IMG/VR virus record: IMGVR_UViG_3300025572_000008 | Span: 16,606-80,605 of that record | Source of the DNA: a virus | Length of the DNA: 64,000 nt | Direction: 5' to 3' (one strand) | In this document: positions 1 to 64,000 of the stretch, piece by piece | How positions within the stretch are numbered: the stretch's first letter is position 1 | Layout: each line of letters begins with the position of its first letter | The notes under the pieces: generated by a model | Told to the model about the DNA's origin: nothing | Seen by the model: the letters and a program-made list of their open reading frames with translations, nothing else | Database searches by the model: none | Translations under genes and position numbers: made by a program

Positions 1-2
1 AG

Positions 3-998
3 CTCCTGGGAGGCACGGCGCTGCTCATCAGTCATAGGGACGAAGATGTCGTGGAAGTGCTTCGGGGGCAGCTTCAGCCACTTCTCCTTGGTCATGACGA
101 TGCAGCACGACTCGAGGATCGATCGAGCTTCATCCGTGTGACGGAAATTCACGATCCTCTCTCGCCCCTCTTTATCTTTGCGCTTGACGGCGAAGTGATT
201 GAGAAAGTTCGCTGAACTTCGACCGACCAGCGCAGGTTCGAGATAGCGCACAGGAGCGAAGACGTCTCCAACGGAGTTGTTCACAAGCGTGCCTGACCCT
301 CCGCAGCGGCTACCGATCGTGTAGCCAAGGTTGGTTAGCTCCTTGGTTCGATCAGTTGTCGGATCCTTGATGAGGAATTCGTCTAGGTGGATGAACTGGT
401 AGCCAACCGACTTCAGCTGCTCACGGAACGTGACGGCCTTGTTGTAGTTGATAATCGTCACCTGAGCGCCGGCGATGCCATCCTTTTCGGCTTCCCAATC
501 CGTGCTCTTGACCGTGTAGTAGGTGAGCTCAGGGCGATGAGTAAGGATTTCGTCTTCCCAGACGAACAGTAACGGTTTCGGACATATAACGACGGACTTC
601 TCGAAGCCTCTCAGATGGATGTAGTCGAGGACAACCTTCGACTTCCCCATGCCGGGATCTAAGAGAACCCCTCCGCTGCCGACGGTGTAGAGATAGCGCA
701 GAGCTATCTCCTGGAAATCCATCGGTTTGGTATGGAATTTGAAACTCTCAGGAAGAGGCTTTAAGGCAAAGGGTTGATTTAGAAAGTCCAAGACATCCTG
801 GGCGATTTTGAACTTTCGCTTGGCCCGCTTTAGCCGATGATAAAGGTTATAGATGACATGAGGCTTTGCCGGAGCCCAGAAGTAAGGATCGTTTCGACCC
901 TTTAGAAAAGCAGGGAATTGATGGAGAAACTTGTAATCTTTGCCGTCTTCGTGGATGAACAGTACTTGTGTTTTAGAGGCATTAAACCGAATGATCAT
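3..998 (-). CDS. SNF2/SF2 helicase, N-terminal part (runs off the left end of the window)
   Basis: My own translation from ATG at 998 gives MIIRFNASKTQ..., with Walker A LDPGMGKSK, motif Ia VICPKPLLFVWEDEI and Walker B-like HLDEF. There is no stop before the window edge, so the ORF track misses it. Confidence 0.85.
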   Translation of the reverse strand, partial: MIIRFNASKTQVLFIHEDGKDYKFLHQFPAFLKGRNDPYFWAPAKPHVIYNLYHRLKRAKRKFKIAQDVLDFLNQPFALKPLPESFKFHTKPMDFQEIALRYLYTVGSGGVLLDPGMGKSKVVLDYIHLRGFEKSVVICPKPLLFVWEDEILTHRPELTYYTVKSTDWEAEKDGIAGAQVTIINYNKAVTFREQLKSVGYQFIHLDEFLIKDPTTDRTKELTNLGYTIGSRCGGSGTLVNNSVGDVFAPVRYLEPALVGRSSANFLNHFAVKRKDKEGRERIVNFRHTDEARSILESCCIVMTKEKWLKLPPKHFHDIFVPMTDEQRRASQE

Positions 999-1245
999 TC
1001 TTGGAAGTGCGAACAGGGATTCCTATGGATTGCCTAAATGCTCTGACGACATCAGGGTCGACCTGCAGACTTTGAAGTTGCTTGAGCAGCGTCACGATCG
1101 ATGAGCGGTTTTCGGTGTCGAATTCCCACTTCTGTAGAATGTACCCCTCGTTGTCTGACCAGAAACCAGGGTTCTCGGTCGTGATGTACTCGTAAGTCTT
1201 GTGGACCAGCCGACCGTCGACGTCTAGGTACACGAATCCTTTCAA
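982..1245 (-). CDS. hypothetical protein
   Basis: 87 aa ORF overlapping both neighbours in operon fashion. Confidence 0.7.
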   Translation of the reverse strand: MKGFVYLDVDGRLVHKTYEYITTENPGFWSDNEGYILQKWEFDTENRSSIVTLLKQLQSLQVDPDVVRAFRQSIGIPVRTSKNDHSV

Positions 1246-1724
1246 CTCTTTTCTCCTTGGAGATTGGTTTCAGTGAGTTGGCCGAACGAGAAGCCGTAAG
1301 CTTCGGCGAAGGACGGAGGGACGGAGTCAACCAGCTTGAAGATTTCTCGCTTGTCACTACACCGAAGAACGACCACATCACGGAGAAGGTGCTCGACCTG
1401 GTTCTTGGGTAATCGAGACCAGAACGACATTCCTTTGGCCGAAACCTCAAGATTCATAAGAATCACGACGTGTTCACTAGGATAGAACAGCCGGACCCAG
1501 GCCGACAGAACCTCTAGGATGGAAAACGATTCGAGCTTGTTCGAGGAGCGGATTAGCGATGTCTCGACAACTCCAACGTGCTTCCAGTAGCTGGCGAGAT
1601 CGCTAAAATCTCGAGTGTAAAGGGAGCTACGGAACTTCCCGGCCCCTCGTCTTGCCCACGGCCAACGCCACACCAGTTCGTCGCCGTGGTAGCGAAATGC
1701 AATACCACCTTTGATAAAACGCAT
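1242..1724 (-). CDS. hypothetical protein
   Basis: 160 aa ORF with a 4-nt overlap with the next gene. Confidence 0.7.
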   Translation of the reverse strand: MRFIKGGIAFRYHGDELVWRWPWARRGAGKFRSSLYTRDFSDLASYWKHVGVVETSLIRSSNKLESFSILEVLSAWVRLFYPSEHVVILMNLEVSAKGMSFWSRLPKNQVEHLLRDVVVLRCSDKREIFKLVDSVPPSFAEAYGFSFGQLTETNLQGEKS

Positions 1725-1772
1725 AATATTCCTCGGACTGCCATTGAAGTTGTATGTAGTCGGCAGTTGACA

Positions 1773-1780
1773 TAAAATAG
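1773..1780 (+). promoter_or_regulatory. putative late promoter motif TAAAATAG
   Basis: TAAAATAGAGCAG, 45 nt before ATG 1826; the same 13-mer occurs at 23054. Confidence 0.6.
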
Positions 1781-1825
1781 AGCAGATAACAATACTACCT
1801 GTTTTTTAGTCGGAATTCAAATCAT

Positions 1826-3025
1826 ATGCCCACTCCTGGCTTCGTCCCTCAGGACGCCAACTCGCTTACTCAAGTCCGATACTATACGGCGCTTGATCCG
1901 TATTATTACGCCGTGGACAACCGTCCGCTTCAGGATCTCGCAGCCAACATAGAAAAGATCAGCTCGGGGGGCGGGGATTCCGCTCGTCGCGCTGTTCTGC
2001 TGACGCAGCTCTCCATGTCGTCGGTGTTCCAGGAGCTGTTCTCAACTCCGAACCCGAAGGGCTTCATCTCCGGCCTTACCGTGGCATACCCCGGATCCAA
2101 CATCGTCCAAGTGAATCCTGGAAGCCTTTATCAGACGCAGGTTCTGAACGCGTCAGACGGACGACCGATCATCAAGCAAGCGCTTAATCTGGCTGCTAAG
2201 CAGTTCAGTATTGTCCAGCCGTCAGTCGGCGGGGAGGCGATTAGTTACCTTATTCAGGGCCGCTACCGAGATCTGACATCGGATCAACAAACCTCGTCCG
2301 GCCTTCCGTTCTTGGATCCGAACAACGAGTTCCTTCCTTGCCTTCTGCTCAACGGAGAGCTGGAGCTAGGAATTAAGAACGGCACTGCGGCACCTGAAGG
2401 TAGTCAGACCATCCCCACTCCAGATCCAGACTGGATTCCTCTCTATGTGGTCACGGCTGTTTTCGGCCAAGCTAATCCGACTATCACTCTGGCCGAAAAT
2501 TCGCCGAGCATGAAAGGTCTGTATCGAGACGTTATTCTAGGAAATCGCACAACCGAGGCTGCGGCCGGAACTCCGGTTGCCGGTATCAACACACTGACCT
2601 TGGAAAAGACGGGCATTCAGGGCGTGACGTTATCGATTCCTCTGAACAATTCCGCCATATCAGACGGAACCTTCCCGAATCCTTACGCTCCTATCAAATT
2701 CAAGCTGGTCTACTCTTCAAATGAATCAGGAGGGAACTTCGCTTTGCGGCTGCAGTATCGAGCCCTAAGCGTAGGAGACAGCACCGAGGGGACTCCTGTG
2801 TCGACGCTGCTTGAAGCCGTGCCGATGGACGTTGCCGCTAATTCGATTGCCGCCTACCACACTATAACGATGGTCATTCCTCCGACGGCATTCAGCGGCA
2901 TTCTGGGAGGAGTCTGGACGGTGACGAAGCAGAAGCTGTACGTGACCCTACAGCGAATCCCCGGAGATGTGGCCGACACGGCTGCCGGGGACTTCTACCT
3001 GCATGACGTCATCGCTTACCAGTAA
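1826..3025 (+). CDS. putative virion structural protein (baseplate/tail-fibre type)
   Basis: 399 aa; N-terminal YYTALDPYYYAVDNRPLQDL resembles tail/baseplate attachment segments; beta-rich C-terminus; preceded by the late motif. Confidence 0.5.
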   Translation: MPTPGFVPQDANSLTQVRYYTALDPYYYAVDNRPLQDLAANIEKISSGGGDSARRAVLLTQLSMSSVFQELFSTPNPKGFISGLTVAYPGSNIVQVNPGSLYQTQVLNASDGRPIIKQALNLAAKQFSIVQPSVGGEAISYLIQGRYRDLTSDQQTSSGLPFLDPNNEFLPCLLLNGELELGIKNGTAAPEGSQTIPTPDPDWIPLYVVTAVFGQANPTITLAENSPSMKGLYRDVILGNRTTEAAAGTPVAGINTLTLEKTGIQGVTLSIPLNNSAISDGTFPNPYAPIKFKLVYSSNESGGNFALRLQYRALSVGDSTEGTPVSTLLEAVPMDVAANSIAAYHTITMVIPPTAFSGILGGVWTVTKQKLYVTLQRIPGDVADTAAGDFYLHDVIAYQ

Positions 3026-3344
3026 TAATGCGGCAGAGCTGGTAGATCTGTCTTAAGGTCTCCAGCACCTGCGGAGCATTCTTGGTCGTCAGGTTTGGAA
3101 GTTGCCGACCGAGATCCTGAGCCAGCTTCGTAAACTTCTCGACCGGTGCGCCGGTCGTTTTCTTTTCGACCATCACTTGAGCCGTCTGATTAATCAGGCT
3201 CTCTATCTGGGCCAAAAAATTAGGCCTCACGAGCGGATGAGAATGAACGTAGAGAAGTTCGGATACCGGGACATACTCATTCGAACCCTCGAAATACCGC
3301 TTGATCTGTAGGTTGGTGAAACTAAGGTCGGCAAGGGTTGTCAT
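3009..3344 (-). CDS. hypothetical protein
   Basis: 111 aa ORF convergent with the 1826 gene. Confidence 0.65.
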   Translation of the reverse strand: MTTLADLSFTNLQIKRYFEGSNEYVPVSELLYVHSHPLVRPNFLAQIESLINQTAQVMVEKKTTGAPVEKFTKLAQDLGRQLPNLTTKNAPQVLETLRQIYQLCRIITGKR

Positions 3345-3404
3345 CGGCTAAACAAAAGGGCTGAAGAGAACAGCCTGGCACGCGGCCAGGCGGTCGGATA
3401 ATTG

Positions 3405-3869
3405 TCAGAGCGAGATCTGTGCATCGCCTTTCGAAGTGCAGCTTCGAACAAGCGTCGCGCCGATCGCCAGAGCTGTGAATCCAGATAGGAGCGCCATCGC
3501 AAAGGTGGCGATCGTGCTGGCTTTCTTCTCGTTGATTATAGCTTGCTGATACTGCATGGCCTTATCGATGAAGGCTTTTTCCACATCCGGGCTCAGAGGG
3601 ATGGAGAGATCGCCCGAGACGGATTTGAAGTTCAGCCTTCCTCCGTTGACTTCTAGCTTGTCGTCAGAAGGCCTGGGTTTGGCCGGTTTGAGATCGGAGG
3701 TGATATGGTTGAAAGGGGAGAGAGGTTTCTTTTCCACGGAAGTGCTTTCAGGAGAAGAGGGTTGCTTGGGAGTCACCGCTTCCGGTTCATGGGTGTCTGA
3801 GCCTTTGTTAGCCAGTTCGTCTTTGACTTGATTCAGTTGTTCGTGCCAGCTAGGTTTTTGATCGGACAT
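3405..3869 (-). CDS. hypothetical protein with C-terminal membrane anchor
   Basis: Start moved to MSDQKPS (GAGG SD); hydrophobic IATFAMALLSGFTALAIGATLV near the C-terminus. Confidence 0.7.
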   Translation of the reverse strand: MSDQKPSWHEQLNQVKDELANKGSDTHEPEAVTPKQPSSPESTSVEKKPLSPFNHITSDLKPAKPRPSDDKLEVNGGRLNFKSVSGDLSIPLSPDVEKAFIDKAMQYQQAIINEKKASTIATFAMALLSGFTALAIGATLVRSCTSKGDAQISL

Positions 3870-3931
3870 AGAGACCTCAGGTCGGGCAGTCGATACAGCA
3901 AAATCGGATTCTGGTAATTTGCCGCGCAAAA

Positions 3932-3957
3932 AAGAACCGAGTGTGACCTCGGTTCTT
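3932..3957 (-). terminator. intrinsic terminator
   Basis: AAGAACCGAG/CTCGGTTCTT stem with an adjacent A-run (U-run on the minus strand). Confidence 0.7.
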
Positions 3958-3965
3958 GTTACCTC

Positions 3966-4190
3966 TTACGAGGCGATGGGAGTGACTTCAGCCTTACCGT
4001 CGGAGGCCGAGCTCTTCTGGCTGACCTTCATCACCAGCGCAGCGCCGAGCGCACCCAGAGCGATCTGAAACACGATACGACCAGCTGCAAGGCCGTAGCG
4101 CTTGAAGGCTTCCTTGCGGGACGCGATGGCCACAGCCTGGATTTGCTGACCGGCGTTCTGAGGTTCGTTTTGAGCATCGATGTTGGACAT
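3966..4190 (-). CDS. small membrane protein
   Basis: 74 aa, AAGGAG SD, one hydrophobic segment. Confidence 0.7.
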   Translation of the reverse strand: MSNIDAQNEPQNAGQQIQAVAIASRKEAFKRYGLAAGRIVFQIALGALGAALVMKVSQKSSASDGKAEVTPIAS

Positions 4191-4242
4191 GAAAATCTCC
4201 TTCAGGAGGGGTTGAGGAAAAGGGGTGTTGTTCTCTACACTT

Positions 4243-4250
4243 CTTATACC
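4243..4250 (-). promoter_or_regulatory. putative early promoter motif (GGTATAAG on minus strand)
   Basis: CTTATACC on plus strand; TTGAA 18 nt to the right (TTCAA-N18-GGTATAAG on minus); upstream of the 4190 gene. Confidence 0.7.
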
Positions 4251-4274
4251 AAGAACGAGGTCTGATTATTGAAA

Positions 4275-4556
4275 TCAGGCAGCCTCATCAAACGAGCTTC
4301 GCCGGAAACTTCCGCCGATGGGTATCGAGTTGGAATAATCCCGGCCTCCAAAGGAGCCGGAAGACGAGTCTCCATTCGAAGCAAGACGTCCGTCCTTCCA
4401 ACCCTTAGAGTTTCCAAAACCGTGCGCATACGCCATTGCAAAGGTCGACACGGCGCAGATTGCAATCGTAGCAACAGCCAGGCCGGCTACCGCGGCTCCG
4501 GCCTTAATCTTGGACCAGGTTTCTTCGGAGATCCAAGCCTTGGATTCCTTGATCAT
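4275..4556 (-). CDS. small membrane protein with Gly/Ser-rich tail
   Basis: 93 aa, hydrophobic AGAAVAGLAVATIAICAVSTFAMAYA; own promoter motif at 4605. Confidence 0.6.
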   Translation of the reverse strand: MIKESKAWISEETWSKIKAGAAVAGLAVATIAICAVSTFAMAYAHGFGNSKGWKDGRLASNGDSSSGSFGGRDYSNSIPIGGSFRRSSFDEAA

Positions 4557-4604
4557 TGCTTTGTATCCTTTCGCGTTGATAGAGATATAAGTCCCGGCAC
4601 TATT

Positions 4605-4612
4605 CTTATACC
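4605..4612 (-). promoter_or_regulatory. putative early promoter motif GGTATAAG
   Basis: TTCAA-N18-GGTATAAG on the minus strand. Confidence 0.7.
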
Positions 4613-4675
4613 AAACAGGAAGGCCATTGTTTGAAGAAAGACAAGGCCTGATTTGACCAGATTAAGAGGGGTGCC

Positions 4676-4683
4676 TTAAAATA
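4676..4683 (+). promoter_or_regulatory. putative late promoter motif TTAAAATA
   Basis: 25 nt before the portal ATG. Confidence 0.55.
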
Positions 4684-4708
4684 CGGGTATATTAAAAGCG
4701 CATCCCTA

Positions 4709-6553
4709 ATGTCTTCATCAAACGTTTATTACAATCCGCCACTCATTCCAGGAATGACGGCGGGGACGAATCCGCTCGCTGGCAATTATGCGGCGACGCC
4801 GAATCCTTTCTTCACCGTGGCGAACCAGTTTCTGCCGCGGAATCTGCACGACGTCATACGATGGGCTCGGTTCATCACCTTGCAGTCGCCGGTCACGACC
4901 GAGGTCATTCGGAAGTTGTCCACTTATCCGATCACTGACTTCATCGTTGATACGACGGACAAGGCGGTAAAGGAGCGTTACGAGGAGATTTTCAAGTACA
5001 CTCGCTTGAAATCAGCCCTGCATGACATCGGCTTCGAATACTATACGATCGGCAACGTCTTCCTATCAATCTACTTCCCGATTCAGAGGATGCTTCGCTG
5101 CCCCTCTTGCAGTCAGGAGTACAACGCCAAGACGGCAACGTTTACGACGTTCCGGAACTACGAGTTCCATGGCGTCTGCCCGGCCTGCGGATTCAAGGGT
5201 AATTTCATTCGGAAGGACTCAAAGTCCTTCGACATCAGGGATCTAAACCTGGTGCGATGGGACCCCGTACACATTGCGGTAAACCACAATCCGATCACCA
5301 ATGAGTACGAGTACTACTACAAGATCCCGAACGAAGTGCGTCGCCGAGTCAAGATGGGCGATAAGCTTTTCGTCAACTCGGTGCCCTGGGGCTTCATCGA
5401 AGCCGTCAAAAACAACCAGGACTTCAAGTTTGACAGAGACAACATCTATCATCTGCGCAACATCTCAGCGGGTCCGCTGATCGAAGGAGTTGCTATCCCG
5501 CCGCTGATTTCATTGTTTGGCCTGGTTTTCTATCAACAGACCTTGCGCCGAGGGAATGAAGCCATCGCTCAGGACTATATGACTCCGTTGCGTGTGGTTT
5601 TCCCTCAGGCTCAGACGGGTAACTCCGATCCTGTGATCTCAATCTCCATGCGGAATTTCCAGGCCCGCATGAAGCAGGCTTTCATCGATCACAAACGAGA
5701 TCCAAACCACGTCCTTATCGCTCCCGTTCCGGTTGGCTACCAGGCAATCAGCGGGGAGGGGAAGGCTCTGCTCGTGGCACAGGAAATCGCTCAGGCCGAC
5801 GAGTCGATCCTCCTTAGCCTAGGCGTATCGAGGGAGTTACTGTCCGGTCAGACCAATTGGACGAGCTCAACAATCGGCTTGCGTCTTCTGAAGAACACGC
5901 TCGAGGTCTACGTCGACCAGATCGAGAGCTTCCTTGAGTGGTTCATCTCCCGGGTTTCGAAATACCTGAACCTGAAAACCTGCGATGTAACCCTGGCTCC
6001 GTTCAAGTTGACGGACGACGAGAACCTGCGGCAGATGCTTTTTGCTCTTGCTCAGAATGGAAATTGCTCGCTCTCGACGCTCTACGAGTCCTTCGGCATG
6101 GACTATCAAGAAGACCTGAAAAAGCAGCGTGAAGACGCGGTGGCCACAGCCACCAACCAGGTCGAAACCAAGTTCGAGGTCGAGAGGGCACAATTCCTTG
6201 CGGCCAAGGAAGTCGGCGAGAAATTCGACAAGTCCTCGGGAGATTACCGTGCTGCTCTGGAACAGGCTCAGTACGCCGCCTCACAGCTTGCTGGCGCCGA
6301 TGGTCAGACGCAACGGATGGTGCTCAACCAGCTCAAGATCGAGGATTACGCCAAATATCTCATGGTTGCCAAGCTGCTCGACGAGGAGAACGAGAGGCGG
6401 CAAGAGGAGCTTGCCATGGCTCAGAATCTTGCCGTCGGTCAACCAGGAGAAAACGGGGAAGAAGGGGAGAAAGAGGCTCAGCCGAAAAAGGCGGTTTCGG
6501 ATCGTCCGGAAGGAGGATACCCGCCGGGTCCCGAAGAGCAGCCAGACGCATAA
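4709..6553 (+). CDS. probable portal protein with Zn-ribbon insertion
   Basis: 614 aa; helical N-terminal wing (VIRKLSTYPITDF), EYYTIGNVF segment, clip region and SLGVSRELLSG typical of portals; CPSC...CPAC insertion; acidic disordered tail. Confidence 0.65.
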   Translation: MSSSNVYYNPPLIPGMTAGTNPLAGNYAATPNPFFTVANQFLPRNLHDVIRWARFITLQSPVTTEVIRKLSTYPITDFIVDTTDKAVKERYEEIFKYTRLKSALHDIGFEYYTIGNVFLSIYFPIQRMLRCPSCSQEYNAKTATFTTFRNYEFHGVCPACGFKGNFIRKDSKSFDIRDLNLVRWDPVHIAVNHNPITNEYEYYYKIPNEVRRRVKMGDKLFVNSVPWGFIEAVKNNQDFKFDRDNIYHLRNISAGPLIEGVAIPPLISLFGLVFYQQTLRRGNEAIAQDYMTPLRVVFPQAQTGNSDPVISISMRNFQARMKQAFIDHKRDPNHVLIAPVPVGYQAISGEGKALLVAQEIAQADESILLSLGVSRELLSGQTNWTSSTIGLRLLKNTLEVYVDQIESFLEWFISRVSKYLNLKTCDVTLAPFKLTDDENLRQMLFALAQNGNCSLSTLYESFGMDYQEDLKKQREDAVATATNQVETKFEVERAQFLAAKEVGEKFDKSSGDYRAALEQAQYAASQLAGADGQTQRMVLNQLKIEDYAKYLMVAKLLDEENERRQEELAMAQNLAVGQPGENGEEGEKEAQPKKAVSDRPEGGYPPGPEEQPDA

Positions 6554-6568
6554 TCGAAAGGAGAAAGC

Positions 6569-6880
6569 ATGGCAACCAACAATTTAAACCCGTTCGCCGG
6601 CAACCCTGTACCCGGCGTTTCCAAGATAAGTGCGGTTGAGATTCCTGGGTTCGGACCCTCTCAACCGACTGAGCTCGACCTAAGCCAGTACAAAGTGCGC
6701 TATTCGAAGATCGACCTGGACGATCCGGGCTCCATCGCGGAGCTGGAGATTCTCGAAACCAGGGCGATTCGTAACGAGGGTATTCACATCCTGAACAAGG
6801 ACAAATTCGTCTTCATGGATAAGTACTTCCTCATCGTTTCTTACCTCGAACAAGACCGGAATGCCAATACCAGCCGATAA
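6569..6880 (+). CDS. hypothetical protein
   Basis: 103 aa, AAGGAG SD, sits between portal and RNAP. Confidence 0.75.
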   Translation: MATNNLNPFAGNPVPGVSKISAVEIPGFGPSQPTELDLSQYKVRYSKIDLDDPGSIAELEILETRAIRNEGIHILNKDKFVFMDKYFLIVSYLEQDRNANTSR

Positions 6881-9800
6881 AGCCGACCACCTCCAACGTA
6901 TCTTTTCGTCTCCTAGGGAGCTCAGCCGAAAGGTCGACGCGGCGCTGATCGCAGGTATCCAATCGCAGTTCCCCATTGAAGGTAAGTACTTTACGCTCGT
7001 CGCAGAAAACGTCCGCGCCGAGCCGAAAACGTTCACCCATGAAGACGAGAAGGAAGCCATCCTTAAGTCCAAGTCTCTGACCTATCCAATCAAGGGAGAC
7101 CTTAAGCTCATCGATAAGGCGACCGGAAAGGTCGTGGCTGAGCAGAAGGATTTCTCCTTAATGGATGCCTTCCATCTCACCAACAAGCACACGCTGCTTT
7201 ACAAAGGAAATAACTACTCGGTTGCCAACCAACTCCAGCTTCGGCCTGGAGTCTACACTCGAGCCCGAGAGACGGGAGAGCTCGAAAGCCACGTCAACAC
7301 GGCTACGGGGCGCAGCTTCTCTCTGACTCTCGATCCTCAGACGGGATTGTTCTACGTCCAGATCCAATCCTCCTCGATTCCTCTGGCGCCGCTTCTGACT
7401 AGGGTATTCGGTGTTGGCCCGAAGGAAGTGAGCACGTACATCCCTGTCGAAGTTTGGGATGCGAACTTGAAGGCGAGTGCCGGGAAGGAGACCAAATACC
7501 TTTCTGATCTCTACAACCGACTGGTTTCAACCTCCAAGCGACGCCCAGGGGCCAGCCCTGAAGAGATGGCCTCTCAGCTTAAGGAGGCTCTGGAGAGCTC
7601 CCAACTGTCTCCGCAAACGACGCAAGTGACGTTGGGAAAGGCCTTGGGCAGCGTGACGTCGGAAACCATTCTACGAGCGATGAAGAACCTGGTCGACGTC
7701 CACGCCGGCCGACGTCCTGAGGACAACCGGGACTCCCTGCAGTTCAAGCGTGTCCAGAATCTGCCTGACTTCCTGGCTCGACGCTTCGAAAAGGAGCACC
7801 AATCGGTGACGAACGTTGCTCGGAAGATCAAGTACGAGCTCGATCGCATGGATCGAAACGATCCGAAGATCCGAGGGGCGATTGCTGCCAAGCCGTTCAA
7901 CAAGATCATGTCCAGCTACCTACTGGACAGCAATCTTGTGGCTACGCCTTCCGAGACCAATCCCGTTGAAAGCCTGGAGAATGTGGCCAAGGTGACCGTT
8001 CTGGGAGGTGGCGAAGGTGGCATCGAATCCTCTAGAGGTGTCCCCATGTCGGCCCGTGACATTGATCCCTCTCATCTAGGGATCATTGATCCGAGCCGGA
8101 CTCCGGAATCCGGACATGCTGGTATCGATCAGCGCTTCACCGTTTCTGCTCGCCGGGACGCCGACGGCAATCTCTACGCTCGTGTCCGAGACAACAGTGG
8201 CAAAACTCACTTCCTCTCGGTCCACGAGATGATGACGCACACGATCGGCTTCCCGCACCAAGAGGGGAAGAGGAAGGTTCAAGCACAGGTCAATGGGGAG
8301 CTGAAAGAGGTTGATCGCAGCAAGGTCGACTACTGGCTGGCTGACAGCACGGACATGTACACGATCACAACCAACCTCGTGCCGTTCCTCAATTCCAATC
8401 ACCCGGGACGCCTCACCATGGCAGGCAAGGCCATTCCTCAGGCCCTGTCTCTCGTTGATCGGGAAGCCCCTCTTGTTCAAACAACGAACGACGAAGGCGT
8501 TCCTTTCGTCAAGCTGCTCGGAAAAATCACGTCGACAATCTCCCCGGTGGACGGGGAAGTCACGGCTGTCACTTCGAAGCACATTGAGATCAAGAGCAAC
8601 GACGGTAAGACCCACAAGGTTCCTCTCGTCAAGAACTTGCCCTTTAACATGAAGGGCTTCCTGGACGATGAGACGCCTCTGGTCAAGCCTGGTGACAAGG
8701 TTAAGTATGGCGATGTCCTGGTCGACAACAACTACACGAAGAATGGTGAGCTGGCCATCGGCAAGAACTTGACTGTCGCCTATCTGCCGTACAAAGGCTA
8801 CAACCACGAGGACGGTTTGGTGATTAGCCGGTCGGCGGCCGAGAGCCTCGCTAGCCATCATGCTTACAAAATCGACTACGACGTGCAGGACACGTCCGTC
8901 ATGCGTAAGCAGCTGATCAACCGTTACTTTCCAGGAAGATACACCAAGGAGCAACTGGACAAGCTGGACGACAAGGGATTCGCAAAGGTTGGCGCGGTGC
9001 TGAACCACGGGGATCCCGTCTATGTTGTCCTGGAAAAGCGTGAGCCGACACCAGAAGACAAGATGCTTGGTCGGCTTCATAAGACGCTCGTTGCTCCGTA
9101 TCGTCCGGTTTCGGAAATCTGGACCCATGAAGAGCAAGGAGTCGTTGTCGACGCTCACACTGAAGGGAAGGCTATCCGGATCCTGGTACGATCGAAGAAG
9201 CCGCTTGAGATCGGAGACAAGCTTACCGGCCTGCACGGTAACAAAGGGATTGTGTCTCTGATCTTGGAAGATCACGAAATGCCTTACAACAAGGAGACCG
9301 GAAAGCCAGTGGATCTGTTGCTGAACCCGGCTTCGGTGACGTCCCGAATCAATCTTGGGCAGCTCATGGAGACGGCTGCGGCGAAGATCGCCCAGAAGAC
9401 AGGCAAGCCTTATCTCGTCCACAACTACTCTAAGAGCAGTAACATCGCCGATCTCAAGAAAGAACTCACGGCGCATGGACTGGACGATTCGGAGGTTCTG
9501 GTTGACCCCAAGACCGGCAAGGAGCTCGGCAAGGTTCTGACGGGCCCGCAATACATCGCCAAGCTGTACAAAACCACGGATCAGAACTGGTCGGCTCGCA
9601 ACGTCGGAAGTTACGACAATGCTATGCAGCCGACGAAAGGCGGGGAAGAAGGTTCCAAGGCCGTCGGCTACATGGAGATGCTGGGTCTGTTAGGCTCGGA
9701 TGCCCGCAAGAACCTCAAGGAAATCGCCACGATCAAATCCGAGAAGAATGAGGAGTTCTGGTCTCGTTTCCTGAACGGGCAGCCTCTTCCGAAGCCGAAG

Positions 9801-10283
9801 ATGACCTTCGCTACTCAGAAGTTCTTCGACTACCTGACCGGAGCCGGGATTAAGACGTCCTTCAAGGACGGCAAAATCACCGCGGCACCTTTGACTAGCC
9901 GTGACATTCTGGAAATGAGTCACGGGGAGATCAAGGAGCCGACCTTCATCGATGCGAAGAACCTCGAGCCGGCCAAAGGCGGCCTGTACGACCCGTCCCT
10001 GACCGGAGGTCTGCGGGGCACCCGTTGGACTCACTATACTTTGGCGGAACCCATTCCTAATCCGACTTTCGAGAAGCCAATCAAGAGCCTGCTTGGCCTG
10101 ACTACGAGCGAGTTTAACGGCGTGGTCTCTGGGGCGATAGGCATTCGTCGTGCTGACAAGGGTATCTTCCACCTGCATGACTCGGAAACAGGGAAACACC
10201 TGAAAACGATCAACCTCAAGACTTCGATGCCGGTAGAGGAAAGGGAAGAAGAGGAGAAGGAGCACGACGATGACACTCTATAA
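6861..10283 (+). CDS. rpoB: RNA polymerase beta subunit fused to the beta' N-terminal segment
   Basis: Beta motifs QLQLRPGVY, ARDIDPSHLGIIDPSRTPES, YLPYKGYNHEDGLVIS, GDKLTGLHGNKGIVS, LNPASVTSRINLGQLME, GYMEM..L; followed by beta' N-terminal motifs SHGEIKEPTFI...GGLYDP...HYTLAEP. Confidence 0.95.
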   Translation: MPIPADKADHLQRIFSSPRELSRKVDAALIAGIQSQFPIEGKYFTLVAENVRAEPKTFTHEDEKEAILKSKSLTYPIKGDLKLIDKATGKVVAEQKDFSLMDAFHLTNKHTLLYKGNNYSVANQLQLRPGVYTRARETGELESHVNTATGRSFSLTLDPQTGLFYVQIQSSSIPLAPLLTRVFGVGPKEVSTYIPVEVWDANLKASAGKETKYLSDLYNRLVSTSKRRPGASPEEMASQLKEALESSQLSPQTTQVTLGKALGSVTSETILRAMKNLVDVHAGRRPEDNRDSLQFKRVQNLPDFLARRFEKEHQSVTNVARKIKYELDRMDRNDPKIRGAIAAKPFNKIMSSYLLDSNLVATPSETNPVESLENVAKVTVLGGGEGGIESSRGVPMSARDIDPSHLGIIDPSRTPESGHAGIDQRFTVSARRDADGNLYARVRDNSGKTHFLSVHEMMTHTIGFPHQEGKRKVQAQVNGELKEVDRSKVDYWLADSTDMYTITTNLVPFLNSNHPGRLTMAGKAIPQALSLVDREAPLVQTTNDEGVPFVKLLGKITSTISPVDGEVTAVTSKHIEIKSNDGKTHKVPLVKNLPFNMKGFLDDETPLVKPGDKVKYGDVLVDNNYTKNGELAIGKNLTVAYLPYKGYNHEDGLVISRSAAESLASHHAYKIDYDVQDTSVMRKQLINRYFPGRYTKEQLDKLDDKGFAKVGAVLNHGDPVYVVLEKREPTPEDKMLGRLHKTLVAPYRPVSEIWTHEEQGVVVDAHTEGKAIRILVRSKKPLEIGDKLTGLHGNKGIVSLILEDHEMPYNKETGKPVDLLLNPASVTSRINLGQLMETAAAKIAQKTGKPYLVHNYSKSSNIADLKKELTAHGLDDSEVLVDPKTGKELGKVLTGPQYIAKLYKTTDQNWSARNVGSYDNAMQPTKGGEEGSKAVGYMEMLGLLGSDARKNLKEIATIKSEKNEEFWSRFLNGQPLPKPKMTFATQKFFDYLTGAGIKTSFKDGKITAAPLTSRDILEMSHGEIKEPTFIDAKNLEPAKGGLYDPSLTGGLRGTRWTHYTLAEPIPNPTFEKPIKSLLGLTTSEFNGVVSGAIGIRRADKGIFHLHDSETGKHLKTINLKTSMPVEEREEEEKEHDDDTL

Positions 10284-10479
10284 TCCCAATCGCTTCGTCA
10301 CCGGTCTGACAGATATTCACTATGTGAAGCAGGTGAATCGAAAGACGACTTACCGGGACCCTAACACCGTCCCGGTTTCGTCCGATTCGACGAAGCCTAT
10401 CGTTGTTCGTGAACGTCCGGCGATCGACACGAAGTTCATCCCCGATCCGTTCAAGCCGGAAGACGCTTCGGAACTATAA
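10270..10479 (+). CDS. small hypothetical protein within the RNAP operon
   Basis: 69 aa, AAGGAG SD, fills the gap between two RNAP genes. Confidence 0.5.
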   Translation: MTLYNPNRFVTGLTDIHYVKQVNRKTTYRDPNTVPVSSDSTKPIVVRERPAIDTKFIPDPFKPEDASEL

Positions 10480-10486
10480 TATCGAC

Positions 10487-11662
10487 ATGGCAACTCCTTC
10501 TATTCCTCACGCCGACATCGAAGAACTGACCGTCGGAGGCCAGGCTTTTGAGCAGATGCTGGCTGATGTCGATGTGTCGGCCCAGATCCGAGATCTAAAA
10601 AAGCAAATCCTTGAGACGAAATCTCCGTCAAAACGAGATCAGCTGGTCAAGAAGCTGAAGTACCTGGCAGGCATTCAGAAGTTAGATCTGAAGCCTCACG
10701 AGGCGTACATCCTACATCACATCCCTGTGGCACCGCCCTTGGTTCGACCATCCATACCCATGGGCAATAATCGGATCGAATACGCCGACGTCAATTACCT
10801 CTACAAAGACCACATGCTGGTCAACAACTCGCTAAAGGATATTAAGGACGTCCTGCTGCCTCACCAGACAGTGGCTGAGCGGAAGGCCTTGTACGATGGA
10901 GCCAAGGCTGTATTCGGTCTCGGAGAGGCTATCACGGGAGCCAACCGCGGGAAGGCTAAGAAAGGATATATCAAGCAGATCGCCGGAGACACTGGACCTA
11001 AGGGAGGCTACTTCCATTCCAAGCTGTTGTCGAGGAAGCAAGACTTTTCCGGCCGGGCAACGATCTATGCCGAGCCGAATCTAGGCTTTAACGAGGCGGC
11101 TGTGCCAAAGGATATGCTCTGGACGATGTACGAGTTTCACATCATCCGGGACTTGGTTCGCAACGGCTATGACTACGTCTCAGCGAAGAAGGCTGTGCAG
11201 GCCCGCGACACCGCAGCGACGAATAGCTTTAACAAGCTCATCAAGCAGATCCCGGTGATCCTGAACCGAGCCCCGACTCTGATGCGCACCAACATCACGG
11301 CGCACTATCCTGTGCCTGTCGAAGGCAAAACGATAGGTGTTAACCCGTTGCATCTGCCTCTGTACGCAGGAGACTTCGACGGAGACGCCTTGACAATCCA
11401 TCTTCCTATGACGCCAGAGGCCATCGAGGAAGCTAAGCAAAAGCTTCTTCCTCAAGCTCATATCTACGACTACCGGAAAGGGCAGGGTGCCGCGATGGTG
11501 GCTCCGGGCCACGAGGCGATCATCGGTTCGACCTACCTTACGGAACCTGACCATACTCAGGACGTAGTGGAATTCGAAACTGAAGAGGATGCTCTAAAGG
11601 CCCTGAAGGAAGGGAAGATCAAGGAGAACACGCCGATTCGAATCAAGGCTCACCTGACATAA
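10487..11662 (+). CDS. rpoC: RNA polymerase beta' middle fragment (catalytic DFDGD)
   Basis: IPVAPPLVRP, RKQDFSGRATI, VILNRAPTL, catalytic YAGDFDGD; start moved to MATPSIP. Confidence 0.95.
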   Translation: MATPSIPHADIEELTVGGQAFEQMLADVDVSAQIRDLKKQILETKSPSKRDQLVKKLKYLAGIQKLDLKPHEAYILHHIPVAPPLVRPSIPMGNNRIEYADVNYLYKDHMLVNNSLKDIKDVLLPHQTVAERKALYDGAKAVFGLGEAITGANRGKAKKGYIKQIAGDTGPKGGYFHSKLLSRKQDFSGRATIYAEPNLGFNEAAVPKDMLWTMYEFHIIRDLVRNGYDYVSAKKAVQARDTAATNSFNKLIKQIPVILNRAPTLMRTNITAHYPVPVEGKTIGVNPLHLPLYAGDFDGDALTIHLPMTPEAIEEAKQKLLPQAHIYDYRKGQGAAMVAPGHEAIIGSTYLTEPDHTQDVVEFETEEDALKALKEGKIKENTPIRIKAHLT

Positions 11663-11663
11663 A

Positions 11664-11691
11664 AACCCGGGACTCGGTTAAGCCCCGGGTT
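11664..11691. terminator. terminator between convergent genes
   Basis: AACCCGGG/CCCGGGTT stem with an A-run on the left. Confidence 0.65.
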
Positions 11692-11718
11692 AGATTGATT
11701 CTATTCAGGAGGAGCCAG

Positions 11719-12270
11719 TCAGTCGTTTTCGAACAGCTTTTTAAGTTCCGTGTACAGCTGCCTTGCTGCCATGAGCGGAAGCTGTACCGTGCCCGACGAG
11801 GTCTTCAATGTCAAGGAGGCAATCGGAGAACCGTCGGACGAACCGATTAGATTGCTCCGATCGGCCTTGGACGCCACTCCGGCTTCCTGGGTCTTCGCTC
11901 TTACCGATATCTTTCCTCGTCGAGTCGAAGTGGCTTTTGCCATACGAATCTCCTTCAGTCCGTTGCGACGTGTTCCGTAACTCGGCTCATACGGTTTATC
12001 CGGGACAGCCTCGAACCTAAGGAGCGGCCGTCGCCTCTTGTTGAGCTCCTGAGTCTCTATCGTCCTAAGATGCCCGTTTGCAACCAGAGATTTCAAGGAC
12101 GCATAGACGACGGGTGCAGTGAGATGGGATAGGGCCTCGGTGAGCTCCCTCTCGTTCTGTTCCGGGTGATTCACGACATAGCTGTAGACTTCCTGCGTCT
12201 TGTTGATGAATGGCACAGGCCGTGACGATTCCCCTCTAGACGCCGGGCTAGTTGCAGTCGCTCCGTTCAT
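11719..12270 (-). CDS. putative winged-helix DNA-binding protein
   Basis: 183 aa; VYSYVVNHPEQNERELTEALSHLTAPVVYASLKSLVANGHL has a wHTH-like pattern; basic C-terminal half. Confidence 0.5.
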   Translation of the reverse strand: MNGATATSPASRGESSRPVPFINKTQEVYSYVVNHPEQNERELTEALSHLTAPVVYASLKSLVANGHLRTIETQELNKRRRPLLRFEAVPDKPYEPSYGTRRNGLKEIRMAKATSTRRGKISVRAKTQEAGVASKADRSNLIGSSDGSPIASLTLKTSSGTVQLPLMAARQLYTELKKLFEND

Positions 12271-12331
12271 TTCCAGTAACCCCCTTGGTTGTTTCTACGG
12301 GACTTGAGCTGATTTGAACTTACTACGCTTC

Positions 12332-13222
12332 TTACTCGACGAAATCCAATTCTCCATCTGCATCCCCGTTGTAAACTGGATGCCTTAGACGACCTCCCGC
12401 TCCGCTCGGCCCCAAGGATTTGACCTGTATAAGCTTTCCGATCCAGGCCTTAGGATTGGCCCAGGCCTCCTTGCGCTGAGCCTTCGTGAACCCACTGCCT
12501 ACCGCGGCTACTTCCCTACCTGACCGATCGGTCACTATAACGGCACCCATAGAATCCTTTGGCTTTCCGTTTTTGTCGAACTCCTGAACTATCCGCGAAA
12601 CTCGCAAATTGTAGGTGCCGAAGTGTTTCAGCTTGATCCTACGGTTGCTCGGCTCAGGAGTCGATAGGGAAGTTATTATTACACCCTCTTCCCCGCGTCG
12701 TCGCGTTGAATTTATCAGTTCGACGATGTCGGGTTTTGTGATTTTGGGCTCCGGAACAAACATCATGTCCGGCTTTCCGAAGGCCTGCTCAACCTCTTTC
12801 AGATGAAGCAGTTTCTCTCGATAGGTAGGTAGAGGAGGGTTAATGACGTCGATAAGGACGGCACGGACGGGCCCAGTTTCCTTCTGGGTAGCAATGGCCC
12901 TCTCTGGCAAAGAGTTCAAAATTCCCGACAACCTGGAGTGTGACTCCACGTCATTCTTAGAGTGCCCAGTGTGGATAAGCTCCACGGAGTAGACGTTCCC
13001 GGCCAAGTGAGGCAGCTTCGTTTCAGTCAAATGAGGTAGCTGAGCCGTGCGTTCAGGAAAATGACCCTTAACGGATTGTCGTCGAGAAAAGTAGCGCAAG
13101 GAACCGTCCGGCTCAACTGTTACAAAAAAATGTGCACCATCCCACTTTTTTGTCGCAACGGGGTCGGATATCGTGGTCCAATCGAGTTGATTCGAATCTT
13201 TGTACTGTGCCCTTGTAAACAT
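12332..13222 (-). CDS. ATP-dependent DNA ligase (minimal NTase + OB domains)
   Basis: Motif I KKWDG, motif IV EGVII, motif V IKLK, OB domain VGSGFT...W.G.LIQVK and LRHPVY. Confidence 0.9.
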   Translation of the reverse strand: MFTRAQYKDSNQLDWTTISDPVATKKWDGAHFFVTVEPDGSLRYFSRRQSVKGHFPERTAQLPHLTETKLPHLAGNVYSVELIHTGHSKNDVESHSRLSGILNSLPERAIATQKETGPVRAVLIDVINPPLPTYREKLLHLKEVEQAFGKPDMMFVPEPKITKPDIVELINSTRRRGEEGVIITSLSTPEPSNRRIKLKHFGTYNLRVSRIVQEFDKNGKPKDSMGAVIVTDRSGREVAAVGSGFTKAQRKEAWANPKAWIGKLIQVKSLGPSGAGGRLRHPVYNGDADGELDFVE

Positions 13223-13260
13223 TCAGATAGTATAGCACTGCCCGTAAAGATTGGAGGCTT

Positions 13261-15165
13261 TTATGCTGCGTGTTTTTTCATCAATTTCCTTACCTGATTG
13301 AACAATTCGTCTTTGTCATCACTATGCTCAGTCAGATATTTATCGATACTGTAAGGAGTCTTCGAAAAACGAGATGGCGGTAGCACTGACTGATAGTGCT
13401 CCACATGAACGTGACGCTCCTTCTCCGGGAGATGTTCATGAGATCCGAATCGGGCCCCGCGTCCTATCACCTGTTTGATCTTGGCCTTGTTGAAGTGCGG
13501 CTCGAGCGTTTGGATGAGCTTCGTTCCCTTGAGATCTAGCCCTTCGGCACCCGAGGACGAAACAAGGAGGACCGGCACCTTTCCGCTGTTGTAGTCAGCG
13601 ACGATCTGGTCCTTCTCCTTGCGAGTCAGGCCGCCGGAATACACGCGATGAGGGATCCCTTCCTTCTCGAGGCGTTTGGCGTACTCGTGGACGCCAGAGT
13701 CGAGGTAATTCGAGTACACCAGGCCTCGGAAATTCTTGTCAGAGCTCAGACGTTCCTTCAACCGTGCTACAGCTTTTTCGATCTTCGGCGTATGCGGAAC
13801 TTCGTCGGGGTTGCTAGATAAATGTCTCATTGAGTTTGAGACCTGACGTACTCCGGTTGAAAAAGCGTTAAGAGAAGCCCTCTCTTTCTTATCCAAAGGG
13901 AGATTGTGCCGGACTTTCATACGAAGCAGCCAGGGCAGGTCTCCTTCGACGTAGCGGTAAAGCCGGTGCTGTTCCGGGCTCATCGGAACCTCGACGACCT
14001 CTTCCGTTTGCTTAGGAAACTTGCCTGCCATCTTCGGATCGTCCTTAGCGTCGTAGTAGGAGACGTACTTGCCGAAGATCTTGCCGAGTTCCTTCTCCTG
14101 ATTTAAGACCTTGGCCTCGTCAGGCTTCTTTCCAAGGACTCTCTGCATCAGCGTGGGTTTCTTTCTGATCGTCTTGATGTAGCGATTCTCCATCTCCGCT
14201 GGATCTTCGGGGAGCACGGCCTTGCCGGCCGCCATGTTGACGAGCGGTGATATATCAGAGAGGCGGTTGTAGTTTCCCGTTGCCGTGGCGAGGATTCGCT
14301 TGTCAGAAGAGGAGATAATGTCCCTGAGTTTCCGGGTTCGCTTAGCGTCGATGTTCCTTAGCTTGTGTGCCTCATCGGCCACAGCGAGGGCATACTTACG
14401 CTTAGCCAGCTCGTCGGCCATATTCGTGGCCTTTTCGTAGCTGAGGACGGTAAGGCGATTTCGATCGATATTCAGTTTGTGCTTCTCGATCTCTTTGTCG
14501 ACGTTTGTCTGCAGGCTAGCAGGGGCGACGATGAGAACGTGGCCTTGGGGATTTTCCTTCTGAGCCCGCTCGGCTGCGGTGAGAAACGTCTTGGTCTTGC
14601 CAGACCCGGTGGAATGGTGAAGGACGATGCCCTTCGACTTCTCTAGCTTGGAAAGGGCCTCCTCTTGATGCTTACCGAGAGCCTCGGCTATCTTGACGAG
14701 GTAGCGGTTGCAAGGACATGAAGCAGGCAGCTTCAGGTTGGCTGCTTTCTCGATATATTTGTTCCCGGTCTTCCCGAGGTTCCGAAACAACCACGCCTTG
14801 TCTCCCCATTCGCTGCCCTTCAGCTTCTTTAGTAGAAACTTCTGGCCATCCTTGGTGTGAATGGTCAACTGATCCGAAGTACTGTTTTCTCCAATCCGGG
14901 CCTTACGGACCCAGTCCAAGGTCGTGACTCCGGCTCCATAGGAGCCTTTGGGAATGACAACCTTCTTGCTCAAGGCGTAGTGGCGATCGTGAACCGGCTG
15001 CTCGAAAAGGATGATCGATCGACCAGGCTCAGGCAGCTCCTTCTTCGTGGCCCAGGAGTAAGCCTTATCTCCGGCTACGAGCCGGTAATCCCAGTGCAGT
15101 CCCATTCTGTCCGCTTCGTGACGCTGACGAGTGAACAGAATTTCTTGATCTGGTTGGAGAGGCAT
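13261..15165 (-). CDS. LigD-type 3'-phosphoesterase domain fused to SNF2 helicase
   Basis: N-terminus QRHEADRMGLHWDYRL..SWATKK..HDRHY..IPKGSYGAG (PE domain); helicase motifs HSTGSGKT, VADEAH, ATATG, SSSGAEGLDLKG, QVIGRGAR. Confidence 0.9.
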   Translation of the reverse strand: MPLQPDQEILFTRQRHEADRMGLHWDYRLVAGDKAYSWATKKELPEPGRSIILFEQPVHDRHYALSKKVVIPKGSYGAGVTTLDWVRKARIGENSTSDQLTIHTKDGQKFLLKKLKGSEWGDKAWLFRNLGKTGNKYIEKAANLKLPASCPCNRYLVKIAEALGKHQEEALSKLEKSKGIVLHHSTGSGKTKTFLTAAERAQKENPQGHVLIVAPASLQTNVDKEIEKHKLNIDRNRLTVLSYEKATNMADELAKRKYALAVADEAHKLRNIDAKRTRKLRDIISSSDKRILATATGNYNRLSDISPLVNMAAGKAVLPEDPAEMENRYIKTIRKKPTLMQRVLGKKPDEAKVLNQEKELGKIFGKYVSYYDAKDDPKMAGKFPKQTEEVVEVPMSPEQHRLYRYVEGDLPWLLRMKVRHNLPLDKKERASLNAFSTGVRQVSNSMRHLSSNPDEVPHTPKIEKAVARLKERLSSDKNFRGLVYSNYLDSGVHEYAKRLEKEGIPHRVYSGGLTRKEKDQIVADYNSGKVPVLLVSSSGAEGLDLKGTKLIQTLEPHFNKAKIKQVIGRGARFGSHEHLPEKERHVHVEHYQSVLPPSRFSKTPYSIDKYLTEHSDDKDELFNQVRKLMKKHAA

Positions 15166-15183
15166 GTGACTTGAGGAGGCTAA

Positions 15184-15213
15184 AAAATAACTCTGCGTGA
15201 ACAGAGTTATTTT
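15184..15213 (-). terminator. intrinsic terminator of the upstream minus-strand gene
   Basis: 12-bp stem AAAATAACTCTG/CAGAGTTATTTT with a U-run on the minus strand. Confidence 0.7.
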
Positions 15214-15215
15214 AA
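15208..15215 (-). promoter_or_regulatory. putative late promoter motif TTAAAATA (only minus-strand copy noticed)
   Basis: 42 nt upstream of the PE-SNF2 ATG, embedded in the terminator stem. Confidence 0.45.
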
Positions 15216-15230
15216 GGCAGAGCCTAGTTT

Positions 15231-16409
15231 TTAGCCGAAAGTAACAGCGTCAGCCGGCGGCTCAAGCTTTACGATCTTACGAGTCCTTCGTCGCGTAACG
15301 ACGAGCTCGGGGATTTTGGGAACTTCAGAAGTCTCAGGGCTCTGCTTAATTTCTGGTTTCTTATAGTTTGCGTGGAACCGCTGAATCGAGTCCCGGATCG
15401 TATCAGGCGTGCTGCTCTTAACGAAGAACTCGAACTCCCCGTGGCTCGGAAAAGTCGCTTTGTAAGCCTCGGTGAAGAGGTCGAGATCCTCTCCAGATTC
15501 GATCCCGGTTGCCGCCATCACTGTCTCACTGTTGAATTTGGAGCGGACAAGTTTATTCGAATAATAAGCCTCGGCAACGGCCTTGCAGGAGTCGATAAGG
15601 GAGCTCGTCTCGATGAAGGTCTTAACATGTAGAAGTTGGTGCGGTTCCGGAGCGACAGGCCAAGGCTGAGGGTCCCCCTGTGCCCGACGTCGGAGACCTT
15701 CTTCGGCAACATATTTAACGAATCCTGCGAACGATGGGTCGTTCAATCGAGAGGCATCACCTACATATTCGAAGTTTTCGTTGATGTCGTATGCCGAAAG
15801 AGTGAAAAGATAATTCCTAAGGATTGACGCATAAACGTCTTCCCGTTGTTCGAAACCGTAGTGGAAACTTCCTCCTGCACTGTAATAATAATCCAGCTTC
15901 AGGAAGGGCATAATGGCGCCAAATTTATTGGAGTAAAAGACGTATCCAATATTTTCATCACCATCTTTTAAAACATAGAACAGACCGCTTTGGGTAAGTT
16001 TCAAGTTGTAAGGTTGTGCGAGATATTGGATCAATCCTCCCGCTCCATCGTAACCTAAGAGAGTAGCGTTTAGCGCAACCGTACCGTAAGGGACTTGAAT
16101 AAAATTGACCTGATGGCCTTTGAACTCGAAAGAACTCACATTACCATTCCGGGCCCAAGCTTTAGATTTAAGGGTTTCGGCAAGTGCAGGCTCGAAATCC
16201 TTAGTACCAAACGAGGTACTCAGCACGCCTTGATCAATGACAATATCCAAGCTCGCATATCCATCCTTTGAGAATTTCAGAGCTCTAGTTGGCAACGCAG
16301 AATCTCGCAGTTCAAGCGCACGAAATACCTCGTCTTTGAGACTTTCCCGTTTGCTATGAGTCATCAGCCGCGTGATTCTACATTTTTCTCGAAGCGCATT
16401 ATCGCTCAT
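15231..16409 (-). CDS. hypothetical protein, possibly a degenerate pol-beta-like nucleotidyltransferase
   Basis: 392 aa; YASLDIVID and NGNVSSFEFKGHQVNFI recall phage minimal NTases, but the acidic triad is incomplete. Confidence 0.4.
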   Translation of the reverse strand: MSDNALREKCRITRLMTHSKRESLKDEVFRALELRDSALPTRALKFSKDGYASLDIVIDQGVLSTSFGTKDFEPALAETLKSKAWARNGNVSSFEFKGHQVNFIQVPYGTVALNATLLGYDGAGGLIQYLAQPYNLKLTQSGLFYVLKDGDENIGYVFYSNKFGAIMPFLKLDYYYSAGGSFHYGFEQREDVYASILRNYLFTLSAYDINENFEYVGDASRLNDPSFAGFVKYVAEEGLRRRAQGDPQPWPVAPEPHQLLHVKTFIETSSLIDSCKAVAEAYYSNKLVRSKFNSETVMAATGIESGEDLDLFTEAYKATFPSHGEFEFFVKSSTPDTIRDSIQRFHANYKKPEIKQSPETSEVPKIPELVVTRRRTRKIVKLEPPADAVTFG

Positions 16410-16410
16410 A

Positions 16411-16827
16411 ATGAGTTCCTTTAATGAAAACGGCTTTCTTCGGGACGTGGCTCAGCGAGCCTGTCTCGATATAGCCTTTAAAGATGAAAAGATGCTCCCA
16501 GGGGTAGCAACAATCGGAGCGTTGCCGATCGATATTACCATCAAGGGGAGAAGACTGATTCTGAACGCAGTCGGGGATTTTGGTGGAACGGAAAAGAGCT
16601 TTTCTCTTTGCCAGTCTCGAGGAAAAGGTTTGTTCCGATCCCTTTACCCGCATTTCATCGACGCCATGAAGGCATTTGATCTGGAGCCTCGGATATGGCT
16701 AACGCCGTTGAGCCCAGTCTGGCAAAAAAACTACCCCTTGGTAGAGGTAGAAGCCGGCCCGGTTAAGGGCCATAGGTTCTTCCTGGACGTCACGCAGCCT
16801 TTGCCGCCTGCGCCAGACCGTTCCTGA
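16411..16827 (+). CDS. hypothetical protein, possible GNAT-fold acetyltransferase
   Basis: SRGKGLFRSLY resembles GNAT motif A; lies antisense within a minus-strand block. Confidence 0.4.
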   Translation: MSSFNENGFLRDVAQRACLDIAFKDEKMLPGVATIGALPIDITIKGRRLILNAVGDFGGTEKSFSLCQSRGKGLFRSLYPHFIDAMKAFDLEPRIWLTPLSPVWQKNYPLVEVEAGPVKGHRFFLDVTQPLPPAPDRS

Positions 16828-17122
16828 AAGTTTCGAGATTGAACTTAGGATTGGACGGCACAAACGGCCCTAGCATTCCCGGATCATCATACTGAAGAGT
16901 CGTATAGATGCCTCCGTTATCGTAGATTTTCTTCCGGAGCTCATCGGTGACGACACACATTTTGATTTCACTAGCACGGCTGTAGCATCCTGGCTCTCCG
17001 AGATTCTTGATCCGCCGGATCTCTCTCTGGAGAAACTCCTTGTCGAAAGCGTAGCTAACTCCATCCGGCCGATCCAACCCTCTCTCGTACTCAGTCCAGA
17101 CAGTGCGATAGACGACGTTCAT
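16790..17122 (-). CDS. hypothetical protein
   Basis: Start MNVVYRTV with GGAG SD. Confidence 0.7.
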   Translation of the reverse strand: MNVVYRTVWTEYERGLDRPDGVSYAFDKEFLQREIRRIKNLGEPGCYSRASEIKMCVVTDELRKKIYDNGGIYTTLQYDDPGMLGPFVPSNPKFNLETFRNGLAQAAKAA

Positions 17123-17163
17123 GATCTCTCCTTGAAAATCCAACCATCTCGAGGCGATTCAGG

Positions 17164-17361
17164 TCAGTCTCCTGTCCATTTGGACAGCCACTGCTTCGGT
17201 ATGTGCATGGATACGCAGGGCGTATCCTTGCCGAGCACGACCACAGTGACCGCGCGGCTGTCGTCCGCCATCTCCACGCACCGAGCGGCGACGACCATGC
17301 CGTGCCACTTATTGCCGGGTTGCAGTGTTGACGGGCAGTTGATGAAATATCTGGTGTACAT
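17164..17361 (-). CDS. small hypothetical protein
   Basis: Start MYTRYF with AAGGAG SD. Confidence 0.6.
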   Translation of the reverse strand: MYTRYFINCPSTLQPGNKWHGMVVAARCVEMADDSRAVTVVVLGKDTPCVSMHIPKQWLSKWTGD

Positions 17362-17397
17362 GCAGTTCTCCTTGGTATCAGGCCGCAACCAGCCGGG

Positions 17398-17595
17398 TCA
17401 CGGCGACGATATGGCCGTGCTCCGGGGGTGGCGGACCGCGACGCCGCAATTCACCGGATCCGAGCAGCGAAGTACGCCGACAGACCTACAGTTATGGCAA
17501 TAGGGTTTTGGTGCCGGCGGAGTTTCGTTATGACCTCGAGCAGTCTTGGACATAGAGTAAACATACCGTCGGTTGTAATTCAAAGCAGGAATCAT
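17398..17595 (-). CDS. small hypothetical protein with Cys motif
   Basis: Start MIPAL with AAGGAG SD; CHNC...C....C. Confidence 0.55.
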   Translation of the reverse strand: MIPALNYNRRYVYSMSKTARGHNETPPAPKPYCHNCRSVGVLRCSDPVNCGVAVRHPRSTAISSP

Positions 17596-17667
17596 TATTA
17601 GCTCCTTCAAAGCAAGAATGAAAACGACCGCTCTATAATGATTAGAGCGGCAGTTCTTTGTACAATA

Positions 17668-17675
17668 CTTATACC
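17668..17675 (-). promoter_or_regulatory. putative early promoter motif GGTATAAG
   Basis: CTTATACC upstream of the minus-strand block starting at 17595; back-to-back with a late motif. Confidence 0.65.
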
Positions 17676-17687
17676 ACTACTCTGTTC

Positions 17688-17693
17688 TAAAAT
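17688..17693 (+). promoter_or_regulatory. putative late promoter motif TAAAAT
   Basis: 19 nt before ATG 17713. Confidence 0.45.
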
Positions 17694-17712
17694 GGATAGA
17701 GAAATCCAAGCC

Positions 17713-19545
17713 ATGTCCACTGATAAGATCACAACTCCGGGTGCTCTTCTGCTTAAGCACTCTATGCCGACTGAAGCGGCAAAACAGAATTTCAATCTCT
17801 ATCGCCCTCTGGACAAAGGAGGGATGTCGGACCTCGTTCAAATGCTGCTAAAGCATGGAGGTCCGAATGCGCATGAGCACATCAACAACCTGGCCAAGCT
17901 CTTCTTCAACAAGGCTACTGAAATCGGAGCTTCGACGCCTCTGTCCGACTACATCAACGAAAGCGACGAACGCCAGGCACTCATCAATGAGTTCGATTTC
18001 AAGGCTCAGAAGATCCTGAACGACCCGAATAAGTCTCGAGCAGAGAAACAGCGTGAGCTAGGTGAACTCGTCTCTCAATACGACAAGAGGATCGAAAAGC
18101 AGAACGTCGAATATCTCGTCAGCAAAGGTTCGATGGCGGCGAAGATGGCCCGTACCGGCGCTCGAGGCAACCCGAAGCAACTGGCCGTGGGTACGTCGAC
18201 GCCCCTGTTGTCATCCAATCTGAAGGGGGAACTCGTCCCCGTCGTGATCAAGAAGAGCTTTGCCGAAGGCATGAGCCCGGCCGAGCACATCGCCATGTCC
18301 TACATGGGCCGCGGCAACACCGTGTTGACTCAGCTATCCACGGCCCTTCCTGGGGCCTTGTTCAAACAGCTGTCCCCGACCGTCTTCCATGAAACCATCA
18401 CAATCGATGATTGCAAGACCAAGAACGGAATCATGGTCCCGATCGAGGACAAGAAGAGGCTTGTTGGCAGCTACACCGCGGACACGAACCGTCTTATCGA
18501 CGAAGCCTACTACAAGGAACTGAAGGCTTCAGGAGCCACAGCCGTCAAGGTTCGCAGCGTGATGACCTGCGAGGCTCCTCAGGGCGTCTGCAAGCATTGC
18601 TACGGTCTAATGGGTAGCGGCAAGAAGCCGGAAATCGGGGAGAACGTCGGCGTCATCGCCGCTCAATCTGTATCCGAGGTTCTGACCCAAGCCATGCTGT
18701 CGACCAAGCACAAGGCTACGGTTGGCGAGCGCAAGGGGAACGCTTATGAGCAGGCGTCCAATCTTCTGAGAAACCCGGCCGATAACTTCAAGGACGAGGC
18801 GACGATCGCTGAAATCAACGGTCGGATTACTGACATCAAGAAAACCCCTCTAGGTGACTACCAGGTCTTCGTCAACGAGAAGGGTCACTTCGTACCGCAA
18901 ACTCAGGGTTTGAAGGTGAACATTGGTGACAAGGTTCGCAAAGGCGATCCTCTGTCGACCGGAGTGATCAATCCTCGCAAGCTCGTTGCGCTCAAAGGTC
19001 TTGGGGCTGGAAGGCAATACATGTCTCAAGAGCTTCGAGGGATCTATGGCGGAGGGCTGGATCCTCGCCACTTCGAAGTGATTTCAAAGAACCTCATGAA
19101 ATACGTCGAAGTCATCGATCCAGGTCATACCGGCTTCCTTCCCGGGGATAAGGTCGACGTCAATGCTGTGGCGAAATATCTCAAGAAGAGCAGCCGAGAA
19201 GTTCCGATCGATCAAGCCGAAGGCCATATCCTATCTCACGGTGTGCATGAGCTTACGCCAGGCACCCTGCTCGATGCTAACCATATCGAAGATCTGAAGA
19301 GGGTTGGCGTCAAGACCGTGAAGGTTTCTGATAACGGCTTGAAGGTAGCTCCGATTGTGCCGGGCCTGCAGACGGCGAAGCTCTTGGATCCGAACTGGAT
19401 TTCCAAGCTGTCATTCTCTCGACTGAAGGATACGCTTCAAGAAAGCGCGGCGCTCGGGGCCGAATCTCCGGAACACAGCACGGATCCCATCGCGCCTTAT
19501 ATCATCGGTCGTGAGTTCGGCGAAGGCGAGCACGGTCAATACTGA
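17713..19545 (+). CDS. rpoC: RNA polymerase beta' C-terminal fragment
   Basis: MARTGARGN, bridge helix SFAEGMSPAEH...STALPGAL, Zn site CEAPQGVCKHCYG, trigger loop GVIAAQSVSEVLTQAMLSTKH; start moved to MSTDKIT. Confidence 0.93.
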   Translation: MSTDKITTPGALLLKHSMPTEAAKQNFNLYRPLDKGGMSDLVQMLLKHGGPNAHEHINNLAKLFFNKATEIGASTPLSDYINESDERQALINEFDFKAQKILNDPNKSRAEKQRELGELVSQYDKRIEKQNVEYLVSKGSMAAKMARTGARGNPKQLAVGTSTPLLSSNLKGELVPVVIKKSFAEGMSPAEHIAMSYMGRGNTVLTQLSTALPGALFKQLSPTVFHETITIDDCKTKNGIMVPIEDKKRLVGSYTADTNRLIDEAYYKELKASGATAVKVRSVMTCEAPQGVCKHCYGLMGSGKKPEIGENVGVIAAQSVSEVLTQAMLSTKHKATVGERKGNAYEQASNLLRNPADNFKDEATIAEINGRITDIKKTPLGDYQVFVNEKGHFVPQTQGLKVNIGDKVRKGDPLSTGVINPRKLVALKGLGAGRQYMSQELRGIYGGGLDPRHFEVISKNLMKYVEVIDPGHTGFLPGDKVDVNAVAKYLKKSSREVPIDQAEGHILSHGVHELTPGTLLDANHIEDLKRVGVKTVKVSDNGLKVAPIVPGLQTAKLLDPNWISKLSFSRLKDTLQESAALGAESPEHSTDPIAPYIIGREFGEGEHGQY

Positions 19546-19547
19546 TC

Positions 19548-20363
19548 ATGGCAACTTACGGAAAAACGACGTCCAGTCGGCAGACGGCCTCGGTTGCCTT
19601 CAAGCAGTCGCTTCGCCAGATCATCGATAATTGCATCCGGACCTACTTCTCCGGAACGTTGGGCAGAGAGCCGGACATCGTCAACATCGTTATGTCCTTG
19701 ATCTATTTGGAGAGCTCGTTTCGCCCGGATGCGATAGGCCCGGCTATTCCATTGTCAGCCAGCTCTTCGGCCAGAGACTATTGGAATTCCAGTGCTATTG
19801 CCAGCATCCTGAAGTCCGCAACACCGCAGCAACGAGCCAACATTGAACAAGGACTCAGGGCGTGGGGCCTCATGCAGTGCATGGGTTGGAACGTCGTTCG
19901 CGGTGCATCTAAGGCCGGCGGAGGGAAGCAGGAGATCGAACGTCATCGTCCCGACCTGGCTCCTAGGCTAACTGTGGCTCCAGGAGAAAGCATTGAAGCT
20001 AAGTATTACGGGGAGGCGAACGTTGAAAATCAGATCCTTGCCGGATTGGTTATCCTGGAGAGCAAATACAAAGCCGTTCGACCGTCAGGTAATGGTTTCA
20101 GAATCGGACGACTGACATTCAGCACCAAGATGCCGGCCGCGGTTGCTGCCTATCTGGGTTTAGGTGCCAGGGACGTCCGAACAGGTATTACCCCCGAGCA
20201 ATACGCTAATAGCATCTGTTACGGCCGTGCCTACGAGATAGCAAACAACGGGGCGTCTCCTACTGGCTATGTTCCAACGGCTAATCCGACGCCATCTCAA
20301 TCTACTAAAGGACCGTCCAGAACAGCTGCTTCCGGACACAATCAGGTCACGGTTGGCTGCTAG
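19548..20363 (+). CDS. lytic transglycosylase / lysozyme-like protein
   Basis: LIYLESSFRPDA (catalytic Glu) and WGLMQ motifs. Confidence 0.75.
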   Translation: MATYGKTTSSRQTASVAFKQSLRQIIDNCIRTYFSGTLGREPDIVNIVMSLIYLESSFRPDAIGPAIPLSASSSARDYWNSSAIASILKSATPQQRANIEQGLRAWGLMQCMGWNVVRGASKAGGGKQEIERHRPDLAPRLTVAPGESIEAKYYGEANVENQILAGLVILESKYKAVRPSGNGFRIGRLTFSTKMPAAVAAYLGLGARDVRTGITPEQYANSICYGRAYEIANNGASPTGYVPTANPTPSQSTKGPSRTAASGHNQVTVGC

Positions 20364-20392
20364 GTCTGGAAAGGGTTTCCGGCTCGGCACGT

Positions 20393-20400
20393 TAAAATAG
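20393..20400 (+). promoter_or_regulatory. putative late promoter motif TAAAATAG
   Basis: 33 nt before ATG 20434. Confidence 0.6.
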
Positions 20401-20433
20401 CAGCATATCTCTATATACTTTGAGGACTAATTC

Positions 20434-22284
20434 ATGGAGTTTTCTGATATCGCCTTGGCCAAGCTGCTACAGACGGTGCCTGAGCTCGGATCTTTAATTA
20501 TCAATTTCCAAGATGTGACAGAAGAGCTCGAAGAGGATAGCGGCACAAAGGTTGGCGTATTCGTTCTAAGGTCGGGCGGCGACATTTTCTACATTCCCGT
20601 TGTTTCGAAAAACGACAACGTCTACCCGATCGACTCCATCTTCTTCTCGTCCAAGAACAGGTTCTTCCCTTTGACGAAGAAGACCGTCGCTCTCGTCATT
20701 GCTTCCAGCCAGCTCGAGCAGGGCAGACCGAACAAGATTCCGGACAGCGTGGTTACCAACCCGTCTGTCTATCAACTCATCAACCCACCTCGCACTGGCA
20801 AGTATGTCTATGCCAGCTCGAGCCGTCTGATCGACTTTCTGGCGGTTCTGCCTGATTACGTCAAGAAGGCAACGTTTGAGAAGCTCGCTGCGGAGAAGTC
20901 AGTCTACGACAATCTCGATAAGCTCTTCGGTCTAAAGGCCATCTTCGACGTCCTCAAACCTCAGCCTCAAAGTCTTGCGGCCGAGACAAATGCCGTCCCG
21001 ATTTCGGTTGTGACCGATGCCAATCCGACCTTAGATCCGGAAGGTATCTCTAACATTTTGAATGCCGGATACCACGTCGTCGGCGAACAGCCAGGTCGTC
21101 GTGTTGCGGTAACCATGCAGAACTACAACACTCGGGGACTCTTCCGGGAAATCACCAACCTCGACGGAGATCGGGACTACACTATCGTTATGGAAAACGG
21201 GACGAGTCGAGACGCATTCATTCCTAAGATGAACAAGCTGGCTCCGTCCGGAAATCGGTCTCTCGCCCTGTTCACTAACGGTGACTATGCCTTGTGCGAA
21301 CGATTCATCGCTCAGGGCGAAGATCTCGATCGCAAGGAGGTTCTTGATCGACTGTTCGACTATCGCCCTCCGGTTCTGCTGAGGGATTGCGCCAATGGAG
21401 ACACGATCCTCCTGTCGCTGGCCGATGGTACGTTCCTGGGCCCCTTCAAAGTCAGCCGCGTCACTCTCAATGCCTACGGCGTGGATGTGTCCATAAGCGA
21501 CTACGGCACGTCAAACTTCACTCGAATTCTCGGCTACCGCAACTTCGGGAAGATTGCGGAAGGGGCAGGCGCTACTCTGTATGTTCCGTATAACTGCGTC
21601 GTTCTGAAGCTCGGCGACAACATCTCCTTCGAATGTGAAGATCACCTGAACTGCGCTGTCACCAAACGGGAATTGGCGGCCGTTCAGTACCTTGGAGCTG
21701 AGCTCAATCTCGGTTACGACGGTGTCGAGTTTACGGTGAACGGAAAGCCTGTCGGTCAAGAGCCGAAGGTGATGGAGATCCTCGTTGTCAGGGAGGGAAT
21801 CGATCCTGTCGCAGCGGAGAACTTCGTCAAGGAAGCTAAGGCCACCAAGTTCACTCGAATCTATCTGAGCAAGCAGGCATCGAGCACGGACTACAATCCG
21901 GCTGAAGTTCCTCAATACGGCATTCTGCCGGAGCACAACGACGACGTCGCTCCTAACGGTGCGTTCTTGTCTCACATCCAGAAGTCGATGGAGCTTGGCG
22001 ACGCTCAGGTCACTGAGGCTACGATCATCTCCGAGCTTCTGCAGGTACCGAACATGCACGAGCAAATTCAGGAGTACCTGCCCAGCATCGAAGAAGCAAT
22101 CGATAAGCTCGGCCGTATCATGTTCATGGCTCGAGTTCATATCGATCAACTGTCTCGCAACAGCGACGCCGACTCTACCTTTGCATTCCTGGCTAGCATG
22201 AAGAGCGTGTATCGCTTGCTTGGCGACAACTACCTTAAGCTGCAAGAGATGGCTGCTTCGGCCTCGACCATCGATACCGAATAG
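20434..22284 (+). CDS. hypothetical head-associated protein
   Basis: 616 aa; late motif; several K-x-A sites (KKA, KLA, KEA, KQA). Confidence 0.6.
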   Translation: MEFSDIALAKLLQTVPELGSLIINFQDVTEELEEDSGTKVGVFVLRSGGDIFYIPVVSKNDNVYPIDSIFFSSKNRFFPLTKKTVALVIASSQLEQGRPNKIPDSVVTNPSVYQLINPPRTGKYVYASSSRLIDFLAVLPDYVKKATFEKLAAEKSVYDNLDKLFGLKAIFDVLKPQPQSLAAETNAVPISVVTDANPTLDPEGISNILNAGYHVVGEQPGRRVAVTMQNYNTRGLFREITNLDGDRDYTIVMENGTSRDAFIPKMNKLAPSGNRSLALFTNGDYALCERFIAQGEDLDRKEVLDRLFDYRPPVLLRDCANGDTILLSLADGTFLGPFKVSRVTLNAYGVDVSISDYGTSNFTRILGYRNFGKIAEGAGATLYVPYNCVVLKLGDNISFECEDHLNCAVTKRELAAVQYLGAELNLGYDGVEFTVNGKPVGQEPKVMEILVVREGIDPVAAENFVKEAKATKFTRIYLSKQASSTDYNPAEVPQYGILPEHNDDVAPNGAFLSHIQKSMELGDAQVTEATIISELLQVPNMHEQIQEYLPSIEEAIDKLGRIMFMARVHIDQLSRNSDADSTFAFLASMKSVYRLLGDNYLKLQEMAASASTIDTE

Positions 22285-22298
22285 TCATAACGACATAA

Positions 22299-23036
22299 AT
22301 GCGTGTTAATGCCAGGGCCTTACTTATCAAGAATAACACCCTCGGCGCTGATCCTCTCGTAGACACAATTCTGTCCGCAGACGATAGTGCCGAGAAGGCT
22401 CTGTATGCCAAAGCCTTGGAGCTCAACAAGAGCGCTCTGAAGCGTCGGTATATAGAAGCCTGTCTTCTGGCCAGCAGCGATTTTCAACGTATCTCCGACA
22501 TTCTCGAAATCCCCGCCGACGTCATCCAGATGTATGCAGCGGTGTTTTATGACGTCGCTGATCTAGACAAACTCAGCAAGCTCGAACTGCTCGATGTCAA
22601 GGATCGAGATGAACACATGATGAAACTCTGGGCACTCAGCCAGGGCTTGGATTTCATTGAATGGCGTCTCGGGAAAGCCGTCAACATCAGTCCGATCGAC
22701 GGTTTAAAAGAGCTCTTCACGATGTCCGTCTTCAAGGCCAAGGAGAGCCTGTTTTCTGGGAACTCGTCGGAGTCCAGCAAAGAGGGTGTCAAATGGTCGA
22801 AGATGTCAATGGACATCGCTCGCCTGCTCAAGGTCTGGGTCATGGATTCTGACGCGGCCAAGAAAGATATCGAATTGGCTCTGGCCGAAGTCGTACCTGA
22901 ATTCGGTAGTTATGCCGATTTGAACCGAGAAGAAGAAAGCCTTTTGGATGAGGCTCCGGAAGCTTCTGAAACAACGGAAATCCCAGAGTTCAAGGGATAT
23001 ACCGATCTGAACCAGGATAACTCGGCCGAGAAGTAA
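22299..23036 (+). CDS. hypothetical protein
   Basis: 245 aa helical ORF with an acidic tail, in the late operon. Confidence 0.7.
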   Translation: MRVNARALLIKNNTLGADPLVDTILSADDSAEKALYAKALELNKSALKRRYIEACLLASSDFQRISDILEIPADVIQMYAAVFYDVADLDKLSKLELLDVKDRDEHMMKLWALSQGLDFIEWRLGKAVNISPIDGLKELFTMSVFKAKESLFSGNSSESSKEGVKWSKMSMDIARLLKVWVMDSDAAKKDIELALAEVVPEFGSYADLNREEESLLDEAPEASETTEIPEFKGYTDLNQDNSAEK

Positions 23037-23053
23037 GAATCTCGGCTCGAGGC

Positions 23054-23061
23054 TAAAATAG
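23054..23061 (+). promoter_or_regulatory. putative late promoter motif TAAAATAG
   Basis: Same 13-mer as at 1773. Confidence 0.6.
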
Positions 23062-23094
23062 AGCAGTAAACGCTGCCGTTAATCGAGAACAAAT

Positions 23095-24234
23095 ATGACC
23101 CAGATCACCTCGGAACAGCTTCGTGACATTTCCGTCACTGTCGTAGAGCAGTTCCTGAACAACAAAATCCCACTCAGCCTCGGATTGGCTAAGCAAGCCG
23201 CCGCGGCGCAGCTCAACTCCGATCAGATCAAGCGAGCGGTCGAAGCGACTAATACGATTGCCTATCTGAAGGTGCTCAGCATGTCCGACGATCGCACCGT
23301 TGAATTTCCTCTGGCTAAGTACGCCGAAGTCATGCGCCTGGTGACGGTCCCGGATGATGTCGAAAAGCAGGCTGGCTGGCACGAGGAGCAGACCGTGACA
23401 ACGGCCATGCGTCCTGCTGCCACCGCTGATGCAGATCCTTACACCAACCAGGTTCTTACTGGGGTCGAGAAGGAGATTGTCGACGAAGAAAAGCGTCTCC
23501 GGGAAGAACAGGAGAAGATGGCGTACTTCATCAAGGAAGCGGCCATGAACCGCCAGGCCCTGGAAGATCTCGAAGCCCAGAAACTCGTAATCAACGATCG
23601 TCTCGTCAAACTGGCCAAGGTTGTGGCCGACGACGAGAAGGGCATGGACAAGCTCGCTTCGGTCGTAGACGGAGAGGAGTACGCCCAGCTGTCCGTCCTC
23701 GTGACGGGCGAGTTGAAGCCTCATCGTGACTTCGGTGGCCATGCACTCTTCAAGGAAGCCGAACTTAAGGACGTCAACGCTCTCGCCGGGCTGTTCAAAG
23801 AAGCCAAGCGCATTGTTGCCGAGGCTGCGAGACGATCGGCGCTTCAGAAGAGAGCCGAGGAAGTGTCACAGGAACTGACCAAGGAAGCGTTTATCGGCTC
23901 TCTTGCCAGCGGAGCAGGGAAGATTCTTGGGAAGGCAATGGTTGCTCCCTTCAAGGCCGTAGCTAAAGTTCCCGCCCGCATGGCCGGCCGCTCGATTCAC
24001 AACACCTTCGGACCCGGCGTCACCAAGGTTCAGAACATGGCTGGCTCTGTGAAATCCAAAGTGACTGGCAAGCCTTTTACCCCGAAGACATTCACTGCGG
24101 CTAAGGGTCTAGGACTCGGTACGGCTCTCTATGGAGCCGGTTCGGTTGCCATGGATGCTGCCATGTACGACCCAGGTCGGGACGCTAAGACCGGTCGTTC
24201 AAACGACGTGTGGTCTGCGCTTCAGCGCGACTAG
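23095..24234 (+). CDS. putative internal head protein (K-x-A rich, Gly-rich C-terminus)
   Basis: 379 aa; KQA, KLA, KEA and KRA sites; coiled-coil middle. Confidence 0.6.
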   Translation: MTQITSEQLRDISVTVVEQFLNNKIPLSLGLAKQAAAAQLNSDQIKRAVEATNTIAYLKVLSMSDDRTVEFPLAKYAEVMRLVTVPDDVEKQAGWHEEQTVTTAMRPAATADADPYTNQVLTGVEKEIVDEEKRLREEQEKMAYFIKEAAMNRQALEDLEAQKLVINDRLVKLAKVVADDEKGMDKLASVVDGEEYAQLSVLVTGELKPHRDFGGHALFKEAELKDVNALAGLFKEAKRIVAEAARRSALQKRAEEVSQELTKEAFIGSLASGAGKILGKAMVAPFKAVAKVPARMAGRSIHNTFGPGVTKVQNMAGSVKSKVTGKPFTPKTFTAAKGLGLGTALYGAGSVAMDAAMYDPGRDAKTGRSNDVWSALQRD

Positions 24235-24246
24235 GAGCAGGTACGC

Positions 24247-25065
24247 ATGAACAAGTACCTGGAGAAAATCGCGGAGAAGGGGGAAGAGCCTAAGCGTAAG
24301 AACCCCGGCACGGAGTTTGGAAAGGCGTACGGTGCGCTCATAGCAGGAGGTGTCGGAAAGGTTCCGGTTGCACTCCTATCGAATTACACTAGCCGTAAAA
24401 TTAGGGCCACTATCAATGATACGGGCGTGTCGGATCACGGTACGATCAAGAAGTTCATGCGAGACAACAATCTGCACAAGAACGTCACGTTCAACACCCG
24501 AGAGCATATGAAACGCAGGGAAAAGCTGGACCCCCGTTCGGCCAACACTGTTTCACACTCCAACGTTCGTGGTGCGCCGGGATATATCTACAATCCCTCC
24601 GGGGGCCGAGGATTCATAGCCGGAGTGAAAAAGCCAGGTCTCGGCTCGAGAAAGACCGTCAACAAAGACATCATCATGCACGAGCTGGGACACGCCAAAG
24701 ATCTCCAGACCCATGCCAAGCTAAAGCGTGTCGGTACGATGATCGGCCGACATCCTCGATCGCACGGTGTGTTTGAACTGGCAACCGTCGGAGCTCTGTC
24801 CAACGAGAAAACCAGAGACTACGCCCCTGCCGTAGCAGCCATTCCAGGTGCCCTTGTTCTCCGGGAAGAAGGTGCAGCGAACTATCACGCCTACAAAGGC
24901 ATCAAGGCGCACAAGGGCGGAAAGGCGGCGAACCAGTTCCTGAAGAAGGTCGTGTCGAAAAACATGGCGAGCTATGGCCTGGCCGCCGCCGCGCCGGTCG
25001 CAGCGGCCTATGTCGGTAAGAAGGTCATGGACAAGTGGTCGCCGAGAAAGACGGAGAAAAAATAA
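24247..25065 (+). CDS. NKYLEKIA-tagged protein with zincin (HExxH) domain
   Basis: Starts MNKYLEKIA; IIMHELGHAKD plus downstream EEGAANY. Confidence 0.65.
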   Translation: MNKYLEKIAEKGEEPKRKNPGTEFGKAYGALIAGGVGKVPVALLSNYTSRKIRATINDTGVSDHGTIKKFMRDNNLHKNVTFNTREHMKRREKLDPRSANTVSHSNVRGAPGYIYNPSGGRGFIAGVKKPGLGSRKTVNKDIIMHELGHAKDLQTHAKLKRVGTMIGRHPRSHGVFELATVGALSNEKTRDYAPAVAAIPGALVLREEGAANYHAYKGIKAHKGGKAANQFLKKVVSKNMASYGLAAAAPVAAAYVGKKVMDKWSPRKTEKK

Positions 25066-25068
25066 GCG

Positions 25069-25833
25069 ATGCCGACGATCTCTGCTCAAAAGGTGCGAGG
25101 GTTTCTAGGCAGCCCCAGAACTTATCCTCGAAGTGGCCTCGGGTTTGGCATCGGAGGCGGTGCAATTTCGGCGGCAAAACCAAATATGCCGAATACAACA
25201 AATAGGATCAGCGTGAAGGGAACGACGGGAAAGCTTCGTCCGGTCTCTCACGAAACTGCAATACAGAAGGTAAAAGCCGATTTTCAGACGAAGTCGGCAG
25301 ATTTTAAAGGAACAGGAATGCTTGAAAAGATCAAACAGCTGGCTTTGGAAAAGTGCGCCGGCGACGAGGAGAAGGCGCTTGAATTTCTCGAAGGGTTTTA
25401 CGAAGAGCTGCTAACCAAGAGCGCAGCCTTCGGTTTCAATGTATCCGATCTGGCTGGTGAGTTCACCAAGGGAATTGGAAAGGGTTTGGCTGGTGTCACC
25501 CTGGGTCTCGGCGTTTCTGGTTTGGCTACGGCTGCCAAGAGCATTGCGAACAGCAAGATGCATAACCAGTTTGTCGAAGCACTGCGTCGAGCCATCTCGA
25601 TGAACCCGATCTTGCGTCAGGCCAAGCAAGAGAAGGTCATGAACTACGCTGAGACGATCTTCAAGTTCGCTCCTCACGTCGCCACTGATGCCAATCTGCT
25701 ATCATCGATTCTGGCCAACGCTGTTCACGGTGAAGGTATCGACCCTCAGACGATCAGGACCCTGACGGAACTCGAATCCCGCTACGCTCAAACTTCGTCG
25801 GCGTCTTCGTTTTCTCCTAAAGCCTATGTCTAA
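25069..25833 (+). CDS. putative internal head protein
   Basis: 254 aa; TKSA/EKCA sites and a Gly-zipper segment. Confidence 0.6.
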   Translation: MPTISAQKVRGFLGSPRTYPRSGLGFGIGGGAISAAKPNMPNTTNRISVKGTTGKLRPVSHETAIQKVKADFQTKSADFKGTGMLEKIKQLALEKCAGDEEKALEFLEGFYEELLTKSAAFGFNVSDLAGEFTKGIGKGLAGVTLGLGVSGLATAAKSIANSKMHNQFVEALRRAISMNPILRQAKQEKVMNYAETIFKFAPHVATDANLLSSILANAVHGEGIDPQTIRTLTELESRYAQTSSASSFSPKAYV

Positions 25834-27136
25834 CAAATACCTTGAGAAGGTAGCTGATCTGCGACAGTACGGCCGAATGGCCCGAGAAGCGGTCAATGCC
25901 GGTCGGCGGAATCCTATGACCACGGCCTTTGGAGCAGGCGGGGCATTGGACGGTGCGCTGAGCACAACTCGTCAGGGAGACGAGGGAAATTTTCGTCTCG
26001 GCTTGAGAGGAGTAAGGAACACCATAGTCGGTGCTGCCAAAGGTGCGGCGGCCGGCAAGGCGCTCGAGCTCAGCTATCAGCATCTCAAACGCAAGGCCTT
26101 GGCGGACGCAAATCCGTTTCTCGATAAAGCGGCAAGCTTGGCCGGTGTTGGAAAGCATCTGGCCAAGACGTGGAAGGAGACTCCGTTTTCCGCAAAGGCC
26201 TCTCTCGGAATCAGCGCGACGGGCCTAGGCGTCAGCGCGGCCAATTACAAAACCAATAAGGACAACCGAGATCGTGCCGCGCTGCAAGCAGAGCTGGACC
26301 GAAAGGCCCTTGCTGCGCTTCGAGGCATCCATCGAGAACTGAAGGCTCAAGGCCAGGAGAAACGGGCTGAGGATGAGAAGGCCTATTATGGCGAGGCGGC
26401 GGGGGCGGCCGGCGTCTACTCCGGTCTCAAGATCACGAAGAATCAGTTCGATCGCGGCCATCTGACCGGCCGTGAAACACTCTACCACGGCTCGACCGCG
26501 GAGAACATCGCCAACATCAAGAGGCAGGGCTTGAAGCCCAACCGTTCCGATAAGGGTGTCTCCGGAGTCGTTGGTCTCGGCGAGAAGAACAAGAATCTGG
26601 TGTTCGCGGAGAAGCGGAAGTTTCACGCCCAGAACTACGCCGCGCAGCAGGAAGCCATCTCTGCCGGGAAGGTCAAGAACCAGGCCGACCTGATCCGGGA
26701 GCAGAGGAAGGCGCTCGGAAAGGCGATGAAGCGCCATCTGACCGGTCAGAACAAGTACGTCGCAAAAATCAATTTGCCGACCTGGCGTCAGGAATATCGA
26801 GGCGTGACGAACCCCGAGGTCAAGACGATGTTCCGGAAGATGGAGGGCAACCTCTTCTACAAAATCCAGCCTAAGAGCGTGCAGAAGGCGCAGAAGAATA
26901 TGATCTACAAGAACTTCCAGACGAACGTTCACGTCCAGCGGGGCGAGCACGGGATCGGCACGGAGTACATCAAAGGATCGAAGAACTACCGACGCAACTC
27001 GGCCCGGGAGATCGGTGAGTACATCGCTCACAACAAGGGCCGGTTTGCGAAAGGGCTCGGTAGGGCGGTAGGCGGCCTGGGTATGGCCGCAGCCGGAGCA
27101 GCCCTGTTCAATCACTCACGCAAGAATAATGCTTAA
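25826..27136 (+). CDS. NKYLEKVA-tagged polyprotein with ADP-ribosyltransferase-like domain
   Basis: Starts MSNKYLEKVA; Gly-zipper segments; TLYHGSTAENIANIKRQGLKP...LVF pattern of HGT-type ART folds. Confidence 0.55.
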   Translation: MSNKYLEKVADLRQYGRMAREAVNAGRRNPMTTAFGAGGALDGALSTTRQGDEGNFRLGLRGVRNTIVGAAKGAAAGKALELSYQHLKRKALADANPFLDKAASLAGVGKHLAKTWKETPFSAKASLGISATGLGVSAANYKTNKDNRDRAALQAELDRKALAALRGIHRELKAQGQEKRAEDEKAYYGEAAGAAGVYSGLKITKNQFDRGHLTGRETLYHGSTAENIANIKRQGLKPNRSDKGVSGVVGLGEKNKNLVFAEKRKFHAQNYAAQQEAISAGKVKNQADLIREQRKALGKAMKRHLTGQNKYVAKINLPTWRQEYRGVTNPEVKTMFRKMEGNLFYKIQPKSVQKAQKNMIYKNFQTNVHVQRGEHGIGTEYIKGSKNYRRNSAREIGEYIAHNKGRFAKGLGRAVGGLGMAAAGAALFNHSRKNNA

Positions 27137-28628
27137 GCTTATCAAGTCGGATCCCTACTTCGCCGAGAACGAACCTGCTATCCGGATCATCGATGGTACC
27201 GACCGCTCCGGCCTCATCAAGGCCGCGGCGGACAGCAAGATCGTCGAATACATCTCTCGCATTCACCCGGAGCCCAACAAGGTCTACCTCCACATCCTGG
27301 CGATGGGGGCAGGGGAGTATTTCGGCGCCAATCGGAACCAGGACTATTTCCCAGAGAACACGCTCCTGGATTACTACAAGACGTTCGAAACGTCGCCGGC
27401 GCACGTCTTCCGCAATCACATCAACAAGGATCCTGCCAAGGCGATCGGCCAGGTGGTCTTCGCCATCTACAACGATCGCATGCACCGGGTCGAGCTCATT
27501 GCTTGGATCGACAAAGACAAAGGCCGAGACGTCATCGAACGCATTGAGCGAGGAGACTACCCTGCTACGTCTATGGCGTGCCGCACGCCTTACGACGTTT
27601 GCAGCATATGCGGTAACCGGGCTCATTCCCGACAGGAGTACTGCGAACACCTCTCCGAAGAGCTAGGGCGCATTTATCCTGACGGACGCAAGGTCATGGC
27701 CTTGAACGTTGCCCCGCTTAAATTTTTCGATATTTCCATCGTAATTCGGCCGGCCGACGTTACCAGCTCCGTTTTGCAGAAAGTCGCTTCTGACGAAGGA
27801 CGTGTCATAGGTTCCGCCGAACTCGCTGAAGTTGAAGGTCTGACCGAAAAGACAGCTACGCTCAAAAAGCTCAGTGAGTTCATCAAAGAGGTCACGGACG
27901 GTGTGGTGATCGACGCCGATCCAAATCTCGATGCGGTGCTTGACAAGGTTTCGGACCCGGACGAGAGGGCGCTCGACATTCTTCGAAACTACGAGCTCAA
28001 ACCCGTGCTCGAATCCCTGGCTCATCTAGGAATCAGCCCTTCGATTAGCTGGCTGTCGGAGCTTATCGCTCGAAAGACGATGGGCAAGCAAGGAGAAGGG
28101 ATTGGAGACTTGGTGGCTGGCTACATCAAGGAAGTCGGAATCGAAGGGCTTCCTATGGCTGAGAAGGACTTTGGAGAACCGCAGGGGCCCAATCCTGCTA
28201 TCATCTCGGCTTTGATGCCTTCCGTGAAACAAGCGTCATTGCTCCCAGAGTATGTCACTGATCGAGCTTTCGTTCATGTGAACGGATCGACTTACATACC
28301 TGGAACCAACGTAGGTTTTGTCGGTAATGGCCCACACGTTGAGATGACTCCTTACGAGCGATTCCGCCAGCAGAATCTATTGCCTCAATCACAAACACCA
28401 GGAGGACTTCCTGGGATCGTAAAGACTCTGATGATTATCGGAGGGGCGGCGTTGGCTGCAAAATGGTACATCACACAGATGATTGAGCAGAAGATGAGGA
28501 GAAATCAGGCTTCTCACCAAGCTGGAGAGATTAAAATAGGTTTAGTCGAAAAACGCGCCGATGATTATCGATCAACGTACCGCCTCGCCGAAAGCGCAAT
28601 GGTGCGGCTGATTAAGAAGCGCTGTTAA
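27129..28628 (+). CDS. prohead maturation protease (HK97/assemblin-type, Zn ribbon)
   Basis: FRNH..KDP..AIGQV, catalytic-like TSMAC, CSICGN...CEH, FFDISIVIRPAD; located in the head cluster. Confidence 0.8.
   Translation: MLKLIKSDPYFAENEPAIRIIDGTDRSGLIKAAADSKIVEYISRIHPEPNKVYLHILAMGAGEYFGANRNQDYFPENTLLDYYKTFETSPAHVFRNHINKDPAKAIGQVVFAIYNDRMHRVELIAWIDKDKGRDVIERIERGDYPATSMACRTPYDVCSICGNRAHSRQEYCEHLSEELGRIYPDGRKVMALNVAPLKFFDISIVIRPADVTSSVLQKVASDEGRVIGSAELAEVEGLTEKTATLKKLSEFIKEVTDGVVIDADPNLDAVLDKVSDPDERALDILRNYELKPVLESLAHLGISPSISWLSELIARKTMGKQGEGIGDLVAGYIKEVGIEGLPMAEKDFGEPQGPNPAIISALMPSVKQASLLPEYVTDRAFVHVNGSTYIPGTNVGFVGNGPHVEMTPYERFRQQNLLPQSQTPGGLPGIVKTLMIIGGAALAAKWYITQMIEQKMRRNQASHQAGEIKIGLVEKRADDYRSTYRLAESAMVRLIKKRC
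28532..28539 (+). promoter_or_regulatory. putative late promoter motif TAAAATAG
   Basis: TTAAAATAGGTTTAG is identical to the 15-mer at 31666; lies in the 3' end of the protease gene. Confidence 0.6.
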
Positions 28629-28690
28629 TTCGAAACAAAAATTTCAAGAGGTCTCTATTGCAGCACATGGAGGCCACCTTAAAAGGACTA

Positions 28691-29812
28691 ATGATGACTA
28701 TGACTTTGGATGAACTTCTCTCGGATCTCGAGAAAACCGCAGGCCTGAATAAGGAAGCGGAAATGACCGAAGAGGCTAAGGCTCTGGAGAAGGAAGAGGA
28801 CAAAGAACACGAAAGCGCCAAGGAGAACATCTCCAAGGCGAAGGCGGCCATAGAGGCCGCTGAAAAAGACGTCGAAGACGCTAAGAAGGTCAACGACAAG
28901 GAGAAGGAGCATTGCAAGGAAGCACGTCTTCAAGGTGCTGCCCTGGCGCAAGAGGTGATGAGCAAGGTTGCCGCCCTCAAACTTACTACTAACACCACTG
29001 ACAAGGAACCTGAAATGAAGAAAGAAGCTGCTGAGGCCGGTAAGGCTCTGGCTGACGCCCTCCTGGAAAAGCTGGCTGAAGCCGGCGACGTCAACCTGCA
29101 TGACGGTGTGGCCCCTGGGTCTGTGCCCCAGAAGAACATCGTCAATTCGGCGCAAGTCGTTGCTGAAGACGACGCCAAGATCAAGCCTATGCCGACTGGC
29201 GATGGCATCAAGAACGAAGGAACGATCAACCAGATTCTGGAAGGCATCATCGCCGACGCAGTCGCTCAAGGTGCTACCCCTCACGGCCAAGGCGTGGAAG
29301 CTAAGGCTGCTCCGATCACTGCGGCAGAAGGCGGGGTTGAAGACCAGGCTGTGCCTAATCAAGTTCCGACCGACGAGCAGGAAAAGGCTGCTGCCGTTAT
29401 CGCTCTGGTTAACGATGGTTATGACTTCGAGTCTGCTGTCGAAATGGTCAAGGCTGCTGCCGAAGAGATCGAGCGTGAGGAAAGCGTGCAGATCAAGCAG
29501 GCTGCCTTGGGTGCTCTGCTCGATCGAGGCGTGGACTTCGACCAGGCCGTTGAGATGGTGAAGAAGGCGAACGCTCTGGTCCCCGCTGCCGGCCGTGCGC
29601 TGATGGCTCCCGCCAAGAAGGGTCTGAGCCGCGCGGCTAAGATCGGCATCGGTGCTGGCGCCGCGGGTGCCGTGGCCGGAGGAGCTGCGATGGCTGCCCG
29701 CCGTGGTCAGGAAAAGAAGGCTGCCCTTGACGCTCTGGTTGCGTCCGGCGTGGATTTTGACAAGGCTGTCGAGCTGGTGAACGCTAAGGCCGCCGAGATC
29801 TACGGAGAGTAA
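28691..29812 (+). CDS. scaffold-like head protein with three helical repeats
   Basis: Start moved to the AAAGGA SD; Ala/Glu/Lys-rich; repeats K.AA..AL...G.DF..AVE.V. Confidence 0.65.
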   Translation: MMTMTLDELLSDLEKTAGLNKEAEMTEEAKALEKEEDKEHESAKENISKAKAAIEAAEKDVEDAKKVNDKEKEHCKEARLQGAALAQEVMSKVAALKLTTNTTDKEPEMKKEAAEAGKALADALLEKLAEAGDVNLHDGVAPGSVPQKNIVNSAQVVAEDDAKIKPMPTGDGIKNEGTINQILEGIIADAVAQGATPHGQGVEAKAAPITAAEGGVEDQAVPNQVPTDEQEKAAAVIALVNDGYDFESAVEMVKAAAEEIEREESVQIKQAALGALLDRGVDFDQAVEMVKKANALVPAAGRALMAPAKKGLSRAAKIGIGAGAAGAVAGGAAMAARRGQEKKAALDALVASGVDFDKAVELVNAKAAEIYGE

Positions 29813-29820
29813 GTACAGAG

Positions 29821-29851
29821 ACTCCCCTTGCGACGACGTGAGGGGAGTTTT
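29821..29851 (+). terminator. intrinsic terminator
   Basis: ACTCCCCT/AGGGGAGT stem followed by TTT. Confidence 0.6.
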
Positions 29852-29896
29852 CGCTTATAAGAACAATCCCTTGATCAACAAGGGTTAAGCCCGACA

Positions 29897-30361
29897 ATGA
29901 GCAATAAATATCTTCTAAAGCTTGCGGCTATTATCGACGTTGATCCGGAAGGAAACGTTGTGCGAATTCACTCGGATCCGGATCTCGAACATCGAGCTAA
30001 CAAGGCCAAGCTTATCAATCCCTCTCAAAATCGGGCCAACAAATTTCTCCGCCGCGTTGTAGTGCCAGCCTCGATCGTAGGTAGTGCAGCCTACGGGGCG
30101 AAAAAGCTTTATAGCGGTCGCAGGGAAAAACGTGCGGAATTCCTGAGCCCCGAACGAAAGAAAGAGATAGCTCAAACCGGCGTTCTCGTCGGAACTGGAG
30201 TCGGGGCCTCAGCTGCGCTCGATCGCTTCGTTAAGCCACGAATGAATTTTTCCGGTCCTCTTGGGAAGGCCAAATATATCGGCCTAATAGGAGGAGCGAA
30301 CCTCGCTACAGATTACGCCGCAGTTAAAATTAACAAGGCAATTGAACATGCCCGTACCTAA
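29897..30361 (+). CDS. NKYLLKLA-tagged putative internal head protein
   Basis: Tag, internal EKRA site and two Gly-rich hydrophobic segments. Confidence 0.65.
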   Translation: MSNKYLLKLAAIIDVDPEGNVVRIHSDPDLEHRANKAKLINPSQNRANKFLRRVVVPASIVGSAAYGAKKLYSGRREKRAEFLSPERKKEIAQTGVLVGTGVGASAALDRFVKPRMNFSGPLGKAKYIGLIGGANLATDYAAVKINKAIEHART

Positions 30362-30385
30362 TGACGGGCAAGGATTAACAACGAA

Positions 30386-30991
30386 ATGAGTAACGTCGCA
30401 CAAACTCTCCGCGAACAGGCCGCGGAACTTCGCCTGACTCCAGAGAGCGTCGCAATCGAGATGTTGAAGGAAGCTGGGCTGTCTGAAGAAGACGCTCGCT
30501 TCGAAGTTCTCCAGACTCTTATGGAAAAAGAGGCCCTGTCTGCGCTGACGGACAAGGGCATCGACATGGAAGAGGCGGTGAAGTTAGTCAAGGCTGCGAA
30601 CATCAACGTTCGTGAGCTCACCAACATCACTCTCGAACCGGAGACCAATCCGACGGCCGATCTCCTAGAGAAGGCAGCAACGTACATCGAAGCTCTCGAA
30701 GGACGTGTTGCCGAGCTCGAGACCGAGAATGCCAAGCTCTACGAAGATCTGGAAAAAGCTGTAACCGAGGCGTCTGCAGCGAAAGAAGAAGAACCGGAGC
30801 TGCCGGAGTCTTTGAGCAAGCTGGCTTCGGTCGGTGCTTTTACCAACGAGGACCTGGCTGAGCTGAAGCGTCTTAATCCAGAAGTGCTGACTAAGGTTGC
30901 ATCCGTTGCGGATGAACCGTGGAGCCTTGGGGCTCCCGCCGGGGTAGCCCGTCCTCAGACGGATCCTTTGTTGGAGTTCATCCTCAGCTAG
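30386..30991 (+). CDS. scaffold-like coiled-coil protein
   Basis: Shares the repeat EKEALSAL..KGIDMEEAVKLVKAA with the 28691 protein. Confidence 0.65.
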   Translation: MSNVAQTLREQAAELRLTPESVAIEMLKEAGLSEEDARFEVLQTLMEKEALSALTDKGIDMEEAVKLVKAANINVRELTNITLEPETNPTADLLEKAATYIEALEGRVAELETENAKLYEDLEKAVTEASAAKEEEPELPESLSKLASVGAFTNEDLAELKRLNPEVLTKVASVADEPWSLGAPAGVARPQTDPLLEFILS

Positions 30992-30996
30992 TCATC

Positions 30997-31314
30997 GTGA
31001 CGAACAAGTACCTCGAGAAACTCGCCCGGCATGACAAGGGCGAGAACAACAAAGTCTCCGACGTTGCAAAGAAGGCGATCCCTGCCAGCGCGGTCGGCGG
31101 TGCATTAGGTGCAGCGATCGGCCTGCAGAATCACAAGAGCATGGTTCAGCGATTGAACCGCTCCGGTGCCCTGGGTCGCCAAGTTTCTCCCATCCTTGAT
31201 CGAGCTTTCAAGAGACGAGCCGTGGGGCGCAGCTCTCTCGGCTATGCCGGCGTCGTCGGTGGTCTCTCGGCTTTGAACGCCGCCATGAAATCGAAAAGCT
31301 CGTCTTCCCAATAA
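30997..31314 (+). CDS. NKYLEKLA-tagged small basic protein
   Basis: GTG start VTNKYLEKLA; Gly-zipper AVGGALGAAIG. Confidence 0.65.
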   Translation: MTNKYLEKLARHDKGENNKVSDVAKKAIPASAVGGALGAAIGLQNHKSMVQRLNRSGALGRQVSPILDRAFKRRAVGRSSLGYAGVVGGLSALNAAMKSKSSSSQ

Positions 31315-31322
31315 CAATCTCC

Positions 31323-31625
31323 GTGAACAAGTACTTAGAGAAAATCGCCGCCGACAAGGAAAAGAAATACAGCGTCCGCAATTCGGCTATCGCAGGTGGA
31401 CTGCTGGGAGCAAACGTTGCCGGTACGTGGTCTATCTCCAATCAGTTCAAAGAAGATCTTGTCGACTGGGCAAAACGTCCAGGGTCCCCTGATCTGAAGA
31501 AGTTTCCGAACATGAAACCCTTCAGTGCACGGACGCTTAAAGCGGCCGGCAAGGGCGCAGCCGTTCTCGGTTCTCTCGGCGCCGCGGAAGCTGCAATTCG
31601 CAATCGCTTTCAGAAGAAGAAATAA
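31323..31625 (+). CDS. NKYLEKIA-tagged small basic protein
   Basis: GTG start; Gly-zipper segments. Confidence 0.7.
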   Translation: MNKYLEKIAADKEKKYSVRNSAIAGGLLGANVAGTWSISNQFKEDLVDWAKRPGSPDLKKFPNMKPFSARTLKAAGKGAAVLGSLGAAEAAIRNRFQKKK

Positions 31626-31634
31626 TCGGTTTTT

Positions 31635-31660
31635 GCTCCGAAATAATCGGAGCCGTTTTT
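31635..31660 (+). terminator. intrinsic terminator
   Basis: GCTCCGA/TCGGAGC stem followed by a T-run. Confidence 0.55.
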
Positions 31661-31666
31661 CTGCAT

Positions 31667-31674
31667 TAAAATAG
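31667..31674 (+). promoter_or_regulatory. putative late promoter motif TAAAATAG
   Basis: Upstream of the decoration/MCP operon. Confidence 0.6.
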
Positions 31675-31764
31675 GTTTAGCAGTAGCGCAATTCTAGGAC
31701 CAAGTCAATTAGGTGACTTGGTCACAGTAATAACAAAAGCATATTTGCTTAAAGGAATAAAAAT

Positions 31765-32199
31765 ATGTTGATGGAACGTGTGGCGGAGATCATCCGCGGC
31801 TGGCCGTATGACGGCTCGCTCGATCGATCCGAGCCTATCAAGGCAGGGGAAACCCTCGTCAACGGTGACTGGGTCACCAAATCGACTGACAACACCGTCG
31901 AGAAGGTCGGTGCGAGCCCCGTGGCTCTGACCGGCCTCGTGGTTGTCGGTAACGGCGACAGCGGTTCTGCCGCAAACGCCGGTCAAGCGGTGGTCCTCTG
32001 GGACAACTTCATCGCCAAGGTTTCGAACTACGAGGCAGGGAGCTACACGCCCGGCCAGGCTCTGACTGTCAAGAACGGTGTGCTGACTGCCGCCGCGACC
32101 GATGGCTCCGAGCCGATCAATGCGTATGTTCTCGACGTCGTTGCGGCTGTATCGGGCCCCAACCCCCAGACCGCTCACTTGGTCGTGCTCAAGGTTTAA
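31765..32199 (+). CDS. probable capsid decoration/cement protein
   Basis: 144 aa, Gly/Val-rich beta protein immediately upstream of the MCP. Confidence 0.6.
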   Translation: MLMERVAEIIRGWPYDGSLDRSEPIKAGETLVNGDWVTKSTDNTVEKVGASPVALTGLVVVGNGDSGSAANAGQAVVLWDNFIAKVSNYEAGSYTPGQALTVKNGVLTAAATDGSEPINAYVLDVVAAVSGPNPQTAHLVVLKV

Positions 32200-32217
32200 T
32201 AAGGGGGAAGAATAAAA

Positions 32218-33111
32218 ATGAGCGGATACAACCTCGAAACTATCAACGTTCAGTTTCTGAACCAGTCCTTCCTGGACAAGATCGATCAAGGTCTGACTAA
32301 GGAAGCCGGCGTTGCCATCTCGGCCTTTGTGCGCCAAAAGCTCCGTGAAGACGGCTTCACCCGCAAGGTTCTGAACCCGATTAGTGTCACGGCTGCCGAA
32401 CTCGACCGTCAGGTGACGGAAGAGCCGACGATCATCGTCGAAAAGGAACCGGATTCGATTGCTGCCAACCTGCCGTTCCTGGGCCGCGCTGAGATCCGTT
32501 ACTGGAAAACAGCCCGCTATCCGGTGACCTTCCAGAAGATCTCTTCTGCTTCGTTCAAGAAGAGCAAGTTCGAGCTGGCTACCTACCGCACGGACATCCG
32601 TACCGTGCTGCAGGAAAACAGCGTCAAGGACATGCAGAAGCAGGAAGACAGAAACTTCTATGACAACGTCATCCAGATGGCCACCGACAACAACAATGTG
32701 TTCAACATTTCTGGCGGTTTCACGAAGGCTAATCTGGTGGCAGGCATCAAGAACATGCTCCGTCACCAGTTGCCTGTCGGCTGCCTGCTGATGACGCAGT
32801 CGATGTACGCTGATCTGCTGGCCTTCCCCTCCACTGAAATCGGTTCGCCTGCTGCCTCGGATCTGTTCCGCGGTCAGGGTACGCTGGACACCTTCTTCGG
32901 CTACAAGGTGATCGTGACCAACAAGCACGACATTCTGCCGGATACCCAGTGCCTCGTCTTTGCTCCGCAGGAATACCTCGGTCAGTTCTACGCCCTCCAG
33001 GATGCCACCGTGTTCCTGAAGGTCGAACAGGACATCATCGAGTTCACCTCCTACGAAGCGGTCGGCGTAGGTATCGGCAACGTCAACGGAGTCGTTGTCC
33101 TGAACTTCTAA
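32218..33111 (+). CDS. major capsid protein (HK97 fold)
   Basis: 297 aa; E-loop/backbone-helix pattern (IRTVLQENSVKDMQKQEDRNF), C-terminal YEAVGVGIGN; strongly biased codons; terminator follows; TKEA site at residues 27-30. Confidence 0.8.
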   Translation: MSGYNLETINVQFLNQSFLDKIDQGLTKEAGVAISAFVRQKLREDGFTRKVLNPISVTAAELDRQVTEEPTIIVEKEPDSIAANLPFLGRAEIRYWKTARYPVTFQKISSASFKKSKFELATYRTDIRTVLQENSVKDMQKQEDRNFYDNVIQMATDNNNVFNISGGFTKANLVAGIKNMLRHQLPVGCLLMTQSMYADLLAFPSTEIGSPAASDLFRGQGTLDTFFGYKVIVTNKHDILPDTQCLVFAPQEYLGQFYALQDATVFLKVEQDIIEFTSYEAVGVGIGNVNGVVVLNF

Positions 33112-33130
33112 CCGCCTCTACGAGGTAAAG

Positions 33131-33157
33131 AAAAAGCCCGGATAATCCGGGCTTTTT
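33131..33157. terminator. bidirectional terminator
   Basis: AAAAAGCCCGGA TAA TCCGGGCTTTTT. Confidence 0.85.
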
Positions 33158-33162
33158 CATTT

Positions 33163-34662
33163 CTAGAGTTTCAACTCCCACTTAGTCACACCGCAATCGT
33201 AAAGCTTTCTATAGCCGTTACGACGACAGTTTTCTGCTTCTGATAACGTTTCGTCAAACGTCTCTAAGCGTTTTGGAAGTTCCTTCCTTTGGAAGGCTCT
33301 ACGATCGTACCTTCTTTGGCCTCTTACCCACCAATATCTGGGTTCTCCGTGACCTACCAAGGTGAATCCGGTAGAATGGTATACCTTTCCAGTGCTCCAC
33401 GACCGATCGGAGAAACTGACTATTTTCTCGAAACGAGATCCGTGCTCTCTCTTGAACGCAGACAGGAGCTTACTAAATCCGCCTCGAACATGTCCGTCTG
33501 AACAAAATCTTTCGAGACAGATCTCTCCCGGAGGGCAGTTCTTGGATGAAAACATCATGGCTGCAACCAGCATTCCTTCTTTAGTGTACAACCCGTAACA
33601 CAGTTCGCACGCAGAAGGCTTACCCTGCATATGATGCTTGTCTACGAACGCCCCTATTTCTTTCATGGAAGCTAGACGAACTTCCAAGTCTCTCGCGTTG
33701 AACTTTCTATCAGAAAGCCCTAGTTGAGACTTAAGCCAGGAGATCGTCTTTTCCTTTCCGAAAACCCAGTCGTCCTCCCAGATATGGATAAGATGAATAC
33801 CGTATTGGTTAGCTTCGAGGGTCTTTTTAAGATGGTACTTTCTGTCAGGCCTAAACTCTTCGGTGTGCCATCTTAAACCGTTATATTCTATGGCAATTCG
33901 AAGAGAGGGGATGTAGATATCCAGTTTTGATCCATTAGGAAGAGCTATCTCAGGTAAGGCTTCGAGCCCGTAAGACTCAAGGATAGTCAGAATTTCCTGA
34001 ACGGGTTCCGATGAAAGACCTCCACATTTCTCGCATCCATGACCTCCTAGGTGGTCATACGCAAGCTGGGTAAACTCACCGTGTTTGCTACATATGATCC
34101 TTACCTTGTCGTGCAGTCTATCAAACGAAACAAGGGAATAGTCGTATTTATCACCATGGACTTCCTTTGCTCTGGCGATGAATTCCTTTGGGGACAAAGC
34201 GTGTTTTTTGCCAATAGCTTCCCTTCCGCACTCCGGACATCCCGTACCGTTGTTCAAATGGTTTGCAATCGTCGGGAAGAAGGAGATTTGATGTATCGGA
34301 CAGATAACTTCAATCTTGTCTACCGATCGACCGATCACTGCCCGTGAATAGTCATACTTGTCCCCGTGTACCTTTCGAGCCCTTTCTAAGAAAGACTCCC
34401 TGGTAATCCCTCGAAGAGCTCGTATTCTTTCTCCCGTTGCATCGGCTTTGCACCTGGGGCATCCGCCTCGGCCCCGTAAGTGGTCGTGAGCAAATGGAGT
34501 AAAGACGCAATCGTGGATTCGGCAGCGGACTGAAATCCTTTTATTGACGGTTAGAAAGGCCGTGTTCGAATAGTCGTACTTATCTCCGTATTTGCTAATG
34601 CAAAACTCTACAAAGCTTTCAGGCGTCCACTTACGACGCTTGTTAGAGCCCGGTGATGTCAT
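33163..34662 (-). mobile_element. free-standing homing-endonuclease-like gene (Zn-finger repeats + PD-(D/E)xK nuclease + GNAT-like C-terminal domain)
   Basis: Three (H/Y)GDKYDYS...C..H...H....GCP.C repeats; LDIYIPSLRIAIEYNGLRWH; C-terminal LERFCS..GGFSKLL..SFSDRSW.G.VY..TGF; lower GC; antisense insertion in the head cluster. Start moved to 34662. Confidence 0.75.
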
Positions 34663-34944
34663 ATTCCTATCTGTAGTTAACTGGACATTACGAATTTTAA
34701 GTAAGGTCATGAGCGTCGTCAAGCCTGCGCAGAAGCAATCCGGACTATCGAAGCTAAATAAAGCCCAGGCCCCAGAGGGGACCTGAGCCCTAGACCGGTT
34801 TACAAACATGGAAGGTTAGGGTGTAGCGGCGTTGGTTGACCTGCGTTGAACAGTTAGCGGTCGTTGTCAAGATATCCTCCAAACGACAGGTGCGATACCT
34901 CGGTTGTTTGCGGCGTATGGGTACCGTCCTTCCCTGCCATCATC

Positions 34945-34952
34945 CTTATACC
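34945..34952 (-). promoter_or_regulatory. putative early promoter motif GGTATAAG
   Basis: About 280 nt upstream of the endonuclease start. Confidence 0.55.
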
Positions 34953-34998
34953 AAAAGGCACTGTCGTTCTCTAAGTGGCGCAGTTTAGCCGATGACGT

Positions 34999-35005
34999 TA
35001 AAATA
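34999..35005 (+). promoter_or_regulatory. putative late promoter motif TAAAATA
   Basis: 28 nt before ATG 35034. Confidence 0.5.
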
Positions 35006-35033
35006 TGAGGGTATCCAAGGATTTCCCCTCAAC

Positions 35034-35357
35034 ATGGCCGGCAAAGCGAACCGCTATATCTCGAAGGTAGTGAAATTTCTTGACCGTCTCTCCGGTCATT
35101 CTGCCAGAGAGTGGAAGGTCAAGTCTGACATTCTCTCACACGCTGCCAAGAAGGGTATTACGCCGCAGCGAGCGGAGCGCCGGGCCCGAGTCGAAGCAGG
35201 CCGATCGTTTCAAACGAGAGCCAAGACCGGTGTTGTAGGCGGAGCTCTCGGAACCGCCGGATTTCTCGGTCTTCATAAGTATCATCAACACAAAGACAAT
35301 CAGATTCTTAAAAAGATCGACTCCATGTACCGGAATCCTGATGGGTACGATCGTTAA
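35034..35357 (+). CDS. small basic protein with Gly zipper
   Basis: Start MAGKANRYISKVV (tag-like); GVVGGALGTAG. Confidence 0.6.
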   Translation: MAGKANRYISKVVKFLDRLSGHSAREWKVKSDILSHAAKKGITPQRAERRARVEAGRSFQTRAKTGVVGGALGTAGFLGLHKYHQHKDNQILKKIDSMYRNPDGYDR

Positions 35358-35820
35358 TTTAGAAAGGACCAAACTTATGAACAAGCAACTTTACGTCGTC
35401 AACAAGACCGACACGAACCTTCAGTTTAAACAGGGCTTCTTGATTATCAATCGAGGTGGATTCAAGGCAATTCGCGCGGAAGACGTAGACCACCCCGACT
35501 TTGCATACGCCCTTGAACGAGATTGGATCGAGATTACCGACAAGAAGCCGGAAATTAAAGAACCGGTCGGGGGCGTCAAGGTCATTGAAACCGTGAATCC
35601 CTATCGCGGCATGACGTCAGAAGAATATAGGGCAGAGAAGGCCAGGGAAGCTCAGGAGAAGGCTGAGAGGGAAGCGGTGGCGACGTCTGAAGCTGTCGGG
35701 CGGCAGCCGGAGACCTCTGAAGAGGCAGAGGCCGTCGTCGACGAAGTCTCTGAGCCGGTTGAAGCCAAGACCGAAGCCGCTCCTAAGCGTGGTCGCAAGG
35801 CCTCGAAGGCTGCTGAGTAA
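35341..35820 (+). CDS. hypothetical structural-cluster protein
   Basis: 159 aa; likely start at MNKQLY (AAGGA SD); charged tail. Confidence 0.7.
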   Translation: MGTIVNLERTKLMNKQLYVVNKTDTNLQFKQGFLIINRGGFKAIRAEDVDHPDFAYALERDWIEITDKKPEIKEPVGGVKVIETVNPYRGMTSEEYRAEKAREAQEKAEREAVATSEAVGRQPETSEEAEAVVDEVSEPVEAKTEAAPKRGRKASKAAE

Positions 35821-35832
35821 TCGGGAGCACGT

Positions 35833-36276
35833 ATGGCTACGCCCCAGGTTCTAACTGTTCTGGAGGTTCGAGAGTACGTCAGTGACTACGCTCCGAACAA
35901 CTATTTGATCGACGGGGAGGAGTTCACCGACACCTATATCCAGCTCTGCATGGACCTGGCGGCGGAGGAGTTCAACGCCATCGCTCCGCTGACACGCTAC
36001 AATCTGGCAACATTCCCTTCCAAGGCCGTTCTTCTCATGGGAACGATCTGGAAGATGATGGACGGTAAGTCGTTGCTGCTGGCCAGAAATACCATGGCAT
36101 ACGCCGACGGTGGCCTCCAGGTCCCGATCGAAGAACGAGCCGAACTTTATTCGAATCTGGCCTCGAAGTTTGGGCAGGAATTTAAAGAATCCGCGGTCCG
36201 TCTAAAGGCCAATTTGAACATGGAATCGGGTTTTGGTTCTGTAGGCTCCGATTATTCCAATTTCCCGCTGTGGTAA
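35833..36276 (+). CDS. probable head-tail adaptor (neck) protein
   Basis: 147 aa helical protein in the canonical position after the MCP. Confidence 0.6.
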   Translation: MATPQVLTVLEVREYVSDYAPNNYLIDGEEFTDTYIQLCMDLAAEEFNAIAPLTRYNLATFPSKAVLLMGTIWKMMDGKSLLLARNTMAYADGGLQVPIEERAELYSNLASKFGQEFKESAVRLKANLNMESGFGSVGSDYSNFPLW

Positions 36277-36297
36277 AAATACAACGTTTTACCGTTC

Positions 36298-37173
36298 ATG
36301 TCCTTCAGTGTTTCTCCTTCTCTCGGATTCTGGATCCTCACTGCAAAGCCGGCTCTCACAACGCAAAAGCGTAACGAGCGCATCCAGGTGAAGGTCTATC
36401 CGAGCTGGTATAGACAGATAGCCGTCGAATGGTCAGTACCGGCTTCGTTCGGTCCGTGCCTCTTCAACGTCTACTTCAGCCCGGTTGAAGATGGGCATTT
36501 CGAGAAGCTGAATACAACGCCTATCGACGGCACCTACCTGATAGACCCGACGACACAGGAGTACTCTAAGAACACGCACGGCTATTACGTGGTCGAAGCC
36601 ATTTTGCTAGACCGCAACAACACGACATTGCGATCTGATCCGACTACCTGGAAGGTCGGGCAGCGTCGGTGGGTGGAGCTGCGCAGTATCGAGATTCAGC
36701 GTCGAGAGTATTGGCTGCTCAGTCGTTTCGCTGGCATCAAATCGTATCTGTTTCGTCGCAAAACCTACGGGGAGAGGTGTCGTTCCTGCTGGAACCACGA
36801 GCTCGAAAAGACAATGGACGACCATTGTCCGAACTGCTTAGGCACGAGCTTCGAAGGTGGCTACTTCAACCCGGCCCCACTCTACATCCAGTACGATGCC
36901 TCTTCTAAGCCGTTGGTCAAAACCTACTTCGGCAACTACGAACCGAATCAAATCGGTGCCTGGACGATATCTATGCCAGACATTCGGCCGGATGACATAA
37001 TCGTTCGGACCGGAGATTGGAACATCTACAAGGTCGACCGCCTCACTCCGACAGAGCTTCAAGGCAACCAGGTTCGGCAGATGATGGTGCTGACTCAGTT
37101 GAGCCGAGGGGACGTCGAGTATCAGCTTGTGAAGAGAAATCTTCCTGAATTTCCCGATCAGTACACTGTCTAA
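36298..37173 (+). CDS. probable head closure/neck protein with Zn ribbon
   Basis: RCRSCW...CPNCLGTSFEGGY; C-terminal stopper-like PDIRPDDIIV. Confidence 0.6.
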   Translation: MSFSVSPSLGFWILTAKPALTTQKRNERIQVKVYPSWYRQIAVEWSVPASFGPCLFNVYFSPVEDGHFEKLNTTPIDGTYLIDPTTQEYSKNTHGYYVVEAILLDRNNTTLRSDPTTWKVGQRRWVELRSIEIQRREYWLLSRFAGIKSYLFRRKTYGERCRSCWNHELEKTMDDHCPNCLGTSFEGGYFNPAPLYIQYDASSKPLVKTYFGNYEPNQIGAWTISMPDIRPDDIIVRTGDWNIYKVDRLTPTELQGNQVRQMMVLTQLSRGDVEYQLVKRNLPEFPDQYTV

Positions 37174-37766
37174 TGCAATTCAGTCCGCTCACCATCCCAA
37201 CTCTGATTCTGGTCCCGCTGCGTTACTACTTCTCGGTCTACGGAGAGAGGAACAAGGTCGTCTGGGACGAGGATCCTAAAAAACGTAGTGTCGAGATTGA
37301 GGATATCAATAACCTCCACAAGATCCCTCTTGAGGAGCGCCCTCGCATACTTGTCAGTCGCGGTACCTATCGCATGGACAAGACTGGGGTTAGCGACAAC
37401 ATGGCAACGGGGAAGCCGTACTCAGAAACCAGAGGCATCGACAGCCGGATCAATATGATTCTCTATAGTGGTACGGCACAGATTTTGATCGAAGCTCGCC
37501 AACTCGGTGTCTGCGAACTCCTTACGGATATGGTCTCTCATTTCATTGCTTGGACTCGGCCCATGCTGTGCGACAGCCAAGGATTCAAGGAATTCGGGTT
37601 GCCAATGCAGATCAGCGATTGCCAGCTGTTAAGCAAGGCGGAAAACGACGAAAAGTTCCAGGTGCAGATCCAGTTCCCCTACATCAAAGAAGAGCAGTGG
37701 AAAGTCCGAAATGATGGAGTTCTCCTCAAGGCTATCAATATGTCGCTTCACGATTCTAAGACATGA
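37173..37766 (+). CDS. probable tail terminator/completion protein
   Basis: 197 aa between neck and sheath genes. Confidence 0.5.
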   Translation: MQFSPLTIPTLILVPLRYYFSVYGERNKVVWDEDPKKRSVEIEDINNLHKIPLEERPRILVSRGTYRMDKTGVSDNMATGKPYSETRGIDSRINMILYSGTAQILIEARQLGVCELLTDMVSHFIAWTRPMLCDSQGFKEFGLPMQISDCQLLSKAENDEKFQVQIQFPYIKEEQWKVRNDGVLLKAINMSLHDSKT

Positions 37767-37793
37767 TCTAGGTCAGAAGCCGGAACTCCGAGC

Positions 37794-37800
37794 TAAAATA
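37794..37800 (+). promoter_or_regulatory. putative late promoter motif TAAAATA
   Basis: Upstream of the sheath gene. Confidence 0.5.
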
Positions 37801-37888
37801 CAAGCATACAACGCGAAAGAAATTTCCGGTCAGAGACTGACCAAGTCTGGGCCGAACGACATTTATCTACCCATATTTGGAGTAAAAA

Positions 37889-40525
37889 TTGGCTTACGTC
37901 TTACCCAGCGTTCTCGTCTATCAGCAATTAGCACAAGCTGGTGGCGTGGCGAACGTCACTCCCAACCTTAACGCCTGCATCATCGGCCCCTGCTACAATG
38001 TTCTGGCCTACGTTGCTGGTTCCACCTCTTCCCTGATTGAAACCACGGCCCTGTCCCCCGTGTCGGCCGTCGGTAGCATGACCGCCGGTTCTGCAATCCT
38101 CACTCTCGAGGAGCAATCTCCGTTTGCGGTCGGCGATACTGTCCTGGTTTCCGGAGCCGCTGCGTCCGGAGCAACTCTGACTGCCAAGGTTGTGGAAGTG
38201 TCCGGATATCAGGTGACCCTGGACACGGCGGCCAGTACCGACGTTTCTGAGGCGACTGTCACCAAGACCGGCTTCATCGCCAATAACCAGGTTCAGAACA
38301 CCTTTATCCTCCCTGGTCAGAAGCCAGGTCAGGAAGTGGAGGTGGATTCGATCCAGGTCTACTTGAACGATGCCCGGATCGAAACCCTGGCTACGCAATT
38401 CACCGGCGCCAGCGGCCTTAGCCAGCTGACCATGGCTGCGGCTCAGAGTCCAGCTGAGGCGACTGCCGGTTCGGATGAACTGCTCAACGTCACTAACGCT
38501 TACCAGTTCACCGTTGGGGATCCGGTGCGAGTAACCGGTGCCGGTGTTGCCGGAGCAGATCTTATCACTACGATTACCAACATCACTGGAACCACGGTCT
38601 CTCTGGAGACCGATGCCGGTACTTCCAACGCGTCGGCGACGATCACCAAGCTTGAGATCTCGAATATCAATCCGAACACCTCGACGCTGCGTGTCGAGCC
38701 TGGTGACGAGCTCGAAATCCAATATGAGAGCACCAGCGGTGACACTGTGATCTTCACCTCGAGCGTCGTGAGTGTCATTGATCTGACCGAAGAAATCCAA
38801 ACCTTGAACATCGCCGACATGCTGCCGTCGGATCTCAGCGCCACGACCACGCTCGCTGCTCCGGCTGCTGCAAATGCTACCGACATCACGGTGGATTCCG
38901 TCGACGGTTTCTCTGACGGGGATCAGATCATCATCGAAGGTGCTGGTGCCGGGGGTAGCGATCTCTACACGACCATCGGAACAGTTGACGCCGGCAACCT
39001 CGAGTTCACCGGACTGAGCAATCCGATCGTCACGGCCGTGAGCTCCGCTAAGATTACGCGCGTCGCTTCCATGATCGTGCGGACTCGGAAGCTCTACAAT
39101 AACCAGCGGCTGCCGGAAATGATCGGTGCCTATCAGAACTACGACACTTCGGCCACCGGTACTACTGGTCAGATCGTCATCAACCCGCAGCCTCGCGTTG
39201 CCTACGGTACCGTGATCAGCGGGGCGGTGAACATCGCCTACAAGGCTCTGCGTAAGGATCTGTCCGGCACGGTGCTGGAGATCGCCAACCCGGATGACAT
39301 CGTGGGTACGCTCGGAGATCCGACTGACGAGAACCCGCTGGCGCTTGGCGTGCAATTGGCCATGGCCAACACGACCACACAAGTTTGCGCCATCGCCGTC
39401 TCGAGCAACGATCTGCTCGGCTATCAAGATGCTCTGGATATGGCTGAAGGTGCCGAGCTTTATGCTCTGGTTCCGCTTACCCAGGATCCGGCCATCCTTG
39501 CCTTGTTCAAGACCCATGTCGAACAGATGTCGACGCCTGAGATGGCATCCTGGCGCATGGCTATCGTCAACCACGCCCTGCCGACCAGCAACAATGTTGG
39601 TCCATACTCGGAGACTCTGGTTAACTCGAACGGTGGCAACAACACGATCACTCAGATCGCCGGCAACTATGTCCTGACGGCTTCGAACGCCACCTTCATC
39701 AGCGATGGCGTGACACCGGGAGACATCGTTCACATCACAGCTGGTATCGGTAGCCCAGATCCTGTCGGTACGGCTCAGGTGTTGCAAGTCCTGAACAACC
39801 AGCAAATCGCTATCCAGGCTCTCGGTACCGCGACTGGCGTGAACTATTACATCACCCGGTCTCTGACCAAGGCCCAACAGGCCCAGGCTGTGGCAGCCCA
39901 GAGCTTGACCTATCGCTCTCGTCGTATCGTCAATGTGATGCCGGATATCTGCGGTATCAACATCAACGGTACCGTGAAGAATCTGCCGGGCTACTACCTG
40001 TCGTGCACGGTTGCCGGTATGATCGCAGGCTTCCCGGTCCAACAAGGTTTCACCAACATCTCGGTCGCCGGTATCTCGACGCTGAGCCACTCGAACTTCT
40101 ACTTCACCCGGGCTCAGATGGATACGATGGCTGAGGCGGGAACCTTCCTGTTCGTGCAGCAGACCCAGACCTCGACGCCGTATGTCCGTCACGAACTGAC
40201 CACGGATATGAGCGTGCTGCAGTACCGCGAAATTCAGCAGGTCAAGAACATCGACTTCTTGAGCTACTACTTCGTGCAGATCCTGCAGGGTTTCATCGGA
40301 ACTTGGAACATCACTCCGGACAGCCTGAATACCCTGCGTCAGACGATCACTGCCGGCGGTTCTCTGCTGATGGGTCAGAAGCTGCCGAAGATCGGTCCTC
40401 CTCTGCTGTCTCTACAGATCCTGAGGCTCGAGCAGAATCCCGACAACCGAGACAACGTGGACTGCGAGCTAAGGGCAGAGATTGGTGTTCCGATGAACTA
40501 CGTGAACATCTTCCTGACCGTCTAA
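37889..40525 (+). CDS. contractile tail sheath protein
   Basis: 878 aa, TTG start; N-terminal MAYVLPSVLVYQ; C-terminal sheath domain (GFPVQQGFTN, VRHELTT, IDFLSYY, IGVPMNYVNI); beta-rich insertions. Confidence 0.85.
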   Translation: MAYVLPSVLVYQQLAQAGGVANVTPNLNACIIGPCYNVLAYVAGSTSSLIETTALSPVSAVGSMTAGSAILTLEEQSPFAVGDTVLVSGAAASGATLTAKVVEVSGYQVTLDTAASTDVSEATVTKTGFIANNQVQNTFILPGQKPGQEVEVDSIQVYLNDARIETLATQFTGASGLSQLTMAAAQSPAEATAGSDELLNVTNAYQFTVGDPVRVTGAGVAGADLITTITNITGTTVSLETDAGTSNASATITKLEISNINPNTSTLRVEPGDELEIQYESTSGDTVIFTSSVVSVIDLTEEIQTLNIADMLPSDLSATTTLAAPAAANATDITVDSVDGFSDGDQIIIEGAGAGGSDLYTTIGTVDAGNLEFTGLSNPIVTAVSSAKITRVASMIVRTRKLYNNQRLPEMIGAYQNYDTSATGTTGQIVINPQPRVAYGTVISGAVNIAYKALRKDLSGTVLEIANPDDIVGTLGDPTDENPLALGVQLAMANTTTQVCAIAVSSNDLLGYQDALDMAEGAELYALVPLTQDPAILALFKTHVEQMSTPEMASWRMAIVNHALPTSNNVGPYSETLVNSNGGNNTITQIAGNYVLTASNATFISDGVTPGDIVHITAGIGSPDPVGTAQVLQVLNNQQIAIQALGTATGVNYYITRSLTKAQQAQAVAAQSLTYRSRRIVNVMPDICGININGTVKNLPGYYLSCTVAGMIAGFPVQQGFTNISVAGISTLSHSNFYFTRAQMDTMAEAGTFLFVQQTQTSTPYVRHELTTDMSVLQYREIQQVKNIDFLSYYFVQILQGFIGTWNITPDSLNTLRQTITAGGSLLMGQKLPKIGPPLLSLQILRLEQNPDNRDNVDCELRAEIGVPMNYVNIFLTV

Positions 40526-40552
40526 TAACAATAAGCTCGGATAGTCTTGAAG

Positions 40553-40579
40553 CCGCTACGCTTAGCCGTAGCGGTTTTT
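40553..40579 (+). terminator. intrinsic terminator
   Basis: CCGCTACG/CGTAGCGG stem followed by TTTTT. Confidence 0.75.
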
Positions 40580-40676
40580 CTTTAGTCTCGGAATATCTGA
40601 CTAAAATACAGATCGAAGACTTTGCCTATCTGTCTATGGCCGCCCCTGCGGCCGACTCATTATTTAAGGAATATAC

Positions 40677-41348
40677 ATGGCCGCTACGCCGGAAAATGAC
40701 GTTCTACCCACTGCTCGGGATTCGAACTTCAGCACATCCTGGGACTGGAAAGGCGATTACGTAGACCGTTTGAACGAAGACGGCTACGAGCGATTTAGCC
40801 AGTTCTCAGCTACTCCTGACAGCACAATTCTCTACGCAGGCCCGGCACGCTTTACGGGTCTGAGCGGTGACGCTTCGATTCTTACGCCTATAGGCCTGGT
40901 CGACGGTATCTCCTTCCAGGCTGACTCTGGCCTGCAGCGTCTCTATGAGATCGGCTCGAACCGATCCTTCTTCACCCGTGGTAAGACACAGCACGCTCTC
41001 TCTTTGAGCAAGATGCTGGCGGACCAATCCAACATTCTGCATGCTCTGAGCAAGGTGGCCTATCGGCCCATTCAGAACGTCGCAGGTTATGGAAGTCCCG
41101 GTGCGGAAAGCCCGAACCCTGAAATCATGATGAATCTGGATTCGGAGTATTTTGCCGTACCTTTCGGACTGCTGATGCTGTTCAAGACTCGTGGTGGGGG
41201 CGATGGCTACGGCAAGGTGCTGAGTGCGGTGTATCTGGAATATGCAATGTTCCAGAACTACTCCTTCCAGATTGCCAGCCAGGCTCCGGTCATTGTCGAG
41301 AACATCATGATTCAGTTCGATCGCCCGGTTCCGGTCTCATTCGCCTGA
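40677..41348 (+). CDS. tail tube protein
   Basis: Follows the sheath; LQRLYEIGSNRSFFTRGK and VIVENIMIQFDR tube-like motifs. Confidence 0.7.
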   Translation: MAATPENDVLPTARDSNFSTSWDWKGDYVDRLNEDGYERFSQFSATPDSTILYAGPARFTGLSGDASILTPIGLVDGISFQADSGLQRLYEIGSNRSFFTRGKTQHALSLSKMLADQSNILHALSKVAYRPIQNVAGYGSPGAESPNPEIMMNLDSEYFAVPFGLLMLFKTRGGGDGYGKVLSAVYLEYAMFQNYSFQIASQAPVIVENIMIQFDRPVPVSFA

Positions 41349-41423
41349 TTATAAAGACTAAAAAAAGGCGTCAGAACCACGCTCAAGACCCTCCGTTCGT
41401 TTGCTCCTTTCTGACGGAGGGCG

Positions 41424-41450
41424 ACCCCGGCATTGCGCCGGGGTTTTTTT
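41424..41450 (+). terminator. intrinsic terminator
   Basis: ACCCCGGC/GCCGGGGT stem followed by a T-run. Confidence 0.8.
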
Positions 41451-41476
41451 ATTCCCCCTGGAGACCAGTATCCGAA

Positions 41477-42091
41477 CTACTCCTGTGCCTCTTCCGTCTC
41501 CCTGGTTTCGAAAGTGATCCGGTCGTACAGCTCGCTAAGCTTAACCTCGATGTTGAACGTAGGGATGACGAACCGATCCTCTAGTGACATATAAGTAGCC
41601 GTGGGTGTGAGTCGGCTTGATTCGTTTCGCTCATAGACCCTAACCCAGCACTTGTCCTGCTCGATCATGATGTAGCATTGAATGGACGGGACGCTGTCGT
41701 AGTCCTCGAGAAGCTGAAGCACGTCCTGCCAGCGGTTGGAATTCGACAGAACCTCGACGACGACTGCCGGTTCGATGGCCGTCCTCGATTTCTGATCGAA
41801 CGAACCGCAGTCTATCGCTGCGTCAGGCATTCGGACGTTTCCCGTCTTAGGAATGGGAATTCGCAGGTTATCGCCATGGGGCCGGCACGGATTATCACGG
41901 AGTCCGAGGTTCAAGATGGTAGTGATGTTGCTCTGTATGACGCTGTGGGCCAGGGTTCCTCCGGCCATCATACGAGGTTGCCCGTCGACCAGCTCGTACC
42001 GCTCTGGCTGCTTCCCTTCCCAGGTCAGAAACTCTTCCAGCGTCCAGCGTTCAGGGTGGTCGAGCATCTTCATCCCCATGCTGACAGACAT
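41477..42091 (-). CDS. Uma2 (DUF820) family endonuclease
   Basis: RYELVDG..M.GGT..HS.I, PDAAI, VVVEVLS.S, Y..VPSIQ.Y..IEQD. Confidence 0.9.
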   Translation of the reverse strand: MSVSMGMKMLDHPERWTLEEFLTWEGKQPERYELVDGQPRMMAGGTLAHSVIQSNITTILNLGLRDNPCRPHGDNLRIPIPKTGNVRMPDAAIDCGSFDQKSRTAIEPAVVVEVLSNSNRWQDVLQLLEDYDSVPSIQCYIMIEQDKCWVRVYERNESSRLTPTATYMSLEDRFVIPTFNIEVKLSELYDRITFETRETEEAQE

Positions 42092-42163
42092 AGAGACAAT
42101 ATCCTTTCTTTCGATGTGAATCTACAGGATGGTTGTGCCTCCGTCGAGGCAGAGGGTCCGGTT

Positions 42164-42547
42164 CTAACCGGGGATTTCGAAGTGCTTTAAGAGATCGATG
42201 ATGCTTTGGCCTTCCGTGGTGATCAGGTCATCATGATGCTTCTGGTAGCACCGGAACCAAAATTCGTCATTAGAGATGCAGAGAATGTCGCATTCCGATC
42301 GCATCGTGTTGCGATCCTCTTTTTCATCTGCCTCTTCCAGTCCTTCGAAATCGTCCGGATCAATCCAGTGCCAGGTGGCTCGGTAGCAGTATTTTTCGAC
42401 CGTATGCAGGTCATTATCCTTGACAAGCTGAGCCAGCCGACCGATCTCCTTGGCCAACTTCTCGTCGACCTCAAACGTTGCAACGGATGGACACTCGGCA
42501 TATTCGTTGCTGCAGTGGCACTTAACCTTGTAGGCTTTGGCTTTCAT
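42164..42547 (-). CDS. hypothetical protein
   Basis: 127 aa with AAGGAG SD. Confidence 0.75.
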   Translation of the reverse strand: MKAKAYKVKCHCSNEYAECPSVATFEVDEKLAKEIGRLAQLVKDNDLHTVEKYCYRATWHWIDPDDFEGLEEADEKEDRNTMRSECDILCISNDEFWFRCYQKHHDDLITTEGQSIIDLLKHFEIPG

Positions 42548-42569
42548 ATCTCTCCTTTCAAAGGAGAAA

Positions 42570-42588
42570 CCCCGGCGTTACACCGGGG
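42570..42588 (-). terminator. putative terminator
   Basis: CCCCGG/CCGGGG stem with a short A-run. Confidence 0.5.
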
Positions 42589-42682
42589 CTTCTTTCAGTT
42601 AACGTTTAGGTCCACTTAGCTTCATCCAAGAGGATGAGGACTGGCCCCACGATGAAGTCGACAACTTTCATAACCTTCCTCA

Positions 42683-43186
42683 TCAAGCAGCGGTTTGTTC
42701 AAGTTGAAGCTTCGCAGAAGCTGCGGCTGGCGGAGGTTCCGATGGGACCCAAAGATGCTTCTCAATGGGATCCGGGACGACATAGTCGATGATCTGCGAG
42801 ACGACGTCCCAACTCCCGTTTGCCAGGCCACATCCTATAAGCGGAAAGTGGACCGGAAGTTCCTTCCAGCGAGCCATCACTGCGATTTTTTCAAAGCACG
42901 AACGGACACCATCGTAATCGACATAGACGACGTTCGGATTCCGACCGAAGGTCTCCTGAGTGATGGCATTGGCGATAAGAAGATGGTCATGGACTTTGTA
43001 GAAGATGACGTCTCCGACCTTCAGGCCGGCGCGTTCATACTCCTTGCGGTAGACGGCATAGCAGCCTGGCCAGGTCGCTCGGATCTGCTTAGCCACGCCG
43101 CTGCCCATGACGCCTTTCGCATTGCAGCCATGGACGATGATGCCATTCGGCACCCGTAGGAGATCTCCGACGTGTTCTTGGATCAT
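42683..43186 (-). CDS. macrodomain protein (ADP-ribose processing)
   Basis: GDLL..PNGIIVHGCNAKGVMGSGVAKQI, FPLIGCGLANGSW. Confidence 0.9.
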   Translation of the reverse strand: MIQEHVGDLLRVPNGIIVHGCNAKGVMGSGVAKQIRATWPGCYAVYRKEYERAGLKVGDVIFYKVHDHLLIANAITQETFGRNPNVVYVDYDGVRSCFEKIAVMARWKELPVHFPLIGCGLANGSWDVVSQIIDYVVPDPIEKHLWVPSEPPPAAASAKLQLEQTAA

Positions 43187-43398
43187 AGGCTATCTCTCAG
43201 AAGGGAAGGAACGAAGCCGTAGCGACGCAGCATCACTCGGTTCAGCAGAATAAGGGCGATGTGAAAGTGGATCTCGTCTTGGAGGGACATCTCGAGCTTC
43301 ATAGGCCCAAACTTCTCGATCGCCTCCTCGACCATTCTGTCCGCGCTGATGATAACGTGCCTGCGCAGGTTCTCTCTCATCTCTAAGTCTTGCGTCAT
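43183..43398 (-). CDS. small hypothetical protein
   Basis: Start MTQDLE with GAGG SD; 4-nt overlap with the macrodomain gene. Confidence 0.6.
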   Translation of the reverse strand: MTQDLEMRENLRRHVIISADRMVEEAIEKFGPMKLEMSLQDEIHFHIALILLNRVMLRRYGFVPSLLRDSL

Positions 43399-43633
43399 AT
43401 CTATCCTCATATGGTTGTTGTTGTGGTTGTTGCGGTGGGGTTGGTTGCGGCCGGGAATAAACGCCAGCTAGAAACTCTGTGAGCAGAGTTCGAATCTCGT
43501 GGAGGTCGTTTATCTCGAACCGGGTGAGCTTCCTTGGAACTGGTCCGAAACGTCGTTCTGACTCCGCGAGAATGCTATCGACTCCTTCCACGGCGAGTCG
43601 GGCGACTTGCTGGAAGGATGGTGGGCGAGACAT
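43190..43633 (-). CDS. hypothetical protein; C-terminal half overlaps the next gene
   Basis: AGGAG SD; the first ~60 aa resemble the 43398 protein (E..E+FGP). Confidence 0.5.
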   Translation of the reverse strand: MSRPPSFQQVARLAVEGVDSILAESERRFGPVPRKLTRFEINDLHEIRTLLTEFLAGVYSRPQPTPPQQPQQQPYEDRYDARLRDEREPAQARYHQRGQNGRGGDREVWAYEARDVPPRRDPLSHRPYSAEPSDAASLRLRSFPSER

Positions 43634-43765
43634 TACTCCTCCTTTCTGTGGCGGACTCCCTCTCTAAAATTGTGGTCGCACTAGAATTAGCCTTGCCACT
43701 GACTGCGGAAGGCTCGGTGTCTGATACTCCACTCCATTCCTAAGGCCATCCTCCTCTCTGCGGTT

Positions 43766-44548
43766 TCAGATTTCGACGATGAGGTCCTCGTTGTAGATAA
43801 GGGTAGGCGGCTCCGGATCAGAGAGGCGTGTCTGTGCCTTTTCACCGGGATAACCCTTCGGATTACAGATCACACGGGTCTTACCGATGTTGTAATCGAA
43901 AGGGTCGTGGGTATGTCCATGAACCCAGAGCTGCGGCTCATAATCGAGCATCAGGTCCGACTGGTTTGAAACGAAGCAGCAGTTCAGCTGGTTGTTGACG
44001 TATCGCGGATGGATCGAGAGGTGGCTCGGCGCATGATGAGTGATCACGACTCGCTTCAGATGCGAGTGCAACTCCAAAGCTTGCTTGAGGAACTTGACCG
44101 CCTCGATGTGCTGCATCGTATACCAGCCAGGATCAAGACCAGGCACACGGAAGTCGTTCAAGGAATTCCTGGCCGACTCGGCCTTCAGCGGATCCGTGAG
44201 ATTGGTCCAGAGCGTCGCCCCGATGAAGGCAACACCTCGGATGTTCACGAAGTCCCGATCGAGGACGGTGACGTTGGTACCCTTGTAGAGAGCCTTGAGC
44301 TCCGGGAGCACGAATCGGACGTGATCGGCCCGGTAGTACTCGTGATTGCCGGGAACGTAAAGGATTGGGCGATCGAAGCGCGTGAGCTCGTGATATAGGG
44401 CAAAACGATTGGCGTAGTCGGTAATATCCCCGGCAAGAATGAGTATGTCAGCATCCGGGTGCATAATGGATTTACTATTCCCATCCTGGGCACGATAGGC
44501 CTGTGGACGGGTCTCCTTATGGAGATCCGACTTGATCTGGATTTTCAT
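43766..44548 (-). CDS. calcineurin-like metallophosphoesterase
   Basis: SDLH, LAGDI, GNHEYY, THHAP, HGHTH. Confidence 0.92.
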   Translation of the reverse strand: MKIQIKSDLHKETRPQAYRAQDGNSKSIMHPDADILILAGDITDYANRFALYHELTRFDRPILYVPGNHEYYRADHVRFVLPELKALYKGTNVTVLDRDFVNIRGVAFIGATLWTNLTDPLKAESARNSLNDFRVPGLDPGWYTMQHIEAVKFLKQALELHSHLKRVVITHHAPSHLSIHPRYVNNQLNCCFVSNQSDLMLDYEPQLWVHGHTHDPFDYNIGKTRVICNPKGYPGEKAQTRLSDPEPPTLIYNEDLIVEI

Positions 44549-44570
44549 GATTTGAAGGAGAAGGTATTGT

Positions 44571-44576
44571 TAAAAT
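44571..44576 (+). promoter_or_regulatory. putative late promoter motif TAAAAT
   Basis: Upstream of the spike gene. Confidence 0.4.
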
Positions 44577-44611
44577 GATTACGCGGAGCGGCAAACTCCG
44601 TTCCTACCTTA

Positions 44612-44619
44612 CTTATACC
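44612..44619 (-). promoter_or_regulatory. putative early promoter motif GGTATAAG
   Basis: Upstream of the phosphoesterase/macrodomain block. Confidence 0.65.
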
Positions 44620-44633
44620 ATTACTCGGCCCGC

Positions 44634-45740
44634 ATGTTCAAGAACCCAGTAAAACCTAACTCGGACTTCGACGAAGGAACCGTATTACAAGTCGATCCCA
44701 ATCGACGTGTTTGTAAAGTCCAGACTCTCTCAGGACAGAACCTGGATGGGGTTCAGTGGGAGCAGCTCTCGGGAGGGGCGAGCAGGGCAGGGGATAGGGT
44801 AACCCCAATGCTAGGGGATCGAGTGAAGCTTGACTACACCTTGGGCTACCCGGTGATCACTGGTTACCTAGGTCGAATTCAGGCAGCCCACGATGCCTTC
44901 CCGATTTCAATCGATACCGGACAGACGCTTATCGATACTGGAAACTACAATCCAGGCGGCACCAACATATCCAGTGACCAGAACAAGCCTAGAGACATGG
45001 TGGTCGGTGATCGTGTCCTGTCATCGATAGGTGGAGGCATGGTAGCCCTTCTTCGAGCCGGATCCGTTCTACTGCGAAGCTCGAGGCTCTCAGAGATTTT
45101 CCTGTCGAAGTTGGACGACCTGGTTAGGGTTGTGTCTCGAAACTGGGAGCACTTCACCGACGTATCGTCTGACGTGATCAAGAACCTTCGTGGTCGGATC
45201 TACCGATATACGGGGTACACGAATAGCTTTGCCAGCAGCAAGGTTGAGGACTATCAGTATCACCTCTACTACGGAGATACGGCCTTAGCCGAAGCTATAA
45301 AAACAGATCATCAAAACGCAGGATCAGCTCCGGGGACGAATTCAGTGATCTTCAAGGAGCAGATCACGGACGGCGGCGAAGAGATTATGCGCCGAACGGT
45401 CGAGCTCAATGGGAATGAGGAAGTCTGGATCAAAGCCGGAGGGACGTTCACCCGGATGAAGGCGACCGGAGCTCAGCTTACCTTTAGCTTCGGAGATCGG
45501 AATACCATTACGATCAACGAATCAATGATTCAGGCGAACTTCGATGATCGCCAAATCGTCACGATTGACGGAGAGAAGATTCTTTTAGAGCACGAAGATG
45601 GCGCTACAACCATCATGAATTCAAGCGGCATCCAATCAGAGTTTGATGGAGGCACATTTACAATAGAGAGTGGCTCGGTGGAGATGAGAAAATCCGGTCA
45701 CTTCGTCATTGTAGACGAAGCTGGAGTTCATCTAGGCTAA
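44634..45740 (+). CDS. baseplate central spike (gpV/gp5-like)
   Basis: N-terminal OB fold (GTVLQVD...PMLGDRV...GYPVITG); C-terminal repetitive beta-helix. Confidence 0.75.
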   Translation: MFKNPVKPNSDFDEGTVLQVDPNRRVCKVQTLSGQNLDGVQWEQLSGGASRAGDRVTPMLGDRVKLDYTLGYPVITGYLGRIQAAHDAFPISIDTGQTLIDTGNYNPGGTNISSDQNKPRDMVVGDRVLSSIGGGMVALLRAGSVLLRSSRLSEIFLSKLDDLVRVVSRNWEHFTDVSSDVIKNLRGRIYRYTGYTNSFASSKVEDYQYHLYYGDTALAEAIKTDHQNAGSAPGTNSVIFKEQITDGGEEIMRRTVELNGNEEVWIKAGGTFTRMKATGAQLTFSFGDRNTITINESMIQANFDDRQIVTIDGEKILLEHEDGATTIMNSSGIQSEFDGGTFTIESGSVEMRKSGHFVIVDEAGVHLG

Positions 45741-45766
45741 AAAGAGGCTCCGGGTTTCCCCGGAGC
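45741..45766 (-). terminator. intrinsic terminator closing the RT transcript
   Basis: Minus strand GCTCCGGG GAAA CCCGGAGC followed by CTCTTTTT. Confidence 0.8.
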
Positions 45767-45960
45767 AATATCGCTGATCTTCGTCTATGATGCTAACACT
45801 GAGACATTGAACTTGGTGCAGCCTGTGAGCGGGCCGGCTGCGGGCCCGGGATTGTGTAACCCATAATGCTCTCCCCCTTTAACGAAGGATACTGCAGTTG
45901 CAGGAATTGGTGCGTTCGTGAAACAGACCGGGTCTTTTTGCCTAGAAAGACCTTAGAAAA
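45767..45960 (-). ncRNA. candidate structured 3' trailer RNA of the RT unit
   Basis: About 190 nt without an ORF; hairpins at 45931-45952 and GCAGCC/GGCTGC; segments complementary to the 5' leader. Confidence 0.5.
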
Positions 45961-47097
45961 CTAGCTCCAGGGCGCATCGGATGCGGTCGAGGCACCTGGT
46001 GCGGTGCTTGAGCTGTCTGAAGACACAATCGCTTCTACTTCTCCAGCTCTGGCGTTGGGTTGGCCTTGCTCCTCAACGACTTCTCTAAGCTTTGACAACA
46101 AGCGAGCACCAGCTTCGGGATTCAGCTGGCTGAACCAGTTCAATCGCCCCATGAGTCGACTGATGAACGCGCTCGGCGTGAGACCGCTGCGTGCGGCCTC
46201 TGCTTCGACACCGTGACGCTTCACGTTGTACACCATGGCTCTGAGTTTGCGACGCTCAGTTTTTTGCAGATTGATCGTGCGGTTCACAACGACGCCGCAT
46301 ACATACTGTCGTTGGAAAGGGCGCATCAGTTTGGTCTTCCTGCGGTTCACTCGGAAGCCGAAGGAGGAGACCGTGTCTGATACAAATTGGAGGATTTCTT
46401 CAACAGCACCAATCCCGTATTTGCCGATCAGATCTTCGTTCGCCGAGATCGTAACGTCATCCGCGTAGATTGTGATCGTATAGCCGTTCCGGTCACAATA
46501 CTCCTTGAGAATCGGTCCGAACGTCAGCGCCGTGACGATGTTGCTCAGCTTGGGGCTGGTCAACCCGCCTTGCGGGACGAAGGCTTGATAGGTGCAGAGC
46601 TCGGAGAGGGTCCGAGCCGGTGCATCTCCAAAACCCAGGTGCTTGAAAATCTGAAACAAATGGTACTGCTTGATAGAGGTGAAGAAATCCTTTAGGTCAA
46701 TGCTAATGACCAGGCCTTTGCCAACATGAGCTCGAGCCATGGTCGGGATACTCCTGCCCCTCTCAAAAGCATGGATGTATCCAGGTACTTCAACTTTCTC
46801 CAGAATCTCTTTCAAGATCCTGTATTGCACTGCTCTCATCAACCTGTCTGGATTGTGCAGGATCCGCAATTTCCCACTCTTCCCCTTCTTTTTCAGATAG
46901 ATGGTGGAGTAGTGCGTCGATTTGTTCCGTCCAAGCAAGGTCAGCAGCTTCGCAGACTTCCATTTCAATAAGGTCGCCAGCTCGCTGTTGGTCGACACGT
47001 TGAACGGTTCTATCGGCACATTCTCCGCCAGTCGAAGTTGTCGCCTGGTCTGAACCGTCTGAGGAGTTGTGGTCTGTTGGGTTTCCTGTACTTCCAT
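45961..47097 (-). CDS. retron-type reverse transcriptase
   Basis: R.LHNP...R.VQ.RIL, region X MARAH (NAxxH-like), IDLKDFFTSI, VPQGGLTSP.LSN, YADD, region Y RQYVCGVVVN (VTG-like). Confidence 0.92.
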   Translation of the reverse strand: MEVQETQQTTTPQTVQTRRQLRLAENVPIEPFNVSTNSELATLLKWKSAKLLTLLGRNKSTHYSTIYLKKKGKSGKLRILHNPDRLMRAVQYRILKEILEKVEVPGYIHAFERGRSIPTMARAHVGKGLVISIDLKDFFTSIKQYHLFQIFKHLGFGDAPARTLSELCTYQAFVPQGGLTSPKLSNIVTALTFGPILKEYCDRNGYTITIYADDVTISANEDLIGKYGIGAVEEILQFVSDTVSSFGFRVNRRKTKLMRPFQRQYVCGVVVNRTINLQKTERRKLRAMVYNVKRHGVEAEAARSGLTPSAFISRLMGRLNWFSQLNPEAGARLLSKLREVVEEQGQPNARAGEVEAIVSSDSSSTAPGASTASDAPWS

Positions 47098-47410
47098 TGG
47101 TCGCTACTCGATTAGCAGGTTTGATCTCTCTGGATTTACGAATGAGGCCACGCATCAGGTCCTGCAAAGGGACGTGATACAGACGAGGCGCTCTCCGGGA
47201 CCTGGGTTCTCCTATGATGGCGATACCCTCCATAAGGACGGGAGGAGCCTTAGAGAACCTTATAAACGGTCGTTCACGGTCGTCAGATACCGTGATAGGG
47301 AAGTAGTGGTATCTTTGACCATCCGGAATGACGTAGTAGTTCCTTCGAACCTCCAGAGTTGGAGTAGACATCTTCGGCACATTCCTTGCCGAGGTTGTCA
47401 GACTTTCCAT
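46790..47410 (-). CDS. putative RT partner protein (overlaps the RT 5' end)
   Basis: GAGG SD 6 nt before ATG; 104 codons open before the RT start, then about 100 codons overlapping RT in another frame. Confidence 0.5.
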   Translation of the reverse strand: MESLTTSARNVPKMSTPTLEVRRNYYVIPDGQRYHYFPITVSDDRERPFIRFSKAPPVLMEGIAIIGEPRSRRAPRLYHVPLQDLMRGLIRKSREIKPANRVATNGSTGNPTDHNSSDGSDQATTSTGGECADRTVQRVDQQRAGDLIEMEVCEAADLAWTEQIDALLHHLSEKEGEEWEIADPAQSRQVDESSAIQDLERDSGES

Positions 47411-47706
47411 CTTGAACCTCGATGAAGCGGTCAGTTACTAACCGCGGTTGCTAACAGAGCTAAACGAAAAAAGAGCGATTAAGCAGTAGCTTTAGATTCG
47501 TCTAGCCCAACATATTGGCTCACGACGACTAGCGCCACGGCAACGATCCGTGCAGCCAACGTCAGAACCTTTTGGGTGAGACGAAGAATAGCGATCAAAC
47601 GATGCATGTAAGCTATTCCCCTATGATACAACACATTTTGCCTTGCGGCGAATACTACACTGTTTCACGACAGGGGAGCACCTTTACAGCGAAGGCCTCG
47701 CTGCAA
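47411..47706 (-). ncRNA. candidate structured 5' leader RNA (msr/msd-like) of the RT unit
   Basis: About 295 nt between promoter motif and first ORF; stems at 47684-47706, GCC-GCAA-GGC at 47640-47649, AATAGC/GCTATT, CACGG/CCGTG and 47427-47445. Confidence 0.6.
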
Positions 47707-47710
47707 TCCT

Positions 47711-47718
47711 CTTATACC
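47711..47718 (-). promoter_or_regulatory. putative early promoter motif GGTATAAG driving the RT unit
   Basis: GTCAA-N16-GGTATAAG on the minus strand. Confidence 0.65.
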
Positions 47719-47728
47719 AGAAAGTTCA

Positions 47729-48169
47729 TTATTCTTGACTCTCGGTACTGCGGCTTCGAGGTCGGCCGAGCCGCGAGGTTACCTTCCGGTTCCCGGACTT
47801 TCGAAGACAACCACAGGACTGGGACAGGCCGGCACTCAGGCTAGGGGAGGAGACAGATCTGACGGTCCCGCAGTCGCACTGGCACCTCCAGTAAACAACA
47901 GACTTGTTCGACCTGTCGGAATCCTTCTCGAGCAAGGTCCAGAGGCCGAGCTTTAAGCCAGGCTCAAAGACTCGTCTTTTCTGTGCCGGCTTGGAACACC
48001 CGCAGGAGTAAACCCTGCCAGAGGTTAACCGCTGCTTAAGAAAGGACTTCGTGTTTCCGCAAATGCACCGGCAATGGTAGTAGAGAGCCGTTCCAGAGGA
48101 CCGCTCTGAGTCTCGGCTTAGAACAGTTAGAAGTTCTATTTTGGTTCCAATGAAGGGGTCTTCTAGCAT
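47729..48169 (-). CDS. tandem Zn-binding DNA-binding repeat protein (homing-endonuclease-type domains, no nuclease)
   Basis: Two copies of G....L....Y/W.C.C.CG....L..G...SCGC. Confidence 0.75.
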   Translation of the reverse strand: MLEDPFIGTKIELLTVLSRDSERSSGTALYYHCRCICGNTKSFLKQRLTSGRVYSCGCSKPAQKRRVFEPGLKLGLWTLLEKDSDRSNKSVVYWRCQCDCGTVRSVSSPSLSAGLSQSCGCLRKSGNRKVTSRLGRPRSRSTESQE

Positions 48170-48204
48170 GGTTACCTACGAAGAAAGAAGGTTGGAAGCC
48201 TCGA

Positions 48205-48740
48205 CTGTCCAGGTTTGTCCTGGACTGTCCAAAAAGCTGTCCAAGTTTAAATTTCAAAAACTTCTTGAAAATCAAGGACTTAATGCAGGTTCTGTCCTGG
48301 CTGTCCAATTCCCTCAGAAAAATTGGACACACGAAACCCCGCATGAATAAAGGGAAAAGTCCCAGTTTGTCCAAAAATTTGCCTTTTTCAGGAAAACATA
48401 TATCAGGTTTGTTATGAGCTCAACTCACTAGAATTCAAAAAATACGGCCCTCTTTATATATTATTATATTTGAGGTTTTAAAAAATATTTATATTTATAT
48501 ATATAGAGGAGAATGATTTCACAAGTTCTAAGGGTCAAAAGTAAAGTGATATGTATGTTTCCCTAAAAATTCCAAATTTTTGGACAAATCACTATCTTTC
48601 CCTTTATCCACAAGGGTTTTCGTGTGTCCAATTTTTCTGAGAGAATTGGACAAATTGGACGCGAAATCTGAAAGTGCTTGATTTATAAGGAAAAACGCAA
48701 AGCTCCCTGTCCTGCCGTTTTTGGACAGACTTGGACAGAA
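48205..48740. repeat. large imperfect inverted repeat with TGTCC iterons around an AT-rich core (putative replication origin)
   Basis: Arms ~48301-48403 and ~48548-48652 are clearly reverse-complementary; about 14 TGTCC/GGACA copies, several at 10-12 bp spacing; AT-rich core at 48453-48505. Confidence 0.7.
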
Positions 48741-48781
48741 CCTGCCCTCGCGGCACCTCGACCGTGGCGTAAACCAGGCCT

Positions 48782-48789
48782 TAAAATAG
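48782..48789 (+). promoter_or_regulatory. putative late promoter motif TAAAATAG
   Basis: Right flank of the origin-like region. Confidence 0.4.
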
Positions 48790-49034
48790 GACCAATCGTA
48801 GAAGCGCCAAGGCTGGCGCGGCTTTACAGCCCGTTTTGACCGCTAACCTCCGTCTCCCGTACTTGTCAAATATTCAATCGGAATCCCTGGAGACCTACAA
48901 GCTGTCAGAAAGGCCTCAAATCGAGCTCAGGAGCGTTTAAAGGACCTGAGATATACCGAGATAGCCACCTTGGCATAAAAATCGCTCTACGGGCCTAAAA
49001 ACGGCCTTAGAATCGATTTCCTCTTTAACAACGC

Positions 49035-49661
49035 ATGGACAGTAGCTTCGAGGAATTCAACCACACTCCCAACACAGTCTCTGGAACGTCGATCTTAGCC
49101 GGCGTTTCTACGTCCGACATCGAAACTCTCATGGATGAGAATCCGTCTCTGCGTGGGTACATGCAGGGATATCTGGCGGAGATGATGCTGCGCAGGAGGC
49201 TGATTGGCCTGGATGGAGTTGAAGAGGTGGTTAAGATCCCCGACCGAGATGTTGAAAGAGGTGATCTCAAGATCCTTTATCGAGGTTGCCCGATAACGAT
49301 GGAAGTGAAATCGGTTGCCACCAGCTCCATCAAGGAGGACACGATGAATGGGACCTGGCAAGGTACGGTCCTTGTCAAGAACACCGACCGTCGCGTGGTC
49401 AAGGTCAATGGTCTAGGTGAGGTCACCTCCACTAACCTGGTCAAAGGCGAGTTCGATATCCTAGCCATTTGCTGTTTTGCCGTCAGAGGGTGCTGGGATT
49501 TTGCCTTCATCGAAAGCCGATACCTTCCGGAACCCGACACTCTCCCCGGATTGGTCAAGACTAAATTCTCCATCAACCCCATGCTTACCGGAGGACTGAC
49601 TCACGATCCTCTCAAGGTTCTTGAGGCGGTTCGCCGCAGGAAGACGCAAGCTTTCTGTTAA
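49035..49661 (+). CDS. putative PD-(D/E)xK restriction-like endonuclease
   Basis: GYLAEMML (helix with Glu), RGDLKI...MEVKS core. Confidence 0.65.
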   Translation: MDSSFEEFNHTPNTVSGTSILAGVSTSDIETLMDENPSLRGYMQGYLAEMMLRRRLIGLDGVEEVVKIPDRDVERGDLKILYRGCPITMEVKSVATSSIKEDTMNGTWQGTVLVKNTDRRVVKVNGLGEVTSTNLVKGEFDILAICCFAVRGCWDFAFIESRYLPEPDTLPGLVKTKFSINPMLTGGLTHDPLKVLEAVRRRKTQAFC

Positions 49662-49666
49662 AATAG
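49659..49666 (+). promoter_or_regulatory. putative late promoter motif TAAAATAG
   Basis: 21 nt before ATG 49688. Confidence 0.6.
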
Positions 49667-49687
49667 CAAGGTCAGGAACCGCACCTA

Positions 49688-50308
49688 ATGAACGACGAAC
49701 AAATTGTCCTGAGTCTGCTGAACTTCTATCGCAACGAAGGAATCGACCTTCACCAGATTCTCGACGACCCTATTTTCAACAGCCTGTCTTTGCAGTCGAA
49801 GATCGATATGATCAAGCGACACGCACAGGCCATTCACGACGGCATTCATCCAGGCTTCAGTCGACACGAGCTTCGAGGCATGGGAAAGAGCATGCTTTGG
49901 CATGGCATCCTCGGAGGCATCACGGGCGCCACGGCGTCGAAGACGACGGCCAAGCTGTTCTCTGGAGGTCGACCGACTCCCGCAGCGATTGCTCTCGGAG
50001 CCACCGCTGGCGCGGTTTCAGCACTCAGCATGTCTGCTTTGCGCCGTCTGAACGCTCAGGCTGAAAAGAAAGAGCTTCGAGATAAACTCCTCTCAGTTGC
50101 TCAGAATCCAAGCGACGAAGCTGCCTTACATACGCTCGCCAAGCGCAACCTGCAGAATTCCCTACGTGCCGAGAATAGCTCGGCTTTTAACAAGTTCCTA
50201 GACCGCATTGCTCAGAAGAGCGAAACGATTGCTGCGGATACGGCCATGCAAGAGACTGTTCGATTCAACACCGCTGCCGGACGCAAGATGACAGGACAAA
50301 GCAATTAA
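49688..50308 (+). CDS. hypothetical protein with Gly-zipper hairpin
   Basis: 206 aa; GILGGITGATA...ALGATAGAVSAL. Confidence 0.65.
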   Translation: MNDEQIVLSLLNFYRNEGIDLHQILDDPIFNSLSLQSKIDMIKRHAQAIHDGIHPGFSRHELRGMGKSMLWHGILGGITGATASKTTAKLFSGGRPTPAAIALGATAGAVSALSMSALRRLNAQAEKKELRDKLLSVAQNPSDEAALHTLAKRNLQNSLRAENSSAFNKFLDRIAQKSETIAADTAMQETVRFNTAAGRKMTGQSN

Positions 50309-50319
50309 CCGGAATCAAG

Positions 50320-51210
50320 ATGCTCGCATATACTCTTAAGGAAATCCTTACGCTCGTTCCAGAAGCACTGCCGTTGGTGAAGGAGGCTCACGTCGATCAA
50401 GAGATGCCTCTCAGCAACCGAGATTCTTGCATCGCTACGGCTTTGCAGCTGAAGTACCACGAGGCTGTTGAATACAAGCCTGTTGACGTTTTCTCGATCG
50501 AGAAAGTGGCTAAGGCCGTTCGGCTCTACGGCGTCGAGGATGTCGTTTCCGACCTCTCAGACAAGCTGGTGAAAGCGGCGAACGAACGCAAAGCCAATGC
50601 CGGCCGAGATCTCAAGGCAGAGTACCTGACTAAACAAGCTGCCTTTGACGGCGAAGGTACCGGCTTTCCCGATCCTCAACGCCTGGCTGATCGAGCCGCC
50701 GAGCTCTATAAGGAAGCCCAAGCCGTCGGTGTTGAACCGTCCGAGAACGTTCTTCGCTATTCCGGACATGGGTTCTTGAGTAAGGAAGCGGCTGTAAAGG
50801 CTTTGGCAGCCCGTTTTCAAGCCACCAAGAATCCTGACTTCGTCAAGATTGCTAGCGCTCTGAATCGCCTCGATACCTTGACGATGAAGTCAGAGACCAT
50901 CCAGGATATCTGCTCGACGGTCACTCAGATGGACAAGGAGGCCGGCCTGCATGCCAAGGGTTTCGACTTCTATCGTGAAGCGATCCTCACTAAGGAGGCG
51001 GCGGTTGTCACCAGTCTGAACGTCAAGCTTTGCGGCAAGGAAGTTCCTTACGAAAGCATTCTCCGTGTCGGACGCGACCGAATTGCTCAGTACATCGGGG
51101 AAGACGTCGCCAAGGAAATCGACGCCGGCCCCATGAACGCTAAGCAGGTTCTCGAAACCCTACCTCTTGATTTGCAGCGTTTGATCTGCGATCTGATCCA
51201 GAACGTCTAA
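50320..51210 (+). CDS. K-x-A-rich putative head protein
   Basis: 296 aa; KEA, KVA, KAA, KQA and KIA recur. Confidence 0.65.
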   Translation: MLAYTLKEILTLVPEALPLVKEAHVDQEMPLSNRDSCIATALQLKYHEAVEYKPVDVFSIEKVAKAVRLYGVEDVVSDLSDKLVKAANERKANAGRDLKAEYLTKQAAFDGEGTGFPDPQRLADRAAELYKEAQAVGVEPSENVLRYSGHGFLSKEAAVKALAARFQATKNPDFVKIASALNRLDTLTMKSETIQDICSTVTQMDKEAGLHAKGFDFYREAILTKEAAVVTSLNVKLCGKEVPYESILRVGRDRIAQYIGEDVAKEIDAGPMNAKQVLETLPLDLQRLICDLIQNV

Positions 51211-51214
51211 GGTT

Positions 51215-51448
51215 ATGACCAACAGGTATCTGATCAAGATCGCCGACTCCTACCGGGACCAATATAACCTTCTGGAACGGTTAGTAGATAAAGCTATATC
51301 CCATGATGCGAGAGTCCTATATACCCAGGGTGAAAAACTACGGCCGGGATTAGGGTCTACACTAAGTTCGTACTATGAAAGATCTATGCGAAATCTTCTG
51401 AATAAACATGTTGAGAAGAGACTTCTTAAGTCTAAGAGGATGATTTAA
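51215..51448 (+). CDS. NRYLIKIA-tagged small protein
   Basis: Starts MTNRYLIKIAD. Confidence 0.65.
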   Translation: MTNRYLIKIADSYRDQYNLLERLVDKAISHDARVLYTQGEKLRPGLGSTLSSYYERSMRNLLNKHVEKRLLKSKRMI

Positions 51449-51458
51449 TATTTAACTT

Positions 51459-51770
51459 ATGACCAACAAATACCTCGAGAAAGCCTCTGCGCTAATCCGC
51501 AGCCCTGAAAACATTGGCAGCCGCTTGGCGCAGCTGGGCATGGCCGCGGCCAACCGGCTGCAACGGACCAAGGGAGTTCTCCTCAACCACCAGGGCCGTG
51601 TCGTCAGTGCGCCATCAAGTCTTCCCCGGGGAGAACGTGCGCTCCATGATCATGATAAACTAGTCCGAACGGCGAACAAGCTGCACGCTCAACCGAACAG
51701 TGGCCATCCTGCCGTGAACGAGACCTTCAAGAAAAAGGTCGGTGATAAACCGAACATCTTCTATCGCTAA
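51459..51770 (+). CDS. NKYLEKAS-tagged small basic protein
   Basis: Starts MTNKYLEKASA. Confidence 0.65.
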   Translation: MTNKYLEKASALIRSPENIGSRLAQLGMAAANRLQRTKGVLLNHQGRVVSAPSSLPRGERALHDHDKLVRTANKLHAQPNSGHPAVNETFKKKVGDKPNIFYR

Positions 51771-51773
51771 ATC

Positions 51774-52214
51774 ATGATGAACAGATACCTTGAGAAAATA
51801 GCCGCCTGGCGTGAGCTGGAGCCAGGTGTTCATTATCATGATGAAACCGGCGAATTTGCGGCCACTGACGAAGCACGTAAGCGTATCTATAACGAAGAAA
51901 ATAGGCGTAATACGAGACCTGCGATTAAGGCGCTTGGCACCTTAGGAGCAGCCGTAGGCCTTGGCGTAGGTTTAGTCGCCAGTCGTAAAAACCCTTTTCT
52001 CCAGAAAGTTAAGCGTACCGCTATGGCTACGGGCATCGGTGGAGGCGCTGGGGCGCTGGGAGGTGTTTACATAGGTCACAGCTACAACAAGGACCAAGAC
52101 AGGCGTATCGGCAAGGATCAACGTATCGCCGATCATATCCATCGCCGAGCGGGGAGATACGATCGGACTCGCCATGGCCGTCTATTTGGCGGTGATAATC
52201 CCGATGAGGAATAA
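51774..52214 (+). CDS. NRYLEKIA-tagged protein with Gly zipper
   Basis: Starts MMNRYLEKIAA; ALGTLGAAVGLGVG...GIGGGAGALGG. Confidence 0.7.
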   Translation: MMNRYLEKIAAWRELEPGVHYHDETGEFAATDEARKRIYNEENRRNTRPAIKALGTLGAAVGLGVGLVASRKNPFLQKVKRTAMATGIGGGAGALGGVYIGHSYNKDQDRRIGKDQRIADHIHRRAGRYDRTRHGRLFGGDNPDEE

Positions 52215-52228
52215 TCAGTAGCACGCCT

Positions 52229-52774
52229 ATGTCTGAACTGCTTCTAAAACAAGCCGAAGCCTCGATGGGGCAGGCACCAATCTCCCATATCAAGGCCAAC
52301 CTGGACCGTCTCTTCGGCAAAGGCGTCTGGGTAGACTGGGAGCCGGAAACGCTAAGCATTGAGCTAGGCTTGATCATGGATGACCTGCTTCTCGAGAAAC
52401 TTACTGTCCTTAAGATTCTCGAGCAAGAGCCTGACCTGTTCTTCGATGACGTCACTTTCATGCTACATGCTACTGAGGTCATCAACAATCACGTCGCTGA
52501 TTTTGAGACGGTACCTATGCCGACGAGTCTCGAGTTGGCCTTTGCCATATCCGAAGTGAAGAAGATCAGGCAGGCAAACGATCTACCAGTGACCTTCCCG
52601 CTGTCATTCACTGCAGCAATCGCCTACCTTCTTCGGCAAGAAGGATATTCGAAACCGATCGAACCTTTCGATTTTGTCCCAGAGGCCATGCTCGAACATG
52701 GTCAGACGCCTGCAGATACCGAGGCTAAGAAGAAGGCAATCAAGACCTATATCGAGCACATGGAAAGCCTATGA
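52229..52774 (+). CDS. hypothetical protein
   Basis: 181 aa in the late operon. Confidence 0.7.
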   Translation: MSELLLKQAEASMGQAPISHIKANLDRLFGKGVWVDWEPETLSIELGLIMDDLLLEKLTVLKILEQEPDLFFDDVTFMLHATEVINNHVADFETVPMPTSLELAFAISEVKKIRQANDLPVTFPLSFTAAIAYLLRQEGYSKPIEPFDFVPEAMLEHGQTPADTEAKKKAIKTYIEHMESL

Positions 52775-53190
52775 TTCATCGAACAGTAGAAGCAAACACT
52801 CCCGTCGTTCTGACCCTCCTCAGTCCGACCGGAGAAACCGGAGAACAGGGTCCGGCAGACTTGGTGTTACTCAGGGATGGAGCCGTTGTCACCACGACAG
52901 AGGTCACCGTGACAGACGTCGGAATCCACGGACTCTATAACTTCACCTTTACGCCTCAATCGACGGGAACCTACACCCTCTACGCTTACGGAGCTATCCA
53001 GGCTCAGGTCGAGGTGGTCTCAACGTCCATCTATACCTACCTTCGGAATCTCGAAGACGAGGCCTTGGGCAGCTGGCAATGGAACAAGGCAGAGGGTACG
53101 TTGATCATGCTTCGACAGGACGGGACCGAACTCGCTTCCTTCGCGGTCGTTGACAATCTCACTGAAGCAAGCCGAGAACGGACGACTTAG
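52771..53190 (+). CDS. putative virion protein (Ig-like beta sandwich)
   Basis: GLYNFTFTPQSTGTYTLY pattern; ATGA overlap with the previous gene. Confidence 0.6.
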   Translation: MIHRTVEANTPVVLTLLSPTGETGEQGPADLVLLRDGAVVTTTEVTVTDVGIHGLYNFTFTPQSTGTYTLYAYGAIQAQVEVVSTSIYTYLRNLEDEALGSWQWNKAEGTLIMLRQDGTELASFAVVDNLTEASRERTT

Positions 53191-53211
53191 GCCTATCCCC
53201 TGCGAAGCTAA

Positions 53212-53238
53212 AAAAGCCCGGCTATGAACCGGGCTTTT
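53212..53238. terminator. bidirectional terminator
   Basis: AAAAGCCCGG/CCGGGCTTTT. Confidence 0.8.
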
Positions 53239-53247
53239 ATTTAGCCG

Positions 53248-54348
53248 TCAGAAAGGAGCCTCAAGAGTCTCTCCCTCAGAAGGTAGAGATTCCATCGAGG
53301 TCGCCTCTATGACTTCTGCCTCACGACTCCGACTCTTTGCCGGTTCAGTGGTCTTTTTAGAAACATCTTCAATAGCCTCTTCGGCAACCACTGTGGCGTT
53401 CATCTTTGCCAACGCTTTTTCCGTCTCAGTCTTGAATCTCTCTAGATACTTACCGACGTTCAGCAGTGACATGTTATATAGAGAAAGCTTTCCATACCTG
53501 GAAACCGCCTGAGTTTTATTAATTCGAAGAAGTTCATTGGCCGTGAGGTAGGTCGTAGACCGGGCCCCATCCAGACTGAGGGAGACCTGATAGTAGGTCA
53601 TCGGCTTGCAGTAATAGTAATTTTGCACGATACCCATGATCTCCGCCGCCATGATGGCATTGATCGCCAGAGTCTGGTCTAGATCCGCGCAACTTCCTTG
53701 ACCAGGCATGTCGGTGAGATTTTCGTAATAATCAATATCTATCGGAATGGCAGGAAGATCAAGGACTATAGGAGACATCTTCGGTATATCCTTGCTGTCC
53801 ATCAAGCCTTTTCCAGGAATGCAGGCAGAGTGATTGAAGAAGCGGACTTGCCCGAAGTTATCTTCGTTTCCAGCATCGATAAAGAAGGCTCCTTGGCCAA
53901 GATCTTTAGACGAGCTGTTGTAGTCGACCATGTTGATGATCGCCCGTCTAGCATCAGCCGTATCTACACACATAATAACGAGGGAATTGTAGAACGACGG
54001 ATCTCCTGTTACGTCCTTGAACAGCTCCCCAGAATTTAGGCCAACGACACGCTTCAGAACAGGGACTACATTGACCCCATAAGCACGCCCATATCGTTGA
54101 GCCAGAACCGAAGCCTTGTGCTTGCCGACGTCAGCCATGACGAAATTCTGACGTTGCAGGTTCTTCTGTTCGACTACGTCATCGTCGATGAGAAAGATCG
54201 TCGGATCATCCAGCCAGCCTCGAGGGTTCTTGTCTTTGCTGATCGAAGCGATGAACTGAGTCAGAAGCGGGACAAGACGAGATCCCGTACCTCCGCAGCC
54301 GATAACGAAGATCTTCGAAGGAATGGTGCGAGGTGTAAAGCGGAACAT
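53248..54348 (-). CDS. ThiF/E1-like adenylating enzyme (PRTRC-type)
   Basis: IFVIGCGGTGS, IDDDVVEQKNLQRQNF, GKHKA.VLA, IMCVDT..ARR, FIDAGN, GSCAD. Confidence 0.92.
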   Translation of the reverse strand: MFRFTPRTIPSKIFVIGCGGTGSRLVPLLTQFIASISKDKNPRGWLDDPTIFLIDDDVVEQKNLQRQNFVMADVGKHKASVLAQRYGRAYGVNVVPVLKRVVGLNSGELFKDVTGDPSFYNSLVIMCVDTADARRAIINMVDYNSSSKDLGQGAFFIDAGNEDNFGQVRFFNHSACIPGKGLMDSKDIPKMSPIVLDLPAIPIDIDYYENLTDMPGQGSCADLDQTLAINAIMAAEIMGIVQNYYYCKPMTYYQVSLSLDGARSTTYLTANELLRINKTQAVSRYGKLSLYNMSLLNVGKYLERFKTETEKALAKMNATVVAEEAIEDVSKKTTEPAKSRSREAEVIEATSMESLPSEGETLEAPF

Positions 54349-54388
54349 GAAAACTCCTTAAGGAAAATGTACAGGCCTGTACATTGTT

Positions 54389-54396
54389 CTTATACC
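54389..54396 (-). promoter_or_regulatory. putative early promoter motif GGTATAAG
   Basis: GTCAA-N17-GGTATAAG before the E1 gene. Confidence 0.65.
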
Positions 54397-54423
54397 GAAA
54401 ACAAGGCCTTAGCTTGACTGGCT

Positions 54424-54454
54424 AAAAAAAGCCTCTGAGTCATTCAGAGGCTTT
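54424..54454 (-). terminator. intrinsic terminator
   Basis: AAAGCCTCTGA/TCAGAGGCTTT stem with an A-run. Confidence 0.75.
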
Positions 54455-54459
54455 AGTAG

Positions 54460-55740
54460 CTAGAAGCCTTTGGAAGCGAGGCTTTCTTGAGCCGACGGAG
54501 ACAGGTGCTGATAGAGCTGGCGGAAGATCCGGATCTGGGCAGAGTCCGAACTTAGATCGAACATGTCCGAGATCAGCCCCTGTAGGAGCTCATCTTGACC
54601 GGCGAGTTCCGACATGTAGTGGTCGATTACGCAGTACGCTTCGGCCACCCCCTTGCCTTGATTGCACACAAGCTCATCGTAGCGAGGGTGAAAGGAGAGG
54701 TCGAGATCAGCCTCGTCATCGTTGAAGTTAGGCGAGAAGGGGTCAGCGACCTCGTTGCTTCCGTCCTCCTCGCCCACGGCTTTTCCCAGGTTCTTACCCC
54801 CGGCAACGTAGCCGTTGGCCAACATACCGGCTTCGTCTCCCATGCCCCAAAAGTCAGAGTCGAAATCGAGATGACCTGTTGCCATCAAAGCCCTATTGCG
54901 AGCCTGTAGTTGAGGCCCTGCTCGGTTGCCATTGATGAGATCTTTCTCGAGATCCTCTTTCTTGCGGAACTGATATGGCTTCAGGTGATCGGCCCGGCCT
55001 TTCTTGTCCAACGTGGAGGACGGCCACTTTCCACCTCCTACATAAGTGATACGAGGAGTCGACACATCCACCTTATCGAGCCACTCGTCCGGGACTTCAA
55101 CCGGTGCCACATCGAAGATGTCTTCGAATTTGGCCTCGAACTTGCGATCCTGGTAATTGAAACGCCATACGGTTTCGGGAACCGTTTGGTTCATCTTACC
55201 AACCACGCCAGAGAACGAGATATTCGCCCGATCGTCATTGTTGTCGGTGCCTGAGAAGAAGGCGTTCATGTTGTTGTGAGAATGGATGTCGACGATGATC
55301 GACGTCCCGGCCGGAACAGAAGACCAGTCGTAACGAACCGACGCTGCTGAGATCTGCTGATCAGGGATGATAATGTGATAACCCCGCTCTTGGCTGTAGC
55401 AGATCCATGCCATCGCCTCTAGAGCTTTGTCGCCATTCTTCTTCATAACACCATAGAAGAAGGCGAGAATCTGATCGAACAACTCCTTGGGGATTTTGCC
55501 GGCCGGCAAGAAGTTGATAGCTTGAGGAAGCTTAGGAGCTTCAAAGCCAGGGATACTGTTGACCTTGACTCGGATGTAACGATTCTCGCCGCGCAGCTTG
55601 TGGTGCTTGATGATGCCGTCCGCGGTAATTACATAGATTTCAGTATAGCCATCGGCGATGGCCTGTTCGAGCTCGTTTGGCTCGTCATCGCTGAGCGGCA
55701 TGTTTACAACGCAGCTCATATGAGGCGCTAGTACACGCAT
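54460..55740 (-). CDS. JAB/MPN metalloisopeptidase (PRTRC protein A-like) with long acidic C-terminus
   Basis: EAMAW (catalytic Glu), DIHSHNNMNAFFSGTDNNDD (HxH...S..D). Confidence 0.88.
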   Translation of the reverse strand: MRVLAPHMSCVVNMPLSDDEPNELEQAIADGYTEIYVITADGIIKHHKLRGENRYIRVKVNSIPGFEAPKLPQAINFLPAGKIPKELFDQILAFFYGVMKKNGDKALEAMAWICYSQERGYHIIIPDQQISAASVRYDWSSVPAGTSIIVDIHSHNNMNAFFSGTDNNDDRANISFSGVVGKMNQTVPETVWRFNYQDRKFEAKFEDIFDVAPVEVPDEWLDKVDVSTPRITYVGGGKWPSSTLDKKGRADHLKPYQFRKKEDLEKDLINGNRAGPQLQARNRALMATGHLDFDSDFWGMGDEAGMLANGYVAGGKNLGKAVGEEDGSNEVADPFSPNFNDDEADLDLSFHPRYDELVCNQGKGVAEAYCVIDHYMSELAGQDELLQGLISDMFDLSSDSAQIRIFRQLYQHLSPSAQESLASKGF

Positions 55741-55768
55741 GTTAACTCCTTAATGAATAGATTGAATA

Positions 55769-56503
55769 TTATGCCGGGGAGTATCCCGTGAGCTTCTCGT
55801 AAGGAAAAGGCTTGTCCTCTTTAGCCAGCTCCGAGAGAAGTGCATACCACTCTTTTGGAGGCATGGATCTTCTTATCGCATAGACGCCAAGGTCGTCATT
55901 GAAAGGGGATTCGAACATATACTGGTAGTACCAATCCAGTCCACGCAGATTGTTCTCCGAGAACCGACTGATCATTTGATTTCCGCCATAACACATATTC
56001 CCATTGTCATATGTATTCGACATAGGTAGCAGGAAGATGTGATTACTATGATCAAGTCGATTGATGAAGTCCCGAGGCAATCGAGAGACACTGAAATCCG
56101 TGCAAAAGTACTTCGATGATCGCACTCGCCAGATCTTCTCCCCTGTCCTTTCGAGAACGTGGCTGATTATCACGTTCGGCATGACAATGGGCATCTTTTT
56201 GTCGTAGTACTGGATAACTGCCTTTCGGGCTTGATAGTAGCAACTTAGCTGAATCTCGTTTCCCGACTTGGCAAAATAGAACACATTGGACGGAAGATTA
56301 AATCCTTCCAATTTTTGGTCTTCGTGAATACCAATGACGGAATTGAGGATATTCCGAAAATCATTCAAAGATATGGCCTTTTCTACACCGCCATTTAGAA
56401 TAACTTTGACGTGATCAGTAAAGATTTGAACATCCTGAAGCAGGACTTCAACCTTAGGCTCCTCCGCCATTGGCGATGTTTCAATCGCTTCCATATCGCT
56501 CAT
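55769..56503 (-). CDS. prokaryotic E2 family D-like protein (PRTRC protein B-like)
   Basis: LLPMSNTYDNGNMCYG with a conserved Cys; located between Ubl and JAB/E1 genes. Confidence 0.7.
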   Translation of the reverse strand: MSDMEAIETSPMAEEPKVEVLLQDVQIFTDHVKVILNGGVEKAISLNDFRNILNSVIGIHEDQKLEGFNLPSNVFYFAKSGNEIQLSCYYQARKAVIQYYDKKMPIVMPNVIISHVLERTGEKIWRVRSSKYFCTDFSVSRLPRDFINRLDHSNHIFLLPMSNTYDNGNMCYGGNQMISRFSENNLRGLDWYYQYMFESPFNDDLGVYAIRRSMPPKEWYALLSELAKEDKPFPYEKLTGYSPA

Positions 56504-56757
56504 ACAAAATCCTCTTCGAAATTGAGCGCATCACCTTGAAAGTGCTTGGCTTTAAAGAACTCCGATTCCATGAGATGCAAGTTTATCGCTCGCAAATCCT
56601 CGCTGTTATAGGTCCTGCGCCGGTACTTTCCAAGCACCTCCAAATCTTCGAGAGTTTGAATCCTAGGAATGCGAGAGACTACAGCTTCTCCATCAACTAG
56701 GTCGGAATTGAGGTCAGGAGCCTTCAGGAGCTCCGATGCTAAAAGCTGAAGAAACAT
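56500..56757 (-). CDS. hypothetical protein in the Ub-like cassette
   Basis: 85 aa, overlaps both neighbours. Confidence 0.6.
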   Translation of the reverse strand: MFLQLLASELLKAPDLNSDLVDGEAVVSRIPRIQTLEDLEVLGKYRRRTYNSEDLRAINLHLMESEFFKAKHFQGDALNFEEDFV

Positions 56758-57634
56758 AGCTGGTCTTACGGGTTAAAGTTCGAAGAGTGGATATGATCTG
56801 AGGGAGGTAGTAGAATACCTTCTCTGGAACCCAGTAACGACTATATCCTTCTAGAAAATCCTTCGAACTCAGGAGGGGTTCATCTGCGATATTTTTCGAA
56901 TGCCACTCAGATTGTGAGAACACCGTACTGGCCGGCTCGTGCTCGAGCCGGTTTGCGATGAACTCATCCAGCGACAGTAGACGGGGGTGATTAGCCCGAA
57001 CCAGGTCGTTGTACGGAAGATGACTCCAGTACACGATTTGAGCCATGATTTTGACCTCGTACTGTACCTCCGGAGACTCTGTTTTTAATGCGTCATAGTT
57101 TGAACTGAGAATCTCATAATATCTGGCCCTGGATTCTACAGAGAGATGAGAATGTCCAGAGGAATGGATCGAAATCGGTACGGCGTGCTTCAAACATATG
57201 TACCTGAGATATTGAACGTAACGTTCAACGGTTTTACCAAAGCGACTATCTTCGCAAAGCAGTCTTTTAGAAGTAATATCCAGCCTGGAAAACCCATAGT
57301 AGCTTCCGGAGTATCGGACTGGCCGGGATAACAGAGTGATTGAGAAAGTTGATCGGCCCAGTATTTCGAAAAACGGCTTCTGAGTGTATTCCACATAGGG
57401 AAGCTGTTTTTCGATGGCCCGGGAAAGCAGAGTCTTGAAGCGTACCAGAGAGCGTCGTGTCGGTGTGCCGCCAGAGGTGAAGTCGAAGTCGTATGAAAAC
57501 TGCTTAGTGGCAAGCTTCAGTTCGATAACTCTGTCTCGGCAATACTGTTGAATGCGTCGACTACATTCGCTCCGTATCCTGATGGCTCGGGCCCGTGGCC
57601 CTGTCGTTACATGAGGTATAAGTGCTGTTCGCAT
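56714..57634 (-). CDS. hypothetical protein in the Ub-like cassette
   Basis: 306 aa with AAGGA SD. Confidence 0.7.
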   Translation of the reverse strand: MRTALIPHVTTGPRARAIRIRSECSRRIQQYCRDRVIELKLATKQFSYDFDFTSGGTPTRRSLVRFKTLLSRAIEKQLPYVEYTQKPFFEILGRSTFSITLLSRPVRYSGSYYGFSRLDITSKRLLCEDSRFGKTVERYVQYLRYICLKHAVPISIHSSGHSHLSVESRARYYEILSSNYDALKTESPEVQYEVKIMAQIVYWSHLPYNDLVRANHPRLLSLDEFIANRLEHEPASTVFSQSEWHSKNIADEPLLSSKDFLEGYSRYWVPEKVFYYLPQIISTLRTLTRKTSYVSSAFSIGAPEGS

Positions 57635-57703
57635 TATGATTCCTTGAATACGAGGTTCGGCTTTTTGTAATCCGCTCCTACCTGTGACTAAAAAAAGCCG
57701 AAC

Positions 57704-57734
57704 AAAATAGGACGCCCCGAAGGGCGCCCTATTT
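57704..57734 (-). terminator. intrinsic terminator after the Ubl gene
   Basis: AAATAGG.CGCCC/GGGCG.CCTATTT stem. Confidence 0.65.
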
Positions 57735-57762
57735 CACGATTCAAGCCCGTAGCTCGGAGCTA

Positions 57763-57969
57763 TCAGCCCTTGTTGCCAGTGCGCGGCTTGAAAACGATCA
57801 GACGGGTCGCACCGCCATCCTCGTAGGTTTCTTCAGCCACCATGTTGGTGATACCGGGAACCTGGGATGCATAGTTATCCTTGATCTGCTGGGCAGTCCA
57901 GTTCCCAGGGATGCTGTATTCGGTGTCGGTCGAGGTGACGATGAACTTGGTCGTAGTAACGTTGGACAT
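57763..57969 (-). CDS. ubiquitin-like beta-grasp protein (PRTRC protein C-like)
   Basis: 68 aa; W.AQQIKDNYASQVPGITNM...IVFKPRTGNKG ends in the GxKG motif. Confidence 0.8.
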   Translation of the reverse strand: MSNVTTTKFIVTSTDTEYSIPGNWTAQQIKDNYASQVPGITNMVAEETYEDGGATRLIVFKPRTGNKG

Positions 57970-58047
57970 ATTAAAACAATACCTCTAGTAAAAAGGCTAA
58001 AGAGAGAGGACTGAATAGCCGGCTATAACTATCCTTTGTCCGCAACT

Positions 58048-58055
58048 CTTATACC
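58048..58055 (-). promoter_or_regulatory. putative early promoter motif GGTATAAG
   Basis: TTCAA-N16-GGTATAAG before the Ubl gene. Confidence 0.7.
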
Positions 58056-58099
58056 AAGGATTTGCAATTTGTTGAAGTGACAAAATATAGCCGTCGTCT

Positions 58100-58123
58100 A
58101 AAAAAGGCCTTGTAACAAGGCCT
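58100..58123 (-). terminator. intrinsic terminator
   Basis: AGGCCTTG/CAAGGCCT stem with an A-run. Confidence 0.7.
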
Positions 58124-58138
58124 AGTTTGATTGCACGC

Positions 58139-58522
58139 TTATAACCAGCCACAGGCGCGATATTCCTGCGTCTCGGATAGCAGTCGAACGGCCAGGTCGG
58201 CCCTTGCTCGCAACAGTTCCTTGTATAGGAAGGTTCTGTCGGCCTTGTCTTCCGAGCATTGGTAGATGAGGCAGCAAAGGGATTTGTAGAGCTGCATGAC
58301 CGACGTTGTTGGATCGACGGGTTCGTGCACGTACTTCGGAACCCGTCGTCTACTGCGATAGCGGGCGTTCACCGCTTTGGTGTTGAGCCGGTACAGCTCT
58401 TGACCGAGTTCGGCAAGGTCTTCGTCCTTTGTGAGATCCTTGCCATAAAACGGCCTTCGAAGAGATTGGAGAGCGTAAAGAGCTCTTTGAATAGTGCCGT
58501 TCTCGACTATGTAAGCAGACAT
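58139..58522 (-). CDS. hypothetical protein
   Basis: 127 aa with AAGGA SD. Confidence 0.75.
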   Translation of the reverse strand: MSAYIVENGTIQRALYALQSLRRPFYGKDLTKDEDLAELGQELYRLNTKAVNARYRSRRRVPKYVHEPVDPTTSVMQLYKSLCCLIYQCSEDKADRTFLYKELLRARADLAVRLLSETQEYRACGWL

Positions 58523-58548
58523 TGGTTAATCCTTCGTTACTGGGTTGC

Positions 58549-59277
58549 TCATTCGCCAACGATTCCTTTTAGCAGCCACGAGAAGAGGCTAGGCTGAACG
58601 TCATGGTTGCTAGACCTCCGCCCAGGTGGTTTCGGTTCACTGACCTCGATAGGGATTTCTGAGGTTCGAGAGGGCTTTCTGTGGCGGACCACATTCCTTC
58701 TTTCCATGCTCTTCTGGTGTCTCTCCCTCCTGACTTGTGCATTGATGACCTTACGACGGATCTCGGAGGCCAGTTCCTTGTAATGTTGATAGAGAAGGCC
58801 TTTGGGTTCGAGAACCTCCCTGTCAGGAATCGGTTCTTGATTGAGCATTTTCCAGTACTCCTCGACCGGCTTCCTATAGTAGCGGGCCGCCGCATGTGTG
58901 GAGGCCCACAGGTAGAGCTGGGTCGAGAGGTAGTGAAGGGGTGCCTCCATGGCCGCGGGGTACATGACCACGGCAATTTCGGTGGGCCCGACCGGCATAC
59001 GGAGCTTACCAAGAGCAATCTCGGTACGCTCTGCCCGCACCTGGTCGAACATCCATTTCGGGATGGTCTTTCCCCAGTTGCTCGGACCCTTGTGATAGAG
59101 GATCGGCCCTCTTAGAAACCTGGCATCGTCCAGGTTCATTTGATGACCACCCATCTCGAGCAGCGCGGAGACGACGGGAGCCGGAACCCCCATCTCCGAT
59201 ATGAGAGAGAGCAGCTTAGCGTTGCTATCGTCTATGGTGCTTTGCTGCTCTCTTGCGGACCCGGTAGACATTGTCAA
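58549..59277 (-). CDS. hypothetical protein
   Basis: 242 aa ORF overlapping the upstream gene. Confidence 0.65.
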   Translation of the reverse strand: MTMSTGSAREQQSTIDDSNAKLLSLISEMGVPAPVVSALLEMGGHQMNLDDARFLRGPILYHKGPSNWGKTIPKWMFDQVRAERTEIALGKLRMPVGPTEIAVVMYPAAMEAPLHYLSTQLYLWASTHAAARYYRKPVEEYWKMLNQEPIPDREVLEPKGLLYQHYKELASEIRRKVINAQVRRERHQKSMERRNVVRHRKPSRTSEIPIEVSEPKPPGRRSSNHDVQPSLFSWLLKGIVGE

Positions 59278-59951
59278 CCCGTCCGTTGACCGACGTCGTA
59301 CTTGGCGAGAAACTCTCGGGCTGCTTGGGCCGTGCCGTCCTTCTCATACCTGGCCATGGCCTGGAGATAGATCTCCTCGCCGTCCTTGTTTTTGTTGACC
59401 CAGGACGGCCTGTAGAGCCCCGCCAGAAACTGGGCGTGCTCACGTATGTGCTGCTGGAGCATTTCCGACCGAGACCGATCCTCTCGAACCGCATCGTAAC
59501 GGCCATGGAAGACATGGCCGTCCTCGAACGCCACGACGATGTCGACCTTGTCGTACCCTTCTCCCTCCAACGGAGCCGTCTCGGCGATCCTACGGATCAC
59601 CCGATCGGCCTCATCGTAGGTTCTGACGATAATCGGTTCGTCGACATTGACCGACGCTCCTCGTAACGGCCCGGTTGCACGGATCAGCGTGATCTCTTTA
59701 GGTTTGATGAGAGGAGGGAGCTCGGGGACGTATCGACCGTCGAGCCGAGGCCAGATGTCCGAGATCCGTTCGCCGAAATCCGCCCAGGCTTCTGGCAGGG
59801 ATAGGTCGTAATGACCGGAAAAGAAGTTTCCGGTATCATCATTGCGGATCTGAGTGCAGTAGGTACCGTTTTCATGTCGACGAAGAATGACCGTGACCCT
59901 GGCGGCGGAGTCTTCGATTTTGGGAATCGATTGCTGAGCAATGATCTGCAT
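59274..59951 (-). CDS. hypothetical protein, possible LPD25-like (polyvalent-protein) domain
   Basis: GYDKVDIVVAFEDGHVFHGRYD resembles LPD25 from memory; not verified. Confidence 0.5.
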   Translation of the reverse strand: MQIIAQQSIPKIEDSAARVTVILRRHENGTYCTQIRNDDTGNFFSGHYDLSLPEAWADFGERISDIWPRLDGRYVPELPPLIKPKEITLIRATGPLRGASVNVDEPIIVRTYDEADRVIRRIAETAPLEGEGYDKVDIVVAFEDGHVFHGRYDAVREDRSRSEMLQQHIREHAQFLAGLYRPSWVNKNKDGEEIYLQAMARYEKDGTAQAAREFLAKYDVGQRTG

Positions 59952-60009
59952 GGATCATCGTTCCTTTCTTTCTGAAGATGCAGGAAAAGGCCTCTCGAGG
60001 CACAGAGGT

Positions 60010-60474
60010 TTAAGAAACCGAAGCTACGTTAAGGCCACCGTTGATAGCGATTTCGATGATGTCGGAGATCTCAGTGAAAGATGCTATCTTTCCATCGTTA
60101 AGATCTACGAGCCTCCACGTTCTGAAGTCTTCTAGTCCAGGAGGTGAGAGGGTTATCCGGAAACCGTCCGGACCAAGAATACCGAAAAAGTCTTGCACTC
60201 CCTTAGTTAGGACGACATTAGATTCTCCGGTTTCATCAGCGTACACGGAGACCTTTTTGAACTCCCTCCATTTTCCGAACCCATTCTTACGAGCTACGTC
60301 ACAGGCTACTCCAAGGCAACAAAAACCTTCAGGAACCTTCAGAGCGCCAGTTTGTTGACGATACTCTCCTGAACGCAAAGCATCAATCCACTGCCGGCAA
60401 CGCTCTTTTTGCTCAGAAGGGATGTTCGAGAAGTCAGGAATTGTGTTGACGGTGTAACCGTTAGACAGCTTCAC
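60010..60474 (-). CDS. hypothetical phage protein
   Basis: WIDALRSGEY.Q..G.L...FCCLGVACD; GTG start with GGAG SD. Confidence 0.7.
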   Translation of the reverse strand: MKLSNGYTVNTIPDFSNIPSEQKERCRQWIDALRSGEYRQQTGALKVPEGFCCLGVACDVARKNGFGKWREFKKVSVYADETGESNVVLTKGVQDFFGILGPDGFRITLSPPGLEDFRTWRLVDLNDGKIASFTEISDIIEIAINGGLNVASVS

Positions 60475-60492
60475 GTTACTGGTCTCCAAAAG

Positions 60493-60514
60493 AAAAGGGC
60501 CCTGAAAAGGGCCC
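60493..60514 (-). terminator. putative terminator
   Basis: GGGCCC/GGGCCC stem with an A-run. Confidence 0.5.
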
Positions 60515-60524
60515 AAGTGACTAC

Positions 60525-60998
60525 TTAGCAGACTTTGGTTGCTAGAAACCAGAAGTCATCATACCTGTGTATCCGTATCCAGGGTTGACGGAGTCCGGTG
60601 AAGTCGAACACTCGGCTGTTGCCACTTTGATAGAACTCTTCCGTGCGAACAGTCAGATATCGACCGTTCACACAGTCAAGAGCGTAGATGTGATCGTATG
60701 CAGGGTCGAAGTCTACAACGTCGTCTGCGTAATCCTCGTTGGCCTTCGTGATTATCTCGGTACGATAGTACTGCCTGACATTCACGAAGGTCAGGCCATG
60801 CCTCTCGTAGATCGAGTTTGAGTCAAAGGCTGAGTACAGGTACCGACCCCTCCCTCGATCAAAGTACACGTAGTCAACCCACCCGCTCGGGTGGACGTGT
60901 ACGACGTTGACTTGCTGGGCATAAGCCGGGGAGAGCAGAGCCGCGTATACCAAAAGGACAGCAAGGCACGTTACGGCTTTCGCAAGCTTTGAGAACAT
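60525..60998 (-). CDS. exported protein with signal peptide
   Basis: MFSKLAKAVTCLAVLLVYAALLSPAYA|QQ signal peptide; beta-rich mature part. Confidence 0.75.
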   Translation of the reverse strand: MFSKLAKAVTCLAVLLVYAALLSPAYAQQVNVVHVHPSGWVDYVYFDRGRGRYLYSAFDSNSIYERHGLTFVNVRQYYRTEIITKANEDYADDVVDFDPAYDHIYALDCVNGRYLTVRTEEFYQSGNSRVFDFTGLRQPWIRIHRYDDFWFLATKVC

Positions 60999-61008
60999 CT
61001 CAGACTCC

Positions 61009-61149
61009 TTACTCGGCTGGGACGTACAGGATTTGGATGCGTTCCGGAGCAGGGAGAGGCTCCTGATTTGCTACGACGGATGCGACAAACCCGATCGCTG
61101 CAAACGCGCTCACAGCGACGAAGACGACTTTGTTCCAGTTCAGCTTCAT
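61009..61149 (-). CDS. small membrane protein
   Basis: Start MKLNWNK with AGGAG SD; single TM helix. Confidence 0.6.
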   Translation of the reverse strand: MKLNWNKVVFVAVSAFAAIGFVASVVANQEPLPAPERIQILYVPAE

Positions 61150-61239
61150 GATGCACTCCTTCAGAGAGTTATTAACAAACGGGTAAGTTGAAGACCGCCA
61201 GCATCTTCCTGACGCCGGCGGCCACAAGACGGTCGCAGA

Positions 61240-61992
61240 CTAGGCAGCGTCCGGTTGAGAGTTGGTTTCCGCCACTTTGGTTTCGACCTCCTCCAAGGCA
61301 GCCGACTTCTTCTTTCCACCTCTGACCAGCTTCATCCCCTTGTGAGAAGGCTTGCGGGTCCAGAAGTCCGGATAATAGTTGGACTCTTCCCATCCCGGCC
61401 GCATAGGCATCAGGACACCGAAGAAGTCATCTCGGCTCGTCAGAACGAGCGATGGGCCAGCCTCGTCTTCCGAGACAAGGCGGATGCACCGGGCCCCCAT
61501 CTTCGGCAGGACCCGAGAGAAGTCGGCGAGATACTTCGGGTTGTAGCTGGCCGGTTTGAAGTCCCGCTTCGTGATGGAAGGAACAACCTTGGTGTAATCG
61601 GGGTAGGTTCCATCTATGAGGACGTCGTGGAATGTTGCCACAAGCCTCGGGTTGTCCAGAGGATCATCCCCCTCGATGATCGTCGCGGAGTTAGCCTTGA
61701 TGTCGCCCTCAACAACCAGCCACTTCTTAAGCGGCGTCCTGGACTTCTTGTCCTTCAGAATGTCGAGCGCAGGCTTGCTTAGCTTGACGATCATCCCGGC
61801 GTTCGTCGGGCCTTCCCACAAACCTTCGCGGTCGTGGAAGACACCCAATCGGTGACCGTCGGTGGCGACGATCCGAAGACCTTCGTTTGGATCACTGTGG
61901 ACATAGAATCCGTTGATGTAATAACGGACCTCCTCGGTGCTGATGAATGGCTGGATGAGCACAGGATAGATTGCCGATATTACGGCTCGCAT
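61240..61992 (-). CDS. DNA polymerase III beta-clamp-like protein lacking domain I
   Basis: EEVRYYINGF, VATDGHRL, GTYPDY.KVVP, YNPKYL.D, GVLMPMR; only 250 aa. Confidence 0.85.
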   Translation of the reverse strand: MRAVISAIYPVLIQPFISTEEVRYYINGFYVHSDPNEGLRIVATDGHRLGVFHDREGLWEGPTNAGMIVKLSKPALDILKDKKSRTPLKKWLVVEGDIKANSATIIEGDDPLDNPRLVATFHDVLIDGTYPDYTKVVPSITKRDFKPASYNPKYLADFSRVLPKMGARCIRLVSEDEAGPSLVLTSRDDFFGVLMPMRPGWEESNYYPDFWTRKPSHKGMKLVRGGKKKSAALEEVETKVAETNSQPDAA

Positions 61993-62065
61993 TGCCAGCT
62001 TACTCCTCGCAGTTAAGGGAGTTGCCGATAGGTTCGGCGAAGAAGACGTGAATGTCTTCGTAGTT

Positions 62066-62073
62066 CTTATACC
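62066..62073 (-). promoter_or_regulatory. putative early promoter motif GGTATAAG
   Basis: TTCAA-N18-GGTATAAG before the clamp block. Confidence 0.7.
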
Positions 62074-62172
62074 AACAGGAGGGCTTCTGAATTGAATTGA
62101 AGGAGCTTAAAACAGTGTGAAATTGGGGATTTGAGGCAAAAGGCTATAATACGGGTATCAAATCGTAAATAC

Positions 62173-63789
62173 ATGGCTGTTGAACGAATCCTTAAACTTA
62201 AACCCTCCCAGCTCGCAAAAGCTATCCTTCAACTCAAAGGAAAGCCTCTCGACTTAGAGGAGTACAAACCTTTCGAGCTGATCTATGACATCTCGCCACC
62301 CGAGATGACGCTTATGGCTGGGCGGCAGATTGGGAAGTCCGTGTCCCTCGGCGGGAACATCACGTCGAACAGCATAATTCGATCGTTCTTTTCGACGCTG
62401 TTCATCAGCCCTCTTGCGCAGCAAACATCCCGCTTCTCAACCCAGTATCTAGACCCGTTTCTGAACTCCCCTATCGTCAAGAAGCACTTCATCGACTCCT
62501 CCTCGAGAAAAAACATCTTCGAGAAGTCGCTGAACAACGGTAGCCGAATCTTCCTTGGCTATGCGGACACGGAACAGGACGCCGACCGGATTCGTGGTAT
62601 TTCGGCGGACGCTCTTTTTAACGACGAGATCCAGGATCAGAGCCTTGAAGCCGGACCCATTCTTGCAGAAACCTTGTCGGCATCCGATTACGGCTTCATC
62701 CGCAACACAGGCACGGCCAAGACGTCCAACAACACGCTTACGATCAAATTCGAACGCTCGAACATGAGCGAGTGGGTGATTAAGTGCGAGCATTGCAACC
62801 GCTACACAATCCCCAACACGTTCGAAGCGTGCTTGAAAATGACGGACAATCCAGAAGGCCCTGGGTGTGTCTACTGTGGTAAGCTTCTCAACGTCAAGAA
62901 CGGCACCTGGATGGCGGGACGGCCATCTGAGAAGGATCACCTAGGCTTTCACCTGCCTCAGGTCATCATCCCCGCCCGATCCAGGCCGAAGCAATGGAAA
63001 GACATTCAAACCAAGGTCAAGACCTACAATCAGACCAAGCTCGCTAACGAGGTTTTCGGGGTTCCTAGCGGCCTCTCAGGTCGAATCCTCTCTCTCAAAG
63101 AGGCGATGGCCTGTTGCAACCCAAGCCGCCGGGAATTCGACAAAGGTTTCCCGATGGACGATCGGAACATCATATGCACGTTCCTCGGTTGCGACTGGTC
63201 AGTGAGCGGCTCGACGGATTCGTATACGGTCTTCTCTGTGCTTGGATATGATTCGCTGGGTAAGTGCTACTTGCTCTACGCTGAGCGATTGGATGGAATC
63301 GACATTCTCGAACAGGTTGAAAGGGCGAAGTACCTCTTTCGCCAGTATAAATGTTCTATGCTGGGATCTGATCGAGGCGTTGGTGTGCTCCAAGGCCAGA
63401 TCTTCCAACGTGACCTAGGTGCCGACCGAGCTCACCTGGTTCAATACGTAGCCGCTAAGCATGCCTTGCGCTTTGACAAGGCGGGCGGATTCTTCTCGGC
63501 TGACCGGACTCAGAACATGGATACGATGATCATCAAGTCGAAGATGGGCATCTCAAAGTTCGAAACGCCATGCTGGGAAATCATGGCTGATTTCTGGAAA
63601 GACGCTCTGTCGGTAACGGAAGAAATAACCCTGTCCGGTAGACGTGTTTACAGAAAAGACGAAGGAACTTGTGATGATTGGCTGCACAGTATTGTTTTCG
63701 CCAACGTCGCGTACATGATACAATGCGGTAAATTCATCTACGTAGATGAGGCGGCAGCGGCAGATGACGCATCCGCCTTTGAATTTTGA
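62173..63789 (+). CDS. terL: terminase large subunit (gpA-like, Zn ribbon)
   Basis: Walker A AGRQIGKS, Walker B FNDEIQD, GTAK coupling motif, CEHC...CVYC, nuclease LGCDW...DDWLHS; start moved to MAVERIL. Confidence 0.88.
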   Translation: MAVERILKLKPSQLAKAILQLKGKPLDLEEYKPFELIYDISPPEMTLMAGRQIGKSVSLGGNITSNSIIRSFFSTLFISPLAQQTSRFSTQYLDPFLNSPIVKKHFIDSSSRKNIFEKSLNNGSRIFLGYADTEQDADRIRGISADALFNDEIQDQSLEAGPILAETLSASDYGFIRNTGTAKTSNNTLTIKFERSNMSEWVIKCEHCNRYTIPNTFEACLKMTDNPEGPGCVYCGKLLNVKNGTWMAGRPSEKDHLGFHLPQVIIPARSRPKQWKDIQTKVKTYNQTKLANEVFGVPSGLSGRILSLKEAMACCNPSRREFDKGFPMDDRNIICTFLGCDWSVSGSTDSYTVFSVLGYDSLGKCYLLYAERLDGIDILEQVERAKYLFRQYKCSMLGSDRGVGVLQGQIFQRDLGADRAHLVQYVAAKHALRFDKAGGFFSADRTQNMDTMIIKSKMGISKFETPCWEIMADFWKDALSVTEEITLSGRRVYRKDEGTCDDWLHSIVFANVAYMIQCGKFIYVDEAAAADDASAFEF

Positions 63790-63819
63790 TTAAACTCTGA
63801 TTTCAGAAAGGAATACGAC

Positions 63820-64000
63820 ATGTCAGATTTTGAGTTCACCGACCCGGTGGAAGTTAAGCCCCGTAAGGGTGCCGGCGCACTAGGGGCAGTGAGTAAGCCA
63901 ACTGCAAAGCCCGCGGCTCAGCTCGACCCCACCCTTGTGGCGTCACAAGATGAAGACGAAAAGGTTGCGGCCGAAAAGAATGAGAACGAAGAGGCTGAGG
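63820..64000 (+). CDS. hypothetical protein (partial, runs off the window)
   Basis: ATG with AAGGA SD; open to the window end. Confidence 0.6.
   Translation, partial: MSDFEFTDPVEVKPRKGAGALGAVSKPTAKPAAQLDPTLVASQDEDEKVAAEKNENEEAE

What the first reader, a model, noticed from the sequence alone, without database searches (positions are those of the whole stretch)
20434..52774. Pervasive K-x-A motif in head proteins: candidate prohead-protease cleavage code
Seen: (E/T/S/V)K-x-A, often followed by a small residue, recurs in the head-cluster proteins. Examples: EKQA, TKEA, QKRA (23095); TKSA, EKCA (25069); QKVA, EKTA, VKQA, EKRA (protease itself); about ten copies in 28691; TKEA at MCP residues 27-30; about eight in 50320. 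It is not conspicuous in sheath or tube. Known: T4 gp21 and phiKZ gp175 cut many head proteins at short motifs ending in Glu. Inference: an Ala-directed equivalent in this lineage, including removal of an MCP propeptide.
Basis: partly seen in the sequence, partly recalled or inferred. Interest (0 to 1): 0.65.

Follow-up and report, generated by a model that had tools for sequence, protein, structure and literature searches.

The report
Predicted L-x-K-x-A head-protease cleavage code
Head proteins of this uncultured 168-kb phage and its relatives carry many conserved copies of a short L-x-K-x-A signal, which most likely marks where the phage's head-maturation protease cuts them and which also ends a portable N-terminal tag on proteins probably packed into the head; none of this has been tested at the bench.

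Summary
K-x-A alone is only 1.5-fold enriched. The full motif is hydrophobic-x-K-x-A, often followed by S, A or G. L.K.A occurs 36 times in 20 head-module proteins against 4.5 expected (z=16). The other 181 ORFs of the genome have 11 against 15.5. The excess recurs in Salmonella phage Arash and Vibrio phage D69, and most sites are conserved in orthologues above flank level. The motif brackets the protease catalytic domain on both sides in 146 diverse members of a protease family with 3,765 cluster representatives that matches no Pfam family or PDB chain. Eight proteins start with M(x)N(K/R)YL-x-K-x-A. The same tag heads SNF2 helicases, ADP-ribosyltransferase-like proteins and small basic or glycine-zipper proteins in related IMG/VR contigs. 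One window protein is a fusion of cargo modules that are separate tagged proteins in relatives, and its junctions keep the K-x-A core. Best reading (about 0.65): a prohead-protease cleavage code plus a T4-like capsid-targeting tag. The cut is probably after Ala, but a cut after Lys is not excluded. No proteomic evidence exists. The ORF at 20434 is not the portal; the portal is at 4709-6553. The scan had already noted the tag on this same stretch in a separate finding.

The parts
27129..28628 (+). Prohead (head maturation) serine protease, 499 aa. The catalytic domain spans roughly residues 35-220, with candidate catalytic His97 and Ser148 and a CxxC...CxH zinc-ribbon insert (C158, C161, C172, H174). 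Motif sites lie at K31/A33, K218/A220, K241/A243 and K475/A477.
   Evidence: phrog_18299 'head maturation protease', E=2e-10. 44% identity to Arash gp222 and 32% to phage G gp19, which PMC12484599 annotates as a head maturation protease. H97, N99, S148 and M149 are about invariant in 146 family representatives; K31 is 0.92, A33 0.90, K218 0.90 and A220 0.86.
32218..33111 (+). Major capsid protein, 297 aa, with the motif G-L-T-K-E-A|G at residues 25-31. The predicted mature form is 31-297 (29.9 kDa).
   Evidence: phrog_2522 'major head protein', E=5e-17, matching residues 30-295. 51% identity to the Arash MCP gp226. K28, E29 and A30 are invariant in 11 orthologues and residue 31 is G or S. Masses.
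28658..29812 (+). Scaffold-like Ala/Glu/Lys-rich protein (the true start may be the ATG at 28691) with 15 K.A sites, 7 of them with a hydrophobic residue at -2. Its C-terminal part holds repeats of the type G-x-D-F-x-x-A-V-E-M-V-K-x-A.
   Evidence: Site conservation in 14 orthologues is 0.64-1.0 for K and A. The Arash gp223 and D69 counterparts have 8 and 10 K.A against about 3 expected. The scaffold role is inferred from composition and gene position only.
23095..24234 (+). Head-module protein of 379 aa with 12 K.A sites, 10 of them with a hydrophobic -2 residue. It is a probable core or internal protein that is cut into pieces.
   Evidence: 12 vs 4.7 expected. Eight of the 10 hydrophobic-x-K-x-A sites keep K in at least 0.69 of 13 orthologues (seven in at least 0.85), while flank identity is 0.44-0.70. 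Arash gp220 has 10 vs 2.9 and the D69 orthologue 11 vs 4.0.
30386..30991 (+). Head-module protein of 201 aa with 6 motif sites.
   Evidence: 6 vs 1.7 expected, p=0.001. K and A are conserved at 0.79-1.0 in 14 orthologues.
50320..51210 (+). Protein of 296 aa in the second head-related module, with 9 motif sites such as LTKQAA, LSKEAA, LTKEAA and MDKEAG.
   Evidence: 9 vs 3.0 expected, none of 1000 shuffles reached it. The sites are listed. Arash ORF 174466-175335 (289 aa) is the only non-head Arash ORF with at least 2 strict sites; it has 5.
25069..25833 (+). Head-module protein of 254 aa with a conserved LEKCAG site at residue 95 and less conserved sites at 117 and 199.
   Evidence: site 95: hydrophobic residue, K, A and the following small residue are all 1.00 in 10 orthologues.
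20434..22284 (+). Head-module protein of 616 aa, the orthologue of Arash gp218, function unassigned and not the portal. Conserved sites are FEKLAA (150), FVKEAK (466) and LSKQAS (480).
   Evidence: No Pfam or PHROG hit. K.A is 6 vs 2.5. Sites 150, 466 and 480 are conserved at 0.83-1.0 in 12 orthologues, whereas 268 and 373 are not.
24247..25065 (+). Tagged cargo protein of 272 aa that starts MNKYLEKIAE and contains an HELGH (HExxH) metalloprotease-like motif.
   Evidence: Orthologues with the same tag occur in IMG/VR loci L038, L030, L039 and L018. There is no Pfam hit.
25826..27136 (+). Tagged cargo polyprotein of 436 aa that starts MSNKYLEKVAD. Its internal relic tags are NPFLDKAAS (residues 96-104) and QEKRAE (177-182). 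The C-terminal part is an ADP-ribosyltransferase-like domain.
   Evidence: Weak PARP hit, E=3e-4, below the Pfam cut-off. Residues 96-186 align to stand-alone tagged proteins of 104-106 aa starting at their residue 2, and residues 178-426 align to a stand-alone tagged 260-aa protein starting at its residue 6.
29897..30361 (+). Tagged small protein of 154 aa that starts MSNKYLLKLAA, with Gly/Ala-rich hydrophobic segments.
30997..31314 (+). Tagged small protein of 105 aa with a GTG start, reading (M)TNKYLEKLAR.
31323..31625 (+). Tagged small protein of 100 aa with a GTG start, reading (M)NKYLEKIAA.
51215..51448 (+). Tagged small protein of 77 aa that starts MTNRYLIKIAD.
51459..51770 (+). Tagged small protein of 103 aa that starts MTNKYLEKASA, a variant with Ser in place of the final Ala.
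51774..52214 (+). Tagged small protein of 146 aa that starts MMNRYLEKIAA, with a glycine-zipper-like segment.
   Evidence: A tagged homologue is in L014 and L015.
13261..15165 (-). PE-SNF2 fusion of 634 aa with two internal tag copies, GNKYIEKAA (residues 134-142) and CNRYLVKIA (152-160), between the two domains. It lies outside the finding's span but belongs to the same system.
   Evidence: In relatives the SNF2 helicase (PF00176, E=1e-17 to 1e-21) starts directly with MNKYLEKIA.

Best explanation
The motif hydrophobic-x-K-x-A, usually followed by S, A or G, is the recognition site of the phage's prohead serine protease (27129-28628).

Inferred sequence of events. The protease, the scaffold-like proteins, the MCP and a set of cargo proteins co-assemble into the procapsid. 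The protease then cuts at the motif, most likely between Ala and the following small residue, so that P5 is hydrophobic, P3 is Lys, P1 is Ala and P1' is small. The predicted results are as follows.

- The protease frees its own catalytic core of about 21 kDa by cutting at residues 33/34 and 220/221.
- The scaffold-like and core proteins (28658, 23095, 30386, 50320) are chopped into short peptides that can leave the head.
- The first 30 residues of the MCP are removed.
- The N-terminal tag M(x)N(K/R)YL-x-K-x-A is removed from eight cargo proteins.
- The fused cargo proteins are separated into their modules (25826, and probably the PE-SNF2 protein at 13261-15165).

The N-K-Y part of the tag carries no information at internal sites. 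It is read as the capsid-targeting half, and L-x-K-x-A as the processing half. This is the same two-part logic as the T4 capsid targeting sequence.

Shown here: the statistics, head specificity, conservation, placement around the protease domain, portability of the tag and the fusion junctions. Inferred: that cleavage happens, the exact scissile bond, packaging of the tagged proteins, and the scaffold role.
For: (1) Enrichment is head-specific after composition correction. L.K.A is 36 vs 4.5 in head proteins and 11 vs 15.5 in 181 other ORFs. The reversed pattern and the R, E, G and S variants are not comparably enriched.

(2) The same holds in relatives with about 45-50% protein identity. In Arash head proteins [LMIFV].K.A[AGS] is 25 vs 1.6, against 16 vs 14.5 in the rest of the genome. 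The D69 scaffold-like protein has 10 K.A vs 2.8.

(3) Most sites are conserved at 0.8-1.0 for the hydrophobic residue, K and A in 10-14 orthologues, where flank identity is 0.45-0.75.

(4) The motif flanks the protease catalytic domain on both sides in 146 diverse representatives. On the N side K is 0.92 and A 0.90; on the C side L is 0.73, K 0.90 and A 0.86. The linkers between are variable and gappy. Phage G gp19 shows the same. Autocleavage has been shown for the SPN3US protease gp245 and is reported or expected for T4 gp21.

(5) The tag ends in the motif and sits on unrelated proteins. There are eight in this genome. In related IMG/VR contigs there are 69 ORF starts in 53 loci, giving 50 distinct proteins. 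These include SNF2 helicases that pass Pfam cut-offs.

(6) A natural fusion supports cleavage at junctions. Modules of 25826 are separate tagged proteins in relatives, and the junctions keep the K-x-A core while the N-K-Y part has decayed.

(7) Information content is confined to positions -2 to +3 around K, the size of a protease subsite footprint.

(8) There is precedent for Ala at P1 in capsid proteases: herpesvirus assemblin sites YLQA-T and VQA-S (PMC4498786). There is also precedent for a small P1' residue in SPN3US gp245 (PMC10052503).
Against: There is no experimental evidence of cleavage in this lineage. The Arash virion proteomics paper reports only coverage percentages, and its supplement holds no peptide lists.

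Arash gp223, the scaffold-like protein, was detected in that preparation. This does not fit complete removal of the scaffold, although the preparation listed 116 proteins and may not have been pure.

Some sites sit inside repeated helical units of the scaffold-like protein, so part of the count reflects repeat duplication rather than independent sites.

The MCP N-terminus is conserved along its whole length, as expected if it stays in the mature protein.

The protease could not be placed by fold: the AlphaFold2 model had pLDDT 47. It has no significant Pfam or PDB match.

Phage G's MCP has no K.A at all, so MCP processing is not a feature of the whole family.
Confidence: 0.65

Rival explanations
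1. The motif and the protease are the same, but the scissile bond follows Lys (hydrophobic-x-K, then the cut). This mirrors T4 gp21's L/I-x-E cut with the P1 charge reversed. Ala and the small residue would then sit at P2' and P3'. The mature MCP would start at E29, and cargo proteins would keep the two residues after the Lys (I-A in the consensus tag).
For: The hydrophobic-x-K spacing equals the P3-P1 spacing of the T4 and SPN3US motifs. [LMIFV].K alone is enriched, 155 vs 104.7. From memory, HK97 gp5 is cut after a Lys.
Against: It needs strong specificity on the primed side, because Ala at +2 is as conserved as Lys. That is unusual for this kind of protease. Tag conservation ends exactly after the Ala. 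The preference for a small residue at +3 fits a P1' position, as in SPN3US and the herpesviruses.
Confidence: 0.22
2. The motif is an assembly or docking signal that is bound rather than cut. For example, it could be a short helix that binds the inner capsid surface, the scaffold or the protease. The NKYLEKIA tag would then be a packaging signal that stays on the mature proteins.
For: The motif is helix-compatible, and part of it lies in repeated helical units of the scaffold-like protein. Scaffold-like Arash gp223 and the protease gp222 were detected in the virion preparation. The conserved MCP N-terminus could be a scaffold-binding helix.
Against: It does not explain why the motif brackets the protease catalytic domain in variable linkers across a very large family. 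It does not explain why the junctions of fused cargo modules keep only the K-x-A core. It does not explain why information is limited to six residues with a small residue at +3. Docking and cleavage are not exclusive: the T4 CTS does both.
Confidence: 0.12
3. The motif has no specific function. The excess would be a by-product of Ala/Lys/Glu/Leu-rich helical composition and of internal repeats and paralogy among head proteins.
For: Head proteins are richer in K and A than the rest of the genome. Several sites belong to tandem repeats. The eight tags are paralogous N-termini.
Against: Per-protein shuffles already remove composition. The reversed motif and charge- or size-swapped variants are not enriched. 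The excess survives removal of the N-termini, 28 vs 4.2. The sites are better conserved than their flanks in orthologues and recur in non-repetitive proteins, namely the protease, the MCP and 25069. The tag occurs on SNF2 helicases and ART-like enzymes that share nothing else.
Confidence: 0.05

Closest known systems
T4 gp21 prohead protease with its L/I-x-E cleavage motif and the 10-residue capsid targeting sequence (CTS) of the internal proteins IPII and IPIII, MKTYQEFIAE
   Same: A short motif is scattered through scaffold and core proteins, the MCP N-terminus and the protease itself. A roughly 10-residue N-terminal tag is shared by unrelated packaged proteins: its front half targets and its back half is the processing site (PMC9026906). 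The packaged cargo includes an ADP-ribosyltransferase (T4 Alt; here 25826). The T4 tag was verified in the T4 genome. It shares M1, Y4, E6, I8 and A9 with MNKYLEKIA.
   Different: The motif chemistry differs: Lys and Ala here instead of Glu at P1. Glu-type motifs are at expectation here. Residue 10 after the tag is variable here, whereas T4 needs Glu10. The protease shows no significant sequence similarity to gp21 (hhalign E=0.12) and carries a zinc-ribbon insert. Whether the similarity between the tags reflects homology or chance cannot be decided.
The prohead proteases of phiKZ (gp175) and SPN3US (gp245), which cleave after A-x-E (S/A/G-x-E)
   Same: Many head and ejection proteins are processed at a short motif with a small residue at P1'. 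The protease cuts itself, and propeptides contain several motif copies (PMC10052503). This phage lineage also encodes a multisubunit RNA polymerase, whose subunits were detected in the Arash virion preparation.
   Different: P1 is Glu there, whereas here it is predicted to be Ala (or Lys). The protease family is different. Those sites are mapped by mass spectrometry, and these are only predicted.
Herpesvirus assemblin, with R-site YLQA-T and M-site VQA-S
   Same: It is a capsid maturation serine protease that cuts after Ala with Ser or Thr at P1', releases itself from a scaffold-linked precursor, and trims the scaffold (PMC4498786). The R-site Y-L-Q-A resembles the tag's Y-L-E-K-I-A.
   Different: Assemblin has a hydrophobic P3 and no Lys requirement. 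The simple pattern [VLI].A[ST] is not enriched here. No sequence or fold relation could be tested because the model was poor.
HK97 gp4 / Pfam Peptidase_S78 prohead serine proteases
   Same: The gene sits upstream of the scaffold function and the MCP. His precedes Ser by about 50 residues. hhalign places the invariant Ser148 on the gp4 Ser that I recall as catalytic (Ser114).
   Different: The match is not significant (E=0.4), and only 2 of 30 family members touch PF04586, at E about 0.05. HK97 has no separate scaffold or cargo tags.

Membership tests
Prohead (capsid maturation) serine proteases (HK97 gp4 S78, T4 gp21 S77, assemblin-like) | Significant match to a curated family model | tested here: inconclusive
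   PHROG phrog_18299 'head maturation protease' matches at E=2e-10. There is no Pfam hit for the window protein. Only 2 of 30 family members reach PF04586, at E about 0.05. There is no PDB sequence match.
Prohead (capsid maturation) serine proteases (HK97 gp4 S78, T4 gp21 S77, assemblin-like) | Invariant His followed about 50 residues later by an invariant Ser | tested here: met
   H97 is 1.00 and S148 0.99 in 146 representatives. hhalign, though not significant, aligns S148 with the Ser at position 140 of T4 gp21 and position 114 of HK97 gp4. That these two are the catalytic serines is from memory.
Prohead (capsid maturation) serine proteases (HK97 gp4 S78, T4 gp21 S77, assemblin-like) | Gene lies in the head module next to the scaffold and MCP genes | tested here: met
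   The order is protease 27129, scaffold-like 28658, MCP 32218. The order is the same in Arash and D69.
Prohead (capsid maturation) serine proteases (HK97 gp4 S78, T4 gp21 S77, assemblin-like) | Assemblin/HK97 protease fold | tested here: inconclusive
   The AlphaFold2 model had mean pLDDT 47 and was not fit for a fold search.
Prohead (capsid maturation) serine proteases (HK97 gp4 S78, T4 gp21 S77, assemblin-like) | Cleaves head proteins in the procapsid | not testable with these tools
   This needs virion mass spectrometry or an in-vitro assay.
T4-type capsid targeting sequence (CTS) | A short N-terminal peptide shared by otherwise unrelated proteins of one phage | tested here: met
   There are eight ORFs in this genome. 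Related contigs hold 50 distinct tagged proteins, including SNF2 helicases, ART-like proteins, small basic peptides and glycine-zipper proteins.
T4-type capsid targeting sequence (CTS) | The tag ends in the prohead protease's processing motif | tested here: met
   The tag's L-E-K-I-A equals the head-enriched motif and the protease's own C-side site L-x-K-V-A-S. That the tag is actually processed is inferred.
T4-type capsid targeting sequence (CTS) | Sufficient to direct a foreign protein into the capsid, and removed there | not testable with these tools
   This needs a tag-reporter fusion in a cultured relative that uses the tag. Arash lacks it.
Glu-P1 cleavage code (T4 L/I-x-E; phiKZ and SPN3US A-x-E) | Enrichment of the hydrophobic- or small-x-E motif in head proteins | tested here: not met
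   [LI].E is 56 vs 54.4, [SAG].E 88 vs 91.4 and A.E 45 vs 46.0.

The most novel reading that the evidence does not exclude
K-x-A with a hydrophobic residue at -2 is the substrate code of an entire, very large and uncurated family of prohead proteases. The family has 3,765 cluster representatives at 50% identity and includes phage G gp19 and the cluster-C mycobacteriophage homologues. Its specificity would be assemblin-like, with Ala at P1. In one clade the code is coupled to a portable N-K-Y-L-E-K-I-A capsid-targeting tag. If so, the packaged and ejected protein set of thousands of uncultured phages could be read directly from sequence, and the tag could be used to load foreign proteins into capsids.
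Probability: 0.4. Interest if true: 0.75.

Novelty: new variant of a known kind. Interest (0 to 1): 0.62.

Why it matters
Cleavage codes of prohead proteases have been mapped experimentally for only a few model phages, such as T4, phiKZ and SPN3US, which cut after Glu, and for the herpesviruses. A sequence-derived code for a protease family this large, and absent from Pfam and the PDB, would do three things. It would give a direct and cheap test: one mass spectrometry run on Arash or a Vibrio phage. It would let annotators recognise scaffold, core and injected cargo proteins in otherwise unannotated phage genomes. It would also identify a second natural capsid-targeting tag after T4's. The tagged cargo here includes an ADP-ribosyltransferase-like enzyme, SNF2 helicases, a metalloprotease-like protein and small membrane-active or DNA-binding peptides. 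These point to what these phages may inject along with their DNA.

Tried and rejected
- AlphaFold2 on the protease and the MCP with 11-sequence alignments gave mean pLDDT 47 and 49. Both were too poor for fold searches, and no prediction jobs remained.
- Profile searches of the protease family against PDB sequences and Pfam gave nothing significant.
- hhalign against single T4 gp21 and HK97 gp4 sequences was not significant. I use it only for the position of the Ser.
- Megablast of the head region against cultured phages found nothing. tblastn then found Arash and the Vibrio phages.
- The Arash paper and its supplement were searched for peptide-level data to locate neo-N-termini. Only coverage percentages and protein sequences are given.
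- A full-text search for 'KYLEKIA' found no paper. Searches for a published Lys/Ala prohead-protease motif found none in the held library.
- Arash was searched for the NKYLEKIA tag and for any other shared N-terminal tag, and none was found.
- I first took 20434 to be the portal, as its place in the head module suggested. Homology rejected this.
- I did not run complex prediction, because an enzyme with a short substrate peptide is outside what that test can judge.

Full report
**Context.** The window is the minus strand of positions 89305-153304 of a single 168,216-bp contig. Megablast finds no close cultured relative. At the protein level the nearest cultured phages are Salmonella phage Arash and Vibrio phages D69, D181 and D148. 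Their MCPs are 48-51% identical to the window's, and their proteases about 44%. The MCP is 32218-33111 (phrog_2522 'major head protein', E=5e-17). The protease is 27129-28628 (phrog_18299 'head maturation protease', E=2e-10). Its N-terminal domain is also 32% identical to phage G gp19, which PMC12484599 lists as a head maturation protease. One correction to the head-cluster picture is needed. The 616-aa ORF at 20434 has no family hit. The portal is 4709-6553 (PHROG portal families, E=1e-10; orthologue of Arash gp204), and the large terminase is 62131-63789.

**Relatives.** Arash head proteins gp218-gp226 have [LMIFV].K.A[AGS] at 25 vs 1.6 expected, while the rest of the Arash genome has 16 vs 14.5. 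D69 shows the same pattern: its scaffold-like protein has ten sites, nearly all of the form [LM]-x-K-x-A-S. In alignments of 10-14 orthologues from related IMG/VR contigs, most sites keep the hydrophobic residue, K and A in 80-100% of sequences, while flank identity is 45-75%. The MCP site is invariant (K28, E29, A30, then G or S), but the whole MCP N-terminus is conserved.

**The protease family.** A search of 1.84 billion cluster representatives with the catalytic domain gave 3,765 hits at E&lt;1e-3. In 146 of the best 150, which share 45-75% identity with the query in the matched domain, H97, N99, S148 and M149 are essentially invariant. H55 is not. The domain is bracketed by the motif on both sides:
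- On the N side, the hydrophobic residue is about 0.84, K31 0.92 and A33 0.90.
- On the C side, L216 is 0.73, K218 0.90 and A220 0.86.

In both places the neighbouring linker columns are variable or gapped. Phage G gp19 has LVKTAA before the domain and LEKVAS and LLKIAS after it. Autocleavage has been shown for SPN3US gp245 and is reported or expected for T4 gp21, so motif sites flanking the domain fit that pattern. The family has no Pfam or PDB match. hhalign to T4 gp21 and HK97 gp4 is not significant but places S148 on their serines. The structure models were too poor to use.

**The tag.** Eight ORFs begin M(x)N(K/R)YL-x-K-x-(A/S). Apart from two tag-like copies inside the PE-SNF2 protein, described below, nothing else in the six-frame translation of the genome matches. 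A degenerate DNA pattern for MNKYLEKIA found 69 ORF starts in 53 IMG/VR loci. By my estimate far fewer than one is expected by chance. All these contigs are relatives, with MCP identity of 57-77%. The tag sits on the following kinds of protein:
- SNF2 helicases (PF00176, E=1e-17 to 1e-21, above the Pfam cut-off);
- ADP-ribosyltransferase-like proteins;
- a metalloprotease-like protein;
- basic peptides of 50-60 aa;
- glycine-zipper proteins.

Variants keep N-[KR]-Y-[LI]-x-K-x-[AS]. The back half of the tag is the head motif. The N-K-Y half has no counterpart at internal sites.

This parallels the T4 capsid targeting sequence, whose front half targets and whose back half is processed (PMC9026906). 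I confirmed MKTYQEFIAE at two T4 gene starts. It shares M1, Y4, E6, I8 and A9 with MNKYLEKIA. No paper in the held library contains 'KYLEKIA'.

**Natural fusions.** ORF 25826 (436 aa) aligns over residues 96-186 with stand-alone tagged proteins of 104-106 aa, starting at their residue 2 (NPFLDKAAS against NKYLEKIAS). It aligns over residues 178-426 with a stand-alone tagged ART-like protein, starting at its residue 6 (EKRAEDEK against EKIAADKE). The junctions have therefore kept the K-x-A core and lost N-K-Y. That is what one expects if the core is needed to separate modules and the front half is needed only once per polypeptide. The PE-SNF2 protein (13261-15165, minus strand) has two tag copies in its interdomain linker, where relatives have the helicase N-terminus.

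**Mechanism and uncertainty.** The most economical reading is a cleavage code for the prohead protease together with a targeting tag. I favour a cut after Ala for three reasons:
- Tag conservation stops exactly after the Ala.
- The next residue is preferentially small, as at P1' of SPN3US gp245 and of herpesvirus assemblin, which also has Ala at P1.
- A cut after Lys would require unusually strong specificity on the primed side.

A cut after Lys would, however, mirror T4's L/I-x-E spacing, and it cannot be excluded. A docking-only role is less likely, and a composition artefact is very unlikely. Neither explains the sites that flank the protease domain or the fusion junctions.

No experiment bears on any of this. 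The Arash proteomics data give no peptide-level information. Detection of the scaffold-like gp223 in that preparation is mildly at odds with complete removal of the scaffold.

**Earlier notes of this scan.** I verified both here.

**Verdict.** It is a new variant of a known kind of system, and it can be tested directly in cultured relatives.

Noticed in passing
window 4709-6553 (+) and 20434-22284 (+): The portal is 4709-6553 (PHROG portal families, E=1e-10; orthologue of Arash gp204). It lies next to the RNA polymerase genes and far from the protease-MCP block. The 616-aa protein at 20434 (Arash gp218, abundant in the Arash virion proteomics) has no recognisable family.
   Followed up: partly
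window 27129-28628, residues 156-176 of the protein: The protease family carries a conserved CxxC...CxH zinc-ribbon-like insert (C158, C161, C172 and H174, each at or above 0.90 in 146 representatives) just after the candidate catalytic Ser. A few family members also hit Hint (intein) domains. The family matches no Pfam family and no PDB chain by sequence.
   Followed up: partly
window 33163-34809 (-): A 548-aa ORF lies on the opposite strand directly after the MCP gene. It has repeated DUF723-type zinc-finger units, an MTES_1575-like restriction-endonuclease domain below the Pfam cut-off and a Mom-like C-terminus. It looks like a mobile endonuclease-type insertion in the structural block.
   Followed up: no
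window 24247-25065 (+): This tagged cargo protein contains an HELGH (HExxH) motif. That suggests a zinc metallopeptidase is packaged in the head. It has no Pfam hit, and tagged orthologues exist in several IMG/VR relatives.
   Followed up: partly
window 13261-15165 (-), residues 134-160: The PE-SNF2 fusion has two tandem internal tag copies, GNKYIEKAA and CNRYLVKIA, in the interdomain linker. In relatives the SNF2 helicase is a separate protein that starts with MNKYLEKIA.
   Followed up: partly
L002-L004 and L001 (Salmonella phage Arash genome): In Arash, K.A is slightly depleted outside the head module, 205 observed against 239 expected (about 2.7 SD). No such depletion is seen in this genome (186 vs 178).
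   Followed up: no
L063 (Mycobacterium phage Alice, gp90): The cluster-C mycobacteriophage homologue of the protease domain is the N-terminal part of a 1,511-aa protein encoded just upstream of the MCP. It has 19 K.A against 8.8 expected, so it may be a protease-scaffold polyprotein.
   Followed up: no
window 4269-4634 (+) and 52229-52774 (+): Two further ORFs have a motif copy at the position where the tag has it, but without N-K-Y: MKSGSLIKRAS and MSELLLKQAE. They may be additional processed head proteins.
   Followed up: no

Follow-up and report, generated by a model that had tools for sequence, protein, structure and literature searches.

A peptide tag of about 8-9 residues was found at the N-termini of eight otherwise different proteins of an uncultivated phage (genome of 168,216 bp), and it is read here, with a probability of about 0.6, as a two-part propeptide of head-internal cargo resembling the capsid-targeting sequence (CTS) of phage T4, whose first half (NKY) would be the address and whose second half the cutting site. 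Tag copies were examined both genome-wide and in the window, i.e. the whole stretch of 64,000 nucleotides that was analysed and to which all positions below refer. The eight copies follow the pattern M(x)N[KR]YLxK[IVLA][AS], and all eight N-termini listed by the original prediction were located where it had placed them, on the + strand. They are given first below, followed by a degenerate copy and two proteins with internal copies.

24247..25065, + strand, tagged protein of 272 aa, start MNKYLEKIAE, pI 10.3
25826..27136, + strand, tagged fusion protein of 436 aa, start MSNKYLEKVA
29897..30361, + strand, tagged protein of 154 aa, start MSNKYLLKLA, pI 10.2
30997..31314, + strand, tagged protein of 105 aa with GTG start, TNKYLEKLA, pI 11.1, glycine-zipper segments
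31323..31625, + strand, tagged protein of 100 aa with GTG start, NKYLEKIA, pI 10.3
51215..51448, + strand, tagged protein of 77 aa, first of three tandem tagged genes, start MTNRYLIKIA, pI 10.1
51459..51770, + strand, tagged protein of 103 aa, start MTNKYLEKAS, pI 10.8
51774..52214, + strand, tagged protein of 146 aa, start MMNRYLEKIA, pI 9.9
35034..35357, + strand, degenerate-tag protein, MAGKANRYISKVV, pI 10.6
13261..15165, - strand, LigD-type phosphoesterase-SNF2 helicase fusion (PE-SNF2), two internal tags in the linker
49688..50308, + strand, 206-aa protein with a glycine-zipper segment, internal NKFLDRIA (50189-50212)

By using a degenerate DNA pattern of the tag, 9 matches were obtained in the window versus 0.00 expected from 100 dinucleotide shuffles, and no strict copy was found outside the window when the whole genome was searched. 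Synonymous codons vary among the copies (AAC/AAT, AAA/AAG, TAC/TAT, CTG/CTT/CTC/TTA and GCG/GCT/GCC), and this free variation at synonymous sites indicates that conservation acts on the peptide, not on the DNA. All-against-all BLASTP after removal of the tag gave no convincing paralogy, the best E-values (about 1e-4) belonging to Gly/Ala-rich low-complexity stretches, which bears out the claim that the tag is carried by otherwise different proteins. The GTG starts at 30997 and 31323 are plausible because each lies 6-9 nt past the stop codon of the preceding gene. An obvious Shine-Dalgarno sequence is absent from many tagged genes.

All eight tagged proteins are basic, with pI values from 9.9 to 11.1 against a genome median of 6.5. 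The 24247 protein contains a Gly/Ala-rich hydrophobic segment (aa 26-45) and an HELGH motif, and its orthologues at 45-47% identity retain the tag. The 25826 protein is arranged in the order of tag, internal NPFLDKAAS (26111-26137) and a putative C-terminal ADP-ribosyltransferase (ART)-fold domain (aa 181-436), the model of which reached a pLDDT of 90.9; the best structural matches of this domain were Tpt1/KptA (Z 8.2 over 84 residues, 20-23% identity), followed by ART toxins at Z 5-7, and its Pfam matches to PARP and Tpt1 were below the curated cut-offs. Nineteen database homologues of the domain were collected through the C-terminal part, i.e. independently of the tag; the tag opens 15 of them, and a divergent variant of it 2 more.

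The weaker or internal copies that had been pointed out at 35034, in the 25826 protein and in PE-SNF2 proved to be real. In relatives a 106-aa tagged protein is encoded on its own, and its N-terminal tag aligns with NPFLDKAAS, which is therefore a relic of gene fusion. The two internal tags of PE-SNF2, NKYIEKAA and NRYLVKIA (14740-14763 and 14686-14709, respectively), stand immediately before the helicase core, and in relatives the SNF2 helicase is a separate gene with the tag at its start. Orthologues of the degenerate-tag protein at 35034 begin with MNKYLEKIAS or MAGSFNKYLSK. As canonical tags are found within fused proteins too, the tag may do without a free N-terminus.

The pattern search that had been proposed for relatives was run as well, and the tag was found to be widespread among them: some 60 related IMG/VR contigs, the capsid proteins of which are 57-77% identical to that of this phage, carry it on 143 distinct complete ORFs falling into at least 70 sequence clusters or families. 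Complete relatives have 6-8 copies apiece. This clade consists of uncultivated phages of 145-193 kb from bioreactors, soil and compost. The start codon lies 1-3 codons upstream of the tag in 190 of 212 copies (90%), and conservation ends sharply after the Ala; in the aligned N-termini the next residue is small in only about half, being E in 23/142 and L or K in 22/142 (11 each). The tagged cargo of relatives also includes a ligase, and 93% of their tagged ORFs (n=141) have a pI of at least 9. In near-identical strains from soil and compost, the core head genes of which are about 95-99% identical, cargo genes have been exchanged or have diverged strongly. In a control search of 596 Gb of cellular genomes only single matches were obtained, 4 of 68 being N-terminal-like and none phage-related. 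Arash (Salmonella) and D69 (Vibrio), the closest relatives in culture, do not carry the NKY tag.

Five of the eight tagged genes of the window are inserted in a T4-like gene order of portal, small proteins, protease, scaffold and capsid protein, and in five near-complete relatives 20 of 33 tag copies (61%, about 2 expected) are no more than 5 kb from the protease gene. The neighbouring head genes, together with the gene upstream of the second tag cluster, are as follows; the putative name portal for the 20434 product is taken from its size and position only.

20434..22284, + strand, portal-position protein of 616 aa, syntenic orthologue of Arash gp218 (615-aa virion structural protein)
23095..24234, + strand, head-module protein, conserved GLAKQAA at aa 31 and more motif sites
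25069..25833, + strand, head-module protein, conserved [LM]EK[FC]AG
27129..28628, + strand, prohead protease of 499 aa, gp21/herpesvirus fold (modelled), core at about aa 33-217
28691..29812, + strand, scaffold-like protein, acidic N-terminal part, several conserved hydrophobic-x-K-x-A sites
30386..30991, + strand, head-module protein, motif sites at aa 26, 94, 143 and 168
32218..33111, + strand, major capsid protein of 297 aa, conserved G-[LM]-T-K-E-A-[GS] near aa 26
50320..51210, + strand, 296-aa protein immediately upstream of the second tag cluster, four strict motif copies and one F-initial copy

The second half of the tag, hydrophobic-x-K-x-A, recurs at conserved sites of the protease, the scaffold-like proteins and the major capsid protein. 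The motif [LM]xKxA[AGS] was observed 17 times in the head module versus 1.3 expected from within-protein shuffles, and 4 times versus about 4.5 expected outside this module, a count from which the tagged proteins and the 50320 protein were also excluded. Across orthologues, those of Arash and Vibrio phage D69 among them, the L, K and A of the motif hardly vary or do not vary at all, unlike the positions in between, and in the 30386 protein K and A at the aa 94 and aa 168 sites are invariant in 23/23 orthologues. The spacing of i, i+2 and i+4 would fit an extended strand bound in a protease groove. The N-K/R-Y/F half was found at none of the internal motif sites of the core head proteins; on the cargo it is as conserved as the cutting half, also in homologues gathered without the tag. 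In cultured Arash and D69, hydrophobic-x-K-x-A sites are present and the NKY tag is absent. The longest ORF of the scaffold-like protein begins at TTG 28658, and the protein contains three G-x-D-F-x-x-A-V-x-M-V-K repeats. Most tagged proteins have glycine-zipper segments, which are likewise present in the C-terminus of the protease, in the scaffold and in further head-module proteins; the tagged helicase, the ligase and the 51215 and 51459 proteins are free of them.

The 27129 protein matched the PHROG head maturation protease at E 2e-10, and no sequence-level match was found in Pfam or PDB. Its core model has the fold of gp21 and herpesvirus assemblin, with T4 gp21 (5JBL_B) as the best match (Z 10.5, rmsd 3.2 A over 132 residues) and the herpesvirus proteases at Z 7-9; the Foldseek probability was 0.98-1.00, yet with E-values of 5e-3 to 2e-2, and the mean pLDDT of the model was 68.5. 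Motif sites lie at aa 29 and aa 216, at the edges of the folded core, and a third at aa 473. H55, H97, S148, S159 and H174 are invariant in 17 orthologues and are candidate catalytic residues.

Virion data exist for Arash, the gp217 of which is an orthologue of the helicase part of PE-SNF2 (41% identity across the whole length). In purified Arash virions 116 proteins were detected, gp217 abundantly, with 38 peptides and 1148 spectra, at a level equal to that of the portal-position gp218, and the scaffold-like gp223 as well as gp221 and gp224 with 100% sequence coverage (PMC10585845). This full coverage gives no sign of lost propeptides and is still compatible with cleavage. Arash packages the helicase orthologue without an NKY tag, so the tag is dispensable for packaging in the Arash lineage.

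From these observations we infer core binding, cleavage, virion presence and ejection of the tagged proteins, by the following route. The N-K/R-Y/F half, which stands right after the start Met and is confined to cargo, is likely an address that binds the scaffold core of the growing prohead, by which the tagged proteins would be incorporated in the core. The L-x-K-I/V/L-A half is a copy of hydrophobic-x-K-x-A followed mostly by a small residue, likely the recognition or cutting site of the phage's own gp21/herpesvirus-fold protease; once the protease is switched on, the tag would be trimmed at or just past the final Ala. The trimmed cargo would stay with the DNA because it is strongly basic and would probably be ejected into the host, and fused cargo with internal tags may be cut into modules in a polyprotein-like manner. 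The CTS-like reading of the original prediction is strengthened in its T4-like gene order, gp21-fold protease, basic, diverse and strain-swapped cargo and two-part layout, and in the abundance of the helicase orthologue in Arash virions; it is weakened where the cutting motif departs from the L/I-x-E of T4 and where Arash packages the helicase orthologue untagged.

It is unlikely that the tag is a processing site alone, head entry being brought about by basic charge or glycine-zipper segments. The sharing of the L-x-K-x-A half with internal sites of core head proteins, the distribution of glycine zippers over tagged and head-module proteins alike and the untagged packaged helicase of Arash would all be expected if the tag had no address role. 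The equal conservation of N-K/R-Y/F, including in the homologues collected independently of the tag, and its absence from the internal sites of core proteins would not, the trimming of 9 functionless residues would be hard to account for, and the helicase, the ligase and the 51215 and 51459 proteins are tagged yet have no glycine zipper by which to enter.

We also consider it improbable that the motif is an uncleaved docking peptide on the shell or scaffold, encapsulin-like, with many copies on the scaffold (multivalent) and one on the cargo. Multiple motif copies on the scaffold-like proteins and the 100% coverage of such proteins in Arash virions agree with docking, and a reading of its sequence would allow the tag to fold as an amphipathic helix, one face of which carries Y, L, I and A; the alternating conserved residues (i, i+2 and i+4), however, suit an extended strand and not a helix, self-processing suits better the presence of the motif at both edges of the folded protease core and in the capsid N-arm, and in fused cargo the internal tags mark the borders between modules.

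Quite improbable is a role unrelated to the head, such as a host-protease degradation signal (e.g. ClpXP), a ubiquitin-like conjugation site, a membrane signal or an RNA translation enhancer. An E1/E2/JAB ubiquitin-like conjugation cassette (53248-57969) adjoins the second tag cluster and was seen in 5/5 relatives checked, the tag contains two lysines, and the frequent lack of an obvious Shine-Dalgarno sequence could suit an enhancer; but the tags gather round the protease and not round E1, which in one complete relative is more than 110 kb from every tag. Synonymous codon variation and the conserved internal copies speak against an RNA element, the charged 8-residue tag has no signal-peptide features and is carried by cytoplasmic-type enzymes, and the motif common to capsid, scaffold and protease proteins links the tag to head assembly. 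Recent gene duplication or chance as the origin of the shared N-termini, suggested by the tandem tagged genes (51215-52214 and 30997-31625), is refuted by the 0.00 shuffle matches, the lack of similarity past the tag, the scrambled synonymous sites and the spread over at least 70 families in about 60 contigs.

To return to the two-part propeptide, a wider form of it may be entertained tentatively: a portable code of the NKY address and a herpesvirus-like Ala/small-residue cut site, by which any gene gaining 9 codons would be loaded, which would explain the at least 70 families and make the T4 CTS a diverged branch of a tag family that is old and widespread, with the skeleton M-x-x-Y-x-E-x-I-A, common to both, as the family mark. 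A DNA-end repair set (phosphoesterase, SNF2 helicase and ligase) and the putative ART-fold enzyme would then be delivered with the genome, and the cutting of fused cargo into modules within the head would be accounted for too.

New here are the motif recurrence in core head proteins, the protease fold, the basic cargo, the identities of the enzyme cargo and the strain swapping. If the propeptide reading is true, an uncultivated clade loads 8-10 exchangeable proteins per genome into the capsid by one 9-residue tag, candidate injected proteins of metagenomic phages (anti-defence, host-takeover and DNA-repair) could be listed from sequence alone, the T4 CTS principle would reach beyond T4-like and phiKZ-like phages, and a new cleavage specificity, nearer to the herpesvirus enzymes, would be predicted for a gp21-fold protease. 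Given a cultured member of the clade, the tag might possibly serve as a compact protein-packaging tool, as originally suggested, and the hydrophobic-x-K-x-A part is open to testing already in cultured Arash and D69.

Among known systems, the nearest is T4, in which the internal proteins IPI, IPII, IPIII and Alt carry the CTS MKTYQEFIAE, removed by gp21. Each tag is some 10 residues long and stands at the very start of highly basic proteins that are not otherwise related; each phage has a gp21-fold protease and the T4 type of head gene order, each tag is divided into a part for address (putative here) and, after it, a part for processing, and cargo genes vary between strains with the tag kept, the putative ART-fold cargo here corresponding to Alt in T4; MNKYLEKIA and MKTYQEFIAE have five positions in common (M1, Y4, E6, I8 and A9). 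In T4, residues 4 and 7 of the CTS target and residues 8 and 10 process (PMC9026906), the internal proteins are highly basic (bioRxiv 10.1101/2021.01.19.427310), and their genes vary between T-even strains (PMC3012670). T4 differs in the sequence of the tag and in cutting at L/I-x-E, the cut here being predicted at K-x-A and then mostly a small residue; the present tag ends in K-[IVL]-A, not in L/I-x-E, with Glu next in only 23 of the 142 aligned N-termini. T4 has a handful of tagged genes, compared with 8-10 per genome and at least 70 clade families here, which include a helicase, a ligase, many glycine-zipper cargo proteins and internal-tag fusions. Nine residues are too few for common descent of the T4 CTS and this tag to be judged.

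In the phiKZ-like giant phages (phiKZ, 201phi2-1 and SPN3US) a gp21-type protease processes many of the head-internal proteins, as is proposed here, with propeptides thought to direct incorporation; a multisubunit RNA polymerase is packaged too. In SPN3US the 15-residue N-termini of gp53 and gp54 are identical. The propeptides of these phages are mostly of 80-130 residues, vary from protein to protein and are cleaved behind a Glu (PMC5694885), unlike the one short universal tag here, and the proposed cutting motif would have no Glu at the cut, in contrast to both T4 (L/I-x-E) and phiKZ (S/A-x-E). In phage P1, the signal that directs DarB into the capsid is N-terminal and no longer than 30 residues, and it brings in a reporter protein too; DarB is a large anti-restriction protein that contains a helicase (PMC9024508). 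Head packaging of a helicase-containing protein by an N-terminal signal is also what is proposed here; the Dar proteins differ in having no consensus tag and in requiring helper Dar proteins for loading.

The maturation and release sites of herpesvirus assemblin are V/L/I-x-A followed by S. The fold of the protease is the same, and the sites are alike in the Ala before the cut, the small residue after it and the conserved residue two upstream; here that residue is Lys, with a hydrophobic residue four before the Ala, the cut position being a predicted one. Encapsulin cargo-loading peptides are short and portable and load varied cargo into an HK97-fold shell, as the present tag would do; they differ in a usually C-terminal position, in direct binding to the shell and in staying on.

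The eight N-terminal copies of the tag, M(x)N[KR]YLxK[IVLA][AS], claimed by the original prediction were all found at their positions in the window (genes starting at 24247, 25826, 29897, 30997, 31323, 51215, 51459 and 51774), two of them with a GTG start located 6-9 nt after the stop codon of the preceding gene. Back-translated into a degenerate DNA pattern, N-[KR]-Y-L-x-K-x-[AS] matched 9 times in the window versus 0.00 in 100 shuffles, and the genome-wide search proposed with that prediction recovered no strict copy in the genome outside the window. No mention of NKYLEKIA was found in the literature searched. A Shine-Dalgarno sequence was not recognisable upstream of most tagged genes (e.g. 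25826, 30997, 31323 and 51459), which may bear on the host.

The window corresponds to the reverse complement of positions 89305-153304 on a single contig of 168,216 bp (GC 53%), which was recorded as a virus, linear and 92% complete; a split multisubunit RNA polymerase is encoded by the phage genome. Among cultured phages, those most similar are Salmonella phage Arash and Vibrio phages D69, D181 and D148, with ~43% protein identity on the protease. None of them is close, as a megablast search with the head region gave no match among isolated phages. Near-identical DNA was present in bioreactor metagenomes and related strains in soil and compost metagenomes, and the region was also present in two metatranscriptome runs, as contigs which may contain DNA. 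The genes of the head-assembly block were assigned as follows (start positions in the window):

20434, portal-position protein
between the portal-position protein and the protease, two small proteins
27129, protease
28658/28691, scaffold-like protein
32218, major capsid protein

Five of the eight tagged genes in the window are inserted between conserved head genes, on either side of the protease and scaffold genes, and the remaining three are arranged in tandem at 51.2-52.2 kb. Downstream of the capsid protein gene lie an HNH endonuclease on the opposite strand and then the tail genes. The former, directly after the major capsid gene, is a large HNH/homing-endonuclease-like gene (33163-34809, minus strand; PHROG 559, E 1e-101) with a Mom-like region. 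A reverse transcriptase gene (45961-47097, minus strand; RVT_1, E 3e-22), kept in several relatives, was also observed in this lytic-looking large phage.

The second half of the tag, hydrophobic-x-K-x-A, was counted genome-wide in the relaxed form [LM]-x-K-x-A-[AGS] and compared with within-protein shuffles:

Whole genome: 27 observed, 6.1 expected
Head module: 17 observed, 1.3 expected
Everything outside the head module: 10 observed, 4.8 expected

The 10 outside sites comprise four in the protein of the 50320 gene (just upstream of the second tag cluster), two in tagged proteins and four elsewhere, the last being close to the roughly 4.5 expected. Near-N-terminal sites are located at aa 29 of the protease, aa 31 of the protein of the 23095 gene, aa 24 of the scaffold-like protein and aa 26 of the capsid protein, and further sites border the protease core on its C-terminal side (aa 216) and occur several times in scaffold-like proteins. 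When 16-23 orthologues, including those of Arash and D69, were aligned, the hydrophobic, K and A columns showed no or almost no variation, unlike the intervening positions, and the residue that follows was mostly A, S or G. As judged from this enrichment and conservation, the second half of the tag is a general head motif. The N-K-Y half, as the proposed address, was not found at the internal motif sites of head proteins. That the tag is a mere cut site with no address role is a serious alternative.

The scaffold-like protein (28691-29812) was also observed to contain three copies of a ~20-residue module, (E/Q)EK.AA...L...G.DF..AV.MVK, each with its own hydrophobic-x-K-x-A site; one more copy is present in the 30386 protein (30386-30991), and the module is kept in 13 relatives. 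It may be a coat-binding helix-turn-helix repeat.

In sequence searches of family and structure databases, the single match of the protease was a PHROG family named 'head maturation protease'; the protease alignment profile gave no relevant match against PDB sequences and Pfam, and the enzyme was recognised by its fold alone. In the AlphaFold model of its first 260 residues, a confident core was obtained at ~aa 33-217, and the two motif sites fall in the disordered margins. The best structural match of the model was T4 gp21 (Z 10.5, rmsd 3.2 Å, 132 residues), with herpesvirus proteases next (Z 7-9). Herpesvirus assemblins cleave after Ala and before Ser. For the protease modelled here, which shares the assemblin fold of the herpesvirus proteases, cleavage at the Ala of hydrophobic-x-K-x-A, or after it, is therefore plausible, and among phage enzymes such a specificity would be new. 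Cleavage follows L/I-x-E in the case of T4 gp21 and S/A-x-E in that of phiKZ gp175 (PMC9026906). The alternative that the motif is a docking peptide which is never cut is likewise a serious one. A complex prediction that combined residues 36-214 of the protease (its core) with the scaffold-like protein and the N-terminal 40 residues of the 24247 protein gave a score of 0.01 and a mark of 0.32, which carry no weight either way. The reading of the tag as a head address fits every indirect line of evidence, and on this reading the tagged proteins would be packaged, cleaved and delivered.

The relatives, a search of which had also been proposed, were addressed by scanning IMG/VR with the back-translated tag core as a degenerate DNA pattern, and the tag proved to be a trait of the clade. 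The scan gave 94 loci on ~60 contigs, the longest being 193 kb; 33 of the 94 loci include a capsid protein homologue, and many of the contigs are relatives, with identities of 57-77% for the capsid protein (outside Arash and D69), 39-58% for the protease and 39-60% for the portal-position protein. The search for related loci by the portal-position protein recovered no relatives, whereas the degenerate DNA tag pattern did. The tagged ORFs were characterized as follows:

Tag copies in frame and preceded by a start codon at a distance of 1-3 codons: 190 of 212
Distinct complete tagged ORFs: 143
Sequence clusters (tag removed, E at most 1e-4): at least 70
Median length of tagged ORFs: 117 aa

Several of the exceptions to N-terminal placement were chance matches in two unrelated small-contig families, and conservation ends abruptly past the final Ala. 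Among the relatives, four that are complete and one that is 79% complete contain 6-8 copies each, with zero copies of the reversed-pattern control in the same five. As a check unbiased by the tag, homologues of the ADP-ribosyltransferase (ART)-fold domain of the 25826 protein were gathered via its C-terminal part: 15 of the 19 start with N-[KR]-[YF]-L-E-K-[IL]-[AG] after Met and 0-2 residues, a divergent variant is present in two, and the two most distant are without a tag. A concerted change of tags within one genome was considered and rejected, since the variant MPNIYLDYI..KVA occurs on two ART-fold homologues, yet the neighbour genes have the canonical tag. Cellular genomes (596 Gb), scanned as a negative control only, gave 115 single, unrelated matches (4 of 68 N-terminal-like, none phage-related) and no clue to the host. 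No match to the 24247 and 25826 proteins was obtained by tblastn against isolated phages, and no cultured phage with these cargo proteins was thus found.

In the five relatives, the protease gene is at most 5 kb away from 20 of the 33 copies, versus ~2 expected at random, and at most 27 kb away from all 33. In contigs from soil and compost runs, the core head genes were mostly 95-99% identical, and breaks or replacements fall at the cargo genes:

26088-27368, a stretch that opens shortly ahead of the internal tag in the 25826 protein and runs into the protease gene: 547 other letters instead
29852-30212, the 29897 gene: 333 letters instead
31301-31656, the 31323 gene: skipped
the 24247 gene: aligns only in patches

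The borders of replacement lie near tag positions, and the tags may act as recombination points.

A phage-encoded ubiquitin-like conjugation cassette (53248-57969) neighbours the tagged genes:

53248-54348, minus strand, ThiF/E1
54460-55740, minus strand, JAB
55769-56503, minus strand, prokaryotic E2 family D
57763-57969, minus strand, 68-aa ORF

The tag is unlikely to be linked to this cassette, since tags go with the protease rather than with the E1 gene, and in one relative tags and E1 gene are >110 kb apart. The E1 gene was conserved in 5 of 5 relatives checked.

The eight tagged proteins are all strongly basic, with a pI of 9.9-11.1 versus a genome median of 6.5, and a pI of at least 9 was found for 93% of the tagged ORFs of relatives. 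Gly/Ala-rich glycine-zipper segments are present on most of them. Recognisable domains are few and include the SNF2 helicase and, in relatives, a DNA-ligase OB-domain protein; a HELGH motif is present in the 24247 protein. The C-terminal domain of the 25826 protein was modelled with high confidence (pLDDT 90.9) and resembles Tpt1/KptA (Z 8.2) and ADP-ribosylating toxins (Z 5-7).

Glycine-zipper segments were also observed on nearly every head-module protein (23095-31625 and 49688-52214), among them the protease, in its C-terminal tail (aa 435-455), and the scaffold-like protein (aa 325-345), and could be a common means of packing cargo and head-module proteins together inside the head. The same genome encodes a macro domain protein (42683-43186, minus strand; Pfam E 4e-7), a possible eraser to the ART-fold protein as writer. 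A DNA-end repair set (12332-15165, minus strand) consists of the LigD-type phosphoesterase-SNF2 helicase fusion (PE-SNF2) and then a ligase-like OB-domain protein; the ligase of relatives has the tag and an extra N-terminal domain, and Arash virions hold phosphoesterase, ligases and the helicase orthologue.

The internal copies noted earlier in the 25826 and PE-SNF2 proteins were confirmed, and the weak copy at 35034 is a diverged tag, with the canonical tag on some orthologues. NPFLDKAAS in the 25826 protein corresponds, residue for residue, to the tag at the N-terminus of a 106-aa protein that relatives encode separately, and in these relatives the ART-fold part is a tagged gene of its own as well. 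The PE-SNF2 protein has two tags just ahead of the helicase core; the helicase of relatives is a separate gene with the tag at its start, and in other relatives a helicase fused to a tagged glycine-zipper protein and similar two-tag proteins occur. Compared in this way at the sequence level, the internal copies are relics of gene fusions. The tag copies vary freely at synonymous positions, so selection acts on the peptide and not on DNA or RNA; this variation, together with the conserved internal copies, excludes an RNA-level element. Without the tag, the eight proteins have no convincing mutual similarity; duplication or chance is excluded by this, by the shuffle control and by the number of families.

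Over its whole length, the helicase part of the PE-SNF2 protein shares 41% identity with Arash gp217. In purified particles of Arash, the sole source of proteomic data, gp217 was detected with 38 unique peptides and 1148 spectra, with 1149 spectra for the portal-position protein gp218 and 1333 for the capsid protein; the scaffold-like proteins had 100% coverage, with no hint of expelled propeptides, although as many as 116 proteins were detected in the preparation (PMC10585845). Since Arash gp217 is untagged, its detection marks the enzyme as a component of virions in this family but does not point to the tag as the cause.

The arrangement would be T4-type capsid targeting in which the tag and the predicted cut site are new, the set of cargo proteins is much larger and some cargo is fused. 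In the T4 capsid targeting sequence, MKTYQEFIAE, residues 4 and 7 are the main determinants of targeting and residues 8 and 10 those of processing (PMC9026906). The same two-part logic is found in the present tag, with an invariant aromatic at position 4 of the MNKY form in the cargo-specific half and a motif common to core head proteins as the C-terminal half. Five positions are in common (M1, Y4, E6, I8 and A9), which is suggestive of common descent, 9 residues being too short for proof. [quoted passage not shown]

Follow-up and report, generated by a model that had tools for sequence, protein, structure and literature searches.

The window analysed here, a 64,000-nucleotide stretch of viral DNA (IMGVR_UViG_3300025572_000008:16606-80605), lies within a full IMG/VR record of 168,216 bp that is 92% complete and represents a myovirus. 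Genes for terminase, a head protease, a tail sheath and RNAP beta are found on the same record, and the window is thus of phage origin. Between positions 53248 and 57969, we resolve six ORFs, all on the minus strand, with coordinates that agree with the original prediction. The first encodes a 68-aa ubiquitin-like protein (Ubl; 57763-57969), whose sequence ends in ...FKPRTGNKG immediately before the stop codon, and the second a 306-aa protein, X306 (56714-57634), which occupies the position of PRTRC protein F. An 85-aa ORF, Y85 (56500-56757), overlaps both the end of X306 and the start of the gene for a 244-aa E2-like protein of the Prok-E2_D type (55769-56503), which contains NTYDNGNMC and a putative catalytic Cys171. 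The remaining two ORFs encode a 426-aa JAMM/JAB metallopeptidase (54460-55740) with an HSH motif and a long C-terminal extension, and a 366-aa ThiF-type E1 (53248-54348) without a rhodanese domain. With these ORFs and their family matches, the phage does encode the complete Ubl/E2/JAB/E1 cassette that had been predicted, and the Ubl tail, E2 motif and JAB motif are each present as claimed. A convergent gene on the plus strand (52771-53190) encodes a 139-aa protein whose Arash homologue, gp245, is annotated as structural; based on tblastn synteny, this neighbour adjoins the cassette in all loci, which is a statement of linkage only.

The Ubl gene is flanked by two intrinsic terminators. One belongs to the gene upstream (58105-58123, minus strand; an 8-bp GC-rich stem with a T run after it) and separates the Ubl unit from what lies 5' of it, while the other, a strong terminator with a 16-bp stem and T run, follows Ubl (57702-57737, minus strand). 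A common GGTATAAGA motif precedes both the Ubl and E1 genes, occurring as the promoter-like extended -10 motif TGGTATAAG upstream of Ubl (58048-58056) and as CGGTATAAG upstream of E1 (54389-54397), both on the minus strand. The expectation that Ubl has its own promoter and terminator and that E1 has a separate promoter is therefore borne out, in the form of promoter-like motifs. Reading the sequence directly, we also observe a terminator hairpin with a T run after JAB (54424-54452, minus strand) and a hairpin terminator (53210-53235) that separates E1 from the convergent structural-side gene. The same promoter-like motif is found upstream of the clamp, reverse transcriptase (RT), HNH and other minus-strand genes, and so represents a non-structural promoter class, and it is not shared with the plus-strand structural genes.

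The cassette is also found in metatranscriptome runs X4 and X18, for which contig depths cannot rank expression and the RNA libraries may contain DNA. An X18 contig reaches 58030, approximately 10 nt below the expected start of the Ubl transcript, and one X4 contig (56851-57978) spans the Ubl terminator, which is probably leaky. An X4 contig ends at 54406, near the JAB terminator, and the X4 contig over E1 (53262-54385) stops just below the E1 promoter motif. RNA contigs break again at 53208/53262, the site of the E1 terminator, whereas a DNA run is continuous both there and at the break between the E1 promoter and the JAB terminator.

The Ubl sequence returns no HMM matches in Pfam or NCBIfam, including TIGR03738. 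Its AlphaFold model (pLDDT 87.9) has a bb-a-bb beta-grasp fold with a loose C-terminal tail, and fold matches include MoaD (Z 5.1), ubiquitin, ISG15 and SUMO, with Z of about 4-5. The model also compares well with several models of 'PRTRC system protein C' (TM 0.62-0.67), and hhalign pairs Ubl with PRTRC_C at a probability of 86.7% (E 4.4e-6), such that homology to PRTRC_C is supported by profile alignment and predicted structure despite the HMM miss. Across 21 sequences, residues F60, G65, K67 and G68 are invariant. The C-terminal motif [RK][TS]G.KG is invariant too, and in most relatives a stop codon comes right after it. New here is that in many relatives, the tag is encoded as two to three head-to-tail copies or with a tail. 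Two near-identical head-to-tail copies are observed in loci L006/7/9/10/11, L046/47, L081, L082 and L086, at least three in D69 and L029, and short C-terminal tails of 1-17 aa in L015, L018, L064, L081 and D69. As in polyubiquitin, no repeat has lost any part of the tail motif, and as predicted products, these repeated or tailed forms resemble polyubiquitin precursors.

Eukaryotic polyubiquitin consists of near-identical repeats arranged head to tail, sometimes with a short C-terminal tail that needs to be removed, and virus-encoded ubiquitin exists. The likeness to the phage genes lies in a virus-carried modifier gene, in the repeats and in the tails. There is no sequence relationship to ubiquitin beyond the beta-grasp fold, and the phage terminus is G-x-K-G rather than R-G-G. 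The candidate processing enzyme is instead the JAMM peptidase of the same cassette, and E1 and E2 are also virus-encoded.

In each of the three enzymes, the catalytic residues that would be expected are all invariant across relatives. The E2-like protein scores 25.6 bits against Pfam Prok-E2_D (PF14460; threshold 25) over residues 151-239 only, and Pfam support is thus marginal and covers the C-terminal half. We find 127 E2 homologues, many of which carry a precomputed PF14460 label. Five residues (N163, Y165, C171, G173 and N175) are invariant in 22 sequences, and the 8-residue distance from N163 to C171 equals that between the Asn of the HPN motif and the Cys in classical E2s. The active site aligns with PRTRC_B (hhalign, E 2.4e-4), with the position of the PRTRC_B His occupied by Asp, and no His after C171 is invariant among the 22 sequences. 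The JAB sequence matches Pfam Prok-JAB at 32.9 bits, and its E108, H153, H155, S163 and D166, invariant in 16 sequences, form the E...HxH...S..D motif of JAMM/MPN+ proteins. The E1 matches Pfam ThiF at 51.1 bits, and 16 sequences share the GxGGTG loop, R24, D55, D57, R66, D129 and C220, which lies within SCADLxQ and is probably the catalytic Cys. This conservation of catalytic residues makes conjugation chemistry plausible. The poly-Ubl and tailed precursors in relatives would provide JAB with a cognate job, and its active-site residues are intact even where relatives encode a finished Ubl, suggesting that JAB acts in deconjugation and not in processing alone.

The gene set had been equated with the PRTRC and Prok-E2_D operons, and this comparison stands only in part. 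The PRTRC cassette (NCBIfam TIGR03734-03742) is the operon type 6d of Iyer, Burroughs & Aravind 2006 (PMC1779556), which includes a rapidly diverging alpha-helical protein and an E2 that has a conserved Cys, lacks the classical His and carries an absolutely conserved His C-terminal to the Cys. A literature search for biochemical data on PRTRC-type systems found none. The PRTRC order on Paraburkholderia plasmid pBC201, C-F-B-A-ThiF, is equivalent to the phage order of Ubl-X306(-Y85)-E2-JAB-E1, and the plasmid PRTRC_C, which ends in ...AGAKG plus 3 residues, shares the C-terminal G-x-K-G with the phage Ubl. Like 6d operons, the phage cassette has a small beta-grasp protein with a conserved C-terminal Gly and an E1-like protein without rhodanese next to a JAB gene. 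The best NCBIfam matches are PRTRC_ThiF for E1 (95.8 bits, below the cut-off of 144.75), PRTRC_A for JAB (73.5 bits, below 101.8) and PRTRC_B for E2 (15.2 bits, below 131.45), while the PRTRC protein C and D models have no matches in the genome. Unlike PRTRC, the phage cassette is without ParB, D and E, and it has Y85 in addition. Its JAB and E1 both bear long C-terminal extensions (426 versus 213 aa and 366 versus 277 aa, respectively), its E2 has the invariant Cys without the 6d His after it, and poly-Ubl genes occur in its clade. PRTRC is carried by plasmids or ICE, whereas the phage cassette belongs to the core gene set of a large myovirus. The gene order and the enzyme matches thus make PRTRC/Prok-E2_D its nearest known kind, but with scores below cut-off, no ParB and no E2 His, it is by sequence not a canonical PRTRC member.

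X306 and Y85 have no NCBIfam matches at E<=0.1. All 87 representative homologues of X306 are 250-320 aa in length, and homologues are present in Arash and D69. Although X306 occupies the protein F position, hhalign detects no similarity to PRTRC protein F of pBC201 (probability 0.2%), and structure searches with its model (pLDDT 91.2) yield no fold matches. We consider X306 a candidate specificity factor or substrate. Y85, which is found at the same place in related loci, Arash and D69, is small and fast-evolving (mean column identity of 24%), with a conserved acidic C-terminus ending in ...DFV.

The cassette-bearing clade consists of 165-193-kb myoviruses that include Salmonella phage Arash, Vibrio phages D69/D148/D181 and many uncultured relatives. 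Among the 36 TerL-anchored loci with enough flank to test, E2, JAB and E1 adjoin TerL in 34, and in the remaining two, E2 is elsewhere in the record. On one side the cassette is always bordered by the terminase gene, and on the other by a structural-side gene. Identity of the enzymes correlates with that of TerL (Spearman 0.76 for E2, 0.54 for JAB and 0.84 for E1). A second new observation, drawn from these sequence comparisons, is thus that the cassette is a core, co-diverging and probably vertically inherited module of the clade, positioned beside the terminase gene. Its constant place in every member and its co-divergence with terminase suggest that it most likely serves the phage's own programme rather than optional counter-defence.

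Based on the genes and their predicted folds, the conservation of catalytic residues, the architecture of the precursors, synteny, and the detection of components in RNA libraries and in a published proteome, we think it probable, with some reservation, that the cassette is an active, self-contained and reversible Ubl protein-conjugation system that forms a core module of the Arash-like clade. We infer its chemistry, targets and timing, as well as the roles of X306 and Y85, as follows. E1 would adenylate Gly68 of Ubl and then form a thioester, probably on Cys220, from which Ubl would pass to Cys171 of E2 and on to lysines of target proteins. X306 and Y85, in the slot of PRTRC protein F, would be the likeliest specificity factors or the first substrates. 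By cleaving after ...G-x-K-G, JAB would both release monomers from poly-Ubl or tailed precursors and take the tag off targets, making the modification reversible. The separate transcription unit of Ubl, together with the leaky terminator, would supply the modifier in excess over the enzymes. The targets would be proteins, of phage or host, that each infection requires, as part of the phage's own infection programme.

Among the other readings, one that merits some weight, while still being unlikely, is that Ubl is attached to phage proteins of the head, the tail or the packaging machinery, where it would serve as a stabiliser, a tag for assembly or a chaperone that is later removed, with some of the enzymes in the particle. 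The constant location of the cassette, with terminase on one flank and a structural-side gene on the other, agrees with this, and lambdoid/T1 tail-assembly proteins I (a Ubl with a conserved C-terminal Gly) and K (JAB+NlpC/P60) offer a precedent for pairing Ubl with JAB, although these lie inside the tail module without E1 or E2, whereas the phage cassette is a full cascade. The published proteome of sucrose-gradient-purified Arash particles includes E1 (Gp247, 267/346), JAB (Gp248, 253/412) and the X306 homologue (Gp251, 244/320), which we identified by sequence-coverage arithmetic, as well as E2, assigned to Gp249 of the Arash paper by numbering offset. Each is represented by 226-430 spectra, compared with 1333 for the major capsid protein. 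The preparation contained 116 proteins, many of them cytoplasmic enzymes such as ribonucleotide reductase, and the Arash authors themselves caution about carry-over, so that detection indicates protein expression rather than packaging. The true Ubl ORF is missing from the Arash annotation, and conjugates therefore could not have been detected there. The promoter motif, being that of non-structural genes, also argues against a virion-linked role. Counter-defence against Bil or type II CBASS is somewhat less likely again. Here, JAB would free phage proteins or cGAS-like enzymes of host-added tags, or else the cassette would tag and neutralise host defence proteins. Type II CBASS Cap2/Cap3, Bil (bacterial ISG15-like) and Bub are host defences that share the E1/E2/JAB chemistry; with an E1, an E2 and a JAB-type peptidase, either separate or fused, and a beta-grasp modifier, these systems perform true protein conjugation. 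Bil tags a phage tail protein, the authors of the Bil work raise the possibility that DUB domains of phages act against it, and the promoter class is common to auxiliary genes such as the retron-like RT. However, JAB, E2 and Ubl have no matches to the PADLOC models of Cap3, Bil and Cap2, and only the E1 nucleotide-binding loop matches Cap2 'E1-E2' models, weakly (<=23.8 bits). Stripping tags would require no more than a lone DUB, yet the clade invariably retains E1, E2 and a modifier in surplus. The cassette also occurs throughout the clade, holds a fixed position and co-diverges, whereas typical anti-defence loci are variable. Core status may be compatible with anti-defence if every host carried the defence in question. 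The specific proposal that JAB strips host-added tags nevertheless finds no backing, as the enzyme lacks a Cap3 or Bil match, has a cognate job and belongs to a core cassette, unlike accessory counter-defence genes. Some Bil/Bub Ubls have up to three beta-grasp domains, but we know of none in which these are repeat units that each end in a conjugation motif, in contrast to the repeats of the phage clade.

Ancestry and annotation suggest two further roles. E1 and Ubl trace back to ThiF/ThiS-MoaD ancestors, the top fold matches of Ubl include MoaD, and there are weak ThiF/MoeB HMM matches, as would be expected if Ubl were thiocarboxylated as a sulfur carrier like ThiS, MoaD or TtuB, or were attached to a small-molecule, nucleic-acid or lipid target. 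We regard this as improbable, since the E1 has no rhodanese domain and the cassette no sulfur-pathway genes, and since the invariant E2 Cys, constant JAB, over-supplied modifier and polyubiquitin-like precursors fit stoichiometric protein tagging. Least credible is a partition or maintenance function, as implied by the PRTRC annotation 'ParB/ThiF partitioning cassette' and by the occurrence of canonical PRTRC on plasmids, ICE and temperate phages: ParB (TIGR03734) has no matches at E<=1 across the 168-kb genome, the Arash paper reports no lysogeny genes, and the myoviruses that carry the cassette next to their terminase gene are large and look virulent.

Returning to conjugation within the phage's own programme, we tentatively suggest that Arash-like phages depend on Ubl signalling of their own, in which polyubiquitin-type precursor genes would supply the modifier, a cognate JAMM peptidase would process and remove it, and X306 and Y85 would direct it to targets of phage or host in each infection. 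If true, PRTRC-type systems would for the first time have a functionally tractable member, and bacterial viruses a counterpart of the ubiquitin encoded by eukaryotic viruses. Cultured Salmonella and Vibrio phages carry the cassette, and the targets of tagging are now testable.

The original prediction placed a complete ubiquitin-like conjugation cassette at 53248-57969, and we find all six ORFs there, on the minus strand: the Ubl modifier (68 aa, ending RTGNKG; 57763-57969), X306 (306 aa; 56714-57634), Y85 (85 aa, overlapping both of its neighbours; 56500-56757), an E2-like protein (55769-56503; Pfam Prok-E2_D, 25.6 bits against a cut-off of 25), a JAB (54460-55740; Pfam Prok-JAB, 32.9 bits) and a ThiF/E1 (53248-54348; Pfam ThiF, 51.1 bits). 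The top NCBIfam matches are PRTRC_A (73.5 bits), PRTRC_ThiF (95.8 bits) and PRTRC_B (15.2 bits), each under its curated cut-off. Ubl, X306 and Y85 have no match in Pfam, NCBIfam, PHROGs or PADLOC, and the PHROGs search gave only two weak matches, both of unknown function. The carrier, a 168,216-bp IMG/VR virus that is 92% complete, has terminase, head protease, tail sheath and RNAP-beta genes and is therefore a large tailed phage. While the observation of the cassette is confirmed, the interpretation attached to it is borne out in part only. On the best reading, the cassette is a working and reversible system for Ubl conjugation, with its modifier in over-supply, and forms an integral part of the Arash-like phage life cycle; in that reading, targets, timing and the parts played by X306 and Y85 are what we infer.

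In an alignment of 21 Ubl homologues, F60, G65, K67 and G68 are invariant, and the C-terminal motif is [RK][TS]G.KG. AlphaFold predicts a bb-a-bb beta-grasp (pLDDT 87.9) that ends in a loose tail; structural neighbours of the model include MoaD (Z 5.1), the ubiquitin-like TINCR protein (5.0) and Fubi, ubiquitin, ISG15 and SUMO (Z 4-4.6). Foldseek returned only weak protein G and protein L matches from the PDB. Neighbours in AFDB include several entries named "PRTRC system protein C" (TM 0.62-0.67). Profile comparison with PRTRC_C of the Paraburkholderia plasmid pBC201 gives 86.7% probability (E 4.4e-6), pairing ...TFKPRTGNKG of the phage with ...TFMRAAGAKG of the plasmid.

The catalytic residues of the three enzymes are likewise retained. 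N163, Y165, C171, G173 and N175 are invariant in 22 E2 sequences, with a spacing of 8 between N163 and C171; classical E2s of the UBC fold have the same distance from the HPN Asn to the catalytic Cys. The full JAMM set of the JAB (E108, H153, H155, S163, D166) is invariant in 16 sequences, as are the GxGGTG loop, R24, D55, D57, R66, D129 and C220 (in SCADLxQ) in 16 E1 sequences, and a PDB sequence search with JAB, E1 and the E2 profile found no relative for any of the three. X306 is modelled confidently (pLDDT 91.2), but searches of the PDB, AFDB clusters, VIA wide (best Z 4.5) and Atlas turned up no convincing relative of its fold; when it was offered as partner to E2, Ubl and Y85 in complex prediction, a swap of the E2 showed the score to be unspecific. 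The Y proteins (window 56500-56757, minus strand, and homologues) diverge fast, and nearly all end in an acidic ...(D/E)DF(V/I/L) in their alignment; several E1 C-termini are likewise acidic-aromatic (EAPF, EEPF, DQF, FDF). Both kinds of ending may be docking tails.

The proposed match to the PRTRC / E2 family D operons holds for gene order, the canonical C-F-B-A-ThiF corresponding to phage Ubl-X306(-Y85)-E2-JAB-E1, and for the PRTRC type of the top NCBIfam matches, but not for the scores, which stay under the cut-offs, nor for full gene content. On pBC201 the canonical order is ParB-E-C-F-B-A-ThiF, whereas the 168-kb phage record has no match to the ParB, C or D models; moreover, X306 has no similarity to protein F, the phage E2 lacks the conserved histidine after the cysteine, and the phage JAB and E1 are far longer. 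The gene order is that of operon type 6d, described as a Ubl with C-terminal Gly, JAB, E1, E2 and a helical protein (Iyer et al. 2006, PMC1779556), and the cassette is a diverged variant of this known but unstudied kind. Bil, Bub and CBASS Cap2/Cap3 use the same chemistry but are not of the family found here. It was predicted in 2006 that PRTRC / type 6d cassettes conjugate ubiquitin-like proteins (PMC1779556), and PRTRC of the canonical kind is on record from temperate Burkholderia phages, its function unstudied; in the literature searched, we found no functional study of PRTRC or of phage-encoded E1/E2/JAB/Ubl systems.

Salmonella phage Arash and Vibrio phages D69, D148 and D181 carry all six genes as well, and a scan of IMG/VR with the E2 profile recovers the set in 25 loci, its order unchanged. 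The divergent neighbour of the Ubl gene in most relatives is the terminase gene, TerL. Among 36 IMG/VR loci anchored on TerL and flanked by 6.7 kb or more, 34 contain E2, JAB and E1 together with a convergent 139-aa neighbour beside E1, and the remaining two have the E2 elsewhere within the same record. For E2, JAB and E1 alike, identity to the window proteins rises with TerL identity (Spearman 0.76, 0.54 and 0.84, respectively, over 28 distinct loci, which are related, so that the points are not independent). The presence of the genes beside TerL and the tracking of TerL identity argue that the clade inherits the cassette vertically as a core module, one that is diverged in type, fixed and co-diverging across a whole clade of large phages.

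In most relatives, the stop codon of the Ubl gene directly follows the terminal Gly. Elsewhere, the gene encodes two near-identical head-to-tail copies (L006, L007, L009, L010, L011, L046, L047, L081, L082 and L086), three copies with a 5-aa tail (D69) or three copies and two diverged ones (L029), and C-terminal tails of 1-17 residues are found in L015, L018, L064 and L081. Every repeat retains the complete tail motif, which is the architecture of polyubiquitin precursors and implies cleavage after KG, the JAB encoded in the same cassette being the obvious candidate for this cut. Because a JAB with intact catalytic residues is kept also where the Ubl gene already stops at its terminal Gly, we suggest that it strips the tag from targets as well. 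Polyubiquitin-type gene architecture thus arose in bacterial viruses too, and these genes offer a direct, simple assay for the peptidase.

The Ubl gene forms a unit of its own, as predicted: it lies between intrinsic terminators at 58123-58105 and 57737-57702 (the latter with a 16-bp stem), with the promoter-like motif TGGTATAAG upstream. The separate promoter claimed for E1 likewise has a candidate, the promoter-like CGGTATAAG upstream of that gene. The extended -10-like form (T/C)GGTATAAG is found at window positions 4249, 4611, 17674, 34951, 44618, 47717, 54395, 58054 and 62072, all on the minus strand, and its sites precede non-structural genes (clamp, the retron-like RT unit, an HNH endonuclease, Ubl and E1), likely as one promoter class of the phage. 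The motif seen at Ubl and E1 also stands ahead of further minus-strand genes, clamp, retron-like RT and HNH included, and ahead of none of the plus-strand structural genes, which makes it a candidate non-structural promoter class; that these promoters are "early", as originally proposed, is plausible. A sigma-70 scan of the cassette found no canonical promoter, and an Rfam search of the region found nothing relevant. Because the motif is missing ahead of X306, X306-Y85-E2-JAB are probably transcribed by read-through of the Ubl terminator.

The cassette is present in two bioreactor metatranscriptome runs, X4 and X18. In X4, the RNA contigs are interrupted at 54385/54406 (E1 promoter / JAB terminator) and 53208/53262 (E1 terminator), where a DNA run is unbroken, and one contig runs from Ubl into X306. 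The breaks fit the predicted transcription units. Contig depth is 29.4 for Ubl versus 3-7 for the remaining cassette contigs in X18, and 25.8 versus 4.5-15 in X4; these depths cannot rank genes and give a hint of excess Ubl RNA.

At the protein level, an LC-MS list is available for sucrose-gradient-purified Arash particles (PMC10585845). The reported coverages fit only one mapping, 77.17% being 267/346 of E1, 61.41% 253/412 of JAB and 76.25% 244/320 of the X homologue; therefore, the numbers in Table 2 of that study are the GenBank numbers +1, and Gp249 (100% coverage) is E2. The major capsid protein has 1333 spectra, and these four proteins have 226-430. The preparation contained 116 proteins, ribonucleotide reductases among them, and its authors warn of carry-over (PMC10585845); we take the spectra to show that the cassette is expressed as protein and do not read them as proof of packaging. 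The true Arash Ubl (L002:107-307 in OQ632216; 66 aa, ending RRTGTKG) is unannotated, so that neither the modifier nor its conjugates could have been found, and with the corrected frame the existing mass-spectrometry data could be re-searched for both. The annotated gp251c (72 aa, L002:102-320) was rejected as the Ubl, being an overlapping ORF in the wrong reading frame. With two branches of the clade in culture, Arash (on a laboratory strain of S. Typhimurium) and Vibrio phages D69/D148/D181, the old PRTRC question comes within ordinary phage genetics, proteomics and biochemistry; core status, polyubiquitin-like genes and cultured, hence testable, members raise the value of the cassette.

Several local variations were also observed. 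The stretch that separates clamp from the Ubl unit (window 58139-60998, minus strand) contains five ORFs (127-242 aa) with no Pfam match, a block absent from most relatives, where TerL directly adjoins the Ubl gene. L085 has the most remote TerL of the relatives (37% identity), and in its record an E2 homologue lies ~16 kb from TerL (G001:C1:105629-106333), the match containing one in-frame TAG. In some relatives, an insert placed exactly at the HxH catalytic codons interrupts the JAB gene (L016:8150-8425; L017:8226-8500); it matches the Rfam group I intron model over the full length of the model at sub-threshold scores (29-33 bits, E 8e-4 to 6e-5). The L017 insert also has an ORF (8419-9291, minus strand) in which repeated ...ADGC/...GDGC motifs, read by eye, suggest a putative LAGLIDADG-type homing endonuclease. 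The JAB-E1 gap reaches 0.6-1.9 kb in L006:9122-9801, L018:9413-9948 and L028, where two or three additional small ORFs lie, including one rich in cysteine (CxxC...CxxC). Finally, the E1 of D69 (L003:7031-7972) is annotated from an internal Met (251 aa), and its Rossmann GCGGTGS loop is encoded in frame upstream with no ATG, GTG or TTG start; this E1 probably starts earlier, at a non-canonical codon.
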